This document shows positions 1 to 64,000 of a stretch of 64,000 nucleotides of DNA, piece after piece. The notes under the pieces are model-generated. The model was not told where the DNA came from. It did not search any database and worked only from the letters and a program-made list of their open reading frames with translations. A program made the position numbers and the translations under genes. Each line of letters opens with the position of its first letter. The stretch's first letter is position 1. The DNA is from Candidatus Gastranaerophilales bacterium (GTDB taxonomy: Bacteria; Cyanobacteriota; Vampirovibrionia; Gastranaerophilales; Gastranaerophilaceae): positions 11,223 to 75,222 of the forward strand of contig CALVBS010000003.1 of NCBI GenBank assembly GCA_944325865.1, given 5' to 3'.

Positions 1-18
1 GTTTGAAAAAGGGGTTTG

Positions 19-1374
19 ATGATGGAAAAATATATAGAAAGAGTTCTTAATTCTGTAAAGGAAAAAGATAAATATGAAAAAGAATTTTTGCAGGCTGTAG
101 ATGAAGTTTATACCTCGTTAGATTCTGTTATAAAACTGCATCCGGAATTTGAAAAGTTTGCAATTCTTGAAAGAATGGCAGAACCTGAAAGGTTCATTTC
201 ATTCAGGGTTCCATGGGTGGATGATAGGGGAAATATTGTTGTAAACCGAGGTTACAGGGTACAGTTCAGTAGTTTAATAGGGCCTTATAAAGGCGGATTA
301 AGATTCCATGAAAGCGTAAATCAGAGTATTATAAAGTTTCTCGGATTTGAACAAGTTTTTAAGAACGCATTGACGGGGCTTCCTATCGGCGGCGGCAAGG
401 GCGGAAGTGATTTTAACCCGAAAGGTAAGTCGGATAATGAAATAATGCGATTTTGTCAGAGTTTTATGACTGAACTGCAGCACCATATCGGACAGGATGT
501 GGATGTTCCTGCAGGGGATATCGGTGTCGGAGCACGAGAAATCGGATATTTGTTCGGACAGTATAAAAGAATTAAAGATGCATATGAAGGCGGAGTTTTG
601 ACCGGAAAAGGCCTGTCTTACGGAGGTTCTCTTGCAAGAACGGAGGCAACGGGATACGGCTTGATTTATTTTATGCAGGAAATGCTTAAAAATAATTGTG
701 ACCAAACTTTTGCGGAAAAAACAGTTACAATCTCAGGTTCCGGTAATGTTGCTATTTATGCAGCAGAAAAAGTCCTGCAGCTTGGTGCAAAAGTTATTGC
801 AATGAGTGATTCAAACGGATGTATTTATGATGAAGACGGTATTGACCTAGGGCTTATAAAGGAAATTAAAGAGGTAAGACGCGGGCGTATAAAAGAATAT
901 ATTGAAAGGAATCCTTCAGCAAAATATTTTGAGTCAAAGGATGGTAATTTTCCTATATGGGATATAAAAACCGATATTGCATTACCTTGTGCTACACAGA
1001 ATGAACTCAATCTTGATTCCGCTAAAAAACTTGTTGCAAATGGTGTTATTGCAATAGGAGAGGGTGCAAATATGCCTACATGCAAGGATGCAATAGAATA
1101 TTTCCTTGCAAATAATGTGCTTGTGGCTCCTGCAAAAGCCGCAAACGCCGGCGGTGTTGCGACTTCAGCAATAGAAATGAGCCAGAACAGCATGAGATAT
1201 TATTATACTTTTGAGGAAGTTGATGCAAAGCTTGAGAGTATTATGAAAAATATATTTTATTCATGCAAGAATGCTGCTGAAAAATACAATTTAGGCAGAA
1301 ACTACGTAGCAGGTGCGAATATTGCTGCATTTTTAAAGCTTGCTCAGGCAATGATTGAACAGGGTGTTGTCTAA
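19..1374 (+). CDS. gdhA: NADP-specific glutamate dehydrogenase
   Basis: About 450-aa ORF with Glu/Leu/Phe/Val dehydrogenase hallmarks (LPIGGGKGGSDFNPKG Lys-Gly box, GSGNVA Rossmann motif). TTG16, ATG19 and ATG22 all follow an AAAAGGGG SD; ATG19 chosen. Confidence 0.95.
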   Translation: MMEKYIERVLNSVKEKDKYEKEFLQAVDEVYTSLDSVIKLHPEFEKFAILERMAEPERFISFRVPWVDDRGNIVVNRGYRVQFSSLIGPYKGGLRFHESVNQSIIKFLGFEQVFKNALTGLPIGGGKGGSDFNPKGKSDNEIMRFCQSFMTELQHHIGQDVDVPAGDIGVGAREIGYLFGQYKRIKDAYEGGVLTGKGLSYGGSLARTEATGYGLIYFMQEMLKNNCDQTFAEKTVTISGSGNVAIYAAEKVLQLGAKVIAMSDSNGCIYDEDGIDLGLIKEIKEVRRGRIKEYIERNPSAKYFESKDGNFPIWDIKTDIALPCATQNELNLDSAKKLVANGVIAIGEGANMPTCKDAIEYFLANNVLVAPAKAANAGGVATSAIEMSQNSMRYYYTFEEVDAKLESIMKNIFYSCKNAAEKYNLGRNYVAGANIAAFLKLAQAMIEQGVV

Positions 1375-2246
1375 TCTGAACATTTTTTACAGCACTGTTC
1401 GGGTTTTCCGAAAATTAGGCGGAATCCTCCGAAGCGTTTTTTCATTGTGCAGTTAACTCCGTTTGTAATTTCTTTCACATCCTGAGTTATTGAATTTACA
1501 TTATCCATTGTTTGTGTCAGACCGCGGGTTGCACAATCAATGCTGTGTGTCATGTTTTCAAGATTTTTAGTTGTCTGTTCAAGATTATCCATTGTTGAAT
1601 CCAAAGTTTTTTGATTAACGGAGTTATTGACTTTAATTGTAGTGTCCGATAAACTTTGACTCATATTTGAAAGATTTTTTGTTGTGAGTCTTATGTTTGC
1701 TTCGTTTGATTTAATTGTCTGTCTTAAATCCTGCAGCAATCCGTCTGCCTGTACAACGGTTTTATTTACGGATTCAGTGATTTCTCCCAGATTATCTATT
1801 ACAATATCCAGCGAACCGCTTTCTGCGTGTTTCCTGAAAAGACTTTCCCAGTTTGCGGAGGAGTTTCCTTTGATAACGTCACCGTTTTTTAATAGTGTTG
1901 TTGAGGCCAGTTCAGGTAAGTCTATTTCCACATAATCAAAGTCATCTTTGAATGTTCTCACCTGTGCTTTTATGTTTTTGGGAAGTTTTAAATCTTTGGG
2001 GTATAACGCTATATGCATTCTTGTTGCGGTGTAGTCATTCACCGGCACGATTTTTGTTACTTTTCCTATTTTAAAACCTTTGAAATATACAGGCATGTGA
2101 GCAGAAAACGGTTCAAGTTCCGTGAATTCCGCCTCAATTCTTGTGTAAGTGGCTTCTTTATATAAAAAGATTGCAAGCCAGATTAAAGCCGCAATTAATA
2201 CTGCTAACATTAAAAATGACAATACGTTTATAACCAGTTTTTTCAT
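1371..2246 (-). CDS. MlaD/MCE-family envelope lipid-transport protein
   Basis: 291 aa. N-terminal TM helix, Mce/MlaD-like beta domain (MPVYFKGFKIGKVTKIVP), long N/T/Q-rich helical tail. Confidence 0.7.
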   Translation of the reverse strand: MKKLVINVLSFLMLAVLIAALIWLAIFLYKEATYTRIEAEFTELEPFSAHMPVYFKGFKIGKVTKIVPVNDYTATRMHIALYPKDLKLPKNIKAQVRTFKDDFDYVEIDLPELASTTLLKNGDVIKGNSSANWESLFRKHAESGSLDIVIDNLGEITESVNKTVVQADGLLQDLRQTIKSNEANIRLTTKNLSNMSQSLSDTTIKVNNSVNQKTLDSTMDNLEQTTKNLENMTHSIDCATRGLTQTMDNVNSITQDVKEITNGVNCTMKKRFGGFRLIFGKPEQCCKKCSD

Positions 2247-2336
2247 AGCAGTATGATAATAAAATTGATTGATTATTTTTACATTGTCTGAAATGCCAAT
2301 TTATTACGGTATAGTTTGTTAATACCAATAAATAAA

Positions 2337-2666
2337 CTAATATGAAACTTTGTAAGGGTAATCATCCGGTATCTTCCAGTTATTCATTTGAATTAATGCA
2401 GTACAATATTCAGGAAGCCCATTCTTGCAGCGGCTATCTATAAATTCTTTTGAGCCATCCCAGTTAAACTTATAAGGTTCAAATCCTTTTCCTAGCAGAT
2501 ACCTGTATTGGTTTCTGTTAGGATCTTCTGTTTCTGGTACATACATAAATGCAAAAGCACATTTCCCGCGGGCATTTTCTTCCGAACCATATTGTTTAAT
2601 ACATTTTGAAGGATACGATGAGTAAAATATCCAGTCTCTTAATGCAAAATCCTGTGATGATGCTAA
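2337..2666 (-). pseudogene. Truncated remnant of a prepilin-type (pseudopilin-like) gene; C-terminal part only
   Basis: The frame is open from the stop at 2667-2669 down to 2337, but the only start codon is ATG2546. The C-terminus (FEPYKFNWDGS...LIQMNNWKIPDDYP) matches the C-terminus of the full-length pilin-like protein at 31700..32407 (VEPYVFNWNGN...LIQLNNWEIPDDYPW). The FTLAEV leader and TM region are missing. Confidence 0.5.
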
Positions 2667-3631
2667 TTAATGAAGCTTATTTCATAGTATCCGTTATTAA
2701 TATAGAATTTCATTTTAACGGTTTCTCCTCTGTAATTTTGCGGAGGAGGATTGAACACAGGAAGTTTCATCAACATTAAATAAACTTGATCATTAACACT
2801 TTTATTTGTTGATTGATAAATGAATTTTCTGTTAAGAAGTTTACCGTTTGCATCAAATGAAAAGGATATTGCACAATCGCCTTCTCCTGTTATTTTGACT
2901 ACATCCAGTTTGCTTAGCAAAGCATATCTGAGTGAATTTTTATAACGATCCCATTCTCCGCTGTCCATTCTTGCTACCGGTTTTGGAGCGGGAGTGATAT
3001 TTTGTTTGGGTTTAATAGCTGATGCTTGGGAATTTTGAGGTTGCTGTTGTTTTTTTACAGGTGCAGGTGTTTGTATTTTTTGTTCGGATTGTTTATTTTG
3101 TTCACTTTTCTGCTCTGTCTGTTTCGTTTTTGGCGGAGTTTTTACCTGTTGCGGTTTAGAATTCTGGTGCTGTGTTGTTATATTTTGTTTTGGCTTCTGT
3201 ATCGCTTTTGGCTGTGGTGCTGTTTGTGATTTTTGCTGTGGTTTTTGGGCTTCAGGTGAAAACCAGTTTTTTATAATTTGTTTAGGTTTTTCATAAACGG
3301 TAATAATATTCCTCTCTTCTTTTGTAGGCTGGTTTTTCGGAGGTGTTGAATCCCAGATTTCATCAATATCCGGAATTTGAATTGAAGTTTTTTCTTTTGT
3401 AATACTTTTTTGTACAGTTTTTTGCTCAGGTGTTTTGCTGCCTGTTTCCCAGACTAAAAAAGAGAGAAGAATGCAAATTATAAAGATTACTGCCGATAAA
3501 ACTTGTTTCGTCGGGAATGCTTTTAATGGTTTTTCTTTGATGTCTTCAATATATGTAAATGTGTCGTTTCCGCAATCGCAGTAGTCGGGTTTTATTTTAT
3601 ATTCAGCATTACAAATATCACATCTGTACAT
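2663..3631 (-). CDS. Zinc-ribbon / TM / Q-P-K-rich spacer / TonB C-terminal-like domain protein
   Basis: 322 aa. N-terminal CDIC...CDCG zinc ribbon, one TM helix, ~150-aa Pro/Gln/Lys-rich spacer, C-terminal ~90 aa with TonB_C-like pattern (GEGDCAISFSFDANGKL...VKMKF). The start shares one base with the upstream stop (TAATG). Confidence 0.5.
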   Translation of the reverse strand: MYRCDICNAEYKIKPDYCDCGNDTFTYIEDIKEKPLKAFPTKQVLSAVIFIICILLSFLVWETGSKTPEQKTVQKSITKEKTSIQIPDIDEIWDSTPPKNQPTKEERNIITVYEKPKQIIKNWFSPEAQKPQQKSQTAPQPKAIQKPKQNITTQHQNSKPQQVKTPPKTKQTEQKSEQNKQSEQKIQTPAPVKKQQQPQNSQASAIKPKQNITPAPKPVARMDSGEWDRYKNSLRYALLSKLDVVKITGEGDCAISFSFDANGKLLNRKFIYQSTNKSVNDQVYLMLMKLPVFNPPPQNYRGETVKMKFYINNGYYEISFIN

Positions 3632-4545
3632 TAATTTGTGACCCTTTCAATATCGGAATAATCATTCGGAGTTGTGTATCTGTCCTGATTGGATACTACA
3701 AATCCTCCTGCAACATTTGTGGTAATTCTTTTTGTTCCGGCCGGAAAGTTCAGGATAGGTTTTCCCTGATAGCTTAATAAAAGCGGTTTAAGTGCCTGAA
3801 CGGCATAGTTTGTATATCCCGGAGTATCTGACCAGACTCTGAGATTTGATATCTGTCCGAACTTGTTTACAGTAAAAGAAAATCTGAAAACTGTTCCGTG
3901 CGGTGCCGCAATTCTGGAATCCCGCATAACTTTGTTTTGCAAATCGCTTCTCCATTTGTTCCAGACTATTAGCTCTTCTTCTTCTGTCAGAACCGGTGTA
4001 CTTTGGACTTGAACCGGTTTCGGCTTTTGAACAACTTGAGGTTTCGGTTTTTCAACCTGTTTTTCAACCGGCTTTTGCTGTACCGGCGGCGTTTGTTTCT
4101 GTACTATTTTTTCAGGTTCGGACTGAGCGGTTTGTTTGTTGTTTACTATATCCATTATGGATTTTGGCAGTTCATATTTTTGTGATTGTTTCTGCTGTTG
4201 AGCGGGTGGTGTTTGGGTTTTTACTGTTTGTTTGTTAGTTTGTGAGGGTGTATTTATTTTTTTTATTGTCTGTTCCTGATGTTGCGGTTTTATGTTTTGA
4301 GTTTTAATTGTTTGATTTTGAACGGTTTCTGTCTGTGGTTGAAATTGTATATTTTCGATTTCTTCATATTGCTCAACATGTACGATTTGAGTTTCATCTT
4401 CTGCCGTTTTTTCAGGAAGATTTTCTACAACAGCCTGAGAATGAGAAAATGCAAATTGTTTATGCAAGCCAGGTTTCATAACCAGTATTGCCGTGGTTAA
4501 CAGTGCATATATTATTATCAATGAAATAATCAGTTTGTTGTTCAT
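3631..4545 (-). CDS. TM / Q-P-K-rich spacer / TonB C-terminal-like domain protein
   Basis: 304 aa. N-terminal TM helix, Gln/Pro/Lys-rich spacer, C-terminal TonB_C-like segment (HGTVFRFSFTVNKFGQISNLRVW...ILNFPAG). ATGA overlap with the upstream gene. Confidence 0.5.
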   Translation of the reverse strand: MNNKLIISLIIIYALLTTAILVMKPGLHKQFAFSHSQAVVENLPEKTAEDETQIVHVEQYEEIENIQFQPQTETVQNQTIKTQNIKPQHQEQTIKKINTPSQTNKQTVKTQTPPAQQQKQSQKYELPKSIMDIVNNKQTAQSEPEKIVQKQTPPVQQKPVEKQVEKPKPQVVQKPKPVQVQSTPVLTEEEELIVWNKWRSDLQNKVMRDSRIAAPHGTVFRFSFTVNKFGQISNLRVWSDTPGYTNYAVQALKPLLLSYQGKPILNFPAGTKRITTNVAGGFVVSNQDRYTTPNDYSDIERVTN

Positions 4546-5660
4546 AAGCTTGTATAAGGCTGTACTGTCATTGGTTCAGCCAGCATAATCTGGAGAGTTG
4601 TACCTTCCGGAACGTCAATATCCTCTCCTTTAGTTCCGAGTGCGGATACTGTGCCTAAAGCACCGCCGACAGCAGCACCTCCTATGAGTGATTTTACATC
4701 AGCTCCAAAAAGTAATGCAAGCGATGCAATAGCTACTCCGCCAAGCACACCTCCTGCAACTCTTTTGGCAATATTTGCAGCTCGTGATGAGTCTCCTACA
4801 ATGTAAACCTTATTTGTTGAAAGGTTTATTACTTTTCCGTCAGGTGTCAGAATCTGGTTGAAATTTATGCCTATTCTTCCGTTACCCATAGCAAATGTAG
4901 CAGGTCTTGAATCGATTACGTTCCCGTTAACAATACTACCCGCAGGTGCTATAACAACTCCGTTAAACATCCAGTCTTCCATAAGTTGTGCGGAAATTCT
5001 GTCGTTGTTTGAAATACTTTCCGAACTTATTCCTGAACTTAAAACTGCATTAAATTGTGTTCCGGCTTCTATATGTACAAGCGAACCAACAAGAACGTTA
5101 GTAGGTGTAATCTGTATTGGCTGCTGGGGAACACGTGCGATTTGTCCGTTGTCAAAGCGTTGCTGTGCTTCATCGCTGAAATCGTATTCTTCATATTGCG
5201 GCGGAGTCTGCTGCTGAGCTGCTTGATACTGTGAATTGTTTGATGAAACTGTTCTTATACTGCTCTTACTTTTAGCTAAGAAATCGGTTGCATCATTATA
5301 AAATAAGTCCAGAAACGCACTGCCTCTTATTCTTTTGTAGTCATACCCGTAGTCGTCCAGTATGGTTAAAAGTTCTTTATTCAATGATTGATTTTCGTTT
5401 GAAAGGTAATAATAATAGCAGTTATCTCCGTTTGGTTTAAGAACTATTATATTAAAAAGATTTTGTGCGGGATTTTCGTATATCTGATAATAATTTTGTT
5501 CTATAAGATTGTAGCCTATTTTGTTGAAAGCAGGTTTGAATAAAGTTTTTATCTGCTGAGAGTTCGCGTTTTCAATCAGATACAATCTTGCGACTTCTGC
5601 TGCCGTAGCGTTCTCAAATCCGAATATTAGAAATAAAAATACACATAAAATTTTTTTCAT
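4542..5660 (-). CDS. Secreted TrbI/VirB10-like beta-domain protein with glycine-zipper segment
   Basis: 372 aa. Signal peptide and Q-rich linker. The segment IEAGTQFNAVLSSGISS...VIAPAGSIVNGNVI...GRIGINFNQILTPDGKVINL follows the TrbI/VirB10 C-terminal pattern. Gly-rich hydrophobic stretch near the end. Paralog at 35183..36115. Confidence 0.45.
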   Translation of the reverse strand: MKKILCVFLFLIFGFENATAAEVARLYLIENANSQQIKTLFKPAFNKIGYNLIEQNYYQIYENPAQNLFNIIVLKPNGDNCYYYYLSNENQSLNKELLTILDDYGYDYKRIRGSAFLDLFYNDATDFLAKSKSSIRTVSSNNSQYQAAQQQTPPQYEEYDFSDEAQQRFDNGQIARVPQQPIQITPTNVLVGSLVHIEAGTQFNAVLSSGISSESISNNDRISAQLMEDWMFNGVVIAPAGSIVNGNVIDSRPATFAMGNGRIGINFNQILTPDGKVINLSTNKVYIVGDSSRAANIAKRVAGGVLGGVAIASLALLFGADVKSLIGGAAVGGALGTVSALGTKGEDIDVPEGTTLQIMLAEPMTVQPYTSL

Positions 5661-5753
5661 AACAGACCCGCTTTATGATGATATTATACTTACGGAAGAA
5701 GTTTTTGTAAACAGGATTTGCATTTAATTATATAAAAATATATAATTTAATTT

Positions 5754-6590
5754 ATGAAGATTAAGGTTATAATTGTCTCTTTAGCTATATGTATATTTTT
5801 TGCCGGATTGTTGCCTGTCTTCGCCAAAAAAGAAAAAGCAACCGTATATAAGCAGAGTGATTTGGTGAAACAGCAGGTAAATGTATATACTCCCGGAGCT
5901 TACCAAAACGGAAATCTTGTACAATCCGGTCTCGGTATAAGCGGGGATGTTATTGAACTTGTAGTTGATTATTCTGGCAGTATGGATCGATGGATTAAGC
6001 TTGCGGTCTCGACATTGAAAAGTATATTGCCGAAAATTTCTCCTGAAACAAATGTGGGTTTAAGAGTTTTCGGGCAGGACACAGGACAGCCTTTTGTTGC
6101 TGTAATGTTTACGGGTTGTCAGGCAACTGAGCAGATTGTCCGTCCTGCAAAACAAAATACCGCAGAAGTTATCCGCGGGCTTAACAAGTCAAAGATAGGT
6201 TACTCCACTCCGTTGACTTATGCTTTAAAAAGAACTGTTTACGGAGATTTTTCAGGAATTTCTCATAATACAAAGAAAAAAATTGTTCTTGTAACTGATG
6301 GCGGTGAATCCTGCAACGGCGATCCCTGTGAGTTTATTCGTTCAATAGCGGCTCTCCGTAAAGATATAATAGTTGATGTTATTATGGTTAACGGTTCAAA
6401 TTCTTTGAAATGTCTCTCAGATGCAACTGGCGGTAGATATTATAATATAAATAATGCTCAGGATTTCGGAACTGCAATGGGTGTCTCTTTTGAAACACTG
6501 CCGGAAAATGCTTTTAAAAATACCAATCAAAATAATAATGTTCAAACTCAAGGTATCGGTGACGGTTATCACTATGAATATGTACCGTAA
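5754..6590 (+). CDS. Secreted von Willebrand factor type A (VWA) domain protein
   Basis: 278 aa. Signal peptide, MIDAS-like VVDYSGSM, later IVLVTDGGES. Confidence 0.8.
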   Translation: MKIKVIIVSLAICIFFAGLLPVFAKKEKATVYKQSDLVKQQVNVYTPGAYQNGNLVQSGLGISGDVIELVVDYSGSMDRWIKLAVSTLKSILPKISPETNVGLRVFGQDTGQPFVAVMFTGCQATEQIVRPAKQNTAEVIRGLNKSKIGYSTPLTYALKRTVYGDFSGISHNTKKKIVLVTDGGESCNGDPCEFIRSIAALRKDIIVDVIMVNGSNSLKCLSDATGGRYYNINNAQDFGTAMGVSFETLPENAFKNTNQNNNVQTQGIGDGYHYEYVP

Positions 6591-6602
6591 GGAGTAGTTC
6601 AG

Positions 6603-7022
6603 ATGAGGGAGTGTGAAGATTTAAAAGATTTTGTGAATGAATTAAGATTTCAGGTAAGAGGTGTTGTGCCTGAAGAACTTAAATCTGAAGAAAAATACAT
6701 ACTGGATATGGTTTATACTATGTCTAAACTTTGTGCAGAAAATGTTTCAAAAGAGGATAATCTGAGTGTACTGCTTTGTAAATGTATTATCCGGATGGTT
6801 GCGGAAATGACGTTTCATAAAACGGTTGCTTTGCTGGAAGCAAATGTTCCTAAAGAGTATCATGAGACTGTGTTGCATCATATCAATTATCATATTTATA
6901 ACTATTTAGGTAATTTTTATTCAGATCCTATCAATGATGTTGTTATAAAACTGGTTTGTGATCTTGTTGATGTTGAATACAATAAGGCATTGGATAATCT
7001 TTTTGAAAAAAAAGTAATTTAG
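6603..7022 (+). CDS. Hypothetical helical cytoplasmic protein, coupled to the VWA gene
   Basis: 139-aa ORF, AAGGAG SD, 12 nt after the VWA stop. No recognisable domain. Confidence 0.55.
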   Translation: MRECEDLKDFVNELRFQVRGVVPEELKSEEKYILDMVYTMSKLCAENVSKEDNLSVLLCKCIIRMVAEMTFHKTVALLEANVPKEYHETVLHHINYHIYNYLGNFYSDPINDVVIKLVCDLVDVEYNKALDNLFEKKVI

Positions 7023-7043
7023 AGTAGAGTTTATGAAAAAGCC

Positions 7044-7274
7044 GTGGCTGCCGGCAAAGATGTTTATGTCGTGCCCGTATCGATTTTTGATGTCTTAAAG
7101 TCGTCACCTTATGTTTCTTTTGCTTATATTATTTCATTGCCTGTTATATTTATTTCTGCTCTTATCTGCTTTTTGCATAGCGATATGATTATCGGCACGA
7201 TTTTTCTTGTTATATTTATACTTTTACTGGCAAGATTTTTGACAAGGGAGAATGATATTGTCCTGAAACCGTAA
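7044..7274 (+). CDS. Hypothetical small membrane protein (two TM helices)
   Basis: 76-aa ORF with GTG start, same strand and immediately after 6603..7022. Hydrophobic. Confidence 0.3.
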   Translation: MAAGKDVYVVPVSIFDVLKSSPYVSFAYIISLPVIFISALICFLHSDMIIGTIFLVIFILLLARFLTRENDIVLKP

Positions 7275-7328
7275 GCCTTATCAAGCTGTTTGGGCTTTTG
7301 AATTGTTTGTTGATTAATTGTTACAATG

Positions 7329-7357
7329 TTGTTTTAAATTTTTTATTAGTTTATAAT
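7329..7357 (+). promoter_or_regulatory. Candidate sigma70-type promoter for the pyrophosphatase gene
   Basis: TTGTTT, 17-nt spacer, TATAAT, about 40 nt upstream of ATG7396. AT-rich background makes this weak evidence. Confidence 0.3.
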
Positions 7358-7395
7358 AAAATCGTTAATTTTTAGTTTTTATGAAGGGAGATATT

Positions 7396-9837
7396 ATGAT
7401 TAAAAAATTGACTTCTCCAAAAGCATTGATGGCTCTTCTGGCATCATTGTTTATGGGAATTTCGCCTGCTCTTGCAAGCGAAGCTGATTTAGTAGTCCCT
7501 AGTATCAAAGATATCAGCCCTGACAGTTTTAACCTGCTGTTAATCGGGATTGGTATTTCCGTATTGGGATTGCTATTAGGGTTTATTGAATTTTTAAGAA
7601 TTAAAAAATTGGATGTCCACAAAGCTATGGCTGAGGTTGGAAACACAATTTTTGAAACTTGTAAAACTTACTTGATTCAACAGGGTAAGTTTTTACTTGT
7701 ATTGGAATTATTAATCGGTCTGTGTATTGCTTTCTACTTCGGTTACCTTCAACAGATGGGTATTTCAAGCGTATTAACAATTCTTGGCTGGTCTGTTATC
7801 GGTATCCTTGGTTCTTATGCAGTAGCATGGTTCGGTATCAGAATGAACACTCTTGCGAATGCAAGAACTGCCTTTGTTTCACTTAAAGGCAACCCGCTTG
7901 ATATTTTGAATATTCCTTTAAAAGCCGGTATGTCAATCGGTGTATTGTTAGTATCAGTTGAATTAATATTGATGTTAACAATTCTGTTATTTGTACCCGG
8001 ACATCTTGCCGGAGCATGCTTTATCGGTTTTGCTATCGGTGAATCTTTAGGTGCTTCTGCTCTTCGTGTAGCAGGCGGTATCTTTACTAAAATCGCAGAT
8101 ATCGGTTCTGACTTGATGAAAATTCAATTCGGTATTAAAGAAGATGATCCTAGAAACCCTGGTGTAATCGCAGATTGTACCGGTGATAATGCCGGCGATT
8201 CTGTTGGTCCTACTGCTGACGGTTTCGAAACTTACGGTGTAACCGGTGTTGCTCTTGTTTCATTTATTCTTCTTGCTGTTATCGGCGAAGAAAATCAGGT
8301 TCAGTTATTGACCTGGATATTTGTTATGAGATTCTTAATGATTGTAACTTCTGTAATTGCTTACTGGATTAATGGTATTGCAGACAGAATTTACGCTAAA
8401 AATACAGAAAAATTTGATTTTGAAAGACCTTTGACTAACCTTGTATGGTTAACTTCAATTCTTTCTATCGCAATGACTTTTGGCGTAAGCTACTGGTTAT
8501 TGGCTCCTTTAGGCGGAAATTTATGGTTAGTTCTTTCAGCAATTATTTCTTGCGGTACTTTGGGTGCAGCATTAATTCCTGAATTTACAAAAATCTTTAC
8601 TTCACCTAAAGCTAAACACACAGAAGAAGTTGTTACAGCTTCAAAAGAAGGCGGAGCTTCTTTAACAATCCTTTCAGGTATTGTTGCAGGTAATTTCTCT
8701 GCTTTCTGGATTGGTATGGTTATCGTAATGCTTATGGCTCTTGCTTATGTCGCAAGTTTACATATTCCGGCATCTATGATGTCATACTCCTCAGTATTCG
8801 CATTCGGTCTGGTTGCATTTGGTTTCTTAGGTATGGGACCTGTTACAATCGCTGTTGACAGCTACGGTCCTGTAACCGATAATGCTCAGTCCGTTTATGA
8901 ATTATCATTAATTGAAGAAATTCCGAATGTCGGCGAAGAAATCGAAAAAGAATACGGTTTTAAACCTGACTTTGAAAATGCTAAACAATACCTTGAAGAA
9001 AACGACGGTGCAGGAAATACATTTAAAGCAACTTCAAAACCTGTATTAATCGGTACAGCTGTTGTTGGTGCTACAACAATGATTTTCTCATTAATCCTCG
9101 TTATCCAGAATACTCTTGGTATTCAGCCTGAAGCAATCCTTAATATGTTAAATCCATATACTCTGTTAGGTTTGTTAACAGGCGGTGCGGTAATTTACTG
9201 GTTCAGCGGTGCTTCTATGCAGGCTGTTACAACAGGTGCTTACCGTGCAACTGAATATATTAAAGACAATATTAAACTTGGTGATGCTGATTGTAAATCT
9301 GCAAATGTTGCAAATTCAAAAGAAGTTGTAAAAATTTGTACACAGTACGCTCAAAAAGGTATGATTAATATCTTTATTTCACTCTTTGCATTTGCACTTG
9401 CACTTGCTTGTCTGTCAGCTCCGAACTGCACAAGCTCGGCACCTGTAGCATTCTTCGTAAGCTATCTGATTGCTATTGCTGTATTCGGTCTGTTCCAGGC
9501 TGTATTTATGGCAAATGCCGGCGGATGCTGGGATAATGCTAAGAAAATTGTTGAAGTTGATATGAAAGAAAAGGGCACACCGCTTCATGAAGCAACAGTT
9601 GTCGGTGATACTGTAGGTGATCCATTCAAAGATACATCTTCAGTTGCTATGAACCCGATTATCAAATTCACAACATTATTCGGTCTTCTTGCAATGGAAA
9701 TTGCTATCAGTGAATCTTTCAGAAGCATTGCTCCTATTGCAGGATGGGTATTCCTTATTATTGCTTTGATTTTTGTAGTTCGTTCATTCTACGGAATGAG
9801 AATTCCTTCAAAATCAGAAGAAAGCAAAGCCGAATAG
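7396..9837 (+). CDS. hppA: Membrane-bound proton/sodium-translocating pyrophosphatase
   Basis: Multi-TM ORF with M-PPase motifs GGIFTKIADIGSDL, EDDPRNPGVIADCTGDNAGD, GNTFKATSKP and DTVGDPFKDTSSVAMNP. ATG7396 follows an AAGGGAG SD; the ORF-track ATG7381 has none. Confidence 0.9.
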   Translation: MIKKLTSPKALMALLASLFMGISPALASEADLVVPSIKDISPDSFNLLLIGIGISVLGLLLGFIEFLRIKKLDVHKAMAEVGNTIFETCKTYLIQQGKFLLVLELLIGLCIAFYFGYLQQMGISSVLTILGWSVIGILGSYAVAWFGIRMNTLANARTAFVSLKGNPLDILNIPLKAGMSIGVLLVSVELILMLTILLFVPGHLAGACFIGFAIGESLGASALRVAGGIFTKIADIGSDLMKIQFGIKEDDPRNPGVIADCTGDNAGDSVGPTADGFETYGVTGVALVSFILLAVIGEENQVQLLTWIFVMRFLMIVTSVIAYWINGIADRIYAKNTEKFDFERPLTNLVWLTSILSIAMTFGVSYWLLAPLGGNLWLVLSAIISCGTLGAALIPEFTKIFTSPKAKHTEEVVTASKEGGASLTILSGIVAGNFSAFWIGMVIVMLMALAYVASLHIPASMMSYSSVFAFGLVAFGFLGMGPVTIAVDSYGPVTDNAQSVYELSLIEEIPNVGEEIEKEYGFKPDFENAKQYLEENDGAGNTFKATSKPVLIGTAVVGATTMIFSLILVIQNTLGIQPEAILNMLNPYTLLGLLTGGAVIYWFSGASMQAVTTGAYRATEYIKDNIKLGDADCKSANVANSKEVVKICTQYAQKGMINIFISLFAFALALACLSAPNCTSSAPVAFFVSYLIAIAVFGLFQAVFMANAGGCWDNAKKIVEVDMKEKGTPLHEATVVGDTVGDPFKDTSSVAMNPIIKFTTLFGLLAMEIAISESFRSIAPIAGWVFLIIALIFVVRSFYGMRIPSKSEESKAE

Positions 9838-9860
9838 TAATACTGGGTTAAAATAAAAAA

Positions 9861-9889
9861 TCCCGTCTGTTTCAGACGGGATTTTTTTT
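9861..9889 (+). terminator. Rho-independent terminator after hppA
   Basis: TCCCGTCT / AGACGGGA 8-bp stem, 5-nt loop, followed by T8. Confidence 0.85.
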
Positions 9890-10245
9890 GAGAGTAATGA
9901 CAACAACCAATACAATGACATAATGCGGTTTGTCTTTCAAAGGAATCTGTATGGCTGGTAAGCGGGTAGTTTTCACGTTGTCCACTTTTTTAAGGAGGGT
10001 AACGTGGATTTTGTAGAACAAGTGTGTAAGCATGATACTTTTTCATGACTCCAGTTTGGTCTTGCAATGCACAGAATTGTACTTATGAATCTCAAAACCG
10101 GTCTCAGGAAAAGCCAGCAGTAGGTATTGATTTGATTGTATATGCAAAATCGTTGAAGATGGTTTGCAAATAAAAGATGACTATCCCTGGTAAATTTTTG
10201 TGTTATACTAAAGCTAAAGAAGATAATAGTAAGGAAGTGAATAGT
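9890..10245 (+). other. Long non-coding leader or possible structured RNA upstream of the activase gene (unassigned)
   Basis: About 350 nt without a credible ORF, locally GC-richer than neighbouring spacers. Contains a hairpin TCCAC(9981-9985)/GTGGA(10004-10008) enclosing AAGGAGGG, and a 14-codon mini-ORF 10004..10048. No known RNA family could be matched by eye. Confidence 0.3.
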
Positions 10246-11250
10246 ATGACATTAACAGTATATTTAGGGATAGATGTGGGGTCAGTTACTACAAAGCTGG
10301 CTTTAGTTGATGAAAACGGAAAGTATGTTGACAGCTATATGCTCAGAACTTCTGGTAAACCTGTTTTAGCTGTCCAAAACGGACTAAAAGAGTTGTATAA
10401 GAAAAAATTGACCGATTATAACGTAATGGGTGTTGGAACGACAGGTTCAGGCAGAAATCTCGCAGGTGCGTTAGTTGGTGCTGATATTATTAAAAATGAA
10501 ATTACGGCACATGCTGTCGCTGCAAGTATTAACGTTCCCGGGGTTCAAACAATTCTTGAAATCGGAGGGCAGGACAGTAAAATTATTATTCTCCGTGATG
10601 GTATTGTAACTGATTTTGCGATGAATACGGTTTGTGCGGCGGGTACTGGAAGTTTCCTTGACCAGCAGGCAAACAGGCTTAATGTTCCGATTGAAATTTT
10701 CGGTGAAACTGCTTTAAAATCCACTAATCCCGCTCGTATAGCCGGTCGATGCGGAGTTTTTGCTGAAAGTGATTTGATTCATAAACAGCAGCTTGGATAT
10801 CCGGTGGAAGACCTGCTTTATGGTCTTTGTCAGGCTCTTGTCAGAAATTATTTATCAAATTTAGCCCTCGGTAAAGAATTACTTCCTATAATTACATTCC
10901 AGGGTGGTGTTGCTACAAATTCGGGTATGGTTAAGGCCTTTGAAGAAGCTCTCGGCCAAAAGATTGTAGTACCGGAAAACCACCAGACAATGGGGGCCAT
11001 TGGTGCAGCGTTGCTTGCTATGGAAAATCATCAATATACAGAAGCTCAAACAAAATTTAAAGGCTGGGAAGTCGGTGATATGCACTTCCATTCCATAACT
11101 TGTGAATGTAACGGATGTTCAAATAATTGCGAAGTTATTACAATTCTTGAAGGTGAAACTGAGGTTCCGCATTACGAAAAGATTAAAGATATCAAGGGCA
11201 ATATTATTGCACGTTGGGGCGGAACATGCGGACGTTGGGATATTTCTTAA
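10246..11250 (+). CDS. BadF/BadG/BcrA/BcrD-type ATPase (CoA-substrate-specific enzyme activase, HgdC-like) with Cys-rich C-terminal tail
   Basis: LGIDVGSVTTK, TGSGR, GGQDSK and CAAGTGSFLD actin-fold ATPase motifs typical of dehydratase/reductase activases. C-terminal CECNGCSNNCEV...GGTCGRW. ATG10246 follows AAGGAAG; the ORF-track start 10177 has no SD. Confidence 0.85.
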   Translation: MTLTVYLGIDVGSVTTKLALVDENGKYVDSYMLRTSGKPVLAVQNGLKELYKKKLTDYNVMGVGTTGSGRNLAGALVGADIIKNEITAHAVAASINVPGVQTILEIGGQDSKIIILRDGIVTDFAMNTVCAAGTGSFLDQQANRLNVPIEIFGETALKSTNPARIAGRCGVFAESDLIHKQQLGYPVEDLLYGLCQALVRNYLSNLALGKELLPIITFQGGVATNSGMVKAFEEALGQKIVVPENHQTMGAIGAALLAMENHQYTEAQTKFKGWEVGDMHFHSITCECNGCSNNCEVITILEGETEVPHYEKIKDIKGNIIARWGGTCGRWDIS

Positions 11251-11344
11251 AAATGTTAAGAATGTAAAGATTTTTATAAATTTTGAAAAAGCTCTCTTAA
11301 AAAATACTTTATGTTTATAGAGTATAAAATAAGAGGGCTTTATT

Positions 11345-12382
11345 ATGGCTGATATCTCAGTTGGCAACGGACAAGGTATAACACAGGCTATCGCAAGTAA
11401 ATTAGGCTTGAGTAAGACGGATTGTAAAAATATTAAGGCATCTACCTGGCAGTCTGTTATGTCTCTTGTTGATCAGGCTAATACAGCGAGTATCCAAAAT
11501 AATAAAGGAAGCATATTCGGCGGAGGTAATAATGTAAACAATATTACCAATAAAGCCTCCTGGAAGACTGCTTTTAAGGTTCAGGCCGGTCAAACAATGC
11601 AGATTGATGATTCGGTATTTGGTAAGATAAAACAACTTTTAACGGCTTCAAAAGCAGATGCAGCAGCGGCGACTGCAGCAACTGCTCAAACGACTCAAAC
11701 TTCATCCGTGTCTCAAACAGGAGCAACAGAAGCTGCAAATGCCGCTGCAACTTCTTCTGGTGTAGTTGACTCTTCCGGAGTTTACAGAACTTCAACTCCG
11801 GTATTGGTTGCGGATACCCCGATTGAAGGTGATGCTAAAACAGGTAAGGCTGCAGCACAGACTTTAGATAATATGTTAACAAGCGGTACCGGTGAAATTA
11901 ATTTTACCTCGGAAGAATGGAGAGAACTTGCAGCAAAACCGAATAAAACGCCGGAAGAAATCCAAAAGCTTGATACAGAATATAATACAAATATTCAAAA
12001 ACTGGGAAATTCAATGACAAAATATATTTCCGAAACATTTGCAAACGGAGGAGATATTGACAGTGCTGCGTTTATGCAATTCCAGAATAACGGTGCAATG
12101 AATTTAGAAGGTCTTACGGCTGAAGAGAAATCAACACTTGAGACTTCTAACCAGATTGCATTTAATCGTATTGATGTAAATGGTGACGGCAAGATAGATA
12201 ACAAAGAAATGACGGCATTTATGCATGCACTTGATTTTGACGATAAGAACAGAATGGGTGGTGTCATAAAAGCTGAAGATTATTATAATTGTGCATCTCA
12301 GCTTGATGATCCTAATCAGAATCTTCTTGATACCAAAATTAACTACTGTTATAACAAGCTGTATGGAAATGAAGAAGAATAG
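11345..12382 (+). CDS. Hypothetical protein with conserved N-terminal domain and canonical C-terminal EF-hand
   Basis: 345 aa. EF-hand loop DVNGDGKIDNKE. Paralog of 12468..13553 (shared GQGITQAIA..LGL.K.DC..IK.STWQSVM.LVD.ANT and QI.DSVF.KIK.LLT). Confidence 0.7.
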   Translation: MADISVGNGQGITQAIASKLGLSKTDCKNIKASTWQSVMSLVDQANTASIQNNKGSIFGGGNNVNNITNKASWKTAFKVQAGQTMQIDDSVFGKIKQLLTASKADAAAATAATAQTTQTSSVSQTGATEAANAAATSSGVVDSSGVYRTSTPVLVADTPIEGDAKTGKAAAQTLDNMLTSGTGEINFTSEEWRELAAKPNKTPEEIQKLDTEYNTNIQKLGNSMTKYISETFANGGDIDSAAFMQFQNNGAMNLEGLTAEEKSTLETSNQIAFNRIDVNGDGKIDNKEMTAFMHALDFDDKNRMGGVIKAEDYYNCASQLDDPNQNLLDTKINYCYNKLYGNEEE

Positions 12383-12414
12383 TTAACATTTTGTAATTAA
12401 ATAAGCAATTTTTT

Positions 12415-12459
12415 CCCGTAAAAATACTTTATTAAAGTATATATTAGTAAATTTACGGG
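12415..12459 (+). promoter_or_regulatory. Hairpin between the EF-hand paralogs whose 3' arm covers the SD of the second gene
   Basis: CCCGTAAA (12415-12422) pairs with TTTACGGG (12452-12459). It encloses the palindrome ATACTTTA-T-TAAAGTAT. The ACGGGGA SD of ATG12468 lies in the 3' arm. No T-run. Confidence 0.4.
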
Positions 12460-12467
12460 GATTAATT

Positions 12468-13553
12468 ATGGAAATAAGTATTTCAAAAGGACAGGGGATT
12501 ACTCAGGCTATTGCCGCAAATTTAGGATTAAATAAAGACGATTGCAGAAGTATAAAACTTTCTACATGGCAATCTGTTATGACTCTTGTTGATGAAGCTA
12601 ATACAAAAAGATTACAGAATAATCAATCAAGCATTTTTACAGGAGGAAACGATGTTTCAAGTATTGGAGACAGTTCAACATGGCACTCTAATTTCCATGT
12701 AAATGCAGGCGATGTTATGCAGATTGAAGATTCTGTTTTTAATAAGATAAAAGAACTACTCACAGGGAAAAAAGAAGAAGTTCAACAAGCTGAAGAGCAA
12801 CAGGTTGAACCTCCTGTTTCTGAAGAGCAGTCTCAAAAGACTGAAGTTTCCAAAGGTGAAGAAACAACAATAAAACCTGCACCTTCTGATGCTGCCCATG
12901 CGGATGAACAGACTGCAGAAGTAAATGCTCCGGAAGAAACGGAACAGGCTCAGCAGATTGAAACACAAGACTATAAACTGGGTGAAAAGCTCGACACTAT
13001 GTTTAAAGAAATGGGTGAATTTGATGAAAAAGGTCATGTTAAAGATATTTCTATAGATATTACTGATGATGATTGGAGACAGCTTGCCGGTAAAAAAGAT
13101 AAAACTGAAGAAGAAAAGAAATTTCTCGATACGGATTATAAAGAATCCGTAAAACGATTAGGTTTGGCTTATCATACATATATTGACAAAAAATTCGGCA
13201 ATAATAACGGTTTAATCGATAAAGAAGAATATTCCTCATTTGAAAGTACCGGTGTGCCGGAAGAATTAAAATCAGATGAAGAAGCAATGGCTCAGGTTAA
13301 AGAAATTACGAATATCGGTTTTGACAGACTTGATTTAAATAAAGATAATCAGATTGATTACGAAGAACTTTCTGCATACATTCATGCTATGGATTTCGGC
13401 ACTGAAGAAGGAAAGTCAAACGGTTTGAACGGTAAAATCAGTGCGTATGATTTTATGGTAAACAGTCTTGCACTTTCCAAAAAAGAGAAAAGTAAGCTTG
13501 ATGAAAAATTAGCTTATGCTTATAATGCTTTATTCGGTAAAAAAGTTGCGTAA
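12468..13553 (+). CDS. Hypothetical EF-hand protein, tandem paralog of 11345..12382
   Basis: 361 aa. EF-hand loop DLNKDNQIDYEE. Same N-terminal domain, acidic E/Q-rich linker. Confidence 0.7.
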   Translation: MEISISKGQGITQAIAANLGLNKDDCRSIKLSTWQSVMTLVDEANTKRLQNNQSSIFTGGNDVSSIGDSSTWHSNFHVNAGDVMQIEDSVFNKIKELLTGKKEEVQQAEEQQVEPPVSEEQSQKTEVSKGEETTIKPAPSDAAHADEQTAEVNAPEETEQAQQIETQDYKLGEKLDTMFKEMGEFDEKGHVKDISIDITDDDWRQLAGKKDKTEEEKKFLDTDYKESVKRLGLAYHTYIDKKFGNNNGLIDKEEYSSFESTGVPEELKSDEEAMAQVKEITNIGFDRLDLNKDNQIDYEELSAYIHAMDFGTEEGKSNGLNGKISAYDFMVNSLALSKKEKSKLDEKLAYAYNALFGKKVA

Positions 13554-13592
13554 TCCTTTTAAAAGCACTAATCTTTATGATAAAATACTGTT

Positions 13593-14264
13593 ATGAACGA
13601 ATTGTATTCTTCAATAGAAAATTTACGCAGTGAATACAGAGAAATTTTTAAAAAATCTCTTGCCGAAATTGCAAATAGGATTGATGAACTTCGTCCGGAT
13701 GGGCTTGATGCTGATGTTACAGATAAATTTCCTGTAAATTCTGATGGTGCATTGTGGCAGACGAAGGTTCTTGATATGCTGGAAAACGATATCTCAAAAG
13801 AGGTTTACAGAAAATATAAAGAAATCCTTGCTTATCGTTCTCAATTTAAGTGTGTAGGCTGTGCAACCTGCTGCAATCTGGCCTGCAGCGAATTTTCTCC
13901 TGTAGAACTTAAACAAAAAGCGGAAAATGGTGATAATTTTGCAGCACAGTTTTTGAGTGTATTTGTTCCGTATGCATCAAAAGAAGATGCACGAAAAGTG
14001 TATCCGGAATACATTAAAATGCTTGAGGAAAACAAGGAAGACAATGTATATTTTTACCATTGTCCTAAGTTAACGGAAGATAAACGGTGTTCTGATTATG
14101 AGAACCGTCCGCAGATTTGCAGAGATTTTCCGGATAATCCTTTGAGTATCCTTCCGAAATCTTGCGGTTACAAACAATGGAAAGATGAAATTGAACCTCT
14201 TGCATTGATGTTGCATTCTATGGTTGAGATTATAGAATATTACAAGGAAAAGATTCCTCAATAA
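13593..14264 (+). CDS. YkgJ-family (CxxCxxCC) cysteine-cluster protein
   Basis: 223 aa. CVGCATCC motif plus HCPKL...RCSDYENRPQICRDFP, typical of UPF0153/YkgJ. Confidence 0.7.
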   Translation: MNELYSSIENLRSEYREIFKKSLAEIANRIDELRPDGLDADVTDKFPVNSDGALWQTKVLDMLENDISKEVYRKYKEILAYRSQFKCVGCATCCNLACSEFSPVELKQKAENGDNFAAQFLSVFVPYASKEDARKVYPEYIKMLEENKEDNVYFYHCPKLTEDKRCSDYENRPQICRDFPDNPLSILPKSCGYKQWKDEIEPLALMLHSMVEIIEYYKEKIPQ

Positions 14265-14300
14265 ATATTGGTTCGTGCGAAATATAATACGGGAAATTGT

Positions 14301-15320
14301 ATGAAAATTTTATCAGGATTAACACTAAAAGAAATAGAGGAAATAACGGATGAATTAAAAGCCTCAAAATTCAGGGCAAGACAAATTCATAACTGGATTT
14401 ATCTGAAATCTGTTAAAAGTATTGACGAAATGACTGATTTATCCGTGAAATTCAGAGATGAACTGAAAAAAGTCGCGGTTGTATCGGATGTAAAAATAAA
14501 AGTTAAACAGGAAAGTTCTGACGGAACCTTGAAGTATCTTCTTGAATATCCGGACGGGGAGTGTGTTGAAACTGTTTTGATGAGATTTGATAACAGAGCA
14601 AATTTAACAGCCTGTGTAAGTTCTCAGGTTGGTTGTGCCGTTAATTGTTCATTTTGTGCTACGGGAAAACGAGGATTTATCAGAAATCTTTCGTATAAAG
14701 AGATTATTGAACAGGTGCTTACAATTCAAAGAGATACCGGACTAAAAGTTACAAATGTTGTTTTTATGGGGCAGGGTGAACCTTTGCTTAACCTTGATAA
14801 TGTATTAAAAGCAATGGAACTGTTTAACGAAAGTTTTCAAATAGGAGCGAGACGCTTAACTGTTTCTACAAGCGGTATTATCCCGCAGATTAACAGGCTT
14901 GCAGAGCTTGATATGCAATCAACTTTGGCTTTGTCCCTGCATGCCCCGAACCATGAAATCAGACGGAAGTTAATGCAGATTGAAGATAAATATAATATGA
15001 ATGACCTGCATAATGCTCTAAAAAATTACGTTGATAAAACAGGTCGCAGAATTACTATAGAATACCTTTTAATAAAAGATTTAAATGATACGATAGAAAG
15101 TGCAAAAGAGCTTGCATACTATCTCAAAGATATTAAATGCAATGTTAATTTAATTCCATATAATCCGACGGCGAAAAATGATTATCAAAGACCTTCAAAC
15201 AACGCAATTATGAAGTTTAAGTATTTACTGGAGCATTCCGGTAAAAAAGTTACGGTGAGACTGGAGCGGGGAGCAGATATTGATGCGGCCTGCGGGCAGT
15301 TAAGCGGTAAAGCTGACTAA
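14301..15320 (+). CDS. rlmN: 23S rRNA/tRNA adenine-C2 methyltransferase, radical SAM
   Basis: CVSSQVGCAVNCSFCATG radical-SAM cluster, KFRARQIHNWIY N-terminal motif, C-terminal DIDAACGQL. ATG14301 preferred over the track's TTG14268. Confidence 0.92.
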   Translation: MKILSGLTLKEIEEITDELKASKFRARQIHNWIYLKSVKSIDEMTDLSVKFRDELKKVAVVSDVKIKVKQESSDGTLKYLLEYPDGECVETVLMRFDNRANLTACVSSQVGCAVNCSFCATGKRGFIRNLSYKEIIEQVLTIQRDTGLKVTNVVFMGQGEPLLNLDNVLKAMELFNESFQIGARRLTVSTSGIIPQINRLAELDMQSTLALSLHAPNHEIRRKLMQIEDKYNMNDLHNALKNYVDKTGRRITIEYLLIKDLNDTIESAKELAYYLKDIKCNVNLIPYNPTAKNDYQRPSNNAIMKFKYLLEHSGKKVTVRLERGADIDAACGQLSGKAD

Positions 15321-15348
15321 TAAGTTTAGAAAACGGTGGAGAAAGTAA

Positions 15349-15786
15349 ATGAAAGCATTAATTCAGAGAGTAAAAGAAGCCTCGGTATCGGTTGAAGGTG
15401 AACTATATTCAAAAATCAATAAAGGTATATTGATTCTTCTTGGGGTTGAAAAAAACGATGAAATTCAAAATGCCGAAAAACTTGCTCAAAAAGTCGTAAA
15501 ACTTCGTATTTTTGAAGATGAAAACGAAAAAATGAATCTTTCCGTTACTGATATAAAAGGTGAAGTTATGATAGTGTCGCAGTTTACATTATGCGGAGAC
15601 TGCCAAAAAGGAACAAGGCCGTCTTTTGATAATGCAGCTCCACCGGATAAGGCAGTTAAACTTTATGAAGATTTTGTAAAATTTATAAAATCTTCCGGTT
15701 TACATGTTGAAACAGGGAAATTTCGTGCAATGATGGATGTTTCACTTATTAATGACGGGCCTGTGACTTTTATGGTAGAAAAGTAA
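15349..15786 (+). CDS. dtd: D-aminoacyl-tRNA deacylase
   Basis: 145 aa. MKALIQRV...VSQFTL...GxRPSF...NDGPVTF family pattern. Confidence 0.95.
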
Positions 15787-15811
15787 ATTTGAAAAATTAT
15801 TACAAATCTAC

Positions 15812-15840
15812 TTGCATATATTTACATTTTGTGTTATAGT
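15812..15840 (+). promoter_or_regulatory. Candidate sigma70-type promoter
   Basis: TTGCAT, 17-nt spacer, TATAGT, about 110 nt upstream of ATG15951. Confidence 0.35.
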
Positions 15841-15950
15841 ATTAGTATTAAATATATAGTTTATTGAATTATTTTATTACCGAGGAGTAATTACTTTATA
15901 ACTAGTTGATATTTTATGTTTATGATTTTTAATTAAGAGGCTTTCAAATT

Positions 15951-16997
15951 ATGTATGTAAACAAGTGCGTCAAATGCGGTCGTGAATTTGAGACAAAAAA
16001 CCCCAAGAGAGTTATTTGTCCGGATTGTTTGTATCCCGATAAAAAAATGATGATAAATCCGTCTCCTGAAGGAGGTAGTAATTCTGCGGAGCAGCCTTCA
16101 GTACAAGCTGAAGAACAACAGCAGCCGTTAAACGGTTACAGTACCGAAACGCAGCCGCAGTTCTATAGCAGTTATAGTGCCGGAGAAGGTCGTCCGAGAC
16201 CTCAAAGACAGTATAATAATCAGGGCGGATATAATAGACCTCAGGGCAATTATAATCGTAATAACAATAATTACAATCGCGGCGGATATAATCAGAATCG
16301 TCAGCAGGGTAACTACAGACGTGATAACAGAAGCGGCTATAATAACCAGAGACCTCAGCAAGGCGGATATAATCGCGGCGGTTTTAATAACAGAAGACCT
16401 CAGTCCGGATTTAATAAAGGCGGCTTTAATAATAGAAGACCTCAGAGAAGTAAAGCACCAAAACAACTTCTTGTAAGCAAGGAGCAGTTAGAACAAATTG
16501 AATTGTTGTATAAACCGATGCTTCCTCTTCCAAACCCGGATGCTCATGAAGTTATTGGTGAAAAAATTGGTCTTGAACCAAGAAAAGTATTCTTTGGTAT
16601 TAATCTGGTAAGACAAAAAATGATGCTGCCAAAATTGCCTTTCCCTAAACGTAAACTCGCAATTTCTCCGGATCAGCTTTTTGCTATAAAGAATCTCTAC
16701 GAACCTCTATTGCCGTTGCCTCCTATCGGATGTCATAAAATTATTGCGGCACAGTTAAAAATGGACGAATGGAGAGTTCATGTAGGTATTGGTTTAATTC
16801 GTTCTCAAATGGGCTTACAGAGATGGAATCAGGAAAGAGAAGATTGTCCTGAAGAATTCAAAAAACCTAAAGAAGAAGTCGCAGTTGCTGCTGAAGTTAA
16901 ATCTGAAGCAGAGCCGGCAGAATCAGCCGAGCCGGTTGCAGAAAAACCTAAACGCGGTAGAAAACCTAAGAAAGCAGAAGAATCCGAGAATGAGTAA
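15951..16997 (+). CDS. Zinc-ribbon protein with RGG/N-rich low-complexity region, two tandem ~50-aa repeats and AT-hook-like tail
   Basis: 348 aa. CVKCG...CPDC ribbon. Residues ~80-166 are GGYNR/GGFNNRRPQ repeats (repetitive DNA 16188..16448). Two repeats LY.P.LPLP......I......V..G..L.R.QM. Tail KPKRGRKPKK. The stop overlaps the rimM start. Confidence 0.7.
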   Translation: MYVNKCVKCGREFETKNPKRVICPDCLYPDKKMMINPSPEGGSNSAEQPSVQAEEQQQPLNGYSTETQPQFYSSYSAGEGRPRPQRQYNNQGGYNRPQGNYNRNNNNYNRGGYNQNRQQGNYRRDNRSGYNNQRPQQGGYNRGGFNNRRPQSGFNKGGFNNRRPQRSKAPKQLLVSKEQLEQIELLYKPMLPLPNPDAHEVIGEKIGLEPRKVFFGINLVRQKMMLPKLPFPKRKLAISPDQLFAIKNLYEPLLPLPPIGCHKIIAAQLKMDEWRVHVGIGLIRSQMGLQRWNQEREDCPEEFKKPKEEVAVAAEVKSEAEPAESAEPVAEKPKRGRKPKKAEESENE

Positions 16998-17502
16998 ATT
17001 CATTTCTGTCGGCAAAATACTTAATTTTCATGGAATTAAAGGCGAAGCTAAAGTAGGATTTTCTAAAGGACAGGAAGATTTCCTTCTGTCACTTGATATT
17101 GTTTATGTTAAAAACGGCTCTGAATATCTTCCTCTGGAAATTGAATACAGCCGATTGAATAAATCTGTTGCTCTTATAAAGTTTAAGGATATTGATTCCA
17201 TTAATGATATTATACCTTACAAAGGGCAGATAATTTTTGTCGAAGAGGCAACAATAAGGGAAAAGCTAGATGAAGACGAATTTCTGATAGATGAACTTGT
17301 CGGGCTTTCTGTATATGATACAGAAGATAAAAAGCTGGGATTTGTTGTCGGAGTTTCTAATAATGGAGCCAACGATCTTTTATCTGTTAAAACAAACTCG
17401 AAAAATATTTGTCTGGTACCTTTTGTAAAAGCTATTATTGTTTCTGTAAGCATAAAAGATAAAAAGATTGTTATTAATAATCTGGAAGGGTTGTTGCAAT
17501 GA
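16990..17502 (+). CDS. rimM: 16S rRNA processing protein RimM
   Basis: ISVGKILNFHGIKGEAKV N-terminus typical of RimM, PRC-barrel-like C-terminus. ATG16990 overlaps the upstream stop (ATGAGTAA). The track's 16885 start lies inside the upstream gene. Confidence 0.9.
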   Translation: MSKFISVGKILNFHGIKGEAKVGFSKGQEDFLLSLDIVYVKNGSEYLPLEIEYSRLNKSVALIKFKDIDSINDIIPYKGQIIFVEEATIREKLDEDEFLIDELVGLSVYDTEDKKLGFVVGVSNNGANDLLSVKTNSKNICLVPFVKAIIVSVSIKDKKIVINNLEGLLQ

Positions 17503-18194
17503 GATTTGATGTAATGACCTTGTTTCCGGAAATGATAGAGAATTACTGTAGTTTCAGCATCTTAAAAAGAGCGGTAGAAAGCGGTGTTATCTCTGTAAAT
17601 ACGATTAATCCGCGGGATTTTACTCTGGATAAGCATAAAAAGGTTGACGATACTCCATACGGCGGTGGTGCAGGAATGGTATTAATGGCTCAGCCCTATG
17701 TTGATGCTTATGAAAGTATTATACGTCTTGAAAATTCTATAACTGTCATGCTGTCCCCGCAGGGTGAACCGTTAAATGATTCTATAGTTGACGGGTTGGC
17801 AAAAGCAGGACAGATAATTTTGATGTGCGGTCACTATGAAGGCTTTGACGAAAGAATAAGAGATATAATTAAACCTCGGGAAATCTCAATAGGAGATTTC
17901 GTACTTACCGGCGGGGAGCTGCCTGCATTATGCCTGATTGATGCTGTAAGCAGAAAGGTTGAGGGAACGCTTGGAAAGATTGAATCTGCTGATGAAGACA
18001 GTTTTTCAAACGGACTTTTGGAGTACCCGCATTATACAAAGCCAAGGGAATATAGGGGGTTGAAGGTTCCGGATGTACTGTTAAACGGAAATCATAAAGA
18101 AATTGCTGAATTCAGGTTTAATATGTCTCTGGAACGTACTAAAAAGAAACGTCCGGATTTATATGAACGTTATGAAAATGAATATTTAAAATAA
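17499..18194 (+). CDS. trmD: tRNA (guanine37-N1)-methyltransferase
   Basis: 231 aa. FDVMTLFPEM, DDTPYGGGAGMV, CGHYEGFDERI, SIGDFVLTGGE motifs. ATGA overlap with rimM. Confidence 0.96.
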   Translation: MRFDVMTLFPEMIENYCSFSILKRAVESGVISVNTINPRDFTLDKHKKVDDTPYGGGAGMVLMAQPYVDAYESIIRLENSITVMLSPQGEPLNDSIVDGLAKAGQIILMCGHYEGFDERIRDIIKPREISIGDFVLTGGELPALCLIDAVSRKVEGTLGKIESADEDSFSNGLLEYPHYTKPREYRGLKVPDVLLNGNHKEIAEFRFNMSLERTKKKRPDLYERYENEYLK

Positions 18195-18240
18195 TCATTT
18201 TTATATGCTGTTGCACAAAAATCTCTGAATTATATTCGGA

Positions 18241-18735
18241 TTATTTATATCTGGAATTCAGCGGGTTTTTCTCTCCAAGTCCAAAGATATCGCGTACCAG
18301 TTTAATTGCTCCTACGGCTACTAATCCGATTCCGGCACCTTTACATATTTTACCGTGTTTCAACGGGGTAAGTAAAGCTGTAAGTCCGAGTCCCAGCGGA
18401 ACTACACCTGAAATTAACATTTCCCCGAACCCTGAAATATAGCCTGTAGCAGAATTCCATAGTCTGAATAAGTTATTCTCCATTTCAAAATTAAATAATT
18501 TTTTCTTAATTTTGGACTGTATCAGACTCGGTTCTGTCTGATACAGAGTATTATTAAACGCGTTACTGCATCTGTTAGCTTCTTTTGATTGTGCATATAT
18601 ATCGGCGTTAAGTTTCCCTAAAATATGTGCATCATACGCTACCATGCCGACGGCTGCAGCCCCTGCCGCTTTTGCAAGGTACTTTCCGTAATTATTTTTT
18701 ATTGCATTTGTAAATCTGGAAAGTGAGAGTGCCAT
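18241..18735 (-). CDS. Hypothetical membrane protein (Gly/Ala-rich helices)
   Basis: 164-aa ORF directly downstream of 18746..19570. Hydrophobic Gly-rich segments. Confidence 0.55.
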   Translation of the reverse strand: MALSLSRFTNAIKNNYGKYLAKAAGAAAVGMVAYDAHILGKLNADIYAQSKEANRCSNAFNNTLYQTEPSLIQSKIKKKLFNFEMENNLFRLWNSATGYISGFGEMLISGVVPLGLGLTALLTPLKHGKICKGAGIGLVAVGAIKLVRDIFGLGEKNPLNSRYK

Positions 18736-18745
18736 ATTTTACCTG

Positions 18746-19570
18746 CTACTTTTTATTTTCTTCTGTCTTCTGGGGTTTGTCTTTAACTTCAAATTCTTTT
18801 TCTACTGTTTTTCCTGCCATTTTTAGAAGGATATTTGTTGCACTAAGTGCATCCTGTCCGTATCCTTCTTTAGAATTTTGCATTTTGGTCAGAACTCCTA
18901 CGGTATAATCATCACCTGTTATTGCTCTTGAATCAAGCAAGCCGAGTGCCAGAATTCTGATTTCCTGTGCAGGGTCTTGGAGCATTTTGTTTGTTAATGC
19001 GGTGAGAGCTTTGTCATCTTTTCGGGATTCATCTTCCTGAGCACGGGCTACTACTTCTTTTGCACCCATTAATCGTACCTGCAAATCCTGACTGTTTAAA
19101 TAGTTTTCAAGAGTTTTTATGTAATTATCAGTTAATTGTACAATTTGTCGTTTTTCAGTCTTTTTATCTGTTGTTTTGTTTTCCGTTTCATTAACTGTTT
19201 TATTTGTGGTTGTATTTGTAGTTTCGTTGTTAGTATTACTATTTTGAGACTGCGGCTTAAAGTCCTGTGTATAATAATTCGACGGGTAACAATCACCGAG
19301 GCCTGTTCCGTAAGGGCCGTATGTCGGAGCATTTACGTTATAAACCGGAGCAGCTCCGGGGGTTCCGACGGCAGGATTGAATATTTGAATATTTACACCG
19401 GCATAACTCTGTCCCTGTGGCGGTGTAACTGTCTGTACCACAGGTCTGGTTATATAAGGCTGCATAACCGGTTGCGTTTGTATAACTGCAGGTTGCTGTG
19501 CTTGTGCCTGCGGTTGAGCCTGTTTTATATTATTATTTGTAATTTGACCTTGAGGAGCATTCGTTTGCAT
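18746..19570 (-). CDS. Hypothetical protein: Q/P-rich N-terminus, N/T-rich linker, HEAT-like C-terminal repeats
   Basis: 274-aa ORF. C-terminus LQVRLMGAKEVV...DPAQEIRILALGLL resembles HEAT/armadillo repeats. Confidence 0.55.
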   Translation of the reverse strand: MQTNAPQGQITNNNIKQAQPQAQAQQPAVIQTQPVMQPYITRPVVQTVTPPQGQSYAGVNIQIFNPAVGTPGAAPVYNVNAPTYGPYGTGLGDCYPSNYYTQDFKPQSQNSNTNNETTNTTTNKTVNETENKTTDKKTEKRQIVQLTDNYIKTLENYLNSQDLQVRLMGAKEVVARAQEDESRKDDKALTALTNKMLQDPAQEIRILALGLLDSRAITGDDYTVGVLTKMQNSKEGYGQDALSATNILLKMAGKTVEKEFEVKDKPQKTEENKK

Positions 19571-19676
19571 ATAATACTACCTTTCACTACCTATTATATA
19601 AAAGTATAATAATGAAAAATAATTGCTATTTTTTGTTTAATTTTAAGAAATGTAAAATATTTTATTCTTTATTAGC

Positions 19677-20276
19677 ATGACAGCATATAATAAAACTATG
19701 GGCAGTTATGAAGAAAATTATTTAAAGATGCGTCCTCAGTCTTTATGCCACATGTGCGGCAGATGCTGCCGGGTCGTTACTACATCCAAATCATATAGAG
19801 AGCTTAAACTTCTTCAGGCTGAAGGCGATGAGGGTGCTGTTGATTTTCTTAAGATATTTGAGCCTTATCCGTCAGTTGAAGCTGCCAGAGCTGTTGATAA
19901 AGAAGTTGTCGATAATATTTTGGCCCGTATGAAAGAAGGCGGACAAGATACTGATAATGTAACATTTTACTGTTGTAAATATCTTCTTGATAATAATATG
20001 TGTTCTATATATGAGGAACGCCCTTTACTATGCCGCCATTGTCCGAGTACGCCATGGGTAATTGTTCCGCCGGGCTGCGGTTTCGAAGGATGGCTCTATT
20101 TAATGCGGGAACGTGACAAGAAAAAAATTCGTAAATCAAAAGAGGATTTACTTGAACTTCAACTTCTCAAAACAAAAATGAAAAATCCTGCTGATTTGCA
20201 AAAAATTGAAGCTGTTGAAAATAAAATTTACAATAATATTGAAAAATTCAAAAAATACGGTTCTGAACTCTGGTAA
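19677..20276 (+). CDS. YkgJ-family cysteine-cluster protein (second copy)
   Basis: 199 aa. CHMCGRCC plus FYCCKYL...CSIYEERPLLCRHCP. Same family as 13593..14264. Confidence 0.7.
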   Translation: MTAYNKTMGSYEENYLKMRPQSLCHMCGRCCRVVTTSKSYRELKLLQAEGDEGAVDFLKIFEPYPSVEAARAVDKEVVDNILARMKEGGQDTDNVTFYCCKYLLDNNMCSIYEERPLLCRHCPSTPWVIVPPGCGFEGWLYLMRERDKKKIRKSKEDLLELQLLKTKMKNPADLQKIEAVENKIYNNIEKFKKYGSELW

Positions 20277-22778
20277 TTATTTCGTTTCTGTTTTTGCGAG
20301 TTTCGTTCTGTAAAAATCCGTATTAATATTGAGCTTTTCACCTATATCAAGCAGCATTTCAATAAGCTTTCTGTCATTTTTTCTCTTTGACTGTTGCAGC
20401 ATATCAATAATTTCGTTGATATGGCTGTAAATTTTGGTAAAATAGATATTCTGAGCTTCAGCAATATCTACTTCAAGTTCAAGTTTTTCAATATAATCAA
20501 ACAGTTCCATAATTACTTCAGCCTGTTGAACTTCAAGCCCGTAAGTCAATCTGTTGAGATTCTGGTTTATTTTCTTTGCAAAAATTTTGTTTGACGGAGC
20601 CTTATCGAGTTTAATGCCCATCCTTTTTGACTCATAATTAATATCAACTGCCTGCTGGGTTATTGTCGGATCAACAAAACCTCCGGAATGAATTATCAAA
20701 TCATTGAATTTTCTGCTGAGAGCATATCCGGCAGAAATCTTAAATTCATCAGGAATTGTAAGCCCAAGATTTTGCATATGATAGATTGAACTTTTCCCTT
20801 CATCATACATTTCTTCATATGTTCTTGCAAACTTATCAAGTTTATCTTTCAGCAGAATTTGAAGAATTTTCCTTCTTTCTTCTATGAATATATCTTTAAG
20901 CGTAAAGTATTCTTTACCGAAGTATTCGTCCAAAGCTCTGATAATTTCGGTTATTGAATCCAATAGGAATTTTTTAATTAAGGTATTCTTCATAGTATTA
21001 AATTCAATATCTTCGGAATATTCCTTTATAGCACAGTGGAAATCTCCGTCTGCGTATTGCATAAGAGCGAAAATAAGATTTGATTTCTGCTGTGTAATTC
21101 TGGATTGAACTTCAATACATCCGGTAACAAAGCTTGAATTACCTTTTTCTACTTTTTGGTAATCATGTCTTATAACTTTATAGCAATAAACGTTTTCTTC
21201 ATCATCAAAATCCTGATAAAGTGATGATATTGCCCACAAGCTGGCAACCTGTTTCATTGTTACGATTGAAGGTTTAACAAACCTTTCAAATATGTCTTTA
21301 CCGGTACCGTATTCGGCAATATTGCTTTTTGCTTCTGATAAAATTTCCAAAAACCGTTTTTCGTAGTCGTTTTTGCTGAAGTTTGCCGCAAGCTGCATTG
21401 CACGGGCTGCATATTTCATAATTTGAACGGTTTCAATTCCTGAAATTTCAGAGAAGAACCATCCGCAGCTTGTGTACATAAGCATAGCCTGACGCTGAAT
21501 TTCAAGAAGCTCCATAGCTCTGACTTTTTCCGTATCGGATAAGTCTTTTTTGAAGTTTTCTTGTTGGAATTTTGATACAATCAGGCTGCTCCGGTCAAGA
21601 ATTACTGCAATATAGTTATTTCTAACCTCCCAAACATCTTTATTAAAATATTTAGGCCCTTCCTGTTCAAATACTTTTATAAGTTCATCTCTCAGGTAAT
21701 CGAGAGCATCACGAAGGGGCTTTCTCCATTTCTGATTCCAACCCGGATGTCCTCCTGTAGAGCAGCCGCAATCTTCTTTCCATCTTCCTACTCCATGAAA
21801 ACAGCTCCAGCTTGAGGCTTGCTTTATATCAGCCTCATAATTACTTCTGTATTTATCTAAGTATTCTGCATAATTTGTAATAGTGAAACCTTCATCTTTT
21901 GCTTTTATCTGAAGGACGTAAGCAAGAGCCATATCTCCGAATTTTGTGTGGTGTCCGTAACTTTCACCGTCAGTTGCAATATTAACTAATTGCGGGTAAT
22001 TTCTTAAATCAGAAACACCTTCTTTTAGTCTCTTAATAAATTTGTTCCCATCTTTTAAAAGTTCATCAAACGCTACGGAACGTGAAATAGCACCGTCGTA
22101 GAAGAACAGGTCAATGTATTTTCCGGGTGCTGATTTCATATAATACCTGTAAGATCTTGCAGGATCCACATTGCCCCAGCTAACATCCTGCCAGTCTTTA
22201 TCTCCTTCTTTTCTTATTTTCAAAGCCTGATAAGGGGAAAGTATTGTAAATTTAATCCCGTTTTCTTCTAAAAGTCTCAATGTATCATCGTCAACTGCAG
22301 TTTCGGCAAGCCACATCCCTTCAGGTTTTCTTCCGAATCGATACTCAAAATCCTTTATCCCCCATTTTATCTGTGTATCTTTGTCATGTTCATTTGCCAG
22401 AGGCATAATCATATGGTTATAAACCTGTGCGATTGCATTCCCATGACCGTTATGTTCAGAAATACTTTCAATATCAGCTTTAATAATTCGCTCATAAGTA
22501 AGCGGAGCAAATTTTTCCATCCATGAAAGCAGAGTAGGACCAAAGTTGTAACTTATATGTTCATAGTTATTAACCATGTCCAGAATTCTGTTTCTGCTGT
22601 CAACAATTTTTGATACGGAATTAGGATTGTAACACTCTTTGTTAATTCTTTCGTTCCAGTCGTGAAACGGTAATGCACTGTCTTGAAGTTCTATTGCCTC
22701 AAGCCATGGATTTTCTCTCGGCGGCTGGTAGAAATGTCCGTGTATCGTAAGAAAAACTTCTTTTTTATTATTTTCCAT
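20277..22778 (-). CDS. Glycoside hydrolase family 57 protein with long C-terminal helical extension (DUF3536-type architecture)
   Basis: 833 aa. N-terminus LTIHGHFYQPPRENPW and later GH57-like blocks (ATDGESYGHH). Confidence 0.88.
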   Translation of the reverse strand: MENNKKEVFLTIHGHFYQPPRENPWLEAIELQDSALPFHDWNERINKECYNPNSVSKIVDSRNRILDMVNNYEHISYNFGPTLLSWMEKFAPLTYERIIKADIESISEHNGHGNAIAQVYNHMIMPLANEHDKDTQIKWGIKDFEYRFGRKPEGMWLAETAVDDDTLRLLEENGIKFTILSPYQALKIRKEGDKDWQDVSWGNVDPARSYRYYMKSAPGKYIDLFFYDGAISRSVAFDELLKDGNKFIKRLKEGVSDLRNYPQLVNIATDGESYGHHTKFGDMALAYVLQIKAKDEGFTITNYAEYLDKYRSNYEADIKQASSWSCFHGVGRWKEDCGCSTGGHPGWNQKWRKPLRDALDYLRDELIKVFEQEGPKYFNKDVWEVRNNYIAVILDRSSLIVSKFQQENFKKDLSDTEKVRAMELLEIQRQAMLMYTSCGWFFSEISGIETVQIMKYAARAMQLAANFSKNDYEKRFLEILSEAKSNIAEYGTGKDIFERFVKPSIVTMKQVASLWAISSLYQDFDDEENVYCYKVIRHDYQKVEKGNSSFVTGCIEVQSRITQQKSNLIFALMQYADGDFHCAIKEYSEDIEFNTMKNTLIKKFLLDSITEIIRALDEYFGKEYFTLKDIFIEERRKILQILLKDKLDKFARTYEEMYDEGKSSIYHMQNLGLTIPDEFKISAGYALSRKFNDLIIHSGGFVDPTITQQAVDINYESKRMGIKLDKAPSNKIFAKKINQNLNRLTYGLEVQQAEVIMELFDYIEKLELEVDIAEAQNIYFTKIYSHINEIIDMLQQSKRKNDRKLIEMLLDIGEKLNINTDFYRTKLAKTETK

Positions 22779-22803
22779 ATCTTAACTCCGTATATGTTTT
22801 TGT

Positions 22804-23343
22804 TTACTGCTGCGGTGTGTCTTTAGATGCTGAGGCCGGTTTCTTTGTAAGTACGGTGAACTGTTCTGCATCCATCCACACATCACCGAGTGCATTAGAA
22901 AATACATGTCCTGCAACTTCTATTTGATCCCCGGATTCCAAATCAATATGTTTTTCAGCTTCTTTTCTGTCCAAAAAGATTTTGAGTTCGGAAAGAGGTA
23001 CATTGTGGGTTGTTACATCACTTCTTTGAATAAGAAACGTTATGTACTTATCAGAACTTCTAAATGCCGGTTTATAATCCAGGCCTAATGTAGCATATTT
23101 ATCAAATTTGGCCTTGAATTTAACATTTTTATTTAAATATTTCCCCGGATAATTTACCATATCAACAGGTTCTGCATATACATAAGTTTTTTGAGGAACA
23201 GTTTGAACTGCTGCTGCTTTTGCAGCTATATTTCTGGTTGTTGGCGGTATAAGCGGATTTGTCGTTGCCGCATTGGTAAGTGTAACTGTACCTGCACCCA
23301 GCATTATTATTAACGCTGCTGATATGACTTTTATTTTATTCAT
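22804..23343 (-). CDS. Hypothetical secreted protein
   Basis: 179 aa with signal peptide. No recognisable domain. Confidence 0.55.
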   Translation of the reverse strand: MNKIKVISAALIIMLGAGTVTLTNAATTNPLIPPTTRNIAAKAAAVQTVPQKTYVYAEPVDMVNYPGKYLNKNVKFKAKFDKYATLGLDYKPAFRSSDKYITFLIQRSDVTTHNVPLSELKIFLDRKEAEKHIDLESGDQIEVAGHVFSNALGDVWMDAEQFTVLTKKPASASKDTPQQ

Positions 23344-23440
23344 AACAAATGTTGACCTCTTCTTACAATAATAATTATCTTACACTAATTATATTATCAC
23401 ACATATTATTTTTTGTAACTACCTTACTTACGAATATGCA

Positions 23441-23471
23441 AAAAAAAACGGACTTCCAAAAGGTTGTCCGG
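23441..23471 (-). terminator. Rho-independent terminator after cobO copy 1
   Basis: On the minus strand: CGGAC..CC-TTTT-GG..GTCCG hairpin followed by T8 (A8 at 23441-23448 on the plus strand). Confidence 0.6.
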
Positions 23472-23535
23472 TATTTCATTTCTGAAACAAAAAGGATTTA
23501 CATTAACTTAAGTCTTTTCTTCACTCTATTTTTTA

Positions 23536-24069
23536 TTAATACTCAATTCCCTGTCTTGCCATTACTCCGATATCAAAGTAATGCTTGATAGGTTTCATCT
23601 CTGTTACGAGATGTGCTATAGCCTTTAATTCAGGATGAGCATAACGTCCGGTAAGAACAATTTCCAAATTTTCAGGCTTGTGTAAAAGTGCATCTTTAAC
23701 TTCACTTACCTTAATCATATTCATTGCCGTACAAATATTAATCTCATCAAGAATAATTAACTGATATTCTCCTGAATTGATAGCTTTTTTAGCAAATTCC
23801 CAACCTTTTTTTGCTTCTCTGAAATCATCCATACAAACATTGTGTGAATAACATACCCTGTCCATACCGAATTGAACAACATCCAGATTAGGCAAAAATT
23901 TTGAAGAAGTGATAATTTCTCCGTAAGAAGTGGCACTGTCACCTTTGGTAAACTGAATAATCAAAACTTTCCATCCATGCCCCAATGCTCTTAGAGCAAG
24001 TCCCAAAGATGCTGTTGTTTTCCCCTTTCCATCTCCTGTATAAATTTGTATATAACCATGCTCTAACAC
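23536..24069 (-). CDS. cobO: Cob(I)yrinic acid a,c-diamide / cob(I)alamin adenosyltransferase (CobO/BtuR type), copy 1
   Basis: 177 aa. GYIQIYTGDGKGKTTASLGLALRALGHGWKVLIIQFTKG and LDEINI...TGR...DLVTEM.. pattern. Confidence 0.9.
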   Translation of the reverse strand: MLEHGYIQIYTGDGKGKTTASLGLALRALGHGWKVLIIQFTKGDSATSYGEIITSSKFLPNLDVVQFGMDRVCYSHNVCMDDFREAKKGWEFAKKAINSGEYQLIILDEINICTAMNMIKVSEVKDALLHKPENLEIVLTGRYAHPELKAIAHLVTEMKPIKHYFDIGVMARQGIEY

Positions 24070-24630
24070 TTCTGACTACCTCCAAATACAACTGTGTTTA
24101 TTATCTCCATCACCATTTTAAACGATACTATAAATTATTTAATCGTTCTTTAGGTCGAAACCATGAGGTGGAATTTTTAAATCCCCACCTCCCAAGATTT
24201 GTATATTCATCATAGACTTAAATTTGAAAAAAATAAATAAGATTAAACTTGTCCATGACAATCTTTTTACAATTATTTTCAGTTGAAATTTATACTGCAA
24301 GAGTTTGATTGAATCTCAGACAATTACGAATATAGTAAAAAAGTTTACTTAATTTTTGTTAAGTAAAGGTTAATTTTACTTGCAAAGTCTCAAAGAAACC
24401 GTTGTTATTGTGTCATGGTTACACTAAAAAAGGTTAAGTCTTGTAAAGAATACGCTGCAATTTTGGTTATTTATATAAAAATAGAGACATAATATAAATA
24501 GAGGTCGATAAAATTTTATAAGTAAAGAGATTGTAAAGTTATGTTACAGAAAAAGTATAAAATAGGCAATTTAATTAATCTCAAATTGTTTATATATATA
24601 CGAAGTATATAAAATGAGAGAGTATTAGAT

Positions 24631-25926
24631 ATGTCTGTTGAAATGAACAAGAGAATATCAATGAAACCGGGGTTCGGAAAGAAGCTTGAAACTCCGAGAT
24701 TCAATAAACAGAGTCTTTCTTCTACCAGAGGAGCAGACAGCTCTGTCTTTTCAAATACGACATCTCTTAACAGAACTTCTCTTAAAGAGTCGGTAAGCAA
24801 GACTATTTCTACTTCAACATTGAACAAAAGTATATCTACAAGTTATACAAATTCGTCTTCAAGTGTATTCAACAGCAAAAGTTCAAATTATGTACCTGGT
24901 AACCATTTCCTTGGTGTCAGTGACTACTACAGAGATAGAAATGAAGTCAGAACTGGTATTACAACTGGAATTGGCTATGATGCCAGCGTTGGCGGCTACA
25001 GAAGCGGCAAGCATGATTTAGAGTTATACACCGGCGGTCTCACACAGCGTAGTGAACGCAGAATGATGCAGAGAGCTGGCATGGTTGATTTGAGCAAGTT
25101 AGGACAAATCGACAACGGCAGTTCCGGTTCCGGCGGTAAAAAAATGTCATGGGTTGCAAAACTAGGGCTGGGCCTTTTAGGTGCAGGTGTCGCTGTCGGC
25201 GGTGGATTTGCTATTGCAGATATTATTAAAAATAACAAAGCTAAAAAGGCTGAAAAGACTAAGGAGCCTGATATCGCAAAACTTAATAAACAACAGCAAA
25301 AACAGGATGTTAAATCCGCCAAGGTCGAAACAAATGAAGTGAAAGGTGCCCAAAATACAAATACAACACCGGTATCAAATAACCCTACTGTACAATCTTT
25401 ACAATCAGCTAAAACTTCAGATGAATGTAAACAAATTTCAGCACAATTAACTGAACAACAACAAACAGTTAATGATACAATTCAGTTGAATCAAAATAAT
25501 TTAACAAAAGCAACAGAAGGTAAAGAAAAGGCTCAAAATTCTCTTGATGTTGCAACTCAAGGTATTTCAACCGAAAAACAAAATATTCAGAGACAAGAAG
25601 GTACAATTACAAAACTTCAAAGTCAGTTGAGCCAGTTAGATCCAAAAGCAGAAAATTATACAGAAATGAAGGCCCAGTTAGAGTCTCAAATTCAAGAGGC
25701 AGAAAAGGCAAAACAAACTTCTGAAACAAATCTTAAAAACTTTGAACAGCAAAAGGAATCTGCACAAAATAGTATTACACAATTCAATAATGAAATATCA
25801 TCAATTAATTCTGATTTATCAAGTTTGAATGCAGAAAAGGCAGAAATTGATAAAGGAATAGCAGATGCAAATAAAAAAGCTGAAGAACTTTCTGCAAAAG
25901 AACAACAAGATGGAAAACAAGCTTAA
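24631..25926 (+). CDS. Hypothetical membrane-anchored coiled-coil protein
   Basis: 431 aa. S/T-rich N-terminal third, one TM helix (WVAKLGLGLLGAGVAVGGGFAIADII), Q/E/K-rich coiled coil. Confidence 0.6.
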   Translation: MSVEMNKRISMKPGFGKKLETPRFNKQSLSSTRGADSSVFSNTTSLNRTSLKESVSKTISTSTLNKSISTSYTNSSSSVFNSKSSNYVPGNHFLGVSDYYRDRNEVRTGITTGIGYDASVGGYRSGKHDLELYTGGLTQRSERRMMQRAGMVDLSKLGQIDNGSSGSGGKKMSWVAKLGLGLLGAGVAVGGGFAIADIIKNNKAKKAEKTKEPDIAKLNKQQQKQDVKSAKVETNEVKGAQNTNTTPVSNNPTVQSLQSAKTSDECKQISAQLTEQQQTVNDTIQLNQNNLTKATEGKEKAQNSLDVATQGISTEKQNIQRQEGTITKLQSQLSQLDPKAENYTEMKAQLESQIQEAEKAKQTSETNLKNFEQQKESAQNSITQFNNEISSINSDLSSLNAEKAEIDKGIADANKKAEELSAKEQQDGKQA

Positions 25927-26007
25927 TGTAAAAAACTTTACATTAGGCTTTACTTTTGTATGGGCTTAACTTATAATAATATAGAAGACAGCATTGTCAT
26001 TAAAAAA

Positions 26008-26031
26008 GAACGGGAACCCCCGTTCTTTTTT
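26008..26031 (+). terminator. Rho-independent terminator
   Basis: GAACGGG / CCCGTTC stem, 4-nt loop, T6. Confidence 0.8.
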
Positions 26032-26062
26032 ACTCATATAGGTTAAGAAAGAAGGTTGTATC

Positions 26063-26545
26063 GTGAAACAGGAAATTAACAGGCATGAAGTTCTGGAAAA
26101 AATTACACCGTTAATAGAAAATACCGCCATGCGATTCGGTTATATACCTATTGAGATAGAGTTTATAAAAGAAAACCACAGATGGTTTCTGCGAATATTT
26201 TTATATTCAAAAGAGAAAGATGTGACTCTCGATGATTGTGAAAAGGTTACAAGAAGCCTTTCTGATTTTCTGGATGAACTGATTCCTGTAAAATATAACC
26301 TTGAAGTTTCATCTCCCGGCTTGGAACGGAAGTTTAAATCAGATAAAGAGTTTGTGATTTTTAAAGGCAGAAGAGTAAGTATAAAACTTAAAAATCCGCT
26401 TGATGGTGAAACCGAAAAAATTTTTAAAGGTGAAATCCTTGATTTTGATGAAAATGAAGGGTTGAAGTTTTTCAGGTTTGATGATGGACAGGAATTGCAG
26501 ATTCCCCGTTCAAATATTCAATCAGCAAAGTTATATATCGATTAA
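26063..26545 (+). CDS. rimP: Ribosome maturation factor RimP
   Basis: 160 aa, GTG start. LEVSSPGLERKF signature. Immediately upstream of nusA. Confidence 0.9.
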   Translation: MKQEINRHEVLEKITPLIENTAMRFGYIPIEIEFIKENHRWFLRIFLYSKEKDVTLDDCEKVTRSLSDFLDELIPVKYNLEVSSPGLERKFKSDKEFVIFKGRRVSIKLKNPLDGETEKIFKGEILDFDENEGLKFFRFDDGQELQIPRSNIQSAKLYID

Positions 26546-26572
26546 AATAATTTAATATGAAAGGATAAAACA

Positions 26573-27811
26573 ATGATTAAAATCGGAACAGCACTTTTTG
26601 AAGCTTGTGAAGAACTTGAAAGAGAAAGAGGTATTTCAAAAGAAATTCTGATATCTTCTCTTTGTGATGCAATGGTAGCTGCTTACAAAAAACATATGAG
26701 AGTAAAAGAAGCTGCAAATATTGAGGCAATACTTGATGAGCAGGCAGGTGAAATCGGAGTTTTTAGTACAAAAACCGTGGTTGAATCAGTTGAAGAAGGC
26801 GAAGAAGACACGCAGATTTCAATCGGTGTAGCAAAGGAAATTGATGAAGATGTTGAAGTCGGTGACGAAGTTAAAATTGAAGTTACACCGGAACAGTTTG
26901 GCAGAATTGCTGCACAGGCTGCCAAACAGGTTATTACACAGAGAATCAGAGAGGCTGAAAGAAATCTGGTTTTAAATGAATTTCTTGAAAAGAAAGGTAC
27001 TCTTACAACAGGTATTATTCAACGTGTTGAAAATCGTAATGTAATAGTAAATATTGGCAAAACTGATGCAATTATGCCTCAAAAAGAACAAATTCCTGGT
27101 GAGTACTATAAACCTGGCAACAGAATAAGAGTTTTTGTTCTTAACGTAAAAGAAACAACAAGACTGCCGCAGGTAATTGTATCTCATGCTCATGCTGAAA
27201 TTGTACGTGAACTTTTTGAACTTGAGGTTCCGGAAATTGAAGACGGTATCGTTGAAATTAAATCGATTTCCCGTGAGGCCGGTTACAGAACAAAAATTGC
27301 GGTATGGTCAAATGACCCTGAGGTAGATTCAGTAGGTGCTTGTATCGGACCTCGCGGAAGCAGAATACAGACAATCGTTTCTGAATTGAAAAACGAAAAA
27401 ATTGATATCGTAAGATATTCAGAAGATCCTGTTGAATATATCGTAAACGCACTTTCTCCGGCAAGAGTTGTTTCAGTTGATATTCTGGCTGATGATGAAT
27501 ATTCGCATGAAGCAATGGTTGTAGTTCCTGATGATCAGCTTTCACTTGCTATAGGACGTGAAGGTCAGAATGTAAGACTGGCTCACAAACTTACAGGCTG
27601 GAAGATAGATATTAAGAGTGTTTCTCAAATGGAAAAAGCAGAAGCCGCTAACTTCCAAAATTACGAAGAACAGCCGGAGGAAGATGAAGACGATTCAAGA
27701 GAAGATGAACTTCAACAGGAGATTGAAGAAGAAATGAATCAACAGGCTCTTGATGAAGAAGATTTTCAGGACGAAACTCCGGTAGAAGAGTCTGAAGAAA
27801 CTGAAGAGTAA
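26573..27811 (+). CDS. nusA: Transcription termination/antitermination factor NusA
   Basis: 412 aa. S1 and two KH regions (GACIGPRGSRIQ, AIGREGQNVRLA), acidic tail. Confidence 0.96.
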   Translation: MIKIGTALFEACEELERERGISKEILISSLCDAMVAAYKKHMRVKEAANIEAILDEQAGEIGVFSTKTVVESVEEGEEDTQISIGVAKEIDEDVEVGDEVKIEVTPEQFGRIAAQAAKQVITQRIREAERNLVLNEFLEKKGTLTTGIIQRVENRNVIVNIGKTDAIMPQKEQIPGEYYKPGNRIRVFVLNVKETTRLPQVIVSHAHAEIVRELFELEVPEIEDGIVEIKSISREAGYRTKIAVWSNDPEVDSVGACIGPRGSRIQTIVSELKNEKIDIVRYSEDPVEYIVNALSPARVVSVDILADDEYSHEAMVVVPDDQLSLAIGREGQNVRLAHKLTGWKIDIKSVSQMEKAEAANFQNYEEQPEEDEDDSREDELQQEIEEEMNQQALDEEDFQDETPVEESEETEE

Positions 27812-27829
27812 CGTTATTAAATATAAAAA

Positions 27830-27861
27830 GAGGCTCAATCAATGAATTGAGCCTCTTTTTT
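27830..27861. terminator. Bidirectional rho-independent terminator
   Basis: GAGGCTCAAT / ATTGAGCCTC 10-bp stem flanked by A5 and T6. Lies between the convergent nusA and 27860..28045. Confidence 0.8.
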
Positions 27862-28045
27862 AAAATAAATTTTTGATAAAGCTTATTATTTTTTGAAATA
27901 CATTCTGTTTTTTAGGCCGGATGATATTATCCAGATTACTTACACCTAAAGGAATAGTCCAGTTTTTTTTGATTAATTTATCTACTTCTTTTGGTGATAG
28001 TTGTCTGCCTGTAAAAGCAGGAGATACAGGTCTGATTGTTGTCAT
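27860..28045 (-). CDS. Small hypothetical protein with N-terminal PAFTGR motif
   Basis: 61-aa ORF. The N-terminus resembles that of 29578..29940. Confidence 0.45.
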   Translation of the reverse strand: MTTIRPVSPAFTGRQLSPKEVDKLIKKNWTIPLGVSNLDNIIRPKKQNVFQKIISFIKNLF

Positions 28046-28181
28046 TTTTTATTCCCCTTTCTTAAATTGCTTTTTAAGAAAAGTCTATGAATAGTATTTT
28101 TTGTCAATACTTGCTAATAAATTTACAAATTTTAATAAATAAGAATTTATATGATACATGGCTGAAACTATGTCCTGTGTG

Positions 28182-28216
28182 TTGACAAAAAATATTGAGC
28201 AAATATTATATATAAT
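28182..28216 (+). promoter_or_regulatory. Candidate promoter of tuf
   Basis: Perfect TTGACA at 28182-28187, then TATTAT/ATTATA 16-17 nt downstream. About 60-nt leader with AAAAGGAG SD. Confidence 0.4.
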
Positions 28217-28276
28217 ATGGCTTAAATACCAAATTAGTATTGTAGTATAAACTAGAAGAAAAAGGAGATTAATCTC

Positions 28277-29485
28277 ATGGCACGTGAAAAGTATGAACGT
28301 ACGAAACCGCACGTTAACGTAGGTACAATCGGCCACGTTGACCACGGTAAAACAACATTAACAGCTGCTATTACTGCTGTATTGGCTGCTGCAGGTCAAG
28401 CTGCATTGAAAAAATTTGATGAAATCGACGCAGCTCCTGAAGAAAGAGCAAGAGGTATAACCATCTCTACTGCTCACGTAGAATATGAAACTGAAGCAAG
28501 ACACTATGCACACGTTGACTGTCCGGGGCACGCTGACTATGTTAAAAACATGATTACAGGTGCTGCTCAGATGGATGGTGCAATCCTCGTTGTTGCTGCT
28601 ACAGACGGTGCTATGCCTCAGACTCGTGAACACATTCTGTTGGCTAGACAGGTTGGTGTTCCTAACCTTGTTGTATTCTTAAATAAATGTGATATGGTTG
28701 ATGACCCTGAATTGTTAGAACTCGTTGAAATGGAAGTTAGAGAACTTCTTTCTTCTTATGAATTCGACGGTGACAACATTCCGTTCATCCATGGTTCAGC
28801 TTTGAAAGCTCTTGAAGCTGCTCAGGCTAACCCTGCTATTAAACGCGGTGAAGATAAATGGGTTGATAAAATCTGGGAATTGATGGATGCTATCGACACT
28901 TACTTCCCAACTCCTGAACGTGACTTAGACAAACCGTTCTTGATGCCTGTTGAAGACGTATTCTCTATCACAGGTCGTGGTACTGTTGCTACAGGCCGTG
29001 TAGAACGTGGTGTTGTTAAAGTTGGTGACGAAGTTGAATTAGTTGGTCTTGGCGAAACTAAGAAAACAACTGTTACCGGTGTTGAAATGTTTAGAAAATC
29101 TCTTGACCAAGGTCAGGCTGGTGATAACATCGGTGCATTGCTTCGTGGTATCGACAAAACTGATATTCAGCGTGGTCAGGTTCTTGCTAAACCGGGAACA
29201 ATTCACCCACACACTAAATTTACAGCTAACGTTTACGTATTGACTAAAGAAGAAGGCGGGCGTCATACTCCGTTCTTCCCTGGATACCGTCCTCAGTTCT
29301 ATATCAGAACTACTGACGTTACCGGTTCTATCAAATTTGACGGTCAAATGGTAATGCCTGGTGATAACGTAGTTATGGAAGTTGAACTTATCGCTCCTGT
29401 AGCTATCGAAGAAGGTATGAGATTCGCAATCCGTGAAGGTGGCCACACAGTTGGTGCCGGTGTTGTAGATAAAATTATTGAATAA
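28277..29485 (+). CDS. tuf: Elongation factor Tu
   Basis: 402 aa. [22 protein letters not shown] and SALKALE motifs. Full-length EF-Tu. Confidence 0.98.
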
Positions 29486-29520
29486 TTTTATTAACTCATA
29501 ACCGAAAAAAATAATAAGAA

Positions 29521-29556
29521 AGAGCTGATATATAAATTATGTCAGCTCTTTCTGTC
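29521..29556 (+). terminator. Probable terminator after tuf
   Basis: AGAGCTGA / TCAGCTCT stem with a 13-nt loop, then a T-rich tail (weak T-run). Confidence 0.45.
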
Positions 29557-29577
29557 TAATAATTTAGGAGAAAATGT

Positions 29578-29940
29578 ATGTCAATTCAAAAAATAAATTC
29601 ACAACCTGCTTTTAGCGGAAAATTGTCTGCAAATACCGTTAAAAAGTTTGCAGAGGCACTAGGGGATAATGGCTTGAAAACTGCAGGTAAATTCCGTGCC
29701 GGAAAAAATAAACATGATAATATAGATGTTATTTACCATTCGTATCCAGAGATAGATATTTATAAAGGTAAAATTCCTATGACTGATACTTATATGGAAG
29801 TATCAAATTCTCATAGTAAAAAACCACCTGTAAGATTATTACTTGCTAAAGGTAAAATGCCGTTTGGACAGGACATGCTTGATTTAATAAGAGTAAAAAT
29901 GAAGATTGTTGATAAACTGAAAAATAAGACTAAAGTTTAA
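29578..29940 (+). CDS. Hypothetical protein with N-terminal PAFSGK motif
   Basis: 120-aa ORF with AGGAG SD. No recognisable domain. Confidence 0.55.
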   Translation: MSIQKINSQPAFSGKLSANTVKKFAEALGDNGLKTAGKFRAGKNKHDNIDVIYHSYPEIDIYKGKIPMTDTYMEVSNSHSKKPPVRLLLAKGKMPFGQDMLDLIRVKMKIVDKLKNKTKV

Positions 29941-29949
29941 TTAATTCAA

Positions 29950-29977
29950 AAAGGTCTGCCTATTTAAGCAGACCTTT
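29950..29977. terminator. Bidirectional terminator hairpin
   Basis: AAAGGTCTGC / GCAGACCTTT stem, 8-nt loop, T-rich on both sides. Lies between convergent genes. Confidence 0.7.
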
Positions 29978-30011
29978 ACATTTTTATTTTCCCCTAAAAA
30001 ATCCTTTTGAA

Positions 30012-30197
30012 TTAGTTTGTTGCTGTCATTTTCAATTCATCAAATTTATTGTTATTTGTATGAATGCGTTTTAAATATTTAGTTAGTGATTTAGCTACCA
30101 TTTGTGAGCGTTTTTGAGCTTCTTTGTCAAGAATTTCAAAGTACTCGTCGATTGAAGACATAATGTAACCGTTGTTTTTAGTTTCTAAGTTTTCCAT
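30012..30197 (-). CDS. Small hypothetical protein, possibly a second ribbon-helix-helix protein
   Basis: 61-aa ORF. YIMSSIDEYFEILDKEAQKRSQMVAKSLTKYL fits a strand-helix-helix pattern. Downstream of the CopG-like gene. Confidence 0.35.
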   Translation of the reverse strand: MENLETKNNGYIMSSIDEYFEILDKEAQKRSQMVAKSLTKYLKRIHTNNNKFDELKMTATN

Positions 30198-30246
30198 TTT
30201 TCCCCTATCCTTTTCTTTAATTTTTATTATAGCTTAATTTTTAGAT

Positions 30247-30435
30247 TTAGCCAAGTAGTGTTTCTAAAATTTCGGCATTTTGCATTGCCTTTTTAGAATT
30301 TCTTACCTGATTTCGGTACATATAAGTACGAAGTGCTTCCCTGATTAGTTCTGAGCGAGTGCGGTTTTCTGATGTTGCAACATTGTCTATCTCGTCTAAA
30401 AATCTTTCAGGCATTGAAATTAAAACCCTAGCCAT
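30247..30435 (-). CDS. CopG/RHH-family DNA-binding protein
   Basis: 62 aa. RVLISMPERFLDEIDNVA...RTRSELIREALRTYM is a textbook ribbon-helix-helix sequence. Confidence 0.75.
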   Translation of the reverse strand: MARVLISMPERFLDEIDNVATSENRTRSELIREALRTYMYRNQVRNSKKAMQNAEILETLLG

Positions 30436-30562
30436 AATGAACTCCTTTTTCCTTTTCTTTTCCCTGTAGTGTATTTCCCTTACATATATATAAAGTAAAA
30501 ATATAATGAAAAATTGCTTAAATTTTATATATTTTTTATGATTTTTTTAACAATTCTTTATA

Positions 30563-31318
30563 TTAAAATCTTCTTACGTAATAATTGTTATCACTTTTTA
30601 ACTGGATTTTTATTTTATTCAAATCATCGTCCTGAAAATTAAGTGTTAATATTCGGGCAGTTTTTTCACGTATGGTGTAGTCGTTAATTTCTTTTGTAGC
30701 AAGGAGAATTGGTTTTAATTCAGAAAATTTGATTTTATCTGCAAAGTCATAGAGTGTTTCCAGACACCAGTAGAGTTTAAAAACTTCTTTGTTAACTTTA
30801 TATTTACCGTCCTGCAGATCAAAATCTTTTATGATATCAATTAGTGTCCATATTTTTTGTATAAGCTTATTGGTGTAATATTTTGAGAAATCTTCTGAAT
30901 CTTTCATATTAGCTACTGCATTAATGATATTTCTGCAGATATTTCCGTTTATATCAATAATTGCCTCAAGAAAAATATCATATGCATTTATATTCTGAAA
31001 GTAATGAAGTGTTTGTGGATTGCACATAAATTCATTTATCCTCAAAGAGACGGCTTCTCTGATTTTACCGTCTTGTCCTGTAAGGTTAGCAAGAAAGATC
31101 CGGGCCTGTTCTTCGGATTCAACTGTTTTAATTCTAAGTGCTGCAATTTGTTTTTGAGGAATATTGCCGTTTTTCAGTAATTCATAGAGTTCGGCATCAG
31201 AAAAATCTTTTGAAGCAAGCTCAAGTGCCTGTTTAAAATTTTCCTCGTGAGAATTAAAATATGAATTATCATTATTGTTTATACTTTTGTTCATAGAGTC
31301 TGATATATAATTATTCAA
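30563..31318 (-). CDS. Hypothetical HEAT-repeat-like protein
   Basis: 251-aa helical ORF. QKQIAALRIKTV...GKIREAVSLRINEF resembles HEAT repeats. Confidence 0.55.
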   Translation of the reverse strand: MNNYISDSMNKSINNNDNSYFNSHEENFKQALELASKDFSDAELYELLKNGNIPQKQIAALRIKTVESEEQARIFLANLTGQDGKIREAVSLRINEFMCNPQTLHYFQNINAYDIFLEAIIDINGNICRNIINAVANMKDSEDFSKYYTNKLIQKIWTLIDIIKDFDLQDGKYKVNKEVFKLYWCLETLYDFADKIKFSELKPILLATKEINDYTIREKTARILTLNFQDDDLNKIKIQLKSDNNYYVRRF

Positions 31319-31436
31319 ATTTAATTACTGTGGTTTCATATATCTATAATATAGCATAAAGTATAATGAAAATTTGACTTTCGCGGCTTTTAATGTATTA
31401 TATCGATAGAAGGAACTTTTGTGTGAGGAAATACAA

Positions 31437-31610
31437 ATGCAAGATTTGATAAAATTTTTAAAAGAAATATTTATGTTTAAAGGGGACGATACAAAAAAGA
31501 TTGGATTGTGCCAATTTAAGACTACACAGCCTGTAGAGAAAAAAGCTGCAAAGACAATTAAACCGGCAAGTGAAGTCAAACTGTCAGATCTTATGAGAAG
31601 AAGCTACTAA
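31437..31610 (+). CDS. Small hypothetical protein
   Basis: 57 aa from ATG31437 (GAGGAAA SD); the track starts at GTG31419. No similarity recognised. Confidence 0.4.
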   Translation: MQDLIKFLKEIFMFKGDDTKKIGLCQFKTTQPVEKKAAKTIKPASEVKLSDLMRRSY

Positions 31611-31699
31611 TCCCTTGAAATTTCTTTTGACATCTTTTATAATAAAGAATGTGGAGAATATTATAGGGAGATTGAATATGCTAAAATTCAACTGTAGTA

Positions 31700-32407
31700 A
31701 TGCTTTCGGGGGGGGGGGCAAGTAATCTAAGCTCTCCGCTTAAGGCTTTTGGTAGTGTCCTTAAAAAAACAGGTTTTACATTAGCAGAAGTACTGATTAC
31801 GCTGGGTATAATCGGTGTGGTTGCTGCAATGACGCTGCCTACAGTAATAACAAATGTACAGAAAAAAGTTGTAGAAAACCAGTTAAAAGTATTTAATACA
31901 ACCATAAACAATGCATTCAGAATGGCACAGGCAGAGCACGGCGGTAGATTTGATGACTGGATACCTAGTTATCACTATCTTTCTTTTACTGAAATTCGAG
32001 AGTGGCTTGAGAAATACTTATTTCCATATATAAAATATTCAGATGTGAGTGATTGCCGTGGTGAAGATATGGTAGGTGACAATACTTTTATTCAGGAAGG
32101 AATCTGCTTTCATATGGCAAACGGAGCTTTAATATGGATACATATTAATGATGATGGCGGAGATTTAATTTATTATGTAAATGGAAAAATACAATCAAAT
32201 CCAAGAAACAGGTTTGGCTTTCAGTTTGCAAAAACCAATAAAAAGAGTGAATTTGTGGAGCCATATGTATTTAACTGGAATGGAAATGAATCAAGTTTAA
32301 AAACTGATGGAACATGGGGCTGCTATAAAGGCTGTACAAACTGTGCTTACTGCACCAAATTAATCCAGCTTAATAACTGGGAAATTCCTGATGATTATCC
32401 GTGGTAG
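31700..32407 (+). CDS. Prepilin-type N-terminal cleavage/methylation domain protein (pseudopilin-like), probably phase-variable
   Basis: KKTG|FTLAEVLITLGIIGVVAAMTLP class III signal. C-terminal Cys-rich ...LIQLNNWEIPDDYPW. In frame from ATG31700 with 11 G. An SD-equipped ATG31678 is one frame off. Confidence 0.8.
   Translation: MLSGGGASNLSSPLKAFGSVLKKTGFTLAEVLITLGIIGVVAAMTLPTVITNVQKKVVENQLKVFNTTINNAFRMAQAEHGGRFDDWIPSYHYLSFTEIREWLEKYLFPYIKYSDVSDCRGEDMVGDNTFIQEGICFHMANGALIWIHINDDGGDLIYYVNGKIQSNPRNRFGFQFAKTNKKSEFVEPYVFNWNGNESSLKTDGTWGCYKGCTNCAYCTKLIQLNNWEIPDDYPW
31708..31718 (+). repeat. Homopolymeric G11 tract inside the leader-coding region of a prepilin-type gene
   Basis: Counted directly: ...tgctttc GGGGGGGGGGG caagtaat... 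Confidence 0.95.
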
Positions 32408-32986
32408 CTAGTATTCAATACCTTTTCTGGCAACAATTCCGGTATCCCAGTAATGTTTTACCGGTTTTATTTCTGATACAAGATGGGCAATATCTATAAT
32501 TTCCTGTCTTGCATTCCTGCCGGTAAGCACAATTTCCATATCTTCAGGTTTGCTTTTCAATACGGCAATCATTTCTTGTAAGTCAATAAAACCCATATCT
32601 ATTGCAATGTTTGCCTCGTCAAGAATTATAAGATTATATTCATCATTCTTGATAGCTTTTTTAGCAAGCTCCCATCCTTCTTTTACTATATTTTCATCAT
32701 TTTCTGTTTTGTTGTTTTGATAGACTATTTTGTCTGAGCCGGCCTGTATAATTGTAAGGTTTCTTGCAATTTCCGGAGAAAGATTCCTGAATGAATTTAA
32801 TTCCCCATAGTCGTCTCCGCCTTTCATAAACATGATGATTAAAACTTTCCAGCATCGCCCAAGAGCACGCATAGCAAGTCCGAGAGACGCAGTAGTTTTC
32901 CCTTTGCCGTCTCCGGTATAAACCTGAATGTATCCGTGTTTCGCCCAATTTGGATTTATTAAGTTGTTTTCACATTTGTCCATCAT
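32408..32986 (-). CDS. cobO: Cob(I)alamin adenosyltransferase (CobO/BtuR type), copy 2
   Basis: 192 aa. GYIQVYTGDGKGKTTASLGLAMRALGRCWKVLIIMFMKGG. Paralog of 23536..24069. Confidence 0.9.
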   Translation of the reverse strand: MMDKCENNLINPNWAKHGYIQVYTGDGKGKTTASLGLAMRALGRCWKVLIIMFMKGGDDYGELNSFRNLSPEIARNLTIIQAGSDKIVYQNNKTENDENIVKEGWELAKKAIKNDEYNLIILDEANIAIDMGFIDLQEMIAVLKSKPEDMEIVLTGRNARQEIIDIAHLVSEIKPVKHYWDTGIVARKGIEY

Positions 32987-33010
32987 TTGTATTTATTATA
33001 TATTAAAAAC

Positions 33011-33538
33011 ATGCTCGAAAAAACACACATACGTACCATATTTAAGGAAGAACGGAAAAAGCTGGATATTGCACTAATTAGTAAGGATATTGTAAAAAAT
33101 ATACGTTCGTCGGATTTTTATAAAAATGCTGAGCATGTTATGCTCTTTTATCCGCTTAAATATGAGATTAACCTGCTGGATTTGTTGAATGATAATAAAA
33201 ATTTTTATTTTCCGAAAGTCGCTGGAGAAAATCTTCTGGTATGTCCTTATGATGGATCTATAAGACTTGAAAAATCCGCACTTAATATTTATGAACCATG
33301 TTCAGCCCCTGTTTTCCCCGAAATATTGGATTTAATTTTTGTTCCGGCTCTTGCCGTTGATAAAAAATATTATCGTCTCGGATACGGAGGCGGTTATTAT
33401 GATAGATTTCTGAAAGGCTGTAATGCTGTTACTGCAGTTGCGATTCCGGAGGACTTTATCATTGAAGAGCTTCCCCACGATATATTTGATGTTGCAGTAG
33501 AGCATGTTATTACAAACGGCAAAAAGGCTCACGTTTAA
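33011..33538 (+). CDS. 5-formyltetrahydrofolate cyclo-ligase
   Basis: LIFVPALAVDKKYYRLGYGGGYYDRFL C-terminal signature. ATG33011 preferred over the track's TTG32987. Confidence 0.85.
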   Translation: MLEKTHIRTIFKEERKKLDIALISKDIVKNIRSSDFYKNAEHVMLFYPLKYEINLLDLLNDNKNFYFPKVAGENLLVCPYDGSIRLEKSALNIYEPCSAPVFPEILDLIFVPALAVDKKYYRLGYGGGYYDRFLKGCNAVTAVAIPEDFIIEELPHDIFDVAVEHVITNGKKAHV

Positions 33539-33593
33539 GTGAGCCTTAAATATCGGTTAGTTAAGGAGAGAGGATGGATATTGCCTGTATGAA

Positions 33594-34121
33594 TTATGCT
33601 ACATATTCAGGTTTCCATTGTTCTGCGGCTTTGTCTTCACCCTGTTTAGTGCTTTCAAATTCAGCTTCTAAGAGTTTTAACTGGGTTTCTAATTTTGCCT
33701 TTTCCTGTTGGATTGCTTTTTCCTGTTCATTCAAAAGTTTTTGTTCAACTTTTCCAAACTGTTCACGCTGTTGTTTGTACAAGTTATCAAAGATCCATTT
33801 CTGATACATCATTTGTTGATTTGGATCCTGCATTTGCTGCATTTGGGCTTGAATTTGAGGTAAAGCCATCATCTGCTGCATTTGCTGTTGTGCGTTCATT
33901 AATGAACCGTTGTGAGCATACGTCATATACATCATTGTTCTACCAAACATTGATGCAGGTGTGTTCATCATATCGCTTACTGAAATTGCCCCGTCTGCAA
34001 TGTTAGCTGCATATTGCTGCAGGTCTTGCAGTTTCTGGTTTAATTGCATTAAGCGATAGTTTAAATCACTTTTCTGACGAATGATCTGAATTTTCCTATA
34101 CGCGAAAATCAATAGAGACAT
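33594..34121 (-). CDS. Hypothetical Q/M-rich coiled-coil protein
   Basis: 175-aa ORF, low-complexity QQMQQM region, helical ends. Confidence 0.55.
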   Translation of the reverse strand: MSLLIFAYRKIQIIRQKSDLNYRLMQLNQKLQDLQQYAANIADGAISVSDMMNTPASMFGRTMMYMTYAHNGSLMNAQQQMQQMMALPQIQAQMQQMQDPNQQMMYQKWIFDNLYKQQREQFGKVEQKLLNEQEKAIQQEKAKLETQLKLLEAEFESTKQGEDKAAEQWKPEYVA

Positions 34122-34186
34122 TGTCCTACTCCTACCATAATTTTAACTAACCTAATTTAACCTATTTTCTACCTTACATATATATA

Positions 34187-34218
34187 AAAACATGCAACTC
34201 CTAAGAATTGCATGTTTT
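34187..34218 (-). terminator. Terminator hairpin after clpP
   Basis: AAAACATGCAA / TTGCATGTTTT 11-bp stem, 10-nt loop, T-rich end. Confidence 0.5.
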
Positions 34219-34247
34219 GCTAAATCTGTTAATATTTCTTAATAAAG

Positions 34248-34862
34248 TTATAAAGAATTACGTTCAACAACTTTGTCAATAAGACCGTAGTCTTTGGCTT
34301 CCTGTGCAGATAAGTAATGGTCTCTTTCGCAGTCTTCTTTAACTTTATCAAACGGCTGACCGGAATTTTCTGCCATAATTCCGATTAACATATTTTTCAT
34401 ACGGATAATTTCTTTAGCTTCAAGCTCAATATCTGTAGCCTGTCCTTTTGCCCCGCCGAGAGGCTGGTGAATCATAATTCTGGAATTAGGCAATGCCATT
34501 CTTTTACCCTTTGTACCGGAGCACAGCAAGAATGCTCCCATAGATGCCGCATCTCCCAGACAAATCGTCGCAACATCGGACTTTATAAGATTCATTGTGT
34601 CATAAATTGCCATACCGGCTGTAATTACACCGCCCGGACTGTTTATATAAAGCATAATATCTTTTTCGTTATTTTCGCTGTCCAGAAGTAAAAGCTGTGC
34701 AACGATAGAATTTGCAACCTCATCATCAATTTCCGTTCCAAGGAATATTATTCTTTCTCTTAACAATCTTGAAAATATATCAAAAGAGCGTTCGCCTCTT
34801 GAAGATGCTTCTATAACCGTAGGTACATAACCCATAATTCTTAAATAAGTCTCTTGATCCAT
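34248..34862 (-). CDS. clpP: ATP-dependent Clp protease proteolytic subunit
   Basis: 204 aa. [20 protein letters not shown] (Ser), MIHQPLGG (His) motifs. Confidence 0.97.
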
Positions 34863-34994
34863 TTTTCTCTCCTAAGTTATGAAAATATTATAGCATAAAA
34901 TTATATATTCTAAACAATCAAAATAAAATCAATCACTTGTATGTATCGGCAAAAAATGGTATAATTTAATATATGGATATACAAGGAGAACAGT

Positions 34995-35186
34995 ATGATT
35001 GTTAAGTTAATTTTTCTTATAGTATTTATCTTATCTTTTTCCTGGTGCTACCAGAATATTAACATTGAAGATTTTACCAAGGAAAACATAACAGAGCAGA
35101 TTAAAAAAGAAAAGACTATTAATACTGTTCAGCAAACAAGAGAAAAACGTTATCAGGAAGCTGAGCGTGCTATGAATGCATTTTAA
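34995..35186 (+). CDS. Small hypothetical secreted/membrane protein
   Basis: 63-aa ORF, GGAG SD, N-terminal hydrophobic helix. Confidence 0.4.
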   Translation: MIVKLIFLIVFILSFSWCYQNINIEDFTKENITEQIKKEKTINTVQQTREKRYQEAERAMNAF

Positions 35187-36115
35187 TATATATATGCATC
35201 CTCAAGCAATTTGATTTCATACATGGTTCCGGCAGGCAAGGTGATGTGTCCCCCTTTAGAAGTTATAGCTAATAATGGTGAGCCGGCAAAATTCAGTGCA
35301 TAGACAACTACTCCGGTTATTGTCGGAATAGGAGATATTATTACGCCGATTGGATTATCTGCAAGTTTTGTTGATGCTCTCCTTGTCTTTTTATAGAAAT
35401 TTTCACCTTTATCTATTTGGGCGGCAACATTTTTCCAATATTTTCTTTCACCTTTTATATTATTAAAGAAAATCTTTTTGGAATTTGCTTTTGTAATTTT
35501 AGCATTGATATCGTAGGTTTTTCCATTATATTGTATGCTTGTTGCTTTTAAAACCAGAAGTCCTCCGTTCCCTGAAGCCTGAGGCGGGTGTGATTCTACA
35601 ATAATGCCTTTAAACACTGTGCCTGCCGGAATTGTTAAATATCTTTGAGTCACAAGTTCTGTTGATACAAAGGTCATTCCTGCCCCTGCGGAATTCCAGT
35701 CCGAAACTTTTGTTTGGGATTTTACTTTGAATTTTGTTCCCTTTTTTATTTTTATTGCAGTAATATCATTTTTTATAGAAGTATCAGGCAATGATTTTTT
35801 TACCCGTCCGGTTGAATGGGATGGATTTACTGTAATTGTTGATTTAGGTGGTGTTGAAGGCAGTTGTGACGGCGGGGTATAAGTTTTATCCGGAACGGAT
35901 ATGCTGTCCGGTAATTCCGGTAATGCAGGCATTGCAGGCTGTGAAGTTTTAATCTCAGGAATTGACGGCAGCTGCTCAAGTTCCAGTTTAGAAGGGTTAT
36001 AATTTTTCCTAATTTCTTCATCAACTGACATATCAAGTTCAAGTGAATAAATCGGCATTGCACTTATAAAAAGTACAAATGCCGATATTAATATTTTTTT
36101 TAATGAACCGTTCAT
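35183..36115 (-). CDS. Secreted TrbI/VirB10-like beta-domain protein (paralog of 4542..5660)
   Basis: 310 aa. Signal peptide, Pro-rich linker, IKKGTKFKVKSQTKVS...LTIPAGTVFKGIIV...GGLLVLKATSIQYNGKTYDI pattern, hydrophobic segment, terminal ITLPAGTMYEIKL. Confidence 0.45.
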   Translation of the reverse strand: MNGSLKKILISAFVLFISAMPIYSLELDMSVDEEIRKNYNPSKLELEQLPSIPEIKTSQPAMPALPELPDSISVPDKTYTPPSQLPSTPPKSTITVNPSHSTGRVKKSLPDTSIKNDITAIKIKKGTKFKVKSQTKVSDWNSAGAGMTFVSTELVTQRYLTIPAGTVFKGIIVESHPPQASGNGGLLVLKATSIQYNGKTYDINAKITKANSKKIFFNNIKGERKYWKNVAAQIDKGENFYKKTRRASTKLADNPIGVIISPIPTITGVVVYALNFAGSPLLAITSKGGHITLPAGTMYEIKLLEDAYIY

Positions 36116-36143
36116 AAGTCCACCATATAACTCTAATTGTGTA

Positions 36144-37520
36144 TTAACTGTTTTTTAATAACTCGTTGATAGCTTTAGCGGCTTTTTTACCGGCTCCCAT
36201 TGCGTTAATTGCATTGGATTCACCGACAGGAGCTACATCTCCTCCGGCATAAACAGTAGGGATATTTGTACATCTGGTTTCTCCGTCAACCGTAATGTAG
36301 CCGCGTTTATCCGTGATAATTTCAATCCCTTCAGCTTCTGCAGAACGCTGTATAATCGGGTTCGGACCTGTGCCAAGTGCAACGATTACCGTATCAAGTT
36401 CCATTGTTTCAATTTTTCCTGTCGGAACTGGTTTGCGTCTTCCGCTTTCATCAGGTTCACCGAGTTCCATAACCTCAAGCTCAACTGCTTTTACATAACC
36501 ATCTTCCCCGAGAATCTCTTTTGGTGCATATAAAAATTTGAATACAACACCTTCTTCTTTTGCGTGACGGATTTCTTCTAGACGTGCAGGAAGTTCTTTT
36601 TCCGTACGTCTGTATATAATATAAACTTCTTCAAAACCGACTCTTACTGCTGTTCTGGCTGCGTCCATTGCAACATTACCGCCACCGAATACTGCAACTT
36701 TTTTGCCTACTCTTAAAGGTGTCGGGCTGTTTGCCTGTCCTGCATGCATCAAGTTTACACGGGTTAAAAATTCGTTTGCAGAGAATACTCCGTTGAGATT
36801 TTCTCCCGGAACATGCAACATTTTAGGAAGTCCGGCTCCTGAGCAGATAAATATCGCATCAAATCCGTCATCTTTTAATTGCTTCAAAGTAATTGATTTA
36901 CCGACAATAACGTTTTTACGGAATTGAACCCCCATTGCTTTTAAGTTGTCGATTTCTCTGTCAAGAACAGTTCTGGGAAGTCTGAACGGCGGAATTCCGT
37001 ATCTTAATACTCCGCCAAGTTCGTGAAGTGCTTCAAAAACAACAACTTCATGACCGGCTTTTCTTAGATCTGCTGCTGCCGTAATTCCGGCACAGCCTGA
37101 ACCTACAACTGCAACTTTTTTACCTGAAGGTTTTATTTCCGGCATATCCGCTTTTGTATTGTCTCCTACATATCTTTCCAAGGCTCCGATTGCAACCGGT
37201 AATCCTTTGATTCCAAGAACGCAGTTACCTTCGCATTGTCTTTCCTGAGGGCAGACTCTGCCGCAAACAGATGGCAGCATACTGGTTTCTCTTATAATTT
37301 CGCCTGCTTTTTCCAAATCCCCTTCTTTTATTGCGTGAATAAATTCCGGTATTTGGATGTTAACAGGACAACCCTGAACACATCTAGGATTTTTACAATT
37401 TAAACATCTTGAAGCTTCAAGTTTTACCTGTTCTTCAGTCAGATTGCTTTCTACAGGATTAAAATTGTGTCTTCTTTCCATTTTATCCTGTTCTATAACT
37501 CGTTGTCTTTCAATAGCCAT
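36144..37520 (-). CDS. GltD-family NADPH-dependent oxidoreductase (glutamate synthase small-subunit / NfnB / SudA-like)
   Basis: 458 aa. N-terminal Fe-S Cys motifs (CLNCKNPRCVQGCP, CPQERQCEGNC), VAVVGSGCAG and VFGGGNVAMD dinucleotide folds. Confidence 0.85.
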   Translation of the reverse strand: MAIERQRVIEQDKMERRHNFNPVESNLTEEQVKLEASRCLNCKNPRCVQGCPVNIQIPEFIHAIKEGDLEKAGEIIRETSMLPSVCGRVCPQERQCEGNCVLGIKGLPVAIGALERYVGDNTKADMPEIKPSGKKVAVVGSGCAGITAAADLRKAGHEVVVFEALHELGGVLRYGIPPFRLPRTVLDREIDNLKAMGVQFRKNVIVGKSITLKQLKDDGFDAIFICSGAGLPKMLHVPGENLNGVFSANEFLTRVNLMHAGQANSPTPLRVGKKVAVFGGGNVAMDAARTAVRVGFEEVYIIYRRTEKELPARLEEIRHAKEEGVVFKFLYAPKEILGEDGYVKAVELEVMELGEPDESGRRKPVPTGKIETMELDTVIVALGTGPNPIIQRSAEAEGIEIITDKRGYITVDGETRCTNIPTVYAGGDVAPVGESNAINAMGAGKKAAKAINELLKNS

Positions 37521-37798
37521 CTTATATCCCCTTCTTATTGTCTGTTTGTTTATACTTTAATTGTATCCTAAAAATTCAATAGTGCAAGAAATGCTTATTA
37601 TTTATTTTCGGGTTATCAGCTCTTATGTGGATAGCAAAATACAGAATGTAAGTTTTCTTTATTTTTACGACTTAATAATGAATTGTCGAATTATTTTGAA
37701 TTAATTGTAAATAAATGTAACGAAATGAGCAGCTTGTGAAATTTGTCTTTTTCAGATGTTTTTATATATACAAGAGAACTAAGAGAGAGGCGAGAGTT

Positions 37799-38194
37799 AT
37801 GGCTATTTCAAACATTCAGGAAACTTTATTGATGTACACTAAACAGAAATCTATGCTCAATAATAAATTATCTGATGTTATGTTTGATTTATTGAATGCA
37901 TCAAAAGACAGTTCAGAGGTCCAATCAAAGTATAATGATAAAATACAGGAGTATTACTATCTTTATATGCAGGACGGAATTGACGAAACTTATTATCAGG
38001 AGATAACGGAACAGCTTGAAAAAGAAAGAGAATTTGAGCTTGCTAACTTAAATTCCTGGGAGACCGAGCTTGAACTTGATAAGAATAACTATGAAACGAG
38101 ACTTAACGAGGTCACAACGTTCGAGGCTACCTGGACAAAGTTAATGCAAACCAATATCAAGAACGACTTTACATACGGAGGTGCACAACAGTAG
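37799..38194 (+). CDS. Hypothetical coiled-coil protein
   Basis: 131 aa from ATG37799 (GAGAGAGG SD); the track starts at GTG37736. Confidence 0.5.
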   Translation: MAISNIQETLLMYTKQKSMLNNKLSDVMFDLLNASKDSSEVQSKYNDKIQEYYYLYMQDGIDETYYQEITEQLEKEREFELANLNSWETELELDKNNYETRLNEVTTFEATWTKLMQTNIKNDFTYGGAQQ

Positions 38195-38264
38195 CGTACA
38201 ATTTAATAGTAATTATTTCGAAAAAGCGGCAACTTTGCCGCTTTTTTTGATGTAAAATTAATTT

Positions 38265-39245
38265 ATGATTAACGGCAGAGACAAATTAGGTGTATTTATT
38301 GTTCCGACGGGTATAGGTGCTGCAATAGGCGGATATGCCGGTGATGCAAGCTGTTATGCAAGAAAATTTTCAAAACTGGCTAAACTTATAGTTAATCCAA
38401 ATGTTGTTAATGCCGGCGGATTTTCCGGTATTAATGATAATATGTTTTATGTTGAGGGATATTCACTTGATGAATTTTTCAAAGGGAATATAAATTTACA
38501 ACCGTCTGTTTCAAATAGGATAGGTATTGTTTTTGATAAGGCTATACCGTCTGATGTTCTAAATGTTCATATAAATACCATAAATGCGGTTAAAACTGTT
38601 TACGGAATTGATATTTGCGGTTACGACGTAACATTAAAAGAGGCAGGAGTTGAATTTAATCTTAATTCTGACGGAGTTTCATCCGGTAGTGTAAAAAATA
38701 TTGAAACACTTATTGCGTCGGCAAAAAAACTTATTGCAAACGGTGCTGAAGCGATTGCGGTTGTTTGTATGTTTGATGATCCTGAGGATATGAATGAGGA
38801 TTATGCAAACGGTGAGGGTACCGATCCTGTAGGAGGAGTTGAGGCAATAATTTCTCATTGTATGTCTAAAGCATTGAATGTTCCTGTTGCACATTCTCCT
38901 GCATTTGCGGATTATTCTATTTCGTCCGAAATAGTTAATCCTAAATCTTCTTCTGAATATATAACACCGACGTTTCTGCCATGTGTACTTCTTGGCCTTT
39001 CAAGTGCTCCAAAACTTGTAAATACAGGCGGCATAGGTATTAATAACGTTGATTTTCTTGTAATGCCTTATGATTCACTCGGGTGTGTCCCTGTGTTTGA
39101 GGCATTAAAGAAGAATATTCCTGTTTATGTGATTAAAGAAAATACCACCGCATTGAATGTAACAAACAAACTTTTGCATAAATCTGATAATATCAGAGAG
39201 TTTGAAACTTATGATGAATGTTACAAGTTCCTTTCGCTTTTATAA
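38265..39245 (+). CDS. Conserved hypothetical protein (DUF3326-like)
   Basis: 326 aa. PTGIGAAIGGYAGDAS N-terminal motif as I recall it for DUF3326. Assignment from memory only. Confidence 0.5.
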   Translation: MINGRDKLGVFIVPTGIGAAIGGYAGDASCYARKFSKLAKLIVNPNVVNAGGFSGINDNMFYVEGYSLDEFFKGNINLQPSVSNRIGIVFDKAIPSDVLNVHINTINAVKTVYGIDICGYDVTLKEAGVEFNLNSDGVSSGSVKNIETLIASAKKLIANGAEAIAVVCMFDDPEDMNEDYANGEGTDPVGGVEAIISHCMSKALNVPVAHSPAFADYSISSEIVNPKSSSEYITPTFLPCVLLGLSSAPKLVNTGGIGINNVDFLVMPYDSLGCVPVFEALKKNIPVYVIKENTTALNVTNKLLHKSDNIREFETYDECYKFLSLL

Positions 39246-39449
39246 TTTATCTATAAATTCCAATTTATAGTTTAGTAAATCCGCAATTATGTAAGCCTCA
39301 TCCAGTGAAAGAGAGCCTCGCTGAAGCTTTCCTGTTAAGCTTTTAAATGTATAAGGTTTTCCGGTCTTCTCTCTCATCATTTCTGCAAGCTTTGTGATAG
39401 TAAGACCTCTCATAACTATTAATGTTTTAATAATTTTCCTTGCATACAT
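39240..39449 (-). CDS. Small helix-turn-helix DNA-binding protein
   Basis: 69 aa. LTITKLAEMMREKTGKPYTFKSLTGKLQRGSLSLDEAYIIADLL resembles an XRE-like HTH. Confidence 0.5.
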   Translation of the reverse strand: MYARKIIKTLIVMRGLTITKLAEMMREKTGKPYTFKSLTGKLQRGSLSLDEAYIIADLLNYKLEFIDKL

Positions 39450-39568
39450 CCAATGTATTATAGTTTACTTGACAAAACAAGTTAAATTTGTTAATCTGTT
39501 GCCTATATATGAGTAATATTGCAATTATTCAAGTAATAATTTTTACATAACAGAAAGATGGTGAATAT

Positions 39569-40324
39569 ATGAGAATGTTTGGAAAGTATGCATTTACTTT
39601 AGCCGAAGTTCTGATTACTCTCGGAATAATCGGTATTGTGGCCGCAATGACGCTTCCTTCAATAATTCAGAAACAGCAGGACAAAATTACTGTTACAAAG
39701 TTGAAAAAGATGTATAGTGTATTGTCCCAAGCATATTTGTTTGCTGTCGGTGAATACGGAACTCCTGACACCTGGGGGTTTGGAAACCGTGATACCGGTG
39801 CAGAGGATGATGAGGATACCGATTATGTAGCCGGCAATGCTTCTATCGTGAAAAATATACTTTTTAAACAGGTTAAAAATATTCACATTTGTGATAAGGC
39901 TATGGACAAAACTTCTTGCGGACTTGCTGACAGATATTATTATGAAGGCGGCTCCGAGGCAACGGAACTGTTTAGCAAAGTGTCCAGTCTTTCCATTGTT
40001 GACGGTAGCAGTATATTAGTGTTAATAAATAATGGAACTTGTGCTGATATTCGCGGGACTGACAAATATTTGAAGAATATTTGCGGATGGATTTTTGTAG
40101 ATATTAATAATGTAAAACCGCCAAATACATTAGGACGGGATTTGTTTGGTTTTTATATAACAAAATACGGTATTATACCTGAAGGTACCGCAAATGAAAC
40201 AATGTATAACATTAATACAACAATAGGACATGGTAAAACCGCATGGGTTATATTTAATGAAAACCTTGATTATCTTAAATGTCCGGGTCAGTTAAGCTGG
40301 AATGGAAAGAAAACCTGTAATTAA
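39569..40324 (+). CDS. Prepilin-type N-terminal cleavage/methylation domain protein (pseudopilin-like)
   Basis: 251 aa. MRMFGKYA|FTLAEVLITLGIIGIVAAMTLPS N-terminus. Confidence 0.8.
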   Translation: MRMFGKYAFTLAEVLITLGIIGIVAAMTLPSIIQKQQDKITVTKLKKMYSVLSQAYLFAVGEYGTPDTWGFGNRDTGAEDDEDTDYVAGNASIVKNILFKQVKNIHICDKAMDKTSCGLADRYYYEGGSEATELFSKVSSLSIVDGSSILVLINNGTCADIRGTDKYLKNICGWIFVDINNVKPPNTLGRDLFGFYITKYGIIPEGTANETMYNINTTIGHGKTAWVIFNENLDYLKCPGQLSWNGKKTCN

Positions 40325-40330
40325 TATCAT

Positions 40331-41134
40331 TTATAAGTTTATTAATTCAGGACGTTCTGTTATTTCATAAAACATTGAACCTGCTTTTTGGAAATTTTCA
40401 GGATTGGCACTGACATAAAATTTTTCATTACCATTTGAAGTTTTATCAGATAACAAATTATTTTTTCTTAAATCTTCTTTTATAAATTCAACAAAAGCCT
40501 TTGCAGGATTGATAAAAATATTTTCAGGAGCAAATTGTTTCAACTGGTTGATAAGATACGGATAATGGGTGCATCCGAGAATTATTTTATCCGGATGAAG
40601 ATTCATCATTTCGTCTGTTTTTGTTTTTATTTTTGTCAAACTGTCAGCGTCATTTTCTCTTTTTTCTTCGACTATTTTAACCCAATCAGGACATGCTGTT
40701 TCAATTACTTTGATATTTTTGTTTAGGGTGTTAATTCCTTTTTGATACGCATGTGAATTAATTGTAGCCTGTGTTGCAAAAACCCCGATTGTTGTAACGG
40801 GTAATTTTGCCAGAATATTTGTAACGGATTGAATTATAGGATATATTTTGAACGGATAATTATCTTTTAATTCATTATATACGTTAGCAGACGTAGTATT
40901 ACATGCCATAACCACTGCTTTTACCTGTTGCTTTTCAAAAAATTCAAATATATTTCCGGAAAATTTTATTAATTCGTCTTTTGTTTTTTCTCCATAAGGC
41001 ACATTCTTTGTGTCTCCAAAGTACAAACAATCTTCTGAAGGTAAAAGTTCTCTGAATTGTTTTAAAACAGTCAGTCCACCTACGCCTGAATCGAAAAATC
41101 CTATGGGGTTATTGTTAATTTTGTTTGAAATAAT
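40331..41134 (-). CDS. murI: Glutamate racemase, apparently using a non-canonical start codon
   Basis: The frame is open from the TGA at 41138-41140 and encodes the obligatory N-terminal PIGFFDSGVGGLTV motif upstream of the first canonical start (TTG41026). ATT41134 lies 6 nt after a GGAG. Confidence 0.8.
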   Translation of the reverse strand: MISNKINNNPIGFFDSGVGGLTVLKQFRELLPSEDCLYFGDTKNVPYGEKTKDELIKFSGNIFEFFEKQQVKAVVMACNTTSANVYNELKDNYPFKIYPIIQSVTNILAKLPVTTIGVFATQATINSHAYQKGINTLNKNIKVIETACPDWVKIVEEKRENDADSLTKIKTKTDEMMNLHPDKIILGCTHYPYLINQLKQFAPENIFINPAKAFVEFIKEDLRKNNLLSDKTSNGNEKFYVSANPENFQKAGSMFYEITERPELINL

Positions 41135-42965
41135 TCTTCACTCCTTCTACGATAGCCTGAGCAGTATCATTTTTTCTTTTTTCACTCACAAGCTGGCTGC
41201 GTTCATTATCGTTCGAAATAAATCCGATTTCAATAAGTATTGCAGGATCTGTTGTATGGTTGATTACATAGAATTTTGATTTAAACAAACCTCTGTTTTT
41301 AGAGTTTATTTTACTTGCCAGTGCAGAGTGAACTGTTTGTGCAAGATTCATACTTTCCTGATGATAATAATGGGTTTCTATTCCGGTAATTTCAGGTTTT
41401 ACACTTGAATTTACATGGATACTTACAAAGATATCCGGTTCAAAAGCTTCGCTTATATCAACTCTGCCCTGAAGTGATACGTAAGTATCATTGGTACGTG
41501 TCATTTTAACGGCGTACCCTTCTTTTTTCAGCAATGCTTCTACTCTTTTTGAAACATCAAGAGTTATATCTTTTTCATTAATACCATTTCTTATTGCTCC
41601 GTAATCAGAACCTCCGTGTCCTGCATCTATTACAACTTTTCTTGTGCCTTTTGGAACATTTGAGACTACAGGTTGTTTCACTTCTACTTTTTTCGGAGCT
41701 TTGACTTTTATTTTTATTGTTTTTCCATCTGCACCCATATATGTATTAACAAGACTGTTGGCTTCTATCGGAACTGTTAATTTTAGGCCTATCTGCGGAA
41801 TAAGTTCTATTACTGCATGTGAAAATGCGGTATTTGCAAAGGTATTTTTAAATGTCGTTTCATTATAATTTGTTGTGTTATACAGGTACAAAATTACAGA
41901 ATTATTTGTTCTGTCTATACCGTGAACAACAGGGGCATTAAATGACAGTGTCATTGCATTTGTTTGTGAATCAATTTTTTCATTGTTATAGGCAATAATA
42001 CTATTGGTATTTGTATATAATGTATTTGATTTAACTGTTTTATAGTTTGCAATTAATAAAGACTGGTTATCACTTGAATAAATAGGGATATAATCTTCAA
42101 CCGCGTTTGTTGTAATAACTACGCGGGCTTTATTAACCGAGAATTGACCGATTTTAACAGTATCTGTTTCATTAAGTTTGTATTCTTTATTTCTGATATT
42201 TTGTGCAACAAGCGTGTTTGACAGGTCAAATACAATACGCGACGGGTTTGTCAAAATCATCGGTTTTTCGATTGTTAAAGCTCCAAATCCGTTTATTAAT
42301 ACTGCATTAGGTTTTGCCGTAAGTTGTTCTATATAATATTTTGTATTTAATTTAAGTGTTTTCTTTTCATTTTTGATTATTGGAAGTACCTGTGGAATGG
42401 CATTATTAAAAGCTTCCTGAAGCTGTGTAACTATATCATCTCCTACCGCAGGAACTTCAACAGGGCTGGTTACAGTTAGATATTCATAAAAGTCGCTCGA
42501 TGAAACATGCTCATCTCTATAGGTATTTTGAAAATATGTGTCGCTGTAACCGTTATTTTTTAATTTTAATATAATATTGTTTTTAACCCTTATGAGTTTT
42601 AAATCAGAAGAATCATAATCTTCGTCAAAATAAATAACAACTCTTACTACATTAGGATTTGTGGAAAATTGATTAATTTTTACCTGTTTAATTCCCTGAG
42701 AATTGAATGTCCAATCCTGCTTTGGCATAGTTATAATTGCAGAATTAATATCAAAATAAGCCCTTTTAGGGTTCTCCATATTTACTATTTTTACTGAATC
42801 CATTATCGGCTCTGTCGTTCCGTCAAGTGCCGATATTACTATCATTGAATTTGAGGTATCAAAGTTTGCGGATGTAATTTTAAACGTATCTTCCGCCCTC
42901 ACGGCAGGGTTAAATGTAAATATTAGCAATAAAAATAATAATAATATATTTAGAAATCTTTTCAT
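41115..42965 (-). CDS. N-acetylmuramoyl-L-alanine amidase (Amidase_3, AmiC-like) with N-terminal AMIN-like repeats
   Basis: 616 aa. Signal peptide. C-terminal VVIDAGHGGSDYGA...DIFVSIHVNS...ILIEIGFISN catalytic domain. Confidence 0.9.
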   Translation of the reverse strand: MKRFLNILLLFLLLIFTFNPAVRAEDTFKITSANFDTSNSMIVISALDGTTEPIMDSVKIVNMENPKRAYFDINSAIITMPKQDWTFNSQGIKQVKINQFSTNPNVVRVVIYFDEDYDSSDLKLIRVKNNIILKLKNNGYSDTYFQNTYRDEHVSSSDFYEYLTVTSPVEVPAVGDDIVTQLQEAFNNAIPQVLPIIKNEKKTLKLNTKYYIEQLTAKPNAVLINGFGALTIEKPMILTNPSRIVFDLSNTLVAQNIRNKEYKLNETDTVKIGQFSVNKARVVITTNAVEDYIPIYSSDNQSLLIANYKTVKSNTLYTNTNSIIAYNNEKIDSQTNAMTLSFNAPVVHGIDRTNNSVILYLYNTTNYNETTFKNTFANTAFSHAVIELIPQIGLKLTVPIEANSLVNTYMGADGKTIKIKVKAPKKVEVKQPVVSNVPKGTRKVVIDAGHGGSDYGAIRNGINEKDITLDVSKRVEALLKKEGYAVKMTRTNDTYVSLQGRVDISEAFEPDIFVSIHVNSSVKPEITGIETHYYHQESMNLAQTVHSALASKINSKNRGLFKSKFYVINHTTDPAILIEIGFISNDNERSQLVSEKRKNDTAQAIVEGVKNYFKQN

Positions 42966-43095
42966 ATTAAATAATCCCGTTACTTATTATATAATATAAG
43001 TTGTGATTATTTTTTTCAAATTTGTAACGAATCATGACGGAAGCTCTGATATGAAGACTTGCATTGTCTCATTTATTCCGTAACGGATAAAATAG

Positions 43096-43308
43096 CTATT
43101 TAATAACGCCGTCCTTTAGTGCTATATAAACTGCTTGAGTTCTTGTTCTTGCGTTGAGTTTTTTCAAAATTGCACTGATATGAGCTTTGACTGTATGAAC
43201 ACTGACATACAGTATATCAGCAATTTCACTGTTTCCGTATCCTTCGGTTAAAAGTTTCAAAATATATGCCTCACGGGTTGTTAATGTATTAAAATCTGTA
43301 GTATTCAT
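43096..43308 (-). CDS. Stand-alone LuxR/GerE-type HTH transcriptional regulator
   Basis: 70 aa. LTTREAYILKLLTEGYGNSEIADILYVSVHTVKAHISAILKKL. Confidence 0.8.
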   Translation of the reverse strand: MNTTDFNTLTTREAYILKLLTEGYGNSEIADILYVSVHTVKAHISAILKKLNARTRTQAVYIALKDGVIK

Positions 43309-43387
43309 ATCAGCCTCCTGATTTTATTATGATACAGAATGGCAAAATATAAAACAAATTTATTAATAATATTGCCGTAAAATTAAG

Positions 43388-43972
43388 TTAATTATATTTA
43401 TTTTTATCATCCGGTGAAATTTTACGAAGAACTTTGCAAGGGTTCCCTACAGCGAGCACGCCGGAAGGGATGTCCTTAGTAACAACGCTTCCGGCTCCGA
43501 TTACGGTATCATCACCTATTGTTACTCCGGGTAGGACAGTTACGTTGCCGCCAAACCAAACTCTGTTACCAACCGTTATCGGTTTTGCATATTCAAGCAG
43601 GGAAATTCTTGTTTCGCTGTCAAGAGGATGAAGTGCTGTGTAAAATCCGCAATTAGGGCCGACCATTACGTAATCTCCGAAAGTTATTTTATTACAGTCG
43701 AGCATTACACAATTATGGTTTGCATAAAATCTTTCACCTGTTTCAATATTATAGCCATAGTCACAAAAGAAGTTTGATTCTATCAAGATACCGTCTTTTG
43801 TTTTTCCGAACAGTTGCTTGATAATATTCAGTCTTTCTTCTGTTTTGTCAGGGGAGAGTGAATTATATTCAAAACAGAGCGTTTTAGCACGTTTTCTGTC
43901 ATTTTCAAGCTCTGGATCCGTTGTATAATAACCAATGCCTTTCAACATTTTTTCTTTTTCACTTATTTGCAT
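43388..43972 (-). CDS. Sugar O-acetyltransferase (Maa/LacA hexapeptide-repeat family)
   Basis: 194 aa. Left-handed beta-helix repeats (VWFGGNVTVLPGVTIGDDTVIGAGSVV) and a Maa-type N-terminus. Confidence 0.85.
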   Translation of the reverse strand: MQISEKEKMLKGIGYYTTDPELENDRKRAKTLCFEYNSLSPDKTEERLNIIKQLFGKTKDGILIESNFFCDYGYNIETGERFYANHNCVMLDCNKITFGDYVMVGPNCGFYTALHPLDSETRISLLEYAKPITVGNRVWFGGNVTVLPGVTIGDDTVIGAGSVVTKDIPSGVLAVGNPCKVLRKISPDDKNKYN

Positions 43973-44131
43973 TTGAATCCCCTTCTATCTATAGCTCTAT
44001 TATACCTGAAACAGATTTCGATACAATATAAAGATAAATGGTTTTATTGCGATATAAATCCTTTTTTACTTCTATAGTTTTTTATTTTTTACCGGGTATT
44101 ATTTAATAAGTTGGGAAAAGAGATATGAAAT

Positions 44132-45079
44132 ATGAAAAAGAATGATAAAATTTATATTGCCGGACACAGAGGGCTTGTAGGTTCCGCAATAAAAAGAGAA
44201 TTTGAGGAGCAAGGATTTAGCGGAATTCTTGTTAAAACCCACAGGGAGTTGGATTTGACAGATAGTGCGGCTGTTGCGGAATTCTTTGAAAAAGAAAAGC
44301 CGCAATATGTGATTCTCGCAGCGGCAAAGGTTGGAGGTATTCTCGGAAATAATACGTATCCTGTTGAGTTCTTTACTGAAAATATGAAAATTCAGCTTAA
44401 TGTTATAGAAAACTCATTTAAAAATAATGTCAAAAAACTACTGTTTCTCGGCTCAAGCTGTATATACCCTAAAAATGCTTCGCAGCCTATGAAAGAGGAA
44501 TATCTTTTGTCATCAAAATTAGAGAAAACTAATGAGATGTATGCACTGGCCAAAATTTCGGGTTTGAAACTGTGTGCGGCATATAACAGGGAATACGGCA
44601 CCGATTATATTTCTGTTATGCCGTGTAATCTCTATGGATTAAACGATAATTATGATTTGAAGAATGCCCATGTTCTGCCGATGCTTGTGAGAAGATTTCA
44701 TGAGGCAAAAGTTAATAATCTGGCGGAAGTGGTTGTCTGGGGAACAGGCATGCCAAAACGTGAATTTATGTATGCAGGAGATTTGGCGAAAGCTGTTGTG
44801 TTTTTGCTTGAAAACAAATCAGCATCAGAAATCGGCGAATTTATTAATATCGGAACCGGTGAGGAAATTACCATTTTTGAACTCGCAGAACTGATAAAAG
44901 AAGTTATCGGGTTTAAAGGCAAGATTGTCTTTGATACCTCAAAACCCGACGGAACTATGCGAAAATTAATGGATGTGTCAAGAATCAATAATCTTGGCTG
45001 GCATGCTCAAACTTCTTTAAAAGACGGCATAAAACTTGTATATGAAGATTTTTTGAATAATAGAAATATCAGACTGTAG
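44132..45079 (+). CDS. fcl: GDP-L-fucose synthase (GDP-4-keto-6-deoxymannose 3,5-epimerase/4-reductase)
   Basis: 315 aa. IYIAGHRGLVGSA, LGSSCIYPK, YALAK, PCNLYG, VWGTG.P.REF pattern. Confidence 0.92.
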   Translation: MKKNDKIYIAGHRGLVGSAIKREFEEQGFSGILVKTHRELDLTDSAAVAEFFEKEKPQYVILAAAKVGGILGNNTYPVEFFTENMKIQLNVIENSFKNNVKKLLFLGSSCIYPKNASQPMKEEYLLSSKLEKTNEMYALAKISGLKLCAAYNREYGTDYISVMPCNLYGLNDNYDLKNAHVLPMLVRRFHEAKVNNLAEVVVWGTGMPKREFMYAGDLAKAVVFLLENKSASEIGEFINIGTGEEITIFELAELIKEVIGFKGKIVFDTSKPDGTMRKLMDVSRINNLGWHAQTSLKDGIKLVYEDFLNNRNIRL

Positions 45080-45092
45080 TCAGAATAATGAA

Positions 45093-45899
45093 TTATTTTT
45101 CACAGTATGCGACGAGTTTTTCATAATCCGAATATAGACCGACTTCTGTCAATTCTTCAATATAAGGGTTTTTTAGTGAATATAATGTAACATTCTTATA
45201 ATACATTTTTAGAATGAAATAAAGCTCACCTGCATTGAATTCTTCAACATGCCATTTATATGGAGGAGTAATAAGGTTTTGGATATCTTTGTAACGATCT
45301 CTATTCGGTGTGCTTATAACGGCCTTGTCTGCAAGTAGAGAAAATTCATCCAGAAAGGATTTATAGTCTTGAATATGTTCAATAACATCAACGGTTATCG
45401 CTAAATCAAATTTTCCGTATTTATTTAATAATGTAGGGATGTTATCTGTACAATAAATTACATTATCAAGTTTTCTATTTTCTAAAACCCATTGTGTCGA
45501 TTTTGGGTCAATTTCACTTGCAACAAATTTAATATCAGGATGTTTCTGTGCGTTATTCCATTCAAAGGTTCCTACACCAGAACCGATATTGACTACATTT
45601 TTAACATTGTGTAAGAAATATTTTCCTATTGTTTTATTTGCAATAACCATGTCTTCATACTCAAATGGATTGTCCATTTCTATTTGTTTTTGCTTATCTT
45701 CTATGTTACTAATCCAAATTTCAGGATTCTCAACATATTGTATCCCTTCAGCAGGTATAGCCGCACGATTATAAATACTTTTAATTGGTTTAGAAATTTT
45801 CTTTTTAATTCTGAAGCCGGCTATTGTGATAACTTTAAATTTTTTGCCATTAAGGTAGATATTACCTACTGAGAAAATGTTTTGCAATAATTTTTTCAT
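45093..45899 (-). CDS. Class I SAM-dependent methyltransferase with N-terminal IFSxxN module
   Basis: VVNIGSGVGTFE and DLAITVDVIEHI motifs. ATG45899 (MKKLLQNIFSVGN) follows AGGAAA; the track starts at 45926. Confidence 0.8.
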   Translation of the reverse strand: MKKLLQNIFSVGNIYLNGKKFKVITIAGFRIKKKISKPIKSIYNRAAIPAEGIQYVENPEIWISNIEDKQKQIEMDNPFEYEDMVIANKTIGKYFLHNVKNVVNIGSGVGTFEWNNAQKHPDIKFVASEIDPKSTQWVLENRKLDNVIYCTDNIPTLLNKYGKFDLAITVDVIEHIQDYKSFLDEFSLLADKAVISTPNRDRYKDIQNLITPPYKWHVEEFNAGELYFILKMYYKNVTLYSLKNPYIEELTEVGLYSDYEKLVAYCEK

Positions 45900-45961
45900 A
45901 AATTTTTTCCTTTCTAAATTTTTCATACAAAAAGTCAGAGTACTTTAGTACTCTGACTAAG
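45826..45961 (-). repeat. Direct repeat copy 1 (136 nt): terminator hairpin, RBS and first ~25 codons
   Basis: Matches 46946..47080 with one substitution and one 1-nt indel in a T-run, by hand alignment. Confidence 0.9.
45929..45958 (-). terminator. Terminator-like hairpin between the ATP-grasp and methyltransferase genes
   Basis: AGTCAGAGTACT / AGTACTCTGACT stem followed by T5 on the minus strand. Confidence 0.6.
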
Positions 45962-45969
45962 CAACCTTT

Positions 45970-47019
45970 TTATAATTTTGTTTGTAAAGAATTTTCTTTC
46001 TGAATTCTATCAGAGAGACAGTCTTGCCCTCCCTCCCCATTCTGAGATGCAGGCAGGGTAAGCATTTCACCGAGTTTGTAATCCCATTCTTCAGGTTCAA
46101 ATTTTTCCAATCCTGCCCAATGGAAAAATGTTAATTCAGAAAATTTAAAACTATCTTTAGTTTTATAAAAATCACATCTCACAAATGGGAAACTTTTACA
46201 CACATTTTGAGCAAATTGTAACATTTTATCAAAATATACAGGCTTTTCAATTAATTTATCAAAATTCGGATAATGATCAACTATCGGCAGTTTTTCCCAA
46301 TTAAGACTGTAAAAGTTTGCACTTGTATTTGGTGTTTTGTCATCAAATACTATCCAAAACATTTCAGGCTTGCCGTTAAAACAGAAAAATTCCAATTTAT
46401 ATTCAAAATCCAACAACTCTTCACAAACAATCATTGGTTTGATGTCTCTATACCCTGTTTCGAATGAATAATAATAATGATTAGATTCTTTTTTAAGCCA
46501 AGATTCCATCATATTTTTTACTTTTTCAAATTCTAAAGACTTCTTATCTTTAACGATTAATTGTAAACCTGAACCCCAGTTTGATTTTAAAACAAATTGC
46601 TCAGGCAATGAAGAAAAATCAATTTCTTCTGGTCTATGATAAATCCCATATTGTTTTACAAGATGGACCGGAGCCGCCCCTGTCTTTTCAAGAAAATAAT
46701 CTCTAGCTCTAACTTTGTCAGCACATACAGACATTAGGCTGTTTTCATAATTTAATTTTAACCAATTTAACTTTTCGTTAAAAGTTTTTGGGTTATCAAG
46801 GTTTGGTTTATAGCCAATAGCTTGTTCAAATTGATGTTCAATAATATATTTTTTATCTTTAAGTGAAAGATTCGGGTCGTATTTTCTGGCGAGAAGTTTT
46901 TCAAGTTTAGATTTCTTGTGGATTTTTATTTTCAGTCCAGCAACAGTGATAACTTTAAATTTTTTGCCATTACGGTAGATATTACCTACTGAGAAAATGT
47001 TTTGCAATAATTTTTTCAT
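45970..47019 (-). CDS. TupA-like ATP-grasp amidoligase-family protein with N-terminal IFSxxN module
   Basis: KPNLDNPKTFNEKLNWLKL...FVLKSNWGSG...FSELTFFHWAG pattern typical of the TupA-like ATP-grasp family. ATG47019 preferred over the track's TTG47049. Confidence 0.8.
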   Translation of the reverse strand: MKKLLQNIFSVGNIYRNGKKFKVITVAGLKIKIHKKSKLEKLLARKYDPNLSLKDKKYIIEHQFEQAIGYKPNLDNPKTFNEKLNWLKLNYENSLMSVCADKVRARDYFLEKTGAAPVHLVKQYGIYHRPEEIDFSSLPEQFVLKSNWGSGLQLIVKDKKSLEFEKVKNMMESWLKKESNHYYYSFETGYRDIKPMIVCEELLDFEYKLEFFCFNGKPEMFWIVFDDKTPNTSANFYSLNWEKLPIVDHYPNFDKLIEKPVYFDKMLQFAQNVCKSFPFVRCDFYKTKDSFKFSELTFFHWAGLEKFEPEEWDYKLGEMLTLPASQNGEGGQDCLSDRIQKENSLQTKL

Positions 47020-47080
47020 AAATTTTTCCTTTCTAAATTTTTCATACAAAAAGTCAGAGTACTTTAGTACTCTGACTAAG
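46946..47080 (-). repeat. Direct repeat copy 2 (135 nt)
   Basis: See copy 1. The spacing between copies is 1120 bp. Confidence 0.9.
47048..47077 (-). terminator. Terminator-like hairpin (identical to 45929..45958)
   Basis: Same 12-bp stem plus T-run, 36 nt after the stop of 47113..48987. Confidence 0.6.
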
Positions 47081-47112
47081 CCGCTTTTCTATAACGTTGT
47101 TTGTTAAACTTA

Positions 47113-48987
47113 TTAGTTCTGAATGCTGTCAGGGACAGAACCTTGCCCCCCCCCCCCATTCTGAGATGCAGGCAGGGTAAGCATTTCCCCGAGTTTATAA
47201 TCCCACTCTACCGGCTCAAAAGCTTCAAGTCCATTAAAATGATAAAATGTTATTTCACCAAAATAAATTTTATTACCAATTAAAAATAAATCAATTCTGG
47301 CATGAAGAAAATCTTTTGATAGCTTTTTTGCTACATTAAGCATTTCTTGAAAACATTCCGGTTTTGGTATTTTTTTGTTACTAACATCATAATGTTGTTT
47401 AAATGGAAGTAAATTAAAATCTAAATCATAAAAATTGAATTTTAAGTCTTTATGCCTGTCAATTCCCACAAACAAAAAGCTCGGATTTCCATTGTTGCAA
47501 AATATTTTATAATCCAATAAGTTCCCGTCTATTTGCTCAATATATTTTTCAGCAATAATTTTAGGCTGAATATTCTTATAACACCATTCAAACCCGAAAT
47601 AGTAATGATTAGAATGCGGCTTCAACCATTCTTTTAATTTAGCTTTAGCTTCTTTAATATCAAGTTTTGATTTATCTTTAACAATAATATTCTGCCCGCT
47701 GCCCCAGTTAACTTTTAGTACAAATTGCTCCGGAAGTTTGTCAAAATCAATTTCGTCAGGGGAATCCCAGACGCCTAAAAGCGGGATTAAGTATTCTTCC
47801 CCGATTTTTTCTTTGACATAATCTCTGACAAGATATTTATCAGCACATTTGGTCAAAAGCGGGTCTTCGTTATAAAGTTTGAGCCATTGAAGTTTTTCGT
47901 TGAAACTTTTCGGATTATCAATATTTGGTTTATACCCGACAGCCTGCTCAAACTGGTGCTCAATAATATATTTTTTATCATCGAGTGAAAGATTCGGATC
48001 GTATTTTCTTGCTAAAAGTTTTTCAAGTTTAGATTTCTTGTGGATTTTGATTTTCACTCCAGCAAGCGTAATAACTTTGTATTTTTTGAATTTGTGAGTT
48101 TGATTTTTTATTGAAAATAGGTTTTGCACTAATTCTTTTCTGGCGTTTTTATTCAGCTCTTTATATAATTCCTTGAAATCATTATAAAAAGGTGTGAGTT
48201 TCGTGTATTTTTTATAGTCATCAAAATGTTTAACATTTTTGTTATTCCAAGGTTTATATGGACTTGCCCAGTGTATAATTACAGGATTATTTTTATCCTT
48301 ATGGAATTTTGATAATGCCTTTTTGTTGTCCCATACAGCAGGTCTAAAATTGAATTTTTGATTAAGATATAATATCTTATCATACAGAGTAATATTAAAA
48401 ATACACTGGTCGTAATATTTATATATGCCTCTATATTTCTTTTCTTTTTCAAATAACAAATCTTCAATATGATTTTGTCGCCATAATTTTAGATTCGCAA
48501 GCATTACTCCGGTATTACAATATTTATAATTATCCGGAATGTCTAAGCTTCTTTGATAATAGCTAGCACCTTCTTCTGTAGAAGGACAGCATGCCATATA
48601 ATAATTATCAATATTTGTGTTCCAAAGTTCGGATAAACTGTCCACAATAATTAAATCTGCATCCATAAAAATTATTTTATCAATATCTTTTAATATAGAA
48701 GATATCATCATTCGATAATTTGTAACCATAGGAATATCAGCTCTGGTATCATTTCTTTGTTCATGATGGAGTTTTTTGTTTTGTGCATAATATTTAATTT
48801 CAAAATCTTTAATGTGCTTTAATTGAGCTAATTTATTTTTACTTTCTTGAGTAATACTTCCGTCATTAATAATATGGAAAGTAAAAGTTTCGTCCGCTTT
48901 ACTATTTTTTAATATTGATGCTATTACAACAGAACAGTATTTTACATATCCATCATCAATTACAAATCCGATATCTATATTTGTCAT
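47113..48987 (-). CDS. Bifunctional GT8 glycosyltransferase / TupA-like ATP-grasp protein joined by an IFSxKN linker module
   Basis: 624 aa. The N-terminal half is GT8-like (IGFVIDDGYV, FMDADLIIV DxD, NTGVMLANL). The C-terminal half is paralogous to 45970..47019. Confidence 0.85.
   Translation of the reverse strand: MTNIDIGFVIDDGYVKYCSVVIASILKNSKADETFTFHIINDGSITQESKNKLAQLKHIKDFEIKYYAQNKKLHHEQRNDTRADIPMVTNYRMMISSILKDIDKIIFMDADLIIVDSLSELWNTNIDNYYMACCPSTEEGASYYQRSLDIPDNYKYCNTGVMLANLKLWRQNHIEDLLFEKEKKYRGIYKYYDQCIFNITLYDKILYLNQKFNFRPAVWDNKKALSKFHKDKNNPVIIHWASPYKPWNNKNVKHFDDYKKYTKLTPFYNDFKELYKELNKNARKELVQNLFSIKNQTHKFKKYKVITLAGVKIKIHKKSKLEKLLARKYDPNLSLDDKKYIIEHQFEQAVGYKPNIDNPKSFNEKLQWLKLYNEDPLLTKCADKYLVRDYVKEKIGEEYLIPLLGVWDSPDEIDFDKLPEQFVLKVNWGSGQNIIVKDKSKLDIKEAKAKLKEWLKPHSNHYYFGFEWCYKNIQPKIIAEKYIEQIDGNLLDYKIFCNNGNPSFLFVGIDRHKDLKFNFYDLDFNLLPFKQHYDVSNKKIPKPECFQEMLNVAKKLSKDFLHARIDLFLIGNKIYFGEITFYHFNGLEAFEPVEWDYKLGEMLTLPASQNGGGGQGSVPDSIQN
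47146..47157 (-). repeat. Homopolymeric C12 (G12 on the coding strand) near the 3' end of the GT8-ATP-grasp gene
   Basis: Counted directly. It encodes GGGG, 10 codons before the stop. Confidence 0.95.
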
Positions 48988-49021
48988 TAGACACTTTCCT
49001 CCATAATCTGTGTTTATTGAA

Positions 49022-50122
49022 TTATTCGTTATGTTCAGCTATTAACATTGTTTCATGCAAAAATTTAGTATTATGACATTTTATAATTTTGAATTTATAT
49101 CCTAAATTCCAGCTTTCAATCATTGGCTTTATTTCAAACAGGTCATGCATATTATGGTAGATTGAGATTAACAGTACAGGTCTTTGCGTACAGATTGTCT
49201 CTTTTGCCCCTTCCAGAAGTTGAGGTTCAAAGCCTTCTACATCAGTTTTTATTAATCCAATATTTAAATTATTATTTTTTACATATTCATCTAAAGTGAT
49301 AATGTTTATTTCTTCTTTTTGCATTCCTTCTCTATTACTTTCTAAGATTGTTGAGCCGCTGTCGTGAACATTTATATGAACTGTTTCTGTTTTATTTCCA
49401 ACGGCATATTTTACAGGAATTACATTTTGTAAATTATTCATTTGGATAGTTTTTAAAAGCATATTATAATTTTCATTTACAGGTTCAAAAGCGTGAATTT
49501 TAACTCCATTTTGAGTAATTTCTGAAAATATACAGGCAGAATCTCCTATAAAAGCATCGGCATCAATTATGTCGTTATTTTTTATAAGTTCTATACTTTT
49601 TTCTGATAATTTGTCTATTCCATGTTTAAAATAAAAGGCTTCACCTCCACATTTTAAAGGTAGTAGATATTTACCATGTTTCCAAATATTAGGTGCAAGC
49701 ATAATAATCTTTGAATCAAAGTTATCATATTGTTTTAGAATTTCTTCCTTTTCTTTTTCTGTAAATAAATCAATAGTTTTTTTATGCAAATTATTCTTTA
49801 TAAGATTAAATCTGTAGATAATCCGGTCTATAACTTCAATACTTTCAGCATCCAAATTTTTTATTAATGCAAAATATTTTTCTTTTAAATCTTTAGGTAA
49901 TTCTTCTTTAGAAAAATCTAGCCAATATTTTTCAAAATGATGTTTATATAATGTTAGATTTTCTTTTTCTATAGAATTATCAAATAAGATATTCTTATTA
50001 TTTAGATTCATTATTTTATGTTTAACCTTTAAGCCGCAAAGTCTAAGGACTTTGAATTTTTTATTATTAACAGTTTCATTTTTAACTGAAAAAATGCTGT
50101 CAATGAATTGTTTTATTTGCAT
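49022..50122 (-). CDS. FkbM-family methyltransferase with N-terminal IFSxKN module
   Basis: 366 aa. IIDADAFIGDSACIFSE, HAFEPV.ENY, LIKTDVEGFE, ISIYH blocks. Confidence 0.8.
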   Translation of the reverse strand: MQIKQFIDSIFSVKNETVNNKKFKVLRLCGLKVKHKIMNLNNKNILFDNSIEKENLTLYKHHFEKYWLDFSKEELPKDLKEKYFALIKNLDAESIEVIDRIIYRFNLIKNNLHKKTIDLFTEKEKEEILKQYDNFDSKIIMLAPNIWKHGKYLLPLKCGGEAFYFKHGIDKLSEKSIELIKNNDIIDADAFIGDSACIFSEITQNGVKIHAFEPVNENYNMLLKTIQMNNLQNVIPVKYAVGNKTETVHINVHDSGSTILESNREGMQKEEINIITLDEYVKNNNLNIGLIKTDVEGFEPQLLEGAKETICTQRPVLLISIYHNMHDLFEIKPMIESWNLGYKFKIIKCHNTKFLHETMLIAEHNE

Positions 50123-50166
50123 TTGTTCTCCTTTCAGAATAATAGTTTACATACTTGATTAGTTTT

Positions 50167-51126
50167 TTATTTCCGTAGTTTTTCTTGCTCTCTCCATTCT
50201 ATAAATTTTCTAATTCCTTCTTCAAAAGTTGTTTGCGGGTTATAGTTTAACAGGAGTCTGGCTTTGGTTATGTCTGCGACTGTTTTATCAACATCCCCAG
50301 GCTGCATAGGCAGGCTTTCGATTTTTGCCTTTTTACCAAGAACTTTTTCAATAGTCGCTATCATTTCATTTAAAGTTATAGGCGAACCGCCTCCAAGATT
50401 GATTATCTCATATGGCGTTTTGTCATAGTTTATTGCTGACATAATTCCGTTTACTATATCGTCAATGTATGTATAGTCACGCATTGTGGTTCCGTCACCA
50501 TAGACCGGAATCGGTTTATCCTGTTCTATTAATTCTATAAATTTTCTTATTGCTAGATCCGGTCTTTGCCGCGGTCCGTAAACCGTAAAAAATCTTAAAC
50601 ACAACGCTTGCATATCATAAAGTTTTGAATATGTATATAAGAATTGTTCACACGCTGATTTCGTTGCTGCATATGGAGAAATTGGCTCCGTAACTTTTAA
50701 ATCTTCAGTGAACTTTTCTGCTTTGCAGTTTCCGTAAACAGAACTGGAAGACGCAAACACAATCTTTTTAACATTATGTTCCTTCATTAATTCAAGAATA
50801 TTTATTGTTCCGGCAATATTTGATTGAACAAATAATTTAGGATTACTGATAGAGGCTCTGACGCCTGCACTGGCCGCAATATGAACAACTACATCAATGG
50901 AATATTCATTAAAAGCTTGTTCCGCAATATGTTTATCACAAATATCACCAATAAAAAGTTTAAAGTTAGGGTTATTAATATATGGATTAATATTTTTCCA
51001 CTTTAACTCAGGTGGATAGTAATCATTCATATTATCGATAAGAATTGTTTTATGATTTTGAGCGAGTAATTTATCTGTTAACGACGAACCGATAAACCCC
51101 GCCCCGCCTGTGATTAGTATTTGCAT
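50167..51126 (-). CDS. NAD-dependent sugar-nucleotide epimerase (UDP-glucuronate 4-epimerase-like SDR)
   Basis: 319 aa. [29 protein letters not shown]. Confidence 0.85.
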   Translation of the reverse strand: MQILITGGAGFIGSSLTDKLLAQNHKTILIDNMNDYYPPELKWKNINPYINNPNFKLFIGDICDKHIAEQAFNEYSIDVVVHIAASAGVRASISNPKLFVQSNIAGTINILELMKEHNVKKIVFASSSSVYGNCKAEKFTEDLKVTEPISPYAATKSACEQFLYTYSKLYDMQALCLRFFTVYGPRQRPDLAIRKFIELIEQDKPIPVYGDGTTMRDYTYIDDIVNGIMSAINYDKTPYEIINLGGGSPITLNEMIATIEKVLGKKAKIESLPMQPGDVDKTVADITKARLLLNYNPQTTFEEGIRKFIEWREQEKLRK

Positions 51127-53231
51127 TATCTTTTCCCTTTATGAACAAATGTACAAAAATTTTTATAATCAACTCTGGTATTAGGAAAATATATGACATC
51201 TTCTGTTAAAATATTATGTTTCCATAATAAGTAAGGAAGTGAAAGTTGATCTCTCTTTGTATAATTTTCAACCATATACCACCAGTCTTCCATAAGTGAA
51301 ATAATTTCTGGTTTGTTATGCTGACGGTATATAATATTATTTTCAGGCATTCCGTAATTTTTAGGAAAACCGTTGTCTTGTAAAAGTTTTAAATGAGCCT
51401 GCATAATTTCAGGTTTATCAACTTTTTCCCATAGAACCCATTCAAATTCTTTATATAGACATATTGTACTTGCATGCTCAGCAAGCATAATGCTTTTGTG
51501 TTTTTTATAATTATCAATAATTTTAAATAATTTATCTGTTAAAATATTAATATTTGCATCAATATAGATACTTTCATCATATTCGGAAAGTATCAAGTGC
51601 GGATTAATTTTATGCCAGCGGTTATTTCTAGTGTCATCATGTTCAGTGAACTGTAGCGGTCTGATTTTCCAAATACCGAATTGTTTTTGATTAATAAGGT
51701 TTTGATTGTCTGTAAAACATACATAGTCCCAGTCAAAATTGATAAAAGTATAACCTTTGATTTCTTCCAAATCATCATAATTGCCAGTAATACATGTATA
51801 TACTACTTTATTGGACGGTTTATTCTTTCTAATATTATTATATTCAATAATATCATCTTCACAAAATTCATATTTATTGCATAAAAAAGCATCCTTGTAT
51901 CTATAGCGTCCTTCGTTTAAAAAATAAAGTAAAGGATTTTCTTTAATTTGTGGATATCTTTCTATGTAGTTGTTTCCATCGAAAATAAATGAAGGATTAA
52001 TATTTTCTTTCCAACCCTTAATAAGGTAATGTTGAAGTACTCCTAATTTATCAAGATTTAAACTTGGACATTGCCTGTTATAATATTTGTAATCAATTAA
52101 TCCAGAATCTCTAAGTTGATTAATTTCATAGTTATTTAGTAATGATTTATTATCCACTCCTCGTTTTGTCATATTTTTATTTCTTCTGATTTTAAGTTTC
52201 AAACCTAATATAGATACAACTTTATGAGTATGATTATTTTTAATAGAAAATAGTTTTTCAAGAAAACTGTTTTTCAAGAAAACTGTTTTACCTAAGGAGT
52301 CAAAATATTTTACATCCAGTTTTTTCACTGCATTAATAAACTTTGATTTGTTTAATATCCCTAAGTCTAATGTATTTAGGTCATAAGAAAGTTTTTCTAG
52401 TACCTGTTTTTGGTTTTTACCATTTTGAAAATTATAATCTTCAAAGAATAAGTATTTTAAGTTTGAATGAAACATATCATAATGTTTTTGTGTAAGATTA
52501 TTTTTGTTATAGTATTTTATTAATGATGGAATTAATACAATATTATCAAAAATTTTTGTACTAGTTTTCAGCAACCTACTTCCCATAATTGAATCTGATC
52601 GTTGAACATAGTTGTATAAGTATTGAGGAATATAATATCCATATTTAGCCCAAACTGCATATTGTAACCAAAAAGCAAAGTCATCATGTCCAGAGTTTGT
52701 TAGAAATTTAATTTCATGAGCATCAATGATAGATTTTTTATATAATTTGCTCCAAGTTGTAACAACAGTTTTGCTAATAACATAATCTGTAACAATGATT
52801 TTACCAATAAAATTAATATTATAATATTGAGTAATTTTTGATTTAATTGCATCATTATTATACTCAAAAATAGGATTAGCACTCCAACATACATAGTCAA
52901 CATTGTTATTAAGCATTGCTTCATATGCAAGTTTAAATGTATTTGTGTCTATCCAGTCGTCACCATCAACAAATGTTAGATATTCTGCAGATACTTCATT
53001 TAAGCCCGCATTCCATGCAGAAGATAATCCTCCGTTTTCTTTATTTATGATTTTTATTCGTTTATCTTTTTGGGCATATTCTTCTAAAATAGATAAAGAA
53101 TTATCGGTTGAGCCATCATTGATACAAATAATTTCAATATCACTAAATGTTTGGTTAATAACACTATCAAGACATTTTACTAAATATTTTTCAATGTTAT
53201 ACACAGGAATAATTACTGAAATTTTAGCCAC
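51126..53231 (-). CDS. Bifunctional GT2 glycosyltransferase / DUF616-like putative glycosyltransferase joined by an IFSxKN linker module
   Basis: 701 aa. N-terminal ISVIIPVYN...INDGSTDNS...DGDD. C-terminal VVYTCITGNYDDL...CFTDN...SIYIDANI...RDQLSLPYLLWK, a DUF616-type pattern as I recall it. Confidence 0.8.
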   Translation of the reverse strand: MAKISVIIPVYNIEKYLVKCLDSVINQTFSDIEIICINDGSTDNSLSILEEYAQKDKRIKIINKENGGLSSAWNAGLNEVSAEYLTFVDGDDWIDTNTFKLAYEAMLNNNVDYVCWSANPIFEYNNDAIKSKITQYYNINFIGKIIVTDYVISKTVVTTWSKLYKKSIIDAHEIKFLTNSGHDDFAFWLQYAVWAKYGYYIPQYLYNYVQRSDSIMGSRLLKTSTKIFDNIVLIPSLIKYYNKNNLTQKHYDMFHSNLKYLFFEDYNFQNGKNQKQVLEKLSYDLNTLDLGILNKSKFINAVKKLDVKYFDSLGKTVFLKNSFLEKLFSIKNNHTHKVVSILGLKLKIRRNKNMTKRGVDNKSLLNNYEINQLRDSGLIDYKYYNRQCPSLNLDKLGVLQHYLIKGWKENINPSFIFDGNNYIERYPQIKENPLLYFLNEGRYRYKDAFLCNKYEFCEDDIIEYNNIRKNKPSNKVVYTCITGNYDDLEEIKGYTFINFDWDYVCFTDNQNLINQKQFGIWKIRPLQFTEHDDTRNNRWHKINPHLILSEYDESIYIDANINILTDKLFKIIDNYKKHKSIMLAEHASTICLYKEFEWVLWEKVDKPEIMQAHLKLLQDNGFPKNYGMPENNIIYRQHNKPEIISLMEDWWYMVENYTKRDQLSLPYLLWKHNILTEDVIYFPNTRVDYKNFCTFVHKGKR
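52254..52285 (-). repeat. Exact 16-nt tandem duplication (2 copies) within coding sequence
   Basis: TTTTTCAAGAAAACTG repeated at 52254-52269 and 52270-52285 (plus strand). Confidence 0.9.
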
Positions 53232-54303
53232 AATAATTCTCCGTATTTTTTTTACGTATTTTTATTTTTGTACCCAATATACAAATAACTTTATGATTAT
53301 TATCATTTTTTAGTGAGAATATTTTTTCAATGAATGAATATTTAGGTTTTATTTTTAAAAGTTTCAGAGCTAGTTTCGTATCACCATTTTTAATAGCTTT
53401 AATTAATGTTATATCGTCAAAGAATGTAATATTTAATAGTTGTTTTTGTAGTATTGAAAACATCTGGATTTTGTTAGAATTGTCTAAAAAAGACCCCCAA
53501 TATTTTATTATATTGATATATATTTCTTTATATTTTTTTGTAATTTCTTTGGGGATAATAGGCGTTTTTAACATAAACAATGTTACATCATTATATGCAT
53601 ATAAAAAGTCAAAATCATTTGTTTTATCTTTTTTATATAAATTTTCCATCAACGAGTTTGGATTAGATATATTATAATTGTATAATATTTCATTAAGACC
53701 ATAATATGAAGAACTTATTGCTAGATATTTTAAAATAAAACTGGCATCTTCATGTTTATAACTAATAGGAAAACGAATCTGGAATTTTTCAATAAATGAC
53801 TTTTTAAATATTTTATTCCATAAAATAACATTGATCATATTAATCGTCTTATTATTAATTTTATTATATCCAATAAGTTTTAAATTATGATAATTTAGCT
53901 CTTTCGATTGTCTTATTGTTGTAATCTGTTTATCTTTTAAATACTTACAATCACACATAACAAGATCAACGTTATACGAAAGTATTGCATTGATCATTTT
54001 TTGACACATATCTGGTTCATAATAATCATCAGAATCACAGAACATTAAGAATTGACCAGTGGCATTATCTAATCCATTATTTCTGGCAGTGGCAGCTCCT
54101 GAATTCGTTTGATTTATAACAATAATTCTCTTATCTTTGGTAGCATATTCATTTAATATATTTAGAGAATTATCAGTTGAACCATCATTAATGCAAAGTA
54201 TTTCAATATTTTTATATGTTTGATTAATTAAACTATCTAAACATCTTACTAAATATTTTTCAGTATTATATATTGGAACTATTATTGATATAAGATTATC
54301 CAT
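53224..54303 (-). CDS. GT2 glycosyltransferase with C-terminal IFSxKN module
   Basis: 359 aa. ISIIVPIYN, INDGSTDNS, CDSDD. The tail is IEKIFSLKNDNNHKVICILGTKIKIRKK. Confidence 0.85.
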   Translation of the reverse strand: MDNLISIIVPIYNTEKYLVRCLDSLINQTYKNIEILCINDGSTDNSLNILNEYATKDKRIIVINQTNSGAATARNNGLDNATGQFLMFCDSDDYYEPDMCQKMINAILSYNVDLVMCDCKYLKDKQITTIRQSKELNYHNLKLIGYNKINNKTINMINVILWNKIFKKSFIEKFQIRFPISYKHEDASFILKYLAISSSYYGLNEILYNYNISNPNSLMENLYKKDKTNDFDFLYAYNDVTLFMLKTPIIPKEITKKYKEIYINIIKYWGSFLDNSNKIQMFSILQKQLLNITFFDDITLIKAIKNGDTKLALKLLKIKPKYSFIEKIFSLKNDNNHKVICILGTKIKIRKKNTENYCG

Positions 54304-54317
54304 TATTTCTCCCGTTA

Positions 54318-55313
54318 TTATTTTGATATTACAAATTGTTTACCACATAGAGTTAGTATTTTTAATTTTTCTCCAAACAATTCACTGTTTTTTAGTGAAA
54401 ATATTTTTTCAAAATTATTTTTACAGCCTATTTTGTAAAGCTTATATTTATTAAATATTTCTTTTGAAAAAGTTTTTTTTATGTCATTTTCAAATTTTTT
54501 TTTGTGTTTTTCTGGAACATAAACAAATTGTCTGCCTAAAGTAAGTGCAGCATAGTCAATGAAATACTTGTTTAATTCCGGTAAGAGATTTTGTTCTTGT
54601 AAAAAATCTTTTACCAAGTTTACAATGTTTATGACTTTGAGTGTTTCTAATGTTTCTTTTTTACAGGCAGAACCTTTACAAATTCTATAGTTATATAATG
54701 GTTTATTGATAAATATAATTTTATTTGCAAAAATTCGGCTTTTTATTGTAAATATATGATCTTGTGCCAATTTGGTATCAGCAAATTTTATATTGTTATT
54801 TTTAATAAAGGCACTTTCATATAATTTGTTCCATACTGATAAATTTGTACTTTTAAAAATATAATCCGGGTTTTCTTTCCAGTTAAATATAGTATCTTCT
54901 TGAAGTAGAATGGCATTAGGTCTTATTTTTGATTCTTTAGAATATTCATAATATTGGTTATATATGGCTTCAACGATATCAGAATCATAGGATTTAGCCT
55001 TAGAATACATTTCCTCATACATATTCAGTTCAACCCAATCATCCGGATCTACAAAACCTATATATTCACCGCTTGACAGTTCTATTCCTCTGTTACGGGC
55101 AACGCCCTGACCCTGGTTTTCCTGACTTATTACTTTTATCCGCTCATCTTTTGACGCATATTCTTCTAATATTGATAACGAACCATCGGTTGAACCATCA
55201 TTGATACAGATTATTTCTATATCGGCTAAAGTTTGATTAATAAGACTATCAAGACATTGTCTTAAATACTTTTCGACATTATATACCGGAATAATAACCG
55301 ATACCTTTGGCAT
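54318..55313 (-). CDS. GT2 glycosyltransferase with C-terminal IFSxKN module
   Basis: 331 aa. VSVIIPVYNVEKYL, INDGSTDGS, VDPDD. Confidence 0.9.
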   Translation of the reverse strand: MPKVSVIIPVYNVEKYLRQCLDSLINQTLADIEIICINDGSTDGSLSILEEYASKDERIKVISQENQGQGVARNRGIELSSGEYIGFVDPDDWVELNMYEEMYSKAKSYDSDIVEAIYNQYYEYSKESKIRPNAILLQEDTIFNWKENPDYIFKSTNLSVWNKLYESAFIKNNNIKFADTKLAQDHIFTIKSRIFANKIIFINKPLYNYRICKGSACKKETLETLKVINIVNLVKDFLQEQNLLPELNKYFIDYAALTLGRQFVYVPEKHKKKFENDIKKTFSKEIFNKYKLYKIGCKNNFEKIFSLKNSELFGEKLKILTLCGKQFVISK

Positions 55314-55507
55314 ACTTCTTTCTCCTGATTCCTGTATTGGAACTCAACCACTTTTAAACATTAGATTCCAGCTGTTTCGATTAATGTTCAAAGCGTTGAA
55401 TCATCATCACTTTTTTAGTCTAATACAAATAAACTATATTTGATATAATTGTAAAGTTTAGTGTAGTTTATTTTTTCTTTTATTCCGCGTGTTTTCCGTT
55501 TGTCAAT

Positions 55508-55542
55508 TACCCGCTTGGGCACTTTATTTATACCCGGTCGGG
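55508..55542. promoter_or_regulatory. GC-rich direct repeat TACCCG(C/G)T(T/C)GGG x2 in the divergent intergenic region
   Basis: TACCCGCTTGGG (55508-55519) and TACCCGGTCGGG (55531-55542), 23 nt apart, in otherwise AT-rich DNA. Confidence 0.3.
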
Positions 55543-55647
55543 TGATTGTTTAAGAAATTTTTTTTAACCAGAATAATGTTTAAGTTGATTTTCAAATTCT
55601 TAATAAAATTTGAAGTAAAGCTTGAAAAATATTATTTGGAGATGGTT

Positions 55648-56649
55648 ATGGCTAAAGTATCGGTTATAGTTCCGGTATATAATGTAGAAAAATATTTAAG
55701 ACAATGTCTTGATAGTCTTGTTAATCAAACATTAACTGATATAGAAATAATCTGTATAAATGACGGCTCAACAGATGGTTCATTAGCAATATTAGAAGAC
55801 TATGCATCAAAAGATAAAAGAATTCGACTAATTAGTCAGGAAAATCAAGGTCAGGGAGTTGCCCGTAACAGAGGAATAGAGTTGTCAACAGGCGAATATC
55901 TTGGCTTCGTGGATCCGGATGACTGGATAGAGTTGAATATGTATGAGGAAATGTATTCTAAGGCTAAGCTGTCGGATGCTATGATTGTAGAGGCTATGTA
56001 TAGCGAGTTTTTCGAAAGCTCTGGAAAAACCAAGATTCGCAAAAGTCCTGTAACTCTTCCGGAAAATCAGGTTTTTACGTGGAAAATTCATAAGGATTAC
56101 TTATTTAAAAGTTCAATTCTTGCAGTTTGGAATAAAATTTATAAAAAAACTTTTGTTAATCAGCACAAAATTAGGTTTGCAGAGGCAAAACTGGCTGAAG
56201 ATCATATTTTCACTTTGAAAAGCAAAGTCCTTGCAGAGAAAATCAATTTTATCAATAAACCTTATTATAATTATCGGGTACGTCGGGATTCCGCGGTTAA
56301 CAGTATCTCACCTGAAACATTGAGGGTTATTGATATATTGAAAGATGTAAATGCTTTCTTTAACGAACAAGGTGTGCGTAACAAATATAATCGAAAAGAG
56401 TTCGATTCTTATTTTGAATTTACACTTGCAAGGCAATATGCTTCTGTGCCTGAGGGGTGCAAAAGTCTTTATGAACAAAAATGCAGAGCTTTTCTAACAG
56501 ATAAACAGTATAAAGAATATCAAAAATTTAAATTTGGGAAATTCAAACCTCTGGAACGTATTTTCTCATTGAAAAATGAAACTTGTTTTGGAGTAAGATA
56601 TAAGGTTTTAGTGTTATTGGGCTGTAAAATAAAATTTAAGCCTGTATAA
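55648..56649 (+). CDS. GT2 glycosyltransferase with C-terminal IFSxKN module (mirror paralog of 54318..55313)
   Basis: MAKVSVIVPVYNVEKYL... aligns from residue 1 with the divergent paralog. ATG55648 follows GGAG. The track's 55546 extension is unsupported. Confidence 0.9.
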   Translation: MAKVSVIVPVYNVEKYLRQCLDSLVNQTLTDIEIICINDGSTDGSLAILEDYASKDKRIRLISQENQGQGVARNRGIELSTGEYLGFVDPDDWIELNMYEEMYSKAKLSDAMIVEAMYSEFFESSGKTKIRKSPVTLPENQVFTWKIHKDYLFKSSILAVWNKIYKKTFVNQHKIRFAEAKLAEDHIFTLKSKVLAEKINFINKPYYNYRVRRDSAVNSISPETLRVIDILKDVNAFFNEQGVRNKYNRKEFDSYFEFTLARQYASVPEGCKSLYEQKCRAFLTDKQYKEYQKFKFGKFKPLERIFSLKNETCFGVRYKVLVLLGCKIKFKPV

Positions 56650-56667
56650 AGAGGAGACTGATTAGTA

Positions 56668-57810
56668 GTGGATAAAGTTATATCAATTATAGTGCCGGTT
56701 TATAATGCCGAAAATTATTTATATAGATGTCTCAGCAGTTTGCGTGCACAAACATTTGGTTTTATTGAGATTATATGCGTAAACGACGGCTCTACCGATC
56801 ACAGTGCAGAAATTTTAGAACGATTTGCTTTGTTAGATTCCAGAATAAAGGTTATATCTCAGGTAAATTCCGGTCCGGCCTCTGCAAGAAATAAAGGCCT
56901 TGAAGCCGCTACCGGTAAATACGTTATGTTTTGTGATGCAGATGATTCATTTGAACCCGAAATGTGTGAAAAAATGTACAATGCGATGCTTATACATAAT
57001 GTAGATTTAGTTATGTGTGATTGTAATATTAATACAACAGTTTCGGCTAATTTCCGTAAGGAAAAGGATATTTTATATCATAAACTTAAACTCGCAGGAT
57101 ACTGTTTTATAGACGCAAAGATATATAATTTGATAAACGTAGTTTTATGGAATAAAATCTTAAAAATATCTTTAATTAAAAAATATAATATCAAGTTTCC
57201 TGATGGTTATGAACATGATGATGCGTGTTTTATCCTGAAATATCTTGCAGTTAGTACATTGTACTACGGGCTTGATGAACCGTTGTATAATTATAATATT
57301 TGCAATCCTGAGTCACTTATGGCTAAGGTGTATAAAAGAAATAATTACGGTAAGAAACTTGATTTCCTTTATGCTTATTATGACGTGATGTTGTTTGTCC
57401 TACATAATCCTGTCAGAAAAGAAATTTTAGAGGGGTTTAAGCATCTGTATGTTAATCAACTGGGTTATTTCGGGCAATTCCTAACAAGTCGGGAACAGTT
57501 CGCAATGCTTGCTGTTTTGCATGGCCAGCTAAAAGATATTGATTTTTTCGAAAAAAATAAATTTATAGATACTGTAAGAGAGGGAAATCTAAAAAAAGCA
57601 CAGGTTTATTTTAATCGTAAAACAAAGTTGACATTTCTCCAACAGATATTTTCATTAACCAATAAATCAGACAAAATAAAACTTTTAACGATTTTAGGTG
57701 TCAGTATTCCACTGCCTCGTAACGCTAAAAGACTTGAGTTGTCAAAAATGAACAGGATAAGCCTTAAGCAATGTAAAACAGGTAATTTAAATCAGGTTAT
57801 AAAATGTTGA
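56668..57810 (+). CDS. GT2 glycosyltransferase with near-C-terminal IFSxxN module (mirror paralog of 53224..54303)
   Basis: 380 aa, GTG start. ISIIVPVYN, VNDGSTDHS, CDADD. Confidence 0.85.
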   Translation: MDKVISIIVPVYNAENYLYRCLSSLRAQTFGFIEIICVNDGSTDHSAEILERFALLDSRIKVISQVNSGPASARNKGLEAATGKYVMFCDADDSFEPEMCEKMYNAMLIHNVDLVMCDCNINTTVSANFRKEKDILYHKLKLAGYCFIDAKIYNLINVVLWNKILKISLIKKYNIKFPDGYEHDDACFILKYLAVSTLYYGLDEPLYNYNICNPESLMAKVYKRNNYGKKLDFLYAYYDVMLFVLHNPVRKEILEGFKHLYVNQLGYFGQFLTSREQFAMLAVLHGQLKDIDFFEKNKFIDTVREGNLKKAQVYFNRKTKLTFLQQIFSLTNKSDKIKLLTILGVSIPLPRNAKRLELSKMNRISLKQCKTGNLNQVIKC

Positions 57811-57860
57811 AAATATAAAAATTATAAATAATGTATGCGGGTAAAAAAAAGAAAGGATTT

Positions 57861-58910
57861 ATGATGGAAACAATTAACATCGGATTTACTGTTACAGACA
57901 GTTATGCACAACATTTGGCAGCAACAATGTCTTCCATATTAAGTAATACATCCAAAGATACGAAATTCAATTTTTATGTAATGAATGAGGGAGATATTAC
58001 TTTTGAAACAAAAAGAAGAATTAGCCTGTTAAAAAATATTCATGATTTTAATATTAAATACATAACTGTAAAAAAAGAAGATTTCAGAGAATATTCTCCC
58101 GGAGTACATATGTCAACGAATTACAGGTTGAAAGTCGCTTCTCTCATTCCTGAAGCAGATAAAATATTATTTTTGGATGTTGATTTAATTGTGTTAGATG
58201 ATATTGCAAATTTGTGGAACACAGATATAAGTGATTATTATATGGCAGCGGTTCCGGATCCATGTCAAATATATCAATTTCAGGTTGTAAGGTCAAAATT
58301 TATAGATAAATTCCCTACGTTAATGTATAATACCGGTGTTATATTATTAAATCTGAAAAAGTGGAGAGAGGATGATATAGAAGAGAAACTTTTGCATGGA
58401 ATAAAATGGTTTTCTGCAAACTATGATCAATGCTGGCCTGATCAATCAACATTAAATATGGTTTTAAAGGATAAGATTAAACAGTTGGATGGCAGGTGGA
58501 ATGCTTGTCCGCTTTTGGGATATATTCAACAACCTCCAGGTGCATATGACAGTATTGAGCAAAGAGACTTGATTTTCGCGAATCCTGCAATAATACATTA
58601 CGCTGCTGACCAAAAATATAAAGCCTGGCTTGATTCAAGTCTTCCTTGGGCAGATGTTTACTGGGAATATCTTAGAAAAACTCCATATTATGAAACCGGT
58701 ATTTTGAATATGGTAAAAAATACTTATAAATATGAGCTGTCAGATATTCATGGAAGTCTCGGGCTTTTGAAACAGCAAAATGTTATTAATTTTAAATATA
58801 AGAAATACAGGGTATTGAAAAATTTAACATTTGGTAAAACTGCAAAACGTTATCGGGAAAAGTGTTCCCGTTTTAGAGCTCTTGTTAATGAAATACAGGC
58901 AATATCTTAG
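57861..58910 (+). CDS. GT8 glycosyltransferase
   Basis: INIGFTVTDSYAQH, FLDVDLIVLDD, NTGVILLNL. The start is ATG57861 or ATG57864, after GAAAGGA. Confidence 0.8.
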   Translation: MMETINIGFTVTDSYAQHLAATMSSILSNTSKDTKFNFYVMNEGDITFETKRRISLLKNIHDFNIKYITVKKEDFREYSPGVHMSTNYRLKVASLIPEADKILFLDVDLIVLDDIANLWNTDISDYYMAAVPDPCQIYQFQVVRSKFIDKFPTLMYNTGVILLNLKKWREDDIEEKLLHGIKWFSANYDQCWPDQSTLNMVLKDKIKQLDGRWNACPLLGYIQQPPGAYDSIEQRDLIFANPAIIHYAADQKYKAWLDSSLPWADVYWEYLRKTPYYETGILNMVKNTYKYELSDIHGSLGLLKQQNVINFKYKKYRVLKNLTFGKTAKRYREKCSRFRALVNEIQAIS

Positions 58911-58959
58911 ATAATTGTGAAAATAAATTATTTATGAAAAATTTTATGGAGTTTCAAAT

Positions 58960-60927
58960 ATGAAAAAAATAAAATCTATTTTTGGCAAGGATTGTATAAA
59001 TGTAGTGTTTGCCTGTGATAAAAACTATGCACCCTGCATGACGGTTGCGGTAAAGTCTTTAATTGAAAATACAGGAATAAATAATAATTACGACATCGTT
59101 ATCCTTGAAGATGGGCTTAATTTTGCGTATAAAAAACTTATTACAAGTTTTACAAAAGATTATGATAATATATCGATAAGGTTTTTTAATATAAAAAAAT
59201 ATATTGAAAGATATGATAATTATTTATTTACTAATGATTATTTTAGTCTTGCCGCTTATTTCAGAATTTTGATACCTGAGGTTTTTCTCGACTATGAAAA
59301 AGTTATATATCTGGATTCTGATGTAATGGTTATGAATGATGTCGCTCTGCTGTACAACACGGAGCTCGGGGAAAATCTCGCCGGGGTAACAAGAGATGTA
59401 GGCACAATTATGCTTTACTGGGGAAAAGATGATATAAAAGATTACATGGATAATAATTTAAAAATACCTGATATGAAAAAATATTTTCAAAACGGTGTTA
59501 TGTTAATGAATTTAGAAAAAATGAGGGAAGAGAATTTTTTTAAAAAGTTTATTAATACTGCAAAATCAATAACCCCGCCGTTGTATTTTGCAGATCAGGA
59601 TATATTTAATATTATATGTTTTAACAGAGTTAAGTATATTAATCAGGTATGGGATGTTGTTACCAATACTGATTGGATTGCCGAACATTTTCCGTCTCAG
59701 GTTTCAGACAGAATTCATAATGAATATAAAAACAACTTGATGTTTGCTAATATTATACATTACGTATCGCAGAACTGGAAAGAGATGCATAAACCTTATA
59801 CTGATATTTATTGGGGTTATGTTTCAAAACTTCCGAAATTTGTACGATATGACTTACAGAAAAAAATAATAAAGGATAGATATGATATTTCAGAAAAAGA
59901 AAAAGTTAAGAAATTGTTTTCTTTAAATTTGAAAACAAACATTGCATATATTTTCGGAAAGAAAATAAGAGATAAGAGTGAGAAATATTATTATGATAAT
60001 ATTCATGAACAGGCTTTTTTGCAGGATTTTCATAAATATTTTGCCCGTAAAGATTTTCAAGATAAATATAGTGCATTAATTAGGAATCTTGATGAAGAGA
60101 GTATTAAAACTATAGATACGACCATAAAGCAGATAAACAGGACAAAACGTTTATCAGATGGAGTTTCCAGCGTTGATTTGTATTCACAATATGAAAAGTC
60201 AATGTTTAAAAAACTTGATAAAGAATTCTTTTCTAAAACGCTTACTGTTAATGAAAATTTGTTCAGATATAAAAATTATTTTCTTCCTGCAAATTACTTT
60301 GGACCGAGTGTATTTTACTATAAACATTGTATAGAATACATTAATAACATAGATGCTATTAAAGGAAAATGCATCATTGATGCCGGTGCAAGTGTCGGGG
60401 ACTCCGCTTTAATCTTTTCTGAGCTTGATTGTGATAGAATCTATTCGTTTGAACCAAATAATGAAACGTTTGACTTACTGAATTCAACGATTAAAATAAA
60501 TATGTTGAGTAAGGTTGTACCGGTATGTTTAGCTTTAGGAAATGACTCAACTGTTAAAAAATTACAGCTTTGCGGATCAGGTTCTACTTTACTTGAAGAT
60601 GAACATTCACAAGATAATTGTGACGTGCAGGATGCATATGTTGTCAGACTTGATGATTATGTAAGACAGCATAAGTTGAATGTCGGGTTGATAAAAACGG
60701 ATTTGGAAGGGTTTGAACAGGAGTTTTTACAAGGGGCTGAACACACTATCAAAACACAACGTCCGATTTTATTGATAAGTTTATACCATAAAGCTTCGGA
60801 CTATTTTGAAATAAAACCAATGATAGAGAGTTGGAATCTGGGGTATAAATTTAAAATAGTAAAACCTTTGATATATAATGTGGTTAATGCAGAAACAATG
60901 CTTGTAGCAGAAGTAAATGAGGAATAA
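58960..60927 (+). CDS. Bifunctional GT8 glycosyltransferase / FkbM-family methyltransferase
   Basis: 655 aa. N-terminal GT8 ([31 protein letters not shown]). C-terminal FkbM paralogous to 49022..50122 ([34 protein letters not shown]). Confidence 0.85.
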
Positions 60928-60930
60928 GTA

Positions 60931-61875
60931 ATGAAGAGAATTTTAGTAACAGGCGGTGCAGGCTTTATAGGAAGCCATTTATGTGAAAGACTGTTAAATG
61001 AAGGTAATGACGTAATCTGTCTGGACAATTTTTTTACAGGTTCAAAAGATAATATAAGACATCTATTGTCAAATGATCATTTCGAACTGGTCCGTCATGA
61101 CATAACAAAAGAATATTTTGCCGAAGTTGATCAGATATATAATATGGCATGCCCTGCAAGTCCTCCTCATTATCAATATAACGCAATTAAAACAATTAAA
61201 ACCTCAATTTTGGGTGTAACCCATATGCTTGGTCTTGCAAAACGCTGTAAGGCAACAATTTTGCAGGCTTCTACAAGTGAAGTTTATGGAGATCCGAAGG
61301 TACATCCGCAGCGTGAAGATTACTGGGGTAATGTTAATCCTATAGGTGTCAGAAGCTGCTATGATGAAGGTAAGCGTTGTGCTGAAACACTAATGATGGA
61401 TTATCACAGGCAAAACGGTGTAGATACTCGAATTATTCGTATTTTTAATACGTATGGTCCGAATATGGATCCGAATGATGGCAGGGTTGTTTCTAACTTT
61501 ATTGTTCAGGCTCTGCAGGGGCATGATATTACAATTTACGGTGACGGTTCACAAACCCGTTCTTTCTGTTATGTATCGGATCTTGTTGACGGTATCGTAA
61601 AAATGATGAATAATCCTCAAAAATTTATCGGTCCTGTAAATTTGGGTAATCCATCAGAAAGAACAATTCTTGATTTTGCAAAACTTATTATTGAAATGAC
61701 AAATTCAAATTCCAAAATAGTTTACAGACCTCTGCCTGGTGATGACCCTACTCAGAGAAAACCTGATATTTCTCTTGCGAAAAAAGAACTCGGCTGGGAG
61801 CCTAAAGTTGATATCAGAGAAGGTTTGCAAAAAACTATTGAGTATTTTGACAGAAAAATAAAGGAGAATAAATAA
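60931..61875 (+). CDS. uxs: UDP-glucuronate decarboxylase (UDP-xylose synthase)
   Basis: 314 aa. [52 protein letters not shown]. Confidence 0.93.
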
Positions 61876-63200
61876 TGAAAGTATGCGTAGTAGGAACAGG
61901 TTATGTAGGTCTTGTAGTCGGTACTTGCCTTGCCGAAATGGGTAACAATGTTATCTGTGTCGATAACGATTTGAAAAAGTTGGCAAAGCTTGAAGAAGGT
62001 ATTGTGCCGATTTATGAACCTGGTTTGGAAGAACTTATTAAGGTTAATGTTGCAGAAGGCCGTTTGAAATTTTCTTCAGACCTTGCTGATTCAGTCCAAA
62101 AATCACTGGTTTGCTTTATTGCGGTAGGTACTCCTCAAGGGGAGGACGGTTCTGCAGATTTACAATATGTTTGTCAGGTTGCCGAAGGTATAGGTAAAGC
62201 TTTAAACGGCTACAAAGTTATTGTTGATAAGTCAACAGTACCTGTAGGAACTGCTGATAAGGTTACTTCTATTATCAAGTCAGTTTCAAGTGAAGACTTT
62301 GATGTTGTTTCAAACCCAGAATTTTTAAAACAGGGAGCTGCAGTTGATGACTTTTTAAAACCGGACAGAGTTGTAATCGGTTCTAACTCCCAAAAAGCAA
62401 CTGAAATTATGCAGGAATTATACGCTCCGTTTTTGAGAACAGGCAATCCGGTTATCATAATGGATGTTAAATCTGCAGAAATGACTAAATATGCGGCAAA
62501 TTCATTTCTTGCCGTAAAAATTTCTTACGCAAATGAAATTGCAAATATTTGTGAAAAAGTGGGTGCTGATGCCGAAATGGTAAGAATTGGTATGTGTTCC
62601 GATAAACGTATCGGTTCACAATTCTTGTTCCCTGGTTTAGGATATGGCGGAAGCTGTTTCCCTAAAGATGTAAAAGCTCTTTTGAAAACCGCTAAAGATA
62701 ATGAATGTGATTACCAGCTTTTGCAGGCTGCAGATGATGTTAATAAAAGACAAAGACAAATATTTATTAACAAAATTCTCAAAAGATTCGGCAATAATCT
62801 TTCAGGTAAAACCTTTGCAATCTGGGGTCTTGCTTTTAAACCTAAGACTAACGATATGAGAGAGGCTCCTGCTATTACAATTATCAATGCTTTGCTGGAA
62901 AGAGGTGCTAAAGTTCAGGCATATGATCCGAAAGCTTTTGACAGTGCAAAATTTATTTTCGGTGACAAAATCGAATATGCAAAATCTTCATACGAAGCAC
63001 TTCAAAATGCAGATGCACTGCTTTTGTTAACAGAATGGAACGAATTCAGAAGACCTGATTTTGATAAGATTAAATCATTACTGAAAAATCCTGTTATATT
63101 CGACGGAAGAAATCAGTATAATGCAAAACGTCTTATTGAAAGAGGGTTTGAATACACACAAATCGGAAAGCAAACCGATAAGTCACTTTTGAATGTTTAA
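61875..63200 (+). CDS. ugd: UDP-glucose 6-dehydrogenase
   Basis: 441 aa. VVGTGYVGLV, NPEFL.QG, GGSCFPKD, WGLAFKP.TNDMREAP. Confidence 0.95.
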   Translation: MKVCVVGTGYVGLVVGTCLAEMGNNVICVDNDLKKLAKLEEGIVPIYEPGLEELIKVNVAEGRLKFSSDLADSVQKSLVCFIAVGTPQGEDGSADLQYVCQVAEGIGKALNGYKVIVDKSTVPVGTADKVTSIIKSVSSEDFDVVSNPEFLKQGAAVDDFLKPDRVVIGSNSQKATEIMQELYAPFLRTGNPVIIMDVKSAEMTKYAANSFLAVKISYANEIANICEKVGADAEMVRIGMCSDKRIGSQFLFPGLGYGGSCFPKDVKALLKTAKDNECDYQLLQAADDVNKRQRQIFINKILKRFGNNLSGKTFAIWGLAFKPKTNDMREAPAITIINALLERGAKVQAYDPKAFDSAKFIFGDKIEYAKSSYEALQNADALLLLTEWNEFRRPDFDKIKSLLKNPVIFDGRNQYNAKRLIERGFEYTQIGKQTDKSLLNV

Positions 63201-63220
63201 TTTAAAAATAAATGAAGCTT

Positions 63221-63254
63221 AAGACTGCAATTAAAAGATTGCAGTCTTTTTTTA
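63221..63254 (+). terminator. Rho-independent terminator after ugd
   Basis: AAGACTGCAAT / ATTGCAGTCTT 11-bp stem, 6-nt loop, T7. Confidence 0.85.
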
Positions 63255-63319
63255 TTTAATATGGCAAAAAAATCGTTTTTGGGGTTTATTATTATTATTA
63301 CGTTATTAAAGGAAGTAAA

Positions 63320-64000
63320 ATGCAAATTAAGAATAAATCAACCTCTTCTTTCGGCGGGATTACTAAAATATATGCCATAGCTGATTCTCATCAGGAGACA
63401 AGAAAAACTTCTGCATTTCTTTCAAAAATTTTACATGAAAGTAAAGATGAAAATAATGTTCTTCTTCTTAACTGTGGTGATATTTTTAAAGGTATTTATC
63501 CGAAACAGCTTGAGAAAGACTGCTACATAAAAATGAAAGAGGCAAAACCTGATTTGGAAATGGTGATGACGCTCGGTAATAATGATTTCGGGTTCAATAA
63601 AGAAAGTGTGGATTTCCTTATAGAAACAGTGAAAAATTTTGCCTCAAAAGGAATTCATACCGTATGTGCAAATATATTTGACACAACAGGCAAACGTCCG
63701 GAATGGCTCAAACCATATACAATCGTTGAAAGAGACGGGGACAGAAATTTTGTTACAGGTTTCTGTATTGATAATATAAATATCAAAGATTTCGGCATAA
63801 TTCCTAAAAAGCAAAAAGAGGTGCTCCCGGAGATTAATGATGCAATCAAAAGGGAAAACCCTGACAATGTTATTATTCTAAACCATGACTATATGCCTTC
63901 CAGTCAGAATATAGTGAAAACTTCAAAGGAAAACGGCATAAATATTGATTTGGTAATAGGCGGGCATGACCATGATTACGTTCCGCCTGATAAGAGACTT
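63320..64000 (+). CDS. Metallophosphoesterase (5'-nucleotidase/UshA-like N-terminal domain), 3' end outside the window
   Basis: Open frame from ATG63320 (GGAAG SD) to the window end; absent from the ORF track because no stop is reached. IADSH, NCGDIF, LGNNDF, GGHDHD metallophosphatase motifs. Confidence 0.75.
   Translation, partial: MQIKNKSTSSFGGITKIYAIADSHQETRKTSAFLSKILHESKDENNVLLLNCGDIFKGIYPKQLEKDCYIKMKEAKPDLEMVMTLGNNDFGFNKESVDFLIETVKNFASKGIHTVCANIFDTTGKRPEWLKPYTIVERDGDRNFVTGFCIDNINIKDFGIIPKKQKEVLPEINDAIKRENPDNVIILNHDYMPSSQNIVKTSKENGINIDLVIGGHDHDYVPPDKRL

Follow-up and report, generated by a model that had tools for sequence, protein, structure and literature searches.

A G tract in the leader of a pilin-like gene

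The leader-coding region of a pilin-like gene in the 64 000-nt stretch of DNA analysed here (the window) contains a run of 11 Gs. Does the number of Gs decide whether the gene is translated and, if so, how many expression states does the tract allow? The preliminary description answered with a three-state switch (high, low and off) operated by two start codons in two reading frames. The features of the locus are listed in Table 1.

Table 1. Features of the poly-G pilin-like locus, in window coordinates
Feature	Position	Strand	Basis and details
Promoter-like TTGAAA-17 nt-TATAAT	31615..31643	+	Putative, by consensus match only (consensus scan, 11/12 matches)
SD-like AGGGAG (core GGAG)	31665..31670	+	7 nt 5′ of ATG31678
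ATG31678 reading frame	31678..31725	+	At G11, 15-codon dead-end ORF MLKFNCSNAFGGGGK followed by a stop; at G10/G13, start of the 242/243-aa prepilin
Second-frame start ATG31700, without SD	31700..31702	+	In the pilin frame at G8, G11 and G14; inside the short ORF of ATG31678
Pilin-like ORF, 235 aa at G11	31700..32407	+	Leader, class III signal motif, long N-terminal helix, DUF6613 head, conserved Cys-rich C-terminus
G11 homopolymer, length-variable element	31708..31718	+	Homopolymer scan and sequence reading
Conserved post-tract motif TAAGCTCTCC	31728..31737	+	Encodes LSSP of the leader; ~10 nt 3′ of the G run
Prepilin cleavage/methylation motif G/FTLAEV (slash, cleavage position)	31772..31792	+	GGT/TTT ACA TTA GCA GAA GTA

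The G+C content of the window is 34%. A scan for G or C runs of at least six nucleotides found only the G11 tract and a C12 run at 47146-47157, which are indeed the sole long G/C homopolymers of the window, as the preliminary description had stated. The numbers expected per window, derived analytically from a first-order Markov model of the window, are 8e-4 for G runs of at least 11, 7e-5 for C runs of at least 12 and ~4.5 for runs of at least six (two seen). The G11 run is far beyond chance; over-represented, long enough to slip and located in the 5′ coding region, it is a repeat of the kind found in contingency loci.

The preliminary description had placed the tract between every possible start and the cleavage motif, and there is in fact no canonical in-frame start between the two. 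It had also assigned the pilin frame at 11 Gs to ATG31700 and at 10 or 13 Gs to ATG31678. We rebuilt the region in silico with 8 to 14 Gs and obtained the same assignment. At 11 Gs translation from ATG31678, the start with the AGGGAG motif at a 7-nt spacing, yields MLKFNCSNAFGGGGK and is terminated by TAA at 31723-31725, while ATG31700, with no purine-rich motif upstream, opens the 235-aa ORF; the latter start is in the pilin frame at G8 and G14 as well. At G10 and G13 the pilin frame is that of ATG31678. At G9 and G12 the open stretch contains no ATG, GTG or TTG and has no usable start, because TAG TAA lies immediately upstream of it. Start codons are thus available in two of the three frames 5′ of the repeat, the third being closed, and the three classes produced by changes in tract length are mirrored in gene calls of 242, 235 and 192 aa. 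The promoter-like site is identical in three orthologous loci (L001-L003). A small ORF with no family match (31419-31610, + strand) lies just 5′ of this site and appears as a 57-aa gene call in all syntenic contigs.

The encoded protein has a class III signal (KKTG/FTLAEVLITLGIIGVVAAMTLP around the cleavage site), with Gly at −1, Phe at +1 and Glu at +5 followed by ~20 hydrophobic residues. It was matched by Pfam N_methyl (PF07963) with 23.9 bits (cut-off 21.2), by TIGR02532 with 22.9 bits (cut-off 16.3) and by DUF6613 (PF20318) with 51.6 bits (gathering cut-off 24.3); PF20318 was found in 119 of the 120 best homologues listed. In an AF2 model built from 43 sequences (pLDDT 83.6) residues 1-23 are predicted to form a disordered leader, residues 28-80 a helix of 53 residues and the remainder a beta-rich head with at least seven strands after the helix, consistent with the long-helix and beta-head organization of pilins. 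A Foldseek search of this model against the PDB gave no fold match at E ≤ 0.001, and the matches of a PDB sequence search cover pilin N-terminal helices only.

The neighbours of the gene are housekeeping genes (tuf, a gene for an RHH protein, cobO and the genes for 5-formyl-THF cyclo-ligase and clpP). No pilus-assembly or prepilin-peptidase genes were found among the ~35 of 56 window ORFs scanned against Pfam; pilB, pilC, pilD and pilT were reported in a related Gastranaerophilales genome (PMC5877343). The window contains a second pilin-like gene (39569-40324, + strand) with a short ordinary leader (MRMFGKYA/FTLAEV...) and no homopolymer, whose N_methyl score is slightly under the Pfam cut-off.

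Tract length at the orthologous locus

Contigs of public gut metagenome assemblies with the same gene order (tuf ... RHH, 243 aa, 57 aa, pilin, facing cobO) and near-identical flanks carry tracts of different lengths: G9 in L012 and L013, G10 in L001 and L026, G11 in L002, L003 and L008, and G12 in L011. The length among related strains, which the preliminary description had named as a check on phase variation, is therefore variable. L003 (G11) and L026 (G10) are both SPAdes assemblies from one study; the identical downstream sequence of 192 aa is shared by L011 to L013, with tracts that differ by 3 nt. One of the syntenic contigs came from a human gut metagenome. The NCBI name for members of the same 90% clusters is ‘Candidatus Scatousia excrementipullorum’; NCBI lists Scatousia as incertae sedis, and we take it to belong to Gastranaerophilales (Vampirovibrionia) in GTDB.

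Scanning DNA for the module pattern (GGGGGGGCA N3-6 AATYTAAGCTCTCCGCTT) gave one match in genome contigs and one in metagenome contigs (L007 and L008), and the census of tract lengths was made by exact-protein look-ups. Products of 235 aa (G11), beginning with MLSGGGAS, were found on ~176 contigs and products of 242 aa (G10), beginning with MLKFNCSNAFGGG or MLKFNCSNAFGGGAS, on ~17. Calls of 192 aa from an internal Met correspond to G9 or G12, and at least three contigs have these lengths at the window-type leader. Such a distribution is unlike that expected for free, unselected switching, with the reservation that the contigs are not proven to be independent samples and that short-read homopolymer lengths carry some risk of error. 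The G10 state with the ATG31678 start is represented by L001 and L026 and by proteins P0001, P0008, P0132, P0137, P0158 and P0159.

In at least six allele groups an identical mature sequence of 192 aa occurs in more than one frame state. One group includes P0152 (G11), P0159 (G10) and P0156 (both G9 and G12); further pairs with the same mature sequence are P0008 (G10, 8 contigs) versus P0153 (G11, 5 contigs) and P0001 versus P0122. This recurrence argues for independent tract changes and not for a single inherited difference. All of the contigs that carry the exact window allele, at least 37, have G11, so the tract is stable at the consensus level in the window lineage. Look-ups of the exact window allele with G7, G8, G10, G13 or G14, or in truncated form, as well as of the L004 allele with G7, G10 or G13, returned nothing from a collection of 15 billion proteins; the polymorphism is therefore seen between very close alleles and not on an identical full-length allele. 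Taken as a whole, the tract is real, non-random and length-polymorphic.

Alleles such as P0144 (MLSGEGAS) and P0190 (MLSGRGAS), whose tracts are interrupted and hence stabilized, keep the frame of ATG31700, an observation that gene calling biases. At the same syntenic locus L009 (1330-1390) and L010 have another pre-tract leader, ATGCAAAATGCAGATATAGTAAGGGTTTCC, with an out-of-frame G9. The pre-tract segment itself is thus polymorphic, while the tract and the post-tract motif are kept.

A leader module at other loci and in other species

A survey of other pilin-like genes for similar tracts, suggested in the preliminary description, revealed the same module (SD, ATG, ~10 codons, poly-G and TAAGCTCTCC) upstream of DUF6613 pilins at three other loci, including loci of species with 44-65% identical pilins; all frame states occur there. 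The instances are locus 2 (L004, L005, L024 and L025, G11), L006 (G10), L007 (G8, in a MAG of Ca. Scatousia excrementipullorum), L014-L019 (G10), L020 (G10) and L021 (G8). Equivalent modules have AAGGAGAG in the SD position. In the distant relatives (L014-L021), with pilins 44-65% identical and at other genomic sites, the SD and ATG are followed by 8-12 codons and by G8-G10. Across 93 kb of related loci, G/C runs of at least seven nucleotides occur nowhere but in these leader tracts.

Locus 2, situated downstream of lspA and rluD, consists of AAAGGAGAG, ATGGTGAAATTTAGTCATAGAGACGCTTTC, G11 and CAAGTAATCTAAGCTCTCC and was seen in contigs from three studies. The tract has 11 Gs in all four sequenced examples (positions 1380-1390 in L004), out of frame with the sole ATG; there is no start in the G11 frame, and the downstream ORF of 229 codons is intact. 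The gene calls at this locus are 192-aa proteins, on at least 42 contigs, and the leader is in frame only rarely (P0227, and P0223 with an interrupted tract). Three more loci were counted by frame state. At the P0064 locus, G11 (with a second-frame TTG) occurs on 45 contigs, G10 on 20 and G13 on two, and there are 20 truncated calls. The P0073 locus is off on 32 contigs and on in seven, the P0020 locus off on 10 and on in two.

The second start is missing from the leader of the paralogous locus (MVKFSHRDAF), which has GACGCTTTC in place of AATGCTTTC, and from the MQNADIVRVS leader. In the MKNVVQTGFC and MSKLNIDTNFSQ leaders it takes the form of a TTG. The second-frame start is neither beyond chance nor conserved across modules. 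Some homologues have ordinary short leaders (MKKKA/FTLAEV and MSLKKTG/FTLAEV), so the module is an add-on, dispensable for the pilin itself.

The post-tract motif TAAGCTCTCC is kept at the DNA level in window-type modules. Its distant variants differ by one substitution each (TTAGCTCTCC in L014 and TAAGCTCTCT in L020), and L021 retains AAAGCT only. The CTCTCC within the motif is the exact reverse complement of the SD GGAGAG of the modules and could pair with the G run as well. A hairpin sequestering the SD or joining poly-G to CUCUCC received no significant support (window fold z-score −0.48). RNAalifold joined the G run to GCUCUCC by seven pairs and showed no covariation, and an Rfam search of 31000-32600 gave no match.

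In L006 (3075-3560) and L007 (4080-4379) a GC-richer insertion of ~500 bp, composed of repeat elements, lies between the poly-G module and the pilin. The insertion translates as HPELVSG..., TPHPSPxPLRERENQ... and KGGGTNVPEG and supplies its own SD and GTG start (MPEGFKKRKA/AFTLAEV); long N-terminal extensions of many DUF6613 calls are translated repeat elements. We considered the ‘KGGGT(N/E)VPEG’ repeats of long homologues as further G tracts and rejected them, their DNA being GGGAGGTGGCACG, a part of the repeat-element insertion.

The C12 tract

The preliminary description regarded the C12 run (G12 on the − strand) as a companion of the pilin tract in a second surface-structure gene. This part of the proposal found no support. 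The run is located in ORF 47113-48987, encoding a GT8 and TupA-like ATP-grasp fusion protein, nine codons before the stop and past the final domain match (residue 603 of 624); a frameshift there would alter the C-terminal tail only. The exact G12 protein was found on at least 23 contigs, with G12 in all, and L022 and L023 both have G12. A terminator hairpin follows the tract of this ORF. The sequence CAAGG, which occurs after the C12 tract, likewise comes after the tract in some pilin modules.

Proposed switch and alternative explanations

The G tract probably acts as a contingency switch of the slipped-strand (simple-sequence-repeat) kind, placed within the leader-coding part of a type IV pilin-like gene. 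Slippage during replication would change the number of Gs and so decide which start, if any, matches the pilin frame. With 10 or 13 Gs the SD-equipped ATG31678 would direct synthesis of a prepilin of 242 or 243 aa with a 32-residue leader; this would be the main ON state, and its arrangement is common to all related modules. With 9 or 12 Gs no start would be in frame and the gene would be OFF. With 11 Gs, the state of the window, the SD-less ATG31700 alone would be in frame and the output would probably be low or nil, because this codon lies inside the short ORF translated from ATG31678 in another frame. On this reading the tract would change length often and reversibly within one population, the two productive frames would differ in expression, and a prepilin peptidase would process the long leader.

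How much of the three-state proposal survives? Its frame logic does, since the three classes exist and all occur in nature; the second start as a selected feature does not, as it falls within chance and is absent from some modules. Since 11 Gs is also the most frequent length at the paralogous locus, where that number clearly does not fit the frame, the gene in the window is probably in a low or an off state and not in a tuned intermediate one. That G11 is a graded intermediate by design is unproven, the ranking of ‘high’ above ‘low’ being suggested by the presence of the SD alone. Several observations nevertheless favour G11 as a true intermediate, and they are the ones that tell against the first alternative.

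The alternative that we take most seriously, as a possibility rather than as the likely case, is a binary switch in which ATG31678 is the only real start, ATG31700 is accidental and G11 is an OFF state like G9 and G12. Among 30-nt coding segments, 13% have an open ATG in a given alternative frame by chance and 28% have a start of any kind, so that the three-state design may be incidental. What the related modules all have in common is the SD followed by the ATG, and not the second start. The MVKFSHRDAF leader has G11 in four of four examples in spite of having no second-frame start, with truncated calls on at least 42 contigs, and ribosomes coming from ATG31678 would cross ATG31700 in another frame. 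However, initiation without an SD is normal here: the 4-mer SD core is present in 21 of the 56 window genes and missing from 35, which makes the SD a weak predictor of expression. Moreover, G11 is by far the commonest length at the window-type leader, the interrupted tracts of P0144 and P0190 retain the ATG31700 frame (with the gene-calling bias mentioned above), and at an independent locus with a second-frame TTG start (MTRISVRGGGQ) G11 is again the commonest state.

Selection in the gut that favours off or low states could explain why G11 dominates whatever its frame, as could a mutational equilibrium or leaky decoding through slippage on the G run.

Out-of-frame copies might instead be silent or decaying cassettes, kept as recombination donors in the manner of Neisseria pilS and not switched singly. 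Identical mature domains of 192 aa do occur behind different leader types (P0123 versus P0128 and P0127 versus P0138), and the L006 gene at locus 2 shares 91% identity with the locus-1 gene of the window; both facts suggest that pilin loci have exchanged leader cassettes or undergone gene conversion with one another. Off-frame states also predominate at several loci. We nevertheless think that this explanation is improbable, as every copy has the promoter-like site, SD, ATG and an intact full-length ORF with the class III signal motif, and in-frame states were seen for each leader type.

The module invites a more speculative extension of the slipped-strand switch, to which we attach little weight: a portable leader cassette (SD GGAGAG, ATG, ~10 codons, Gn and the CTCTCC motif) may have spread among paralogues and species, and its modal G11 may be decoded through slippage of RNA polymerase or of the ribosome, which would add a layer of recoding or attenuation to the mutational switch.

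That recoding could do without mutation altogether is very unlikely. Here G11 would be the working length, and reading from the SD-equipped ATG would be brought back into frame, with no change in DNA, by RNA polymerase slipping on the run or by the ribosome shifting +1. G11 is modal at three independent loci whatever its effect on the frame, at one of which it is out of frame with the sole start while the ORF of 229 codons remains intact. The G run also resembles an internal SD, and a zero-frame stop lies two codons 3′ of the tract; an internal SD and a following zero-frame stop are known stimulators of the +1 shift in prfB. A fixed signal, however, would not tolerate the G9, G10, G12 and G13 alleles that these loci commonly carry. 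The stop (AAG TAA) has no slippery site beside it, neither RNA structure nor covariation was found in the folding analyses described above, and efficient transcriptional slippage is documented mainly on A/T runs.

Finally, although poly-G is error-prone in short reads and the polymorphism is known from assemblies only, it is scarcely tenable that the length differences are sequencing or assembly errors in a tract with no regulatory meaning, since the lengths repeat on many contigs (G10 on eight for P0008 and G11 on 37 for P0135; G10 on 20 and G11 on 45 at the other locus), differ by up to 3 nt, differ between assemblies made by the same assembler in the same study (L003 versus L026) and belong to long G runs that, over the more than 150 kb covered, are confined to this single position in the gene.

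Relation to known systems

One of the closest parallels to the slipped-strand switch proposed here is H. influenzae licA (lic1), where starts in two of the three frames lie upstream of a CAAT repeat (PMC2212159). In both cases the repeat comes just after the start region, and the number of repeat units would set whether the ORF is read and from which start. The two differ in that licA has a tetranucleotide repeat and encodes a cytoplasmic choline kinase, whereas the window gene has a homopolymer and encodes a secreted pilin. The link between phenotype and genotype was established experimentally for licA; the window switch is a prediction from sequence, with a second start that is within chance.

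Among Neisseria genes, pilC and opa have genic repeat tracts, and in pilC a G/C homopolymer is linked with pilus biology (PMC5953494). As in opa and pilC, paralogous surface-protein genes each have their own 5′ coding repeat and would be switched independently. The present case belongs to another phylum (uncultured gut Gastranaerophilales-like bacteria), the pilin-like subunit itself carries the tract, in its class III prepilin leader, and the tract with its conserved flanking motif makes up a module common to several loci and species. The opa (CTTCT repeats) and pilC (poly-G/poly-C) tracts, too, lie in the part of the gene that encodes the leader or signal peptide.

There is also a resemblance to the poly-G contingency loci of Campylobacter jejuni and Helicobacter pylori, low-GC genomes in which long G/C runs are rare overall, measure G8 to G13 and are found mostly in genes for surface structures. 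The window, in contrast, shows two tracts in 64 kb, of which C12 can alter a C-terminal tail only. With type IV pilins and T2SS pseudopilins the product shares the G/F-x-x-x-E motif, the hydrophobic N-terminal helix and the globular head. It differs from them in its leader, which at 25 or 32 residues is long for a type IVa-like sequence, in a DUF6613 head with no fold match in the PDB and in having no assembly genes among the neighbours scanned.

We found no literature linking Melainabacteria/Gastranaerophilales or DUF6613 to homopolymeric tracts or phase variation. Most likely the switch is of a known type, slipped-strand phase variation, with no earlier report found for this lineage.

A warning for annotation is that many DUF6613 pilin calls, both those cut short to 192 aa and those with an N-terminal extension, are artefacts of the tract state. 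Gastranaerophilales-like bacteria are non-photosynthetic relatives of cyanobacteria, uncultured, resident in the human gut and enriched in non-industrial populations. If the proposed switch is real, tract length would be a marker of the pilus expression state that can be read as a genotype straight from metagenomes, and the independently switchable pilin-like genes would amount to bet-hedging as in mucosal pathogens, presumably against host immunity or phages.

Follow-up and report, generated by a model that had tools for sequence, protein, structure and literature searches.

The soluble enzymes of O-antigen, capsule and LOS assembly have to find their lipid-linked intermediate and one another, and the means are known case by case, usually as idiosyncratic amphipathic helices. 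C-terminal amphipathic membrane segments occur in peripheral glycosyltransferases and division proteins (TagA, WecG, LgtC, CstII, MinD and the FtsA MTS), and their loss solubilises these enzymes. Such tails are alpha-helical and terminal, each type is confined to its own family, and their sequences are poorly conserved. A dockerin is an extracellular helical module of ∼70 residues, built as a Ca-binding, EF-hand-like duplication, with cohesin as known partner. The docking domains of PKS and NRPS systems, including a beta-hairpin type, are short elements that organise the enzymes of an assembly line as cognate pairs with specificity codes, one member on the C-terminus of a protein and the other on the N-terminus of the next. 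Golgi glycosyltransferase tails (GOLPH3/Vps74) are eukaryotic and consist of a linear motif beside a TM anchor, read by a known adaptor. The wall-teichoic-acid GT-A enzymes TarP and TarS carry a small C-terminal appendage after the GT-A domain and a helical region, and oligomerise via their C-terminal domains.

In the window, the whole 64-kb stretch of DNA analysed here, nine or ten otherwise unrelated sugar-chain-building enzymes share one ∼30-residue Lys-rich mini-domain, referred to below as the tag. They are encoded in a strain-variable glycan-assembly island flanked by sugar-nucleotide genes, and a related strain, L121, has other enzymes at the same place. The island is able to make UDP-glucuronate and also encodes TupA-type amide ligases acting on uronic acids. 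No membrane protein is encoded in the island, and no flippase, polymerase or initiating transferase was found in the 64-kb window. The domain calls made earlier for the 11 enzymes coincide with the Pfam assignments: Methyltransf_23, ATPgrasp_TupA, GT8+ATPgrasp_TupA, FkbM, GT2+TOD1_MUCI70 (DUF616), four GT2, GT8 and GT8+FkbM. The features are as follows, with scores from a profile of 189 tag copies taken from other species' genomes only (the external profile).

44132-45079, epimerase/reductase, sugar-nucleotide gene flanking the island
45093..60927, glycan-assembly island, 11 soluble enzymes and one epimerase (50167-51126)
45798..45893, minus strand, tag at the N-terminus of the class I methyltransferase (gene 45093-45926, real start probably 45899), 27.6 bits, KLLQNIFSVGNIYLNGKKFKVITIAGFRIKKK
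46912..47013, minus strand, tag at the N-terminus of the stand-alone TupA-like ATP-grasp (Pfam; gene 45970-47049, start probably 47019), 34.4 bits
48034..48135, minus strand, tag in the linker of the GT8-ATP-grasp fusion, aa 285-318 (gene 47113-48987; Pfam GT8 aa 7-249, ATP-grasp aa 364-603), 33.8 bits
50015..50104, minus strand, tag at the N-terminus of the FkbM methyltransferase, aa 7-36 (gene 49022-50122), 31.4 bits
52179..52262, minus strand, tag in the linker of GT2-TOD1/MUCI70 (DUF616), aa 324-351 (gene 51126-53231), 43.4 bits
53248..53331, minus strand, tag at the C-terminus of GT2a, aa 325-352 (gene 53224-54303), 45.3 bits
54321..54413, minus strand, tag at the C-terminus of GT2b (gene 54318-55313), 18.2 bits
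56551..56646, plus strand, tag at the C-terminus of GT2c (gene 55648-56649), 33.3 bits
57637..57723, plus strand, tag near the C-terminus of GT2d (gene 56668-57810), 23.3 bits
59905..59976, plus strand, doubtful decayed tag in the linker of GT8-FkbM (gene 58960-60927), 24.8 bits with the self-inclusive profile only
60931-61875, UXS-like sugar-nucleotide gene flanking the island
61875-63200, UDP-glucose dehydrogenase, sugar-nucleotide gene flanking the island

A self-inclusive profile made from the ten segments was searched against the six-frame translation of the window. It matched exactly those ten ORFs (E 1e-17 to 1e-6; next best 0.019), with no matches in the window outside 45.0-61.0 kb. 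Because this test is circular, the search was repeated with the external profile, which recovered nine window copies at 18-45 bits (i-E 1e-4 to 4e-13), the next best ORF scoring 10 bits. The 10-11 copies counted in the sequence-only reading are thus reduced to nine of 11 that are independently supported. The GT8-FkbM linker segment gave no match with the external profile; it is plausibly a decayed copy, since it lies just N-terminal to the FkbM module, like the strong tag in the FkbM paralogue. A further degenerate copy proposed to end the GT8 (57831-58910) found no support from the external profile. Seven of the nine supported copies are canonical, and those of GT2b and GT2d are partly decayed. 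In GT2b a stop codon truncates beta3, and relatives of 90% identity run on as GT2-tag-GT8-tag proteins of 669 aa (P0054). In GT2d beta3 is decayed and contains prolines (GVSIPLPRN), and the external-profile alignment stops at ILGVSI. The tags of the methyltransferase and the ATP-grasp are truly N-terminal, as first described, because gene callers start both proteins at MKKLLQNIFS. The enzymes were also correctly described as free of TM helices: the maximal 19-residue Kyte-Doolittle mean is <=1.35 in 11/11.

The tag follows the consensus LxxIFS[VIL]KN-x(2-8)-[HY]K[VI][IL]T[IL]LG[IVL]K[IF]K[FIL]K[RK]K. Among 384 unique copies, seven positions are close to invariant (F6 98%, S7 97%, N10 93%, K17 97%, G23 98%, K25 90% and K27 90%), positions 17, 25 and 27 strongly favour Lys over Arg, and beta3 strictly alternates hydrophobic and basic residues. 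The loop varies in length, always in frame. The DNA encoding the window copies shares only 45-82% identity, and identical residues are specified by different synonymous codons. Low DNA identity and varied synonymous sites, yet seven residues 90-98% invariant, indicate from sequence comparison strong selection on the tag at the protein level and not at the DNA level. The sole pair of tags at 82-99% DNA identity is a local duplication that takes in the upstream intergenic region: the 5' DNA of the methyltransferase and ATP-grasp genes is ∼99% identical up to beta2 of the tag and diverges beyond. Net charge is +3 to +9 per ∼30 aa in the tags and ∼0 in the remainder of each enzyme. For the GT2a family the values are +9.4 in the C-terminal 60 aa and -0.15 per 60 aa in the body of the protein, irrespective of tail type.

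The tag is predicted to fold autonomously: a short amphipathic helix leads into an antiparallel beta-meander of three strands, in the isolated segment as well as in the full-length protein. AlphaFold2 places H324-328, E329-334, E337-342 and E345-350 in the tag region of full-length GT2a, and in an isolated 42-residue segment of GT2-TOD1/MUCI70 it gives a helix at 7-12 and strands at 13-17, 21-26 and 29-34 (core pLDDT 85-89). The short helix and Lys-rich face guessed from sequence are thereby retained in the models, and the guessed two-stranded hairpin is replaced by the three-stranded meander. Assigned from predicted strand boundaries and standard hairpin registry, one face is hydrophobic (F6, I8, I19, I21, I24, I26, F28) and the other Lys-rich (K9, H16, K25, K27, K29 and the K/R tail). 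The geometry of binding is ambiguous, because this registry puts the main hydrophobic stripe on the face away from the lysines. The tag was rightly said not to be a named domain. No Pfam or NCBIfam family spans the segment in any of the 11 enzymes, isolated tags gave only noise against Pfam at E<=10, and the tag profile had 0 matches to PDB sequences at E<=10. Foldseek with the 42-residue model returned generic beta-meanders (best E 0.76), and a literature search by sequence strings and concept found no description of the tag. A four-copy array scored 24.5 bits with DUF3098, under the cut-off of 25, which is probably compositional.

The profile search proposed in the sequence-only reading was run on the whole library (1.84 billion proteins), recording N-terminal, C-terminal and linker positions and partner domains, and yielded 524 cluster representatives with the tag at E<=1e-3. 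Among 98 tagged representatives, 42 Pfam families were matched. The partners include GT2, GT8, GT4/GT1, GT11, GT29, GT92, GT-D, RgpF, DUF4422, Capsule_synth, FkbM, class I methyltransferases, ATPgrasp_TupA, pyruvyl transferases (PS_pyruv_trans) and radical SAM enzymes. The proposal of five unrelated folds overcounts within the window, since GT2 and GT8 share the GT-A fold, and Methyltransf_23 and FkbM the class I methyltransferase fold; the partners in other genomes more than justify it. Complete ORFs hold 157 copies, 78 of them C-terminal, 45 N-terminal and 34 internal. The tag either follows each catalytic domain singly or forms tandem arrays of 2-4, with four in P0114 and two in several other proteins. 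Its presence with >15 Pfam families, at both termini and in linkers, once per catalytic module and in tandem, bears out the description as an independent portable module. A TM-like window is found in 4.6% of tagged ORFs (0% above 2.0), compared with 27% (16%) of other ORFs from the same loci, a control set that includes unverified ORFs. Identity between tags is 53.4% within one locus and 53.7% between different genomes (permutation p about 0.6). Orphan tag ORFs sit just upstream of enzyme genes, and a PglK/MsbA-like ABC exporter adjoins one tagged cluster.

Taxonomy was read from matches to a hand-made degenerate DNA pattern (at least 119 listed), which are a sample and not a census. Among the matches listed, most hosts are gut Melainabacteria (Gastranaerophilales); divergent copies occur in Brachyspira, the only cultured genus, and further tags in MAGs of other phyla. 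A Lacinutrix match was rejected as a chance DNA match, and nothing retrieved bore out the initial idea that the motif is typical of Campylobacter, Helicobacter or Fusobacterium. The four-copy array had no tblastn match in 72,556 plasmid and 50,697 phage records.

The tag resembles the amphipathic tails in being a short basic and hydrophobic appendage outside the catalytic fold of enzymes without TM helices, and the enzymes concerned share action on lipid-linked acceptors. Unlike those tails, it is a predicted beta-meander, with three beta-strands after a helix of 5-6 residues in both AlphaFold2 contexts; seven positions are 90-98% invariant, it occurs on >15 unrelated enzyme families, and it is not confined to the extreme terminus (34/157 internal; tandem arrays). 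Like a dockerin, it is a small portable module on many unrelated carbohydrate-active enzymes of one organism (42 Pfam families), but it has ∼30 residues, is all-beta with one helix, and is presumably cytoplasmic, because nucleotide sugars, SAM or ATP are the co-substrates of the tagged enzymes. The Pfam profiles for dockerins and EF-hands matched neither the tagged enzymes nor the tags, and no receptor was found in the 64-kb window. PKS/NRPS docking domains differ in their cognate pairing, whereas the tags are of a single type and are also internal and tandem. Pathway-specific docking codes were rejected on tag identity (0.534 within a locus, 0.537 between), and the lack of a locus-specific code argues against ordered assembly-line docking of the PKS/NRPS type. 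With the Golgi tails the tag has in common a short basic/hydrophobic signal on many different glycosyltransferases, one that would fix their residence, a relation that is conceptual only. The closest solved structures to the full-length GT2a model are TarP and TarS (Foldseek E 1e-17 to 1e-19), but their appendages have no sequence similarity to the tag, are family-specific and are not portable. Cell-wall-binding repeats (choline-binding, SLH, LysM, GW) were rejected as they gave no Pfam matches, and a secretion or sorting signal was rejected in view of the N-terminal, internal and tandem positions and the cytoplasmic co-substrates.

The tag is a real, portable and strongly cationic module, specific to glycan enzymes and absent from TM proteins. 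Most likely it keeps these soluble enzymes either at the cell membrane or beside one another. Our best explanation, to which we give slightly less than an even chance, is that it acts as a localisation tag of a generic kind, directed to the anionic cytoplasmic face of the inner membrane. In gut Melainabacteria and a few other low-GC gut bacteria, recombination would have joined it to nearly all soluble enzymes for building or decorating a lipid-linked surface glycan. Its Lys-rich face and exposed aliphatic side chains would bind the anionic surface and keep the catalytic module at its undecaprenyl-linked acceptor; a single tag per catalytic domain may orient that domain, and tandem tags may add avidity. 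The charge of the tags, the basic tails of the GT2a family and the depletion of TM segments are consistent with a membrane or another anionic target. Arrays of 2-4 tags suggest avidity for an extended surface, the occurrence in MAGs of other phyla and in Brachyspira suggests that no lineage-specific partner is needed, and the absence of greater likeness within loci than between genomes favours a generic target. Against the membrane reading, simple membrane-binding amphipathic segments usually drift freely, while F6, S7, N10, K17 and G23 are near-invariant. Together with the preference for Lys over Arg, this is rather what a precise fold, or a specific ligand or partner, would produce. The ambiguous geometry of binding also counts against it.

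Such invariance also fits a defined interface, and self-association of the tags, which we consider unlikely, would provide one. Their hydrophobic faces would pack together, so that pathway enzymes co-assemble into homo- or hetero-oligomers or a multivalent cluster that channels the growing glycan. The single three-stranded sheet exposes about seven large hydrophobic side chains on one side, which a helix of 5-6 residues probably cannot cover completely; the natural tandem copies and the one tag per catalytic domain would amount to multivalency, and the resemblance of full-length GT2a to the oligomeric TarP and TarS may point the same way. A charge of +6 to +9 per tag nevertheless disfavours contact between them unless it is screened by anionic lipid.

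Docking to one common protein, whether a scaffold, a flippase or ABC exporter, or an initiating transferase, seems distinctly unlikely; it would parallel the dockerin-cohesin pair or the reading of Golgi tails by GOLPH3/Vps74. It would account for a tag on every soluble pathway enzyme and not on TM proteins, and for tags that are interchangeable between loci; F-S-x-K-N, [HY]K and G-x-K-x-K resemble a recognition surface, and an ABC exporter lies beside one tagged cluster. However, no candidate partner was found, the window island is without any membrane protein, presence in several phyla would need co-transfer or a universally conserved partner, and tandem tags are unusual for 1:1 docking.

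An improbable alternative is that the cationic face and the conserved Ser, Asn, His and Lys bind the acceptor itself, either the pyrophosphate of undecaprenyl-PP or an anionic glycan containing uronic acid or phosphate, and thereby give every enzyme affinity for the common substrate. The Lys-specific conservation along with S7, N10 and H16, the UDP-glucuronate and uronic-acid chemistry of the island and the suitability of tandem repeats for polymer binding speak for it, but tagged loci differ widely in glycan chemistry, Foldseek gave no structural analogue, and a 30-residue sheet makes a poor pocket.

Very improbably, the tag is a passive junction, a stable linker or cap kept as a homologous-recombination site or an in-frame mobile repeat without binding function, as the mosaic breakpoint inside the tag of the methyltransferase and ATP-grasp genes, the stop of GT2b within beta3, at a point from which relatives run on into a GT8 module, and the orphan tag ORFs might suggest; the peptide-level conservation in 384 copies at low DNA identity, the in-frame loop changes and the absence of DNA-level repeat features at the tags stand against it, and a mobile DNA repeat or MITE was rejected on the 45-82% DNA identity and differing synonymous codons.

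One highly conserved module, predicted to fold autonomously, is present on practically all such enzymes of an entire bacterial lineage. If the tag is only a cationic membrane anchor, what it adds is a new domain family and not a new principle. It is rather unlikely that a universal ∼30-residue beta-module, borne by every soluble enzyme of a surface-glycan pathway at one per catalytic domain, gathers these enzymes into a multi-enzyme assembly attached to the membrane, held by contacts among tags or between tag and scaffold; if true, bacteria would have in their cytoplasm a counterpart to dockerins or to Golgi retention, in which new enzymes join a pathway by gaining the tag through recombination at the tag itself. 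The tag is a compact, testable system for enzyme recruitment and could become a small portable targeting tag for glycoengineering. Its HMM provides a sequence handle for glycan-tailoring enzymes of unknown families in Melainabacteria and related gut MAGs. The tag also suggests that glycan loci diversify by swapping catalytic modules at a common junction, as the breakpoint inside the tag in the window shows.

The low-GC island at 45.0-61.0 kb of the window (24-33% GC) encodes eleven soluble glycan enzymes and one epimerase, with sugar-nucleotide genes on both sides, and the window outside it holds housekeeping genes. Every domain call of the earlier sequence-only reading for these enzymes was matched by Pfam: Methyltransf_23, ATPgrasp_TupA, GT8 with ATPgrasp_TupA, FkbM (Methyltransf_21), GT2 with TOD1_MUCI70 (DUF616), four GT2, GT8, and GT8 with FkbM. 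A TM-like segment is absent from 11/11 island enzymes, in agreement with the proposed lack of TM helices. The 64-kb window has no gene for a flippase, polymerase, ABC exporter or initiating transferase. Identical copies of island proteins were found in gut metagenome assemblies, and one relative, 90% identical to the GT8, carries the name Candidatus Scatousia excrementipullorum in public records; we take Scatousia to be a genus of Gastranaerophilales (Melainabacteria/Vampirovibrionia).

Single-domain glycosyltransferase genes of the island (window coordinates)
53224-54303, GT2a
54318-55313, GT2b
55648-56649, GT2c
56668-57810, GT2d
57831-58910, GT8

A lysine-rich tag of about 30 residues recurs on these enzymes. 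In a six-frame translation of the window, a profile of ten listed segments matched exactly those ten ORFs (E 1e-17 to 1e-6); the next best ORF had E 0.019, and the remaining 48 kb gave no match. Because this test is circular, a second profile was made from copies outside this species (189 tag copies, all from genomes of other species). Of the 10-11 tagged enzymes originally claimed, it recovered nine, at 18-45 bits (i-E 1e-4 to 4e-13; best unrelated ORF 10 bits), and gave no support to the degenerate copy thought to end the GT8. Seven window copies are canonical; the last strand is cut short by a stop codon in GT2b and contains prolines in GT2d. The GT8-FkbM linker copy had no match with the external profile among window ORFs. 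It lies directly N-terminal to the FkbM module, the place of the strong tag in the FkbM paralogue, a position that marks it as probably a decayed copy.

The tag consensus is LxxIFS[VIL]KN, a 2-8-residue loop, and [HY]K[VI][IL]T[IL]LG[IVL]K[IF]K[FIL]K[RK]K. Across 384 unique copies, the most constant positions include F6 (98%), G23 (98%), S7 (97%), K17 (97%), N10 (93%), K25 (90%) and K27 (90%). Lys is preferred to Arg 20- to 120-fold at positions 17, 25 and 27, and only 3.6-fold at position 29. Tag-coding DNA is only 45-82% identical among window copies, and different codons are often used for identical residues; conservation lies in the peptide and not in a DNA repeat.

An exhaustive HMMER search of 1.84 billion proteins with the ten window segments returned 524 cluster representatives at E<=1e-3. 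Pfam matches among 98 tagged representatives of at least 190 aa comprised GT2 (45), GT8 (26), DUF4422 (8), RgpF (5), FkbM (4), ATPgrasp_TupA (3), PS_pyruv_trans (3), GT1/GT4 (2), GT29 (2), and one each of GT-D, Capsule_synth, GT92, GT11, Gly_transf_sug, Caps_synth, Methyltransf_11 and Methyltransf_31; radical SAM enzymes also carry the tag. These families strongly uphold the general claim of a tag on unrelated enzymes. The figure of five unrelated folds in the window was an overcount, since GT2 and GT8 have the GT-A fold in common and the two methyltransferases are likewise of one fold. In 151 complete tagged ORFs of species-representative genomes, 78 copies are C-terminal, 45 N-terminal and 34 internal, bearing out the proposed movement between termini and linker. 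Many two-domain proteins have one tag behind each catalytic module, as in P0054, a 90%-identity relative of GT2b with the architecture GT2-tag-GT8-tag. Tandem arrays also occur, with four tags at a period of ~41 residues in the tagged protein P0114 and two in several others. The many families, three position types, tandem arrays and one tag per catalytic module support an independent tag rather than a part of a catalytic domain. Residues ~420-590 of P0114, which hold its four tags, matched Pfam DUF3098 just below threshold (24.5 bits, cut-off 25; E 2e-5), and this match is probably compositional (K/I-rich).

Host taxa were surveyed with a degenerate DNA pattern run against one genome per GTDB species, which yielded at least 119 loci. 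Among the matches listed, which include a Scatousia contig, 75 of 93 taxon-labelled loci come from gut MAGs (human, chicken, rabbit and ruminant) labelled Gastranaerophilales, Melainabacteria or Vampirovibrio. Genuine tags were also present in MAGs binned, by label only, as Alpha- or Gammaproteobacteria, Muribaculaceae or Bacteroides, Clostridia and Endomicrobium. Brachyspira intermedia and B. murdochii have a divergent form, LEWIFSIKN..EKVITIFG, located in B. murdochii on two GT2s, one radical SAM enzyme and one FkbM enzyme of one locus. Searches of plasmid and phage collections gave no match.

AlphaFold2 modelled full-length GT2a (74-sequence alignment) with an overall pLDDT of 91 and its tag as H324-328, E329-334, E337-342 and E345-350 (pLDDT 68-80). 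The isolated 42-residue GT2-DUF616 tag (51-sequence alignment) gave the same elements, H7-12, E13-17, E21-26 and E29-34, with a core pLDDT of 85-89, and the tag is therefore predicted to fold autonomously, as a short helix followed by a three-stranded meander. The prediction comes close to the earlier proposal of a helix plus hairpin, with a meander in place of the hairpin. Judging from the predicted two-residue turns and the conservation table, one face would be hydrophobic (F6, I8, N10 / K17, I19, I21 / I24, I26, F28), partly capped by helix residues F1, L2 and I5, and the other cationic (S7, K9 / H16, V18, T20 / K25, K27, K29, then the K/R tail). Tags carry a net charge of +3 to +9 per about 30 residues, and the remainder of each enzyme is about neutral. 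Neither a PDB sequence search nor Foldseek with the tag model found a recognisable relative. Pfam models stop short of the segment in the island enzymes and neither Pfam nor NCBIfam has a model for it, consistent with its description as an unnamed domain.

Several rearrangements have their junction in the tag.

Duplication and tag-only ORFs
Window 45730-45975 and 46850-47115, minus strand, near-identical ~250-nt duplication before the methyltransferase and ATP-grasp genes (unrelated enzymes)
L125 5001-5171 and L126 5001-5201 (loci on long contigs of other MAGs), ORFs of 56 and 66 aa made up almost wholly of the tag

The duplication takes in a terminator-like hairpin (AGTCAGAGTAC-TAAA-GTACTCTGACT, then T5), the ribosome-binding region and the start codon, and it extends over the first two-thirds of the tag. 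The 5' regions are about 99% identical from a point ~80 nt before the start codon, hairpin included, through the tag helix, strand 1 and loop, and diverge inside strand 2; beyond it, the match of the ATP-grasp gene is to its paralogue in the GT8-ATP-grasp fusion. GT2b (331 aa) stops inside strand 3. In its relatives P0054 and P0059 (669 aa, at least 90% identity) the tag is followed by a GT8 domain and then another tag, so that a catalytic module has been gained or lost at a junction in the tag. The short ORFs lie immediately upstream of an FkbM gene (L125) and a GT8-radical SAM gene (L126), and represent split genes or else tag peptides that stand alone. The strand-2 breakpoint, GT2b truncation and orphan ORFs indicate that the tag is also a frequent recombination junction; given its strong peptide-level conservation, this is not its sole role.

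Closely related strains differ in island content. In locus L121 (1-4100, compared with window 43388-47049), the place of the Methyltransf_23 enzyme is taken by a small hexapeptide acetyltransferase and a TylF-type methyltransferase that carries a tag at its N-terminus; immediately upstream of the hexapeptide gene is the remnant of a tag (KNDKHKIFTILVIKISMKRRE). A homopolymer in the GT8-ATP-grasp gene is a further, likely source of variation.

Homopolymer tract
Window 47146-47157, 12-C run (G12 on the coding minus strand), close to the 3' end of the GT8-ATP-grasp gene

The tract encodes ...NGGGGQG.... Members of the 90% cluster are 614, 618, 624, 627 and 636 aa long, and one of them, P0019, reads ...NGGGGKVLSLTAF..., a frameshift at the tract. 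The C-terminal tail is likely phase-variable by slipped-strand mispairing. In the stand-alone ATP-grasp paralogue the corresponding tract is interrupted.

TM-like windows above 1.6 occur in 4.6% of tagged ORFs and 27% of other ORFs in the same loci, and windows above 2.0 in 0 and 16%, the controls including unverified ORFs. Of 76 single-domain GT2a homologues, 33 end in the strict tag, about 19 in looser basic hairpin tails and 24 in other tails. Their last 60 residues carry about +9 net in every tail class (body, -0.15 per 60), making a strongly cationic tail the conserved property of the GT2a family. Many homologues without the strict tag (within P0339-P0411) end in other strongly basic, hairpin-like tails, such as KYYLFGIKIYSKK (one bearer named Lactobacillales) and LFSKxxLFNxSxKNxxLRxKLLGLRxLKLK (P0400, a 781-sequence cluster). 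GT2 enzymes may thus carry a much larger class of cationic beta-hairpin tails, as yet undescribed, with the strict tag as one of its branches. A MAG found via a tagged GT2a homologue encodes a fused ABC_membrane+ABC_tran exporter, of MsbA/PglK type by Pfam domains, inside a cluster of five tagged enzymes (L124 7388-9226), which hints that an ABC flippase may translocate the glycans of tagged loci in the form of lipid-linked oligosaccharides.

Tags of one locus resemble each other (0.534) no more than they resemble tags of other genomes (0.537), a result that speaks for a single generic target and against docking codes specific to a pathway. The tandem arrays, and the presence of one tag for each catalytic module, point to avidity or to orientation on an extended surface, and the spread over several phyla suggests that the tag needs no lineage-specific partner. 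Together with TM depletion and cationic tails, these observations favour a generic localisation tag for the anionic inner-membrane surface, the site of the lipid-linked acceptor. We hold this membrane reading at somewhat less than even confidence, and regard localisation or tethering of some kind as quite probable. F, S, N, K and G hardly vary and Lys is preferred to Arg, which speaks against a simple membrane anchor and fits a precise fold, defined interface or specific ligand. Other readings therefore stand beside the membrane tag: self-association of tags, which is unlikely, and binding to one common protein partner, which is doubtful given the spread over phyla. Binding to a pyrophosphate-lipid or anionic glycan is improbable.

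The tag lacked the defining properties of every known family considered. Its likeness to the amphipathic membrane-association tails of peripheral glycosyltransferases is functional; unlike them, it is beta-structured, highly conserved, position-independent and common to many enzyme families. The likeness to dockerins and Golgi-retention tails is conceptual, and no receptor was found in the window. The tag is a real and apparently undescribed domain family, and we infer that it belongs, as a kind, with the enzyme-localisation appendages.

Follow-up and report, generated by a model that had tools for sequence, protein, structure and literature searches.

Tandem genes change in copy number through RecA-dependent events at tandem direct repeats, namely unequal crossover and gene conversion. 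An integron gene cassette, another kind of unit that can occur in arrays, consists of an ORF followed by attC. The enzyme that most resembles those considered here is Cj1438 of Campylobacter jejuni HS:2, whose C-terminal TupA-like ATP-grasp amidoligase amidates C6 of glucuronic acid with serinol phosphate or ethanolamine phosphate (PMC11800379). At the level of the whole locus, the closest counterpart is the capsular polysaccharide (CPS) type of C. jejuni. As summarized in PMC3417588, this is a surface-glycan locus with conserved flanks, in which strains vary by duplication, deletion, and fusion of genes for glycosyltransferases and tailoring enzymes, and in which multidomain enzymes and G-tracts are present.

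The locus that we describe lies in a stretch of 64,000 nucleotides that was analyzed as a whole (the window), and it shares each of these features of the C. jejuni CPS type. It differs from that type in that the host is an uncultured gut bacterium near Candidatus Scatousia, in that the exchange points are marked by a 135-bp terminator-RBS-leader element and a motif of ~30 aa, and in that the G-tract has the same length in all contigs seen. As with Cj1438, a fusion of a glycosyltransferase with a PF14305 module is found in a polysaccharide locus that provides UDP-glucuronate as well. However, the N-terminal domain is GT2 in Cj1438 and GT8 or DUF4422 here, and a linker domain of ~125 aa there contrasts with a short junction motif here. 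The head-to-tail units, copy-number differences, mosaic identity, and variants shared within a genome are all as in RecA-dependent unequal crossover. The differences from that process are that the homology is short and spans the boundary between genes for non-homologous catalytic domains, and that the adjacent sequence of the alleles also differs, which points to exchange between strains. Both the recombination principle and the kind of system are known.

Organization of the tandem ATP-grasp units

All genes of this region, and all features given below, are on the minus strand. In a protein of 624 aa (positions 47113 to 48987), the junction motif links a GT8 glycosyltransferase to the first of two ATP-grasp modules (AG1). 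Next to it is a standalone TupA-like ATP-grasp gene of the PF14305 family, AG-B, which encodes a predicted amidoligase of 349 aa (45970 to 47019), and then a class I SAM methyltransferase of 268 aa (45093 to 45899), the AF2 model of which has a pLDDT of 92. The locus also contains a UDP-glucose dehydrogenase gene. With the PF14305 profile, for which the cutoff is the gathering score of 25 bits, AG-B reached 142.5 bits over profile positions 1 to 240 of 241, and the C-terminal half of the GT8-AG1 fusion reached 208.2 bits; the two modules share 55% protein identity. Each of the two ATP-grasp units has a full ORF and an RBS. A poly-G tract of 12 (47146 to 47157, a C-run on the plus strand), which encodes GGGG, is located 33 nt before the AG1 stop, and the AG1 3'UTR reads TAATAAGTTTAACAAACAACGTTATAGAAAAGCGG.

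These genes are part of a tandem array of ~2.1 units of 1,119 to 1,122 bp (45803 to 48164), in which the order of the unit is junction motif, ATP-grasp, tail, hairpin, and RBS. Identity along the unit is a mosaic: the N-terminal segment reaches 84 to 93%, the core 51 to 67%, the tail 96%, and the leader 98 to 100%. The N-terminal conserved segment of AG-B (46831 to 46966) pairs with positions 47953 to 48088, and its C-terminal tail (EWDYKLGEMLTLPASQNG..., 46000 to 46146) is near-identical to the AG1 tail at ~47130 to 47265, the 96% figure applying to 45 nt. A second similarity, between AG-B and the AG1 half of the fusion, had been noticed in an earlier sequence-only reading, and these two stretches show that it is real. 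Where AG-B and AG1 have the same residue, the codons are identical in 80% of cases at the ends, against 52% for core residues (Fisher p = 3e-4). Moreover, in strains with two units, the AG1 tail agrees with that of AG-B at those positions at which two other loci (L008 and L009) have a different AG1 tail.

The leader pair and its hairpin

The most conserved part of the array is a pair of leaders that form the ends of the tandem unit and are not isolated repeats. Copy A (45826 to 45961, 136 nt) holds a hairpin, a spacer, the RBS, the ATG at 45899, and codons 1 to 25 of the methyltransferase gene; copy B (46946 to 47080, 135 nt) is the same element before the standalone AG-B, with the ATG at 47019. 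The sequence-only reading had described them as near-perfect repeats, separated by one substitution and one run indel, that contain the hairpin with its T-run, the RBS, the ATG, and the first 25 codons and that bracket exactly one ATP-grasp gene in the same orientation and phase. We confirmed this description in full. Of 136 aligned positions, 134 are the same in both copies, with a longest perfect shared run of 58 nt, and the chance of at least 134 matches is 6e-14 given the 76% identity of the neighboring paralogous sequence. The substitution is in codon 16 (CTT in copy A and CGT in copy B, near 45853/46973), and the indel is one A in the A-run that separates the RBS from the ATG. In both leaders AAGGA is found ~9 nt 5' of the ATG and the 25 codons read MKKLLQNIFSVGNIY[L/R]NGKKFKVIT, the repeat terminating at the shared ...KVIT codons. 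The only ORF between the copies is that of AG-B.

Both differences between the copies recur in independent metagenome assemblies (L002, L003, L005, and L006), and one short contig (L018) ends right at the A-run within copy B, as expected of a genuine genomic repeat. Across strains, the leader varies more than it does between the two copies of one genome. Exchange within it is indicated by the occurrence among strains of all four pairings of TTG/TTA with CTT/CGT and by a TTC variant that is common to both leaders in L010 to L013. In L007, copy B is identical to the leader of the haplotypes with one unit, including its variant loop, and copy A is identical to the copy A of the window, a pattern that a tandem joining of two alleles of one leader would produce.

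Each leader contains a 26-nt perfect palindrome, AGTCAGAGTACT-AA-AGTACTCTGACT (45933 to 45958 in copy A and 47052 to 47077 in copy B), for which the scoring gave a stem of 11 bp, 5 of them GC pairs, and a 4-nt loop followed by a T-run, TTTTTGT. Positions 44900 to 49200 contain no other terminator-like site, and no further copy of the palindrome was found in the window. The hairpins fold with ~-19 kcal/mol, with z values of -3.6 and -3.9. In copy B of L007 and in L019 to L028, which include the one-unit haplotypes L019, L021, and L022, the loop is ATATTC and the stem is kept. As judged from its letters, the element is terminator-like, with the G+C stem-loop, T-run, and position after a stop codon that characterize a putative intrinsic (Rho-independent) terminator. 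The possibility that the intergenic leader belongs to a known RNA family was discarded, as Rfam matches were at chance level only.

Junction motif and fusion variants

The junction motif of the GT8-AG1 linker (LVQNLFSIKNQTHKFKKYKVITLAGVKIKIHKK, 48034 to 48132) coincides with breakpoints between strains, the homology of L002, L007, L008, and L014 to the window ending at ~48050 to 48150. At the protein level, this motif is conserved in nine proteins of the locus. The seven copies other than those of the two leaders are coded by different nucleotides, and the copy in the fusion linker, aligned as a third copy, is ~60% identical to the leader. The variants found are GT8a-AG1, GT8b-AG1, DUF4422-AG-B, a DUF4422-AG chimera, standalone AG1, and DUF4422-methyltransferase, and their breakpoints fall at the motif; domain-swapped fusions, which had been anticipated from the window as products of an in-frame recombination path, do exist. 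Each of the left partners (GT8a, GT8b, DUF4422, or none) is found in loci that have a second ATP-grasp unit and in loci that lack one. It is possible that this reassortment of left partners comes from ordinary recombination anywhere in the ~1-kb AG1 body, for which the leader could be dispensable.

One, two, or duplicated units among strains

The contigs compared, roughly 60, belong to the same gut species, for which the nearest named genome is Candidatus Scatousia, and the population evidence comes mostly from exact-protein look-ups. The NCBI taxonomy lists Candidatus Scatousia under Bacteria incertae sedis; it probably falls in Gastranaerophilales, in line with a homologue assigned to a Candidatus Gastranaerophilales bacterium. 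Scans with the methyltransferase yielded one locus each in the JGI metagenomes (L009) and the GTDB genomes (L008). Genes flanking the locus are 99 to 100% identical between haplotypes, and the contigs vary in their genes for glycosyltransferases and tailoring enzymes, as in a mosaic surface-polysaccharide locus with conserved flanks and a center that varies by gene gain, loss, and fusion.

The two-copy form is present in at least 27 contigs. Two units were seen in 23/23 contigs with the exact AG-B, in 23/23 with the exact methyltransferase, and in 22 with the exact fusion (overlapping sets), and the layout of the window is retained in 22/22 exact-fusion contigs that reach past the fusion protein, all of these being consensus contigs. 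A further form, in at least 27 contigs, has one hairpin and leader, lacks AG-B, and keeps the methyltransferase intact next to a fused or standalone ATP-grasp; it comprises L008, L009, L014, and 24 of the 24 contigs with methyltransferase allele P0339. A sample with two units is SAMEA6814355 (ERZ28617146), and the one-unit contig L019 is from ERZ28614567. AG-B is missing from every locus with one hairpin and present in loci with two, its core is 100% identical across L001 to L007 and L010 to L013, and the boundaries of presence and absence coincide with the repeat. Close relatives therefore differ in copy number, with the short form retaining one repeat copy, and the comparison with relatives that the sequence-only reading had proposed, for AG-B absence with a single repeat left, came out positive. 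The amplified state that it predicted was also found: L010 to L013, from four samples, each have a tandem pair of AG-B cores with 100% identity over 868 to 893 nt, a length beyond short reads that makes the order of the duplicates assembler-dependent, and the four assemblies concur.

The prediction that AG-B would pop out between the leaders and leave an intact methyltransferase gene held in part. The resulting state exists in the contigs with one unit, but in 13/13 sequence-checked loci (of the at least 27 contigs) the methyltransferase gene starts with a tract of ~400 bp that is 7 to 16% divergent. The checked one-unit loci therefore did not arise from the window haplotype by a simple pop-out. 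Allele a of the 5' half of the gene (45459 to 45858) is inherited together with AG-B, and the one-unit haplotypes seen carry allele b, which rules out a simple pop-out as their origin; those examined are allele replacements, not fresh pop-outs. The comparison of L009 with the window makes the extent of the change clear. Over ~2 kb upstream of the hairpin there are mostly 0 mismatches per 100 nt, with a maximum of 6, and the mismatch is equally low beyond ~45459 except for a short patch in fcl, such that the two differ in the AG-B unit, the divergent tract (45858 to 45459), and the fcl patch. L013 has two units, yet the 5' half of its methyltransferase gene is mosaic and nearer to allele b, and a loss route is therefore possible.

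Alternative explanations for the repeat

The 135-bp repeats might serve a programmed or high-frequency cassette switch that keeps clonal subpopulations with zero, one, or two AG-B copies, much as in phase variation. The repeats are indeed direct and in frame, the species includes loci with one unit, with two, and with a duplicated AG-B, the leader has signs of conversion, and L018 ends within the repeat. Even so, we consider such a switch unlikely. None of the 13 checked one-unit loci is a fresh deletion of a two-unit genome with allele a, the 22 exact-fusion contigs that extend past the fusion hold one layout, and several strains have the same two fixed differences between the copies; in addition, perfect homology extends over no more than 58 nt, and no recombinase, transposase, or integrase was found within ~10 kb of the repeats. 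These observations leave unsupported the built-in cassette system that had been suggested for this locus. As to the hallmarks of phase variation, the poly-G tract is constant, with G12 in all AG1 tails examined; instead of invertible repeats and silent donors served by a recombinase, we found direct repeats and two units that are both full ORFs. Read-through fusion by slippage in the poly-G tract was discarded as well, as G11 and G13 alter the tail alone (the last ~11 residues), giving 636 and 619 aa. The broader idea that the junction motif and the terminator-RBS-leader make up a dedicated in-frame joint at which glycan-assembly modules are quite frequently reassorted, fused, or split, with the repeat driving amidoligase switching within populations in real time, seems similarly doubtful to us; if true, it would amount to recombination-based antigenic variation from expressed modules instead of silent cassettes.

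Other accounts of the repeat fare less well. The leaders could be preserved, with neither recombination nor a role in gain and loss, by purifying selection that acts on the terminator, RBS, and N-terminal motif common to both, in keeping with the constant stem and variable loop of the hairpin and with the retention of the motif at the protein level in nine proteins. However, the other seven motif copies differ in nucleotides, that of the fusion linker being only ~60% identical, whereas in the leaders the spacer and synonymous positions are identical too. As the leader is also more divergent between strains than between the copies in one genome, and as the limits of gene presence and absence match the repeat, we find selection by itself quite improbable. 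A mobile or site-specific cassette, either MITE-like or built as ORF-attC, with the hairpin as the recombination site, has in its favor that units of an ORF and then a hairpin share one orientation and are present or absent across strains; integron arrays, too, have a single orientation, with promoterless ORFs each followed by an imperfect palindrome. Here, however, the palindrome is perfect, short, and of the terminator type, with a T-run and only two copies in the 64 kb, and an integrase or transposase was not found within ~10 kb. The duplicated segment reaches 75 nt into the next coding sequence, taking in the RBS and 25 codons of that gene, which the boundaries of integron cassettes are not known to do. 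Target-site duplications and terminal inverted repeats were not found. On the hairpin count, the absent recombinase, and the repeat boundaries inside coding sequence, we set aside a mobile element or integron as highly improbable. An assembly artefact, in which a contig segment was duplicated or collapsed, is conceivable in principle, given that the repeats are near the read length and that metagenome assemblies can mis-join. Yet the copies have distinguishing differences and different flanks, the structure is present in more than 20 independent assemblies, and the one-unit form has its own SNPs and loop variant in at least 27 contigs of up to 266 kb. The sequence-only reading had named such an artefact as grounds for its own refutation; with the same structure in many independent contigs, the probability of this is close to nil.

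Probable recombination at the junctions

We think it likely that the locus is a hot spot of homologous recombination within a hypervariable glycan locus, with exchange of leaders and junctions among paralogues and among strains. The head-to-tail units of one orientation with homologous junctions are what tandem duplication by unequal homologous recombination leaves, and we regard the presence or absence of AG-B as an ordinary gain/loss polymorphism driven by recombination, not a proven switch.

In such a hot spot, the 135-bp repeat would be the leader that follows an ATP-grasp module, with its 25 codons predicted to encode the first strands of the junction motif, and in the window it precedes two unrelated genes, AG-B and the methyltransferase gene. 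Two allelic versions of the methyltransferase leader may have been set in tandem through unequal homologous recombination, the downstream crossover probably falling in a short, conserved stretch of motif-coding sequence whose last codons are ...KVIT. The conserved junctions, which would be the leader, the motif with the N-terminal segment, and the C-terminal tail, could then be acted upon by RecA-type general recombination and gene conversion, among tandem paralogues as well as from strain to strain. As these junctions are in frame, intact genes result. The expected outcome would be one or two amidoligase modules, with varied cores in each slot and with partners fused or unfused. The repeat, the tandem unit, the mosaic identity, and the population haplotypes with their breakpoints are observed; from these we infer the mechanism, which would fit either a gain or a loss of AG-B, and the exchange appears to operate over evolutionary time, not as a clonal switch.

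By their family membership, by analogy with the C-terminal domain of Cj1438, and by the UDP-glucose dehydrogenase gene of the locus, AG1 and AG-B are putatively enzymes of ATP-dependent amidation of a glycan carboxylate. Should the analogy with Cj1438 apply, recombination would alter the choice of amide decorations on uronic-acid residues of the surface glycan, and the locus could be regarded as a natural experiment on such decoration. It shows the surface-glycan variation of an uncultured bacterium of the human and animal gut at nucleotide resolution, with two common alleles, with and without the extra amidoligase, and many fusions, all joined at the same short in-frame junctions. The number of hairpins (one versus two) and the methyltransferase allele (a versus b) offer markers for strain typing in metagenomes.

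The junction motif had no identity in Pfam, NCBIfam, or PDB. It occurs, unannotated, in hundreds of multidomain glycan enzymes, and it may be a membrane or docking tag.

Organization of the locus and its repeated leader

The genes described here belong to a surface-polysaccharide locus able to supply UDP-glucuronate. In transcription order, its minus strand encodes two GT2 glycosyltransferases (54318-55313 and 53224-54303), a GT2 fused to a TOD1/MUCI70-like domain (51126-53231), an SDR epimerase/dehydratase (50167-51126), and an FkbM methyltransferase (49022-50122). Then come a 624-aa fusion of a GT8 domain with a TupA-like ATP-grasp domain, AG1 (47113-48987), a standalone 349-aa TupA-like ATP-grasp gene, AG-B (45970-47019), and a 268-aa class I SAM methyltransferase, MT (45093-45899), followed by a convergent GDP-fucose synthase gene. 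On the plus strand, farther on, lie two GT2 genes, one GT8 gene, a fusion of GT8 with FkbM, a further SDR gene, and a UDP-glucose/GDP-mannose dehydrogenase gene (61875-63200) that marks the edge of the locus.

AG-B and MT are each preceded by a copy of the same leader, copy B at 46946-47080 and copy A at 45826-45961, both on the minus strand. The pair is as the sequence-only reading described it: copy A (136 nt) and copy B (135 nt) are distinguished by a single substitution and a one-nucleotide difference in the length of an A-run. Each begins with a terminator-like hairpin (11-bp stem, 4-nt loop, T-run), followed by a spacer, the ribosome binding site AAGGA, the ATG, and 25 codons, MKKLLQNIFSVGNIY[L/R]NGKKFKVIT. 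These codons form the first part of a motif of ~30 aa, roughly [LF]xxxIFS[VIL]KN...K.K[VIL]..[IL].G.K[IL]K (or IFSxKN...KxKVxTxxGxKIK). The folding of both hairpins lies far below that of shuffled controls; they are the only terminator-like sites in the 4.3 kb around the repeats, and their palindrome has no further copy within 64 kb. Given the ~76% identity of neighboring paralogous DNA, 134 matches in 136 positions has a probability of 6e-14.

The repeat pair is part of a larger tandem unit of 1,119 to 1,122 bp, present in ~2.1 copies (45803-48164). Identity between units is mosaic: 98 to 100% in the leader, 84 to 93% directly past the motif, 51 to 67% in the catalytic core, and 96% in the C-terminal tail. 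The AG-B and AG1 proteins are 55% identical, and the same codon is used at 80% of identical residues at the two ends versus 52% in the core (Fisher p = 3e-4), which shows that the ends diverged from each other later than the cores did. The AG1 tail also contains a 12-nt poly-G tract (47146-47157), 33 nt upstream of the stop codon, whose length is constant in every contig seen. A slip to G11 or G13 would alter only the last ~11 residues; in the related contig L009, a C-to-T change directly behind it introduces a stop, giving a 614-aa product.

Haplotypes in related contigs

Relatives were gathered by exact-protein look-ups, which placed the locus on many gut-metagenome contigs; the only named genome matched was a MAG of Candidatus Scatousia excrementipullorum (L008). 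Because housekeeping flanks are 99 to 100% identical between the window and most related contigs, we consider these to represent one species. The two-unit form of the window was found in 23/23 contigs with the exact AG-B, 23/23 with the exact MT, and also 22 with the exact fusion, these sets overlapping. L018, a 7.8-kb contig with the exact fusion gene, stops within copy B at its A-run (6875-6965), precisely where the copies first differ, as is typical of an assembly-graph break at a real repeat. The upstream part varies among two-unit contigs. L002 and L006 have a different GT8 in place of that of the window, and L007 has a standalone AG1 preceded by a DUF4422-methyltransferase fusion; homology to the window starts at ~48130-48140 in L002 and at the motif end in L007.

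The sequence-only reading had proposed that the direct repeats make a built-in cassette system for loss, gain, and fusion of AG-B, and its structural predictions were borne out. L008 and L009 have GT8-AG1, a single hairpin and leader, and an intact MT without AG-B, and L014 is alike but has a DUF4422-AG chimera as left partner. The one-unit form was also seen in all 24 contigs carrying the MT allele P0339, with GT8a-AG1, a 641- to 652-aa GT8 fusion, or a standalone 342- to 343-aa ATP-grasp gene on the left. The amplified state occurs in L010 to L013, independent assemblies of four different samples, where a standalone AG-B comes directly after a DUF4422-AG-B fusion. Their cores (8865-9732 and 9972-10839 in L010, likewise in the others) are 100% identical to each other over 868 to 893 nt and identical to the AG-B core of the window, and the second copy has an AG1-type tail and 3'UTR. 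Such identity speaks for duplication or conversion in the very recent past, with the copy order resting on short-read assembly. The nearest homologues of AG-B elsewhere are the same fusions and standalone genes as in these haplotypes.

A 958-aa GT2-GT8-TOD1 triple fusion in L010 (1301-4177) is split into separate 621-aa and 346-aa genes in L011 (1293-4177), and fusion/fission polymorphism thus exists upstream in the locus as well.

Probable allelic exchange rather than a programmed switch

Compared with L009, the window shows mostly 0 and at most 6 mismatches per 100 nt across ~2 kb upstream of the hairpin, and the same low level downstream beyond ~45459. The differences are the 1,120-bp AG-B unit, a tract at 45858-45459 with 7 to 16 mismatches per 100 nt, and a short fcl patch. 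The divergent tract, the 5' half of MT, also sets L014, L008, and L019 to L028 apart from the window, so that two alleles exist, a where AG-B is present and b where it is absent. Across the window and 24 fetched loci, two hairpins go with AG-B and a, one hairpin with b and no AG-B; the sole exception is L013, with two units and a mosaic MT. Either co-adaptation or mere hitch-hiking may lie behind this near-perfect linkage. The comparison with L009, together with the divergent tract, makes [leader, AG-B, 3'UTR, hairpin, leader, MT-a 5' half] and [leader, MT-b 5' half] alleles of one another. They would be swapped by homologous recombination through a crossover within MT and a second one in the leader or ahead of it. 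For the one-unit loci whose sequences were compared, the adjoining divergent MT tract rules out an origin by fresh intramolecular deletion.

The tandem arrangement itself may have arisen when an unequal crossover, located in the motif's ...KVIT codons, joined two alleles of one leader. As expected from such a joining, copy A of L007 equals copy A of the window, and its copy B, including the variant hairpin loop ATATTC, equals the leader found in one-unit haplotypes. Copy B of the window lineage would later have grown more like copy A (same loop, TTG) yet retained CGT. Several features suggest that conversion is still going on: leaders show every pairing of TTG or TTA with CTT or CGT, a TTC variant is common to both leader copies in L010 to L013, AG1 tails in two-unit strains agree with the AG-B tail at the sites where those of L008 and L009 differ, and the G12 tract is intact in the AG-B of L007 and interrupted in that of the window.

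The cassette proposal is borne out only in part, and a programmed fast switch of AG-B content is not supported. Layout is uniform in every contig whose sequence continues beyond the exact fusion (22/22), differences between copies A and B are fixed across strains, the longest perfect homology is just 58 nt, and no recombinase is encoded within ~10 kb; the G-tract is of constant length, and slippage in it would affect just the tail. Nor does selection alone explain the leader identity, as the spacer and synonymous sites are also identical and the indel boundaries coincide with the repeat. An integron or MITE fails on the structure and context of the repeat, and an Rfam search gave no match.

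Likely function and the closest known system

The TupA-like ATP-grasp domains form a family of amidoligases for cell-surface polymers. In Campylobacter jejuni, the C-terminal domain of Cj1438, which like AG1 is an ATP-grasp domain fused to a glycosyltransferase, amidates the glucuronate C6 carboxylate with serinol phosphate or ethanolamine phosphate (PMC11800379). A second paper summarizes the family as predicted to put amino-acid decorations on surface polysaccharides. This likeness and the dehydrogenase gene, which fits uronic acids as substrates of the predicted amidoligases, make it likely that AG1 alone, AG1 with AG-B, and AG-B twice yield a different set or dose of uronic-acid amide decorations.

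Among known systems, the locus most resembles the variable region of C. jejuni capsule loci, where diversity comes from horizontal transfer, from duplication and deletion, and from fusion (PMC3417588). It is of the same kind and is a new, well-resolved case of such diversification in an uncultured gut lineage. Its distinctive feature is the set of common junctions, formed by a terminator-RBS-leader together with a short motif that is in frame.

An unannotated junction motif

Of the leads outside the main finding, that motif holds the most promise. A profile built from its copies detected it in nine proteins of the locus and nowhere else in the window, on the minus strand at 45798-45890, 46912-47010, 48034-48132, 50015-50107, 52179-52265, 53248-53334, and 54321-54416 and on the plus strand at 56551-56634 and 57634-57708. 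It marks every module boundary of the locus: the C termini of glycosyltransferases, the N termini of the FkbM methyltransferase, AG-B, and MT, and the linkers of both minus-strand fusions. Pfam, NCBIfam, and PDB returned no match for it. In an AlphaFold2 model of MT (overall pLDDT 92), the motif is predicted to form a short helix and a three-stranded beta-meander (pLDDT 62 to 87). A library-wide profile search found it in at least 675 cluster representatives, often in 2 to 4 copies per protein, and ten long matches had GT1, GT2, GT8, DUF4422, GT29, RgpF, glycerophosphotransferase, or phosphoribosyltransferase partner domains. In a different organism (L015, 5564-10544), an AG-B-like gene with 87% identity accompanies genes for two proteins that both contain the junction motif: a DUF4422-methyltransferase fusion and a protein of 624 aa for which PF14305 (ATP-grasp) is the sole Pfam family on record.
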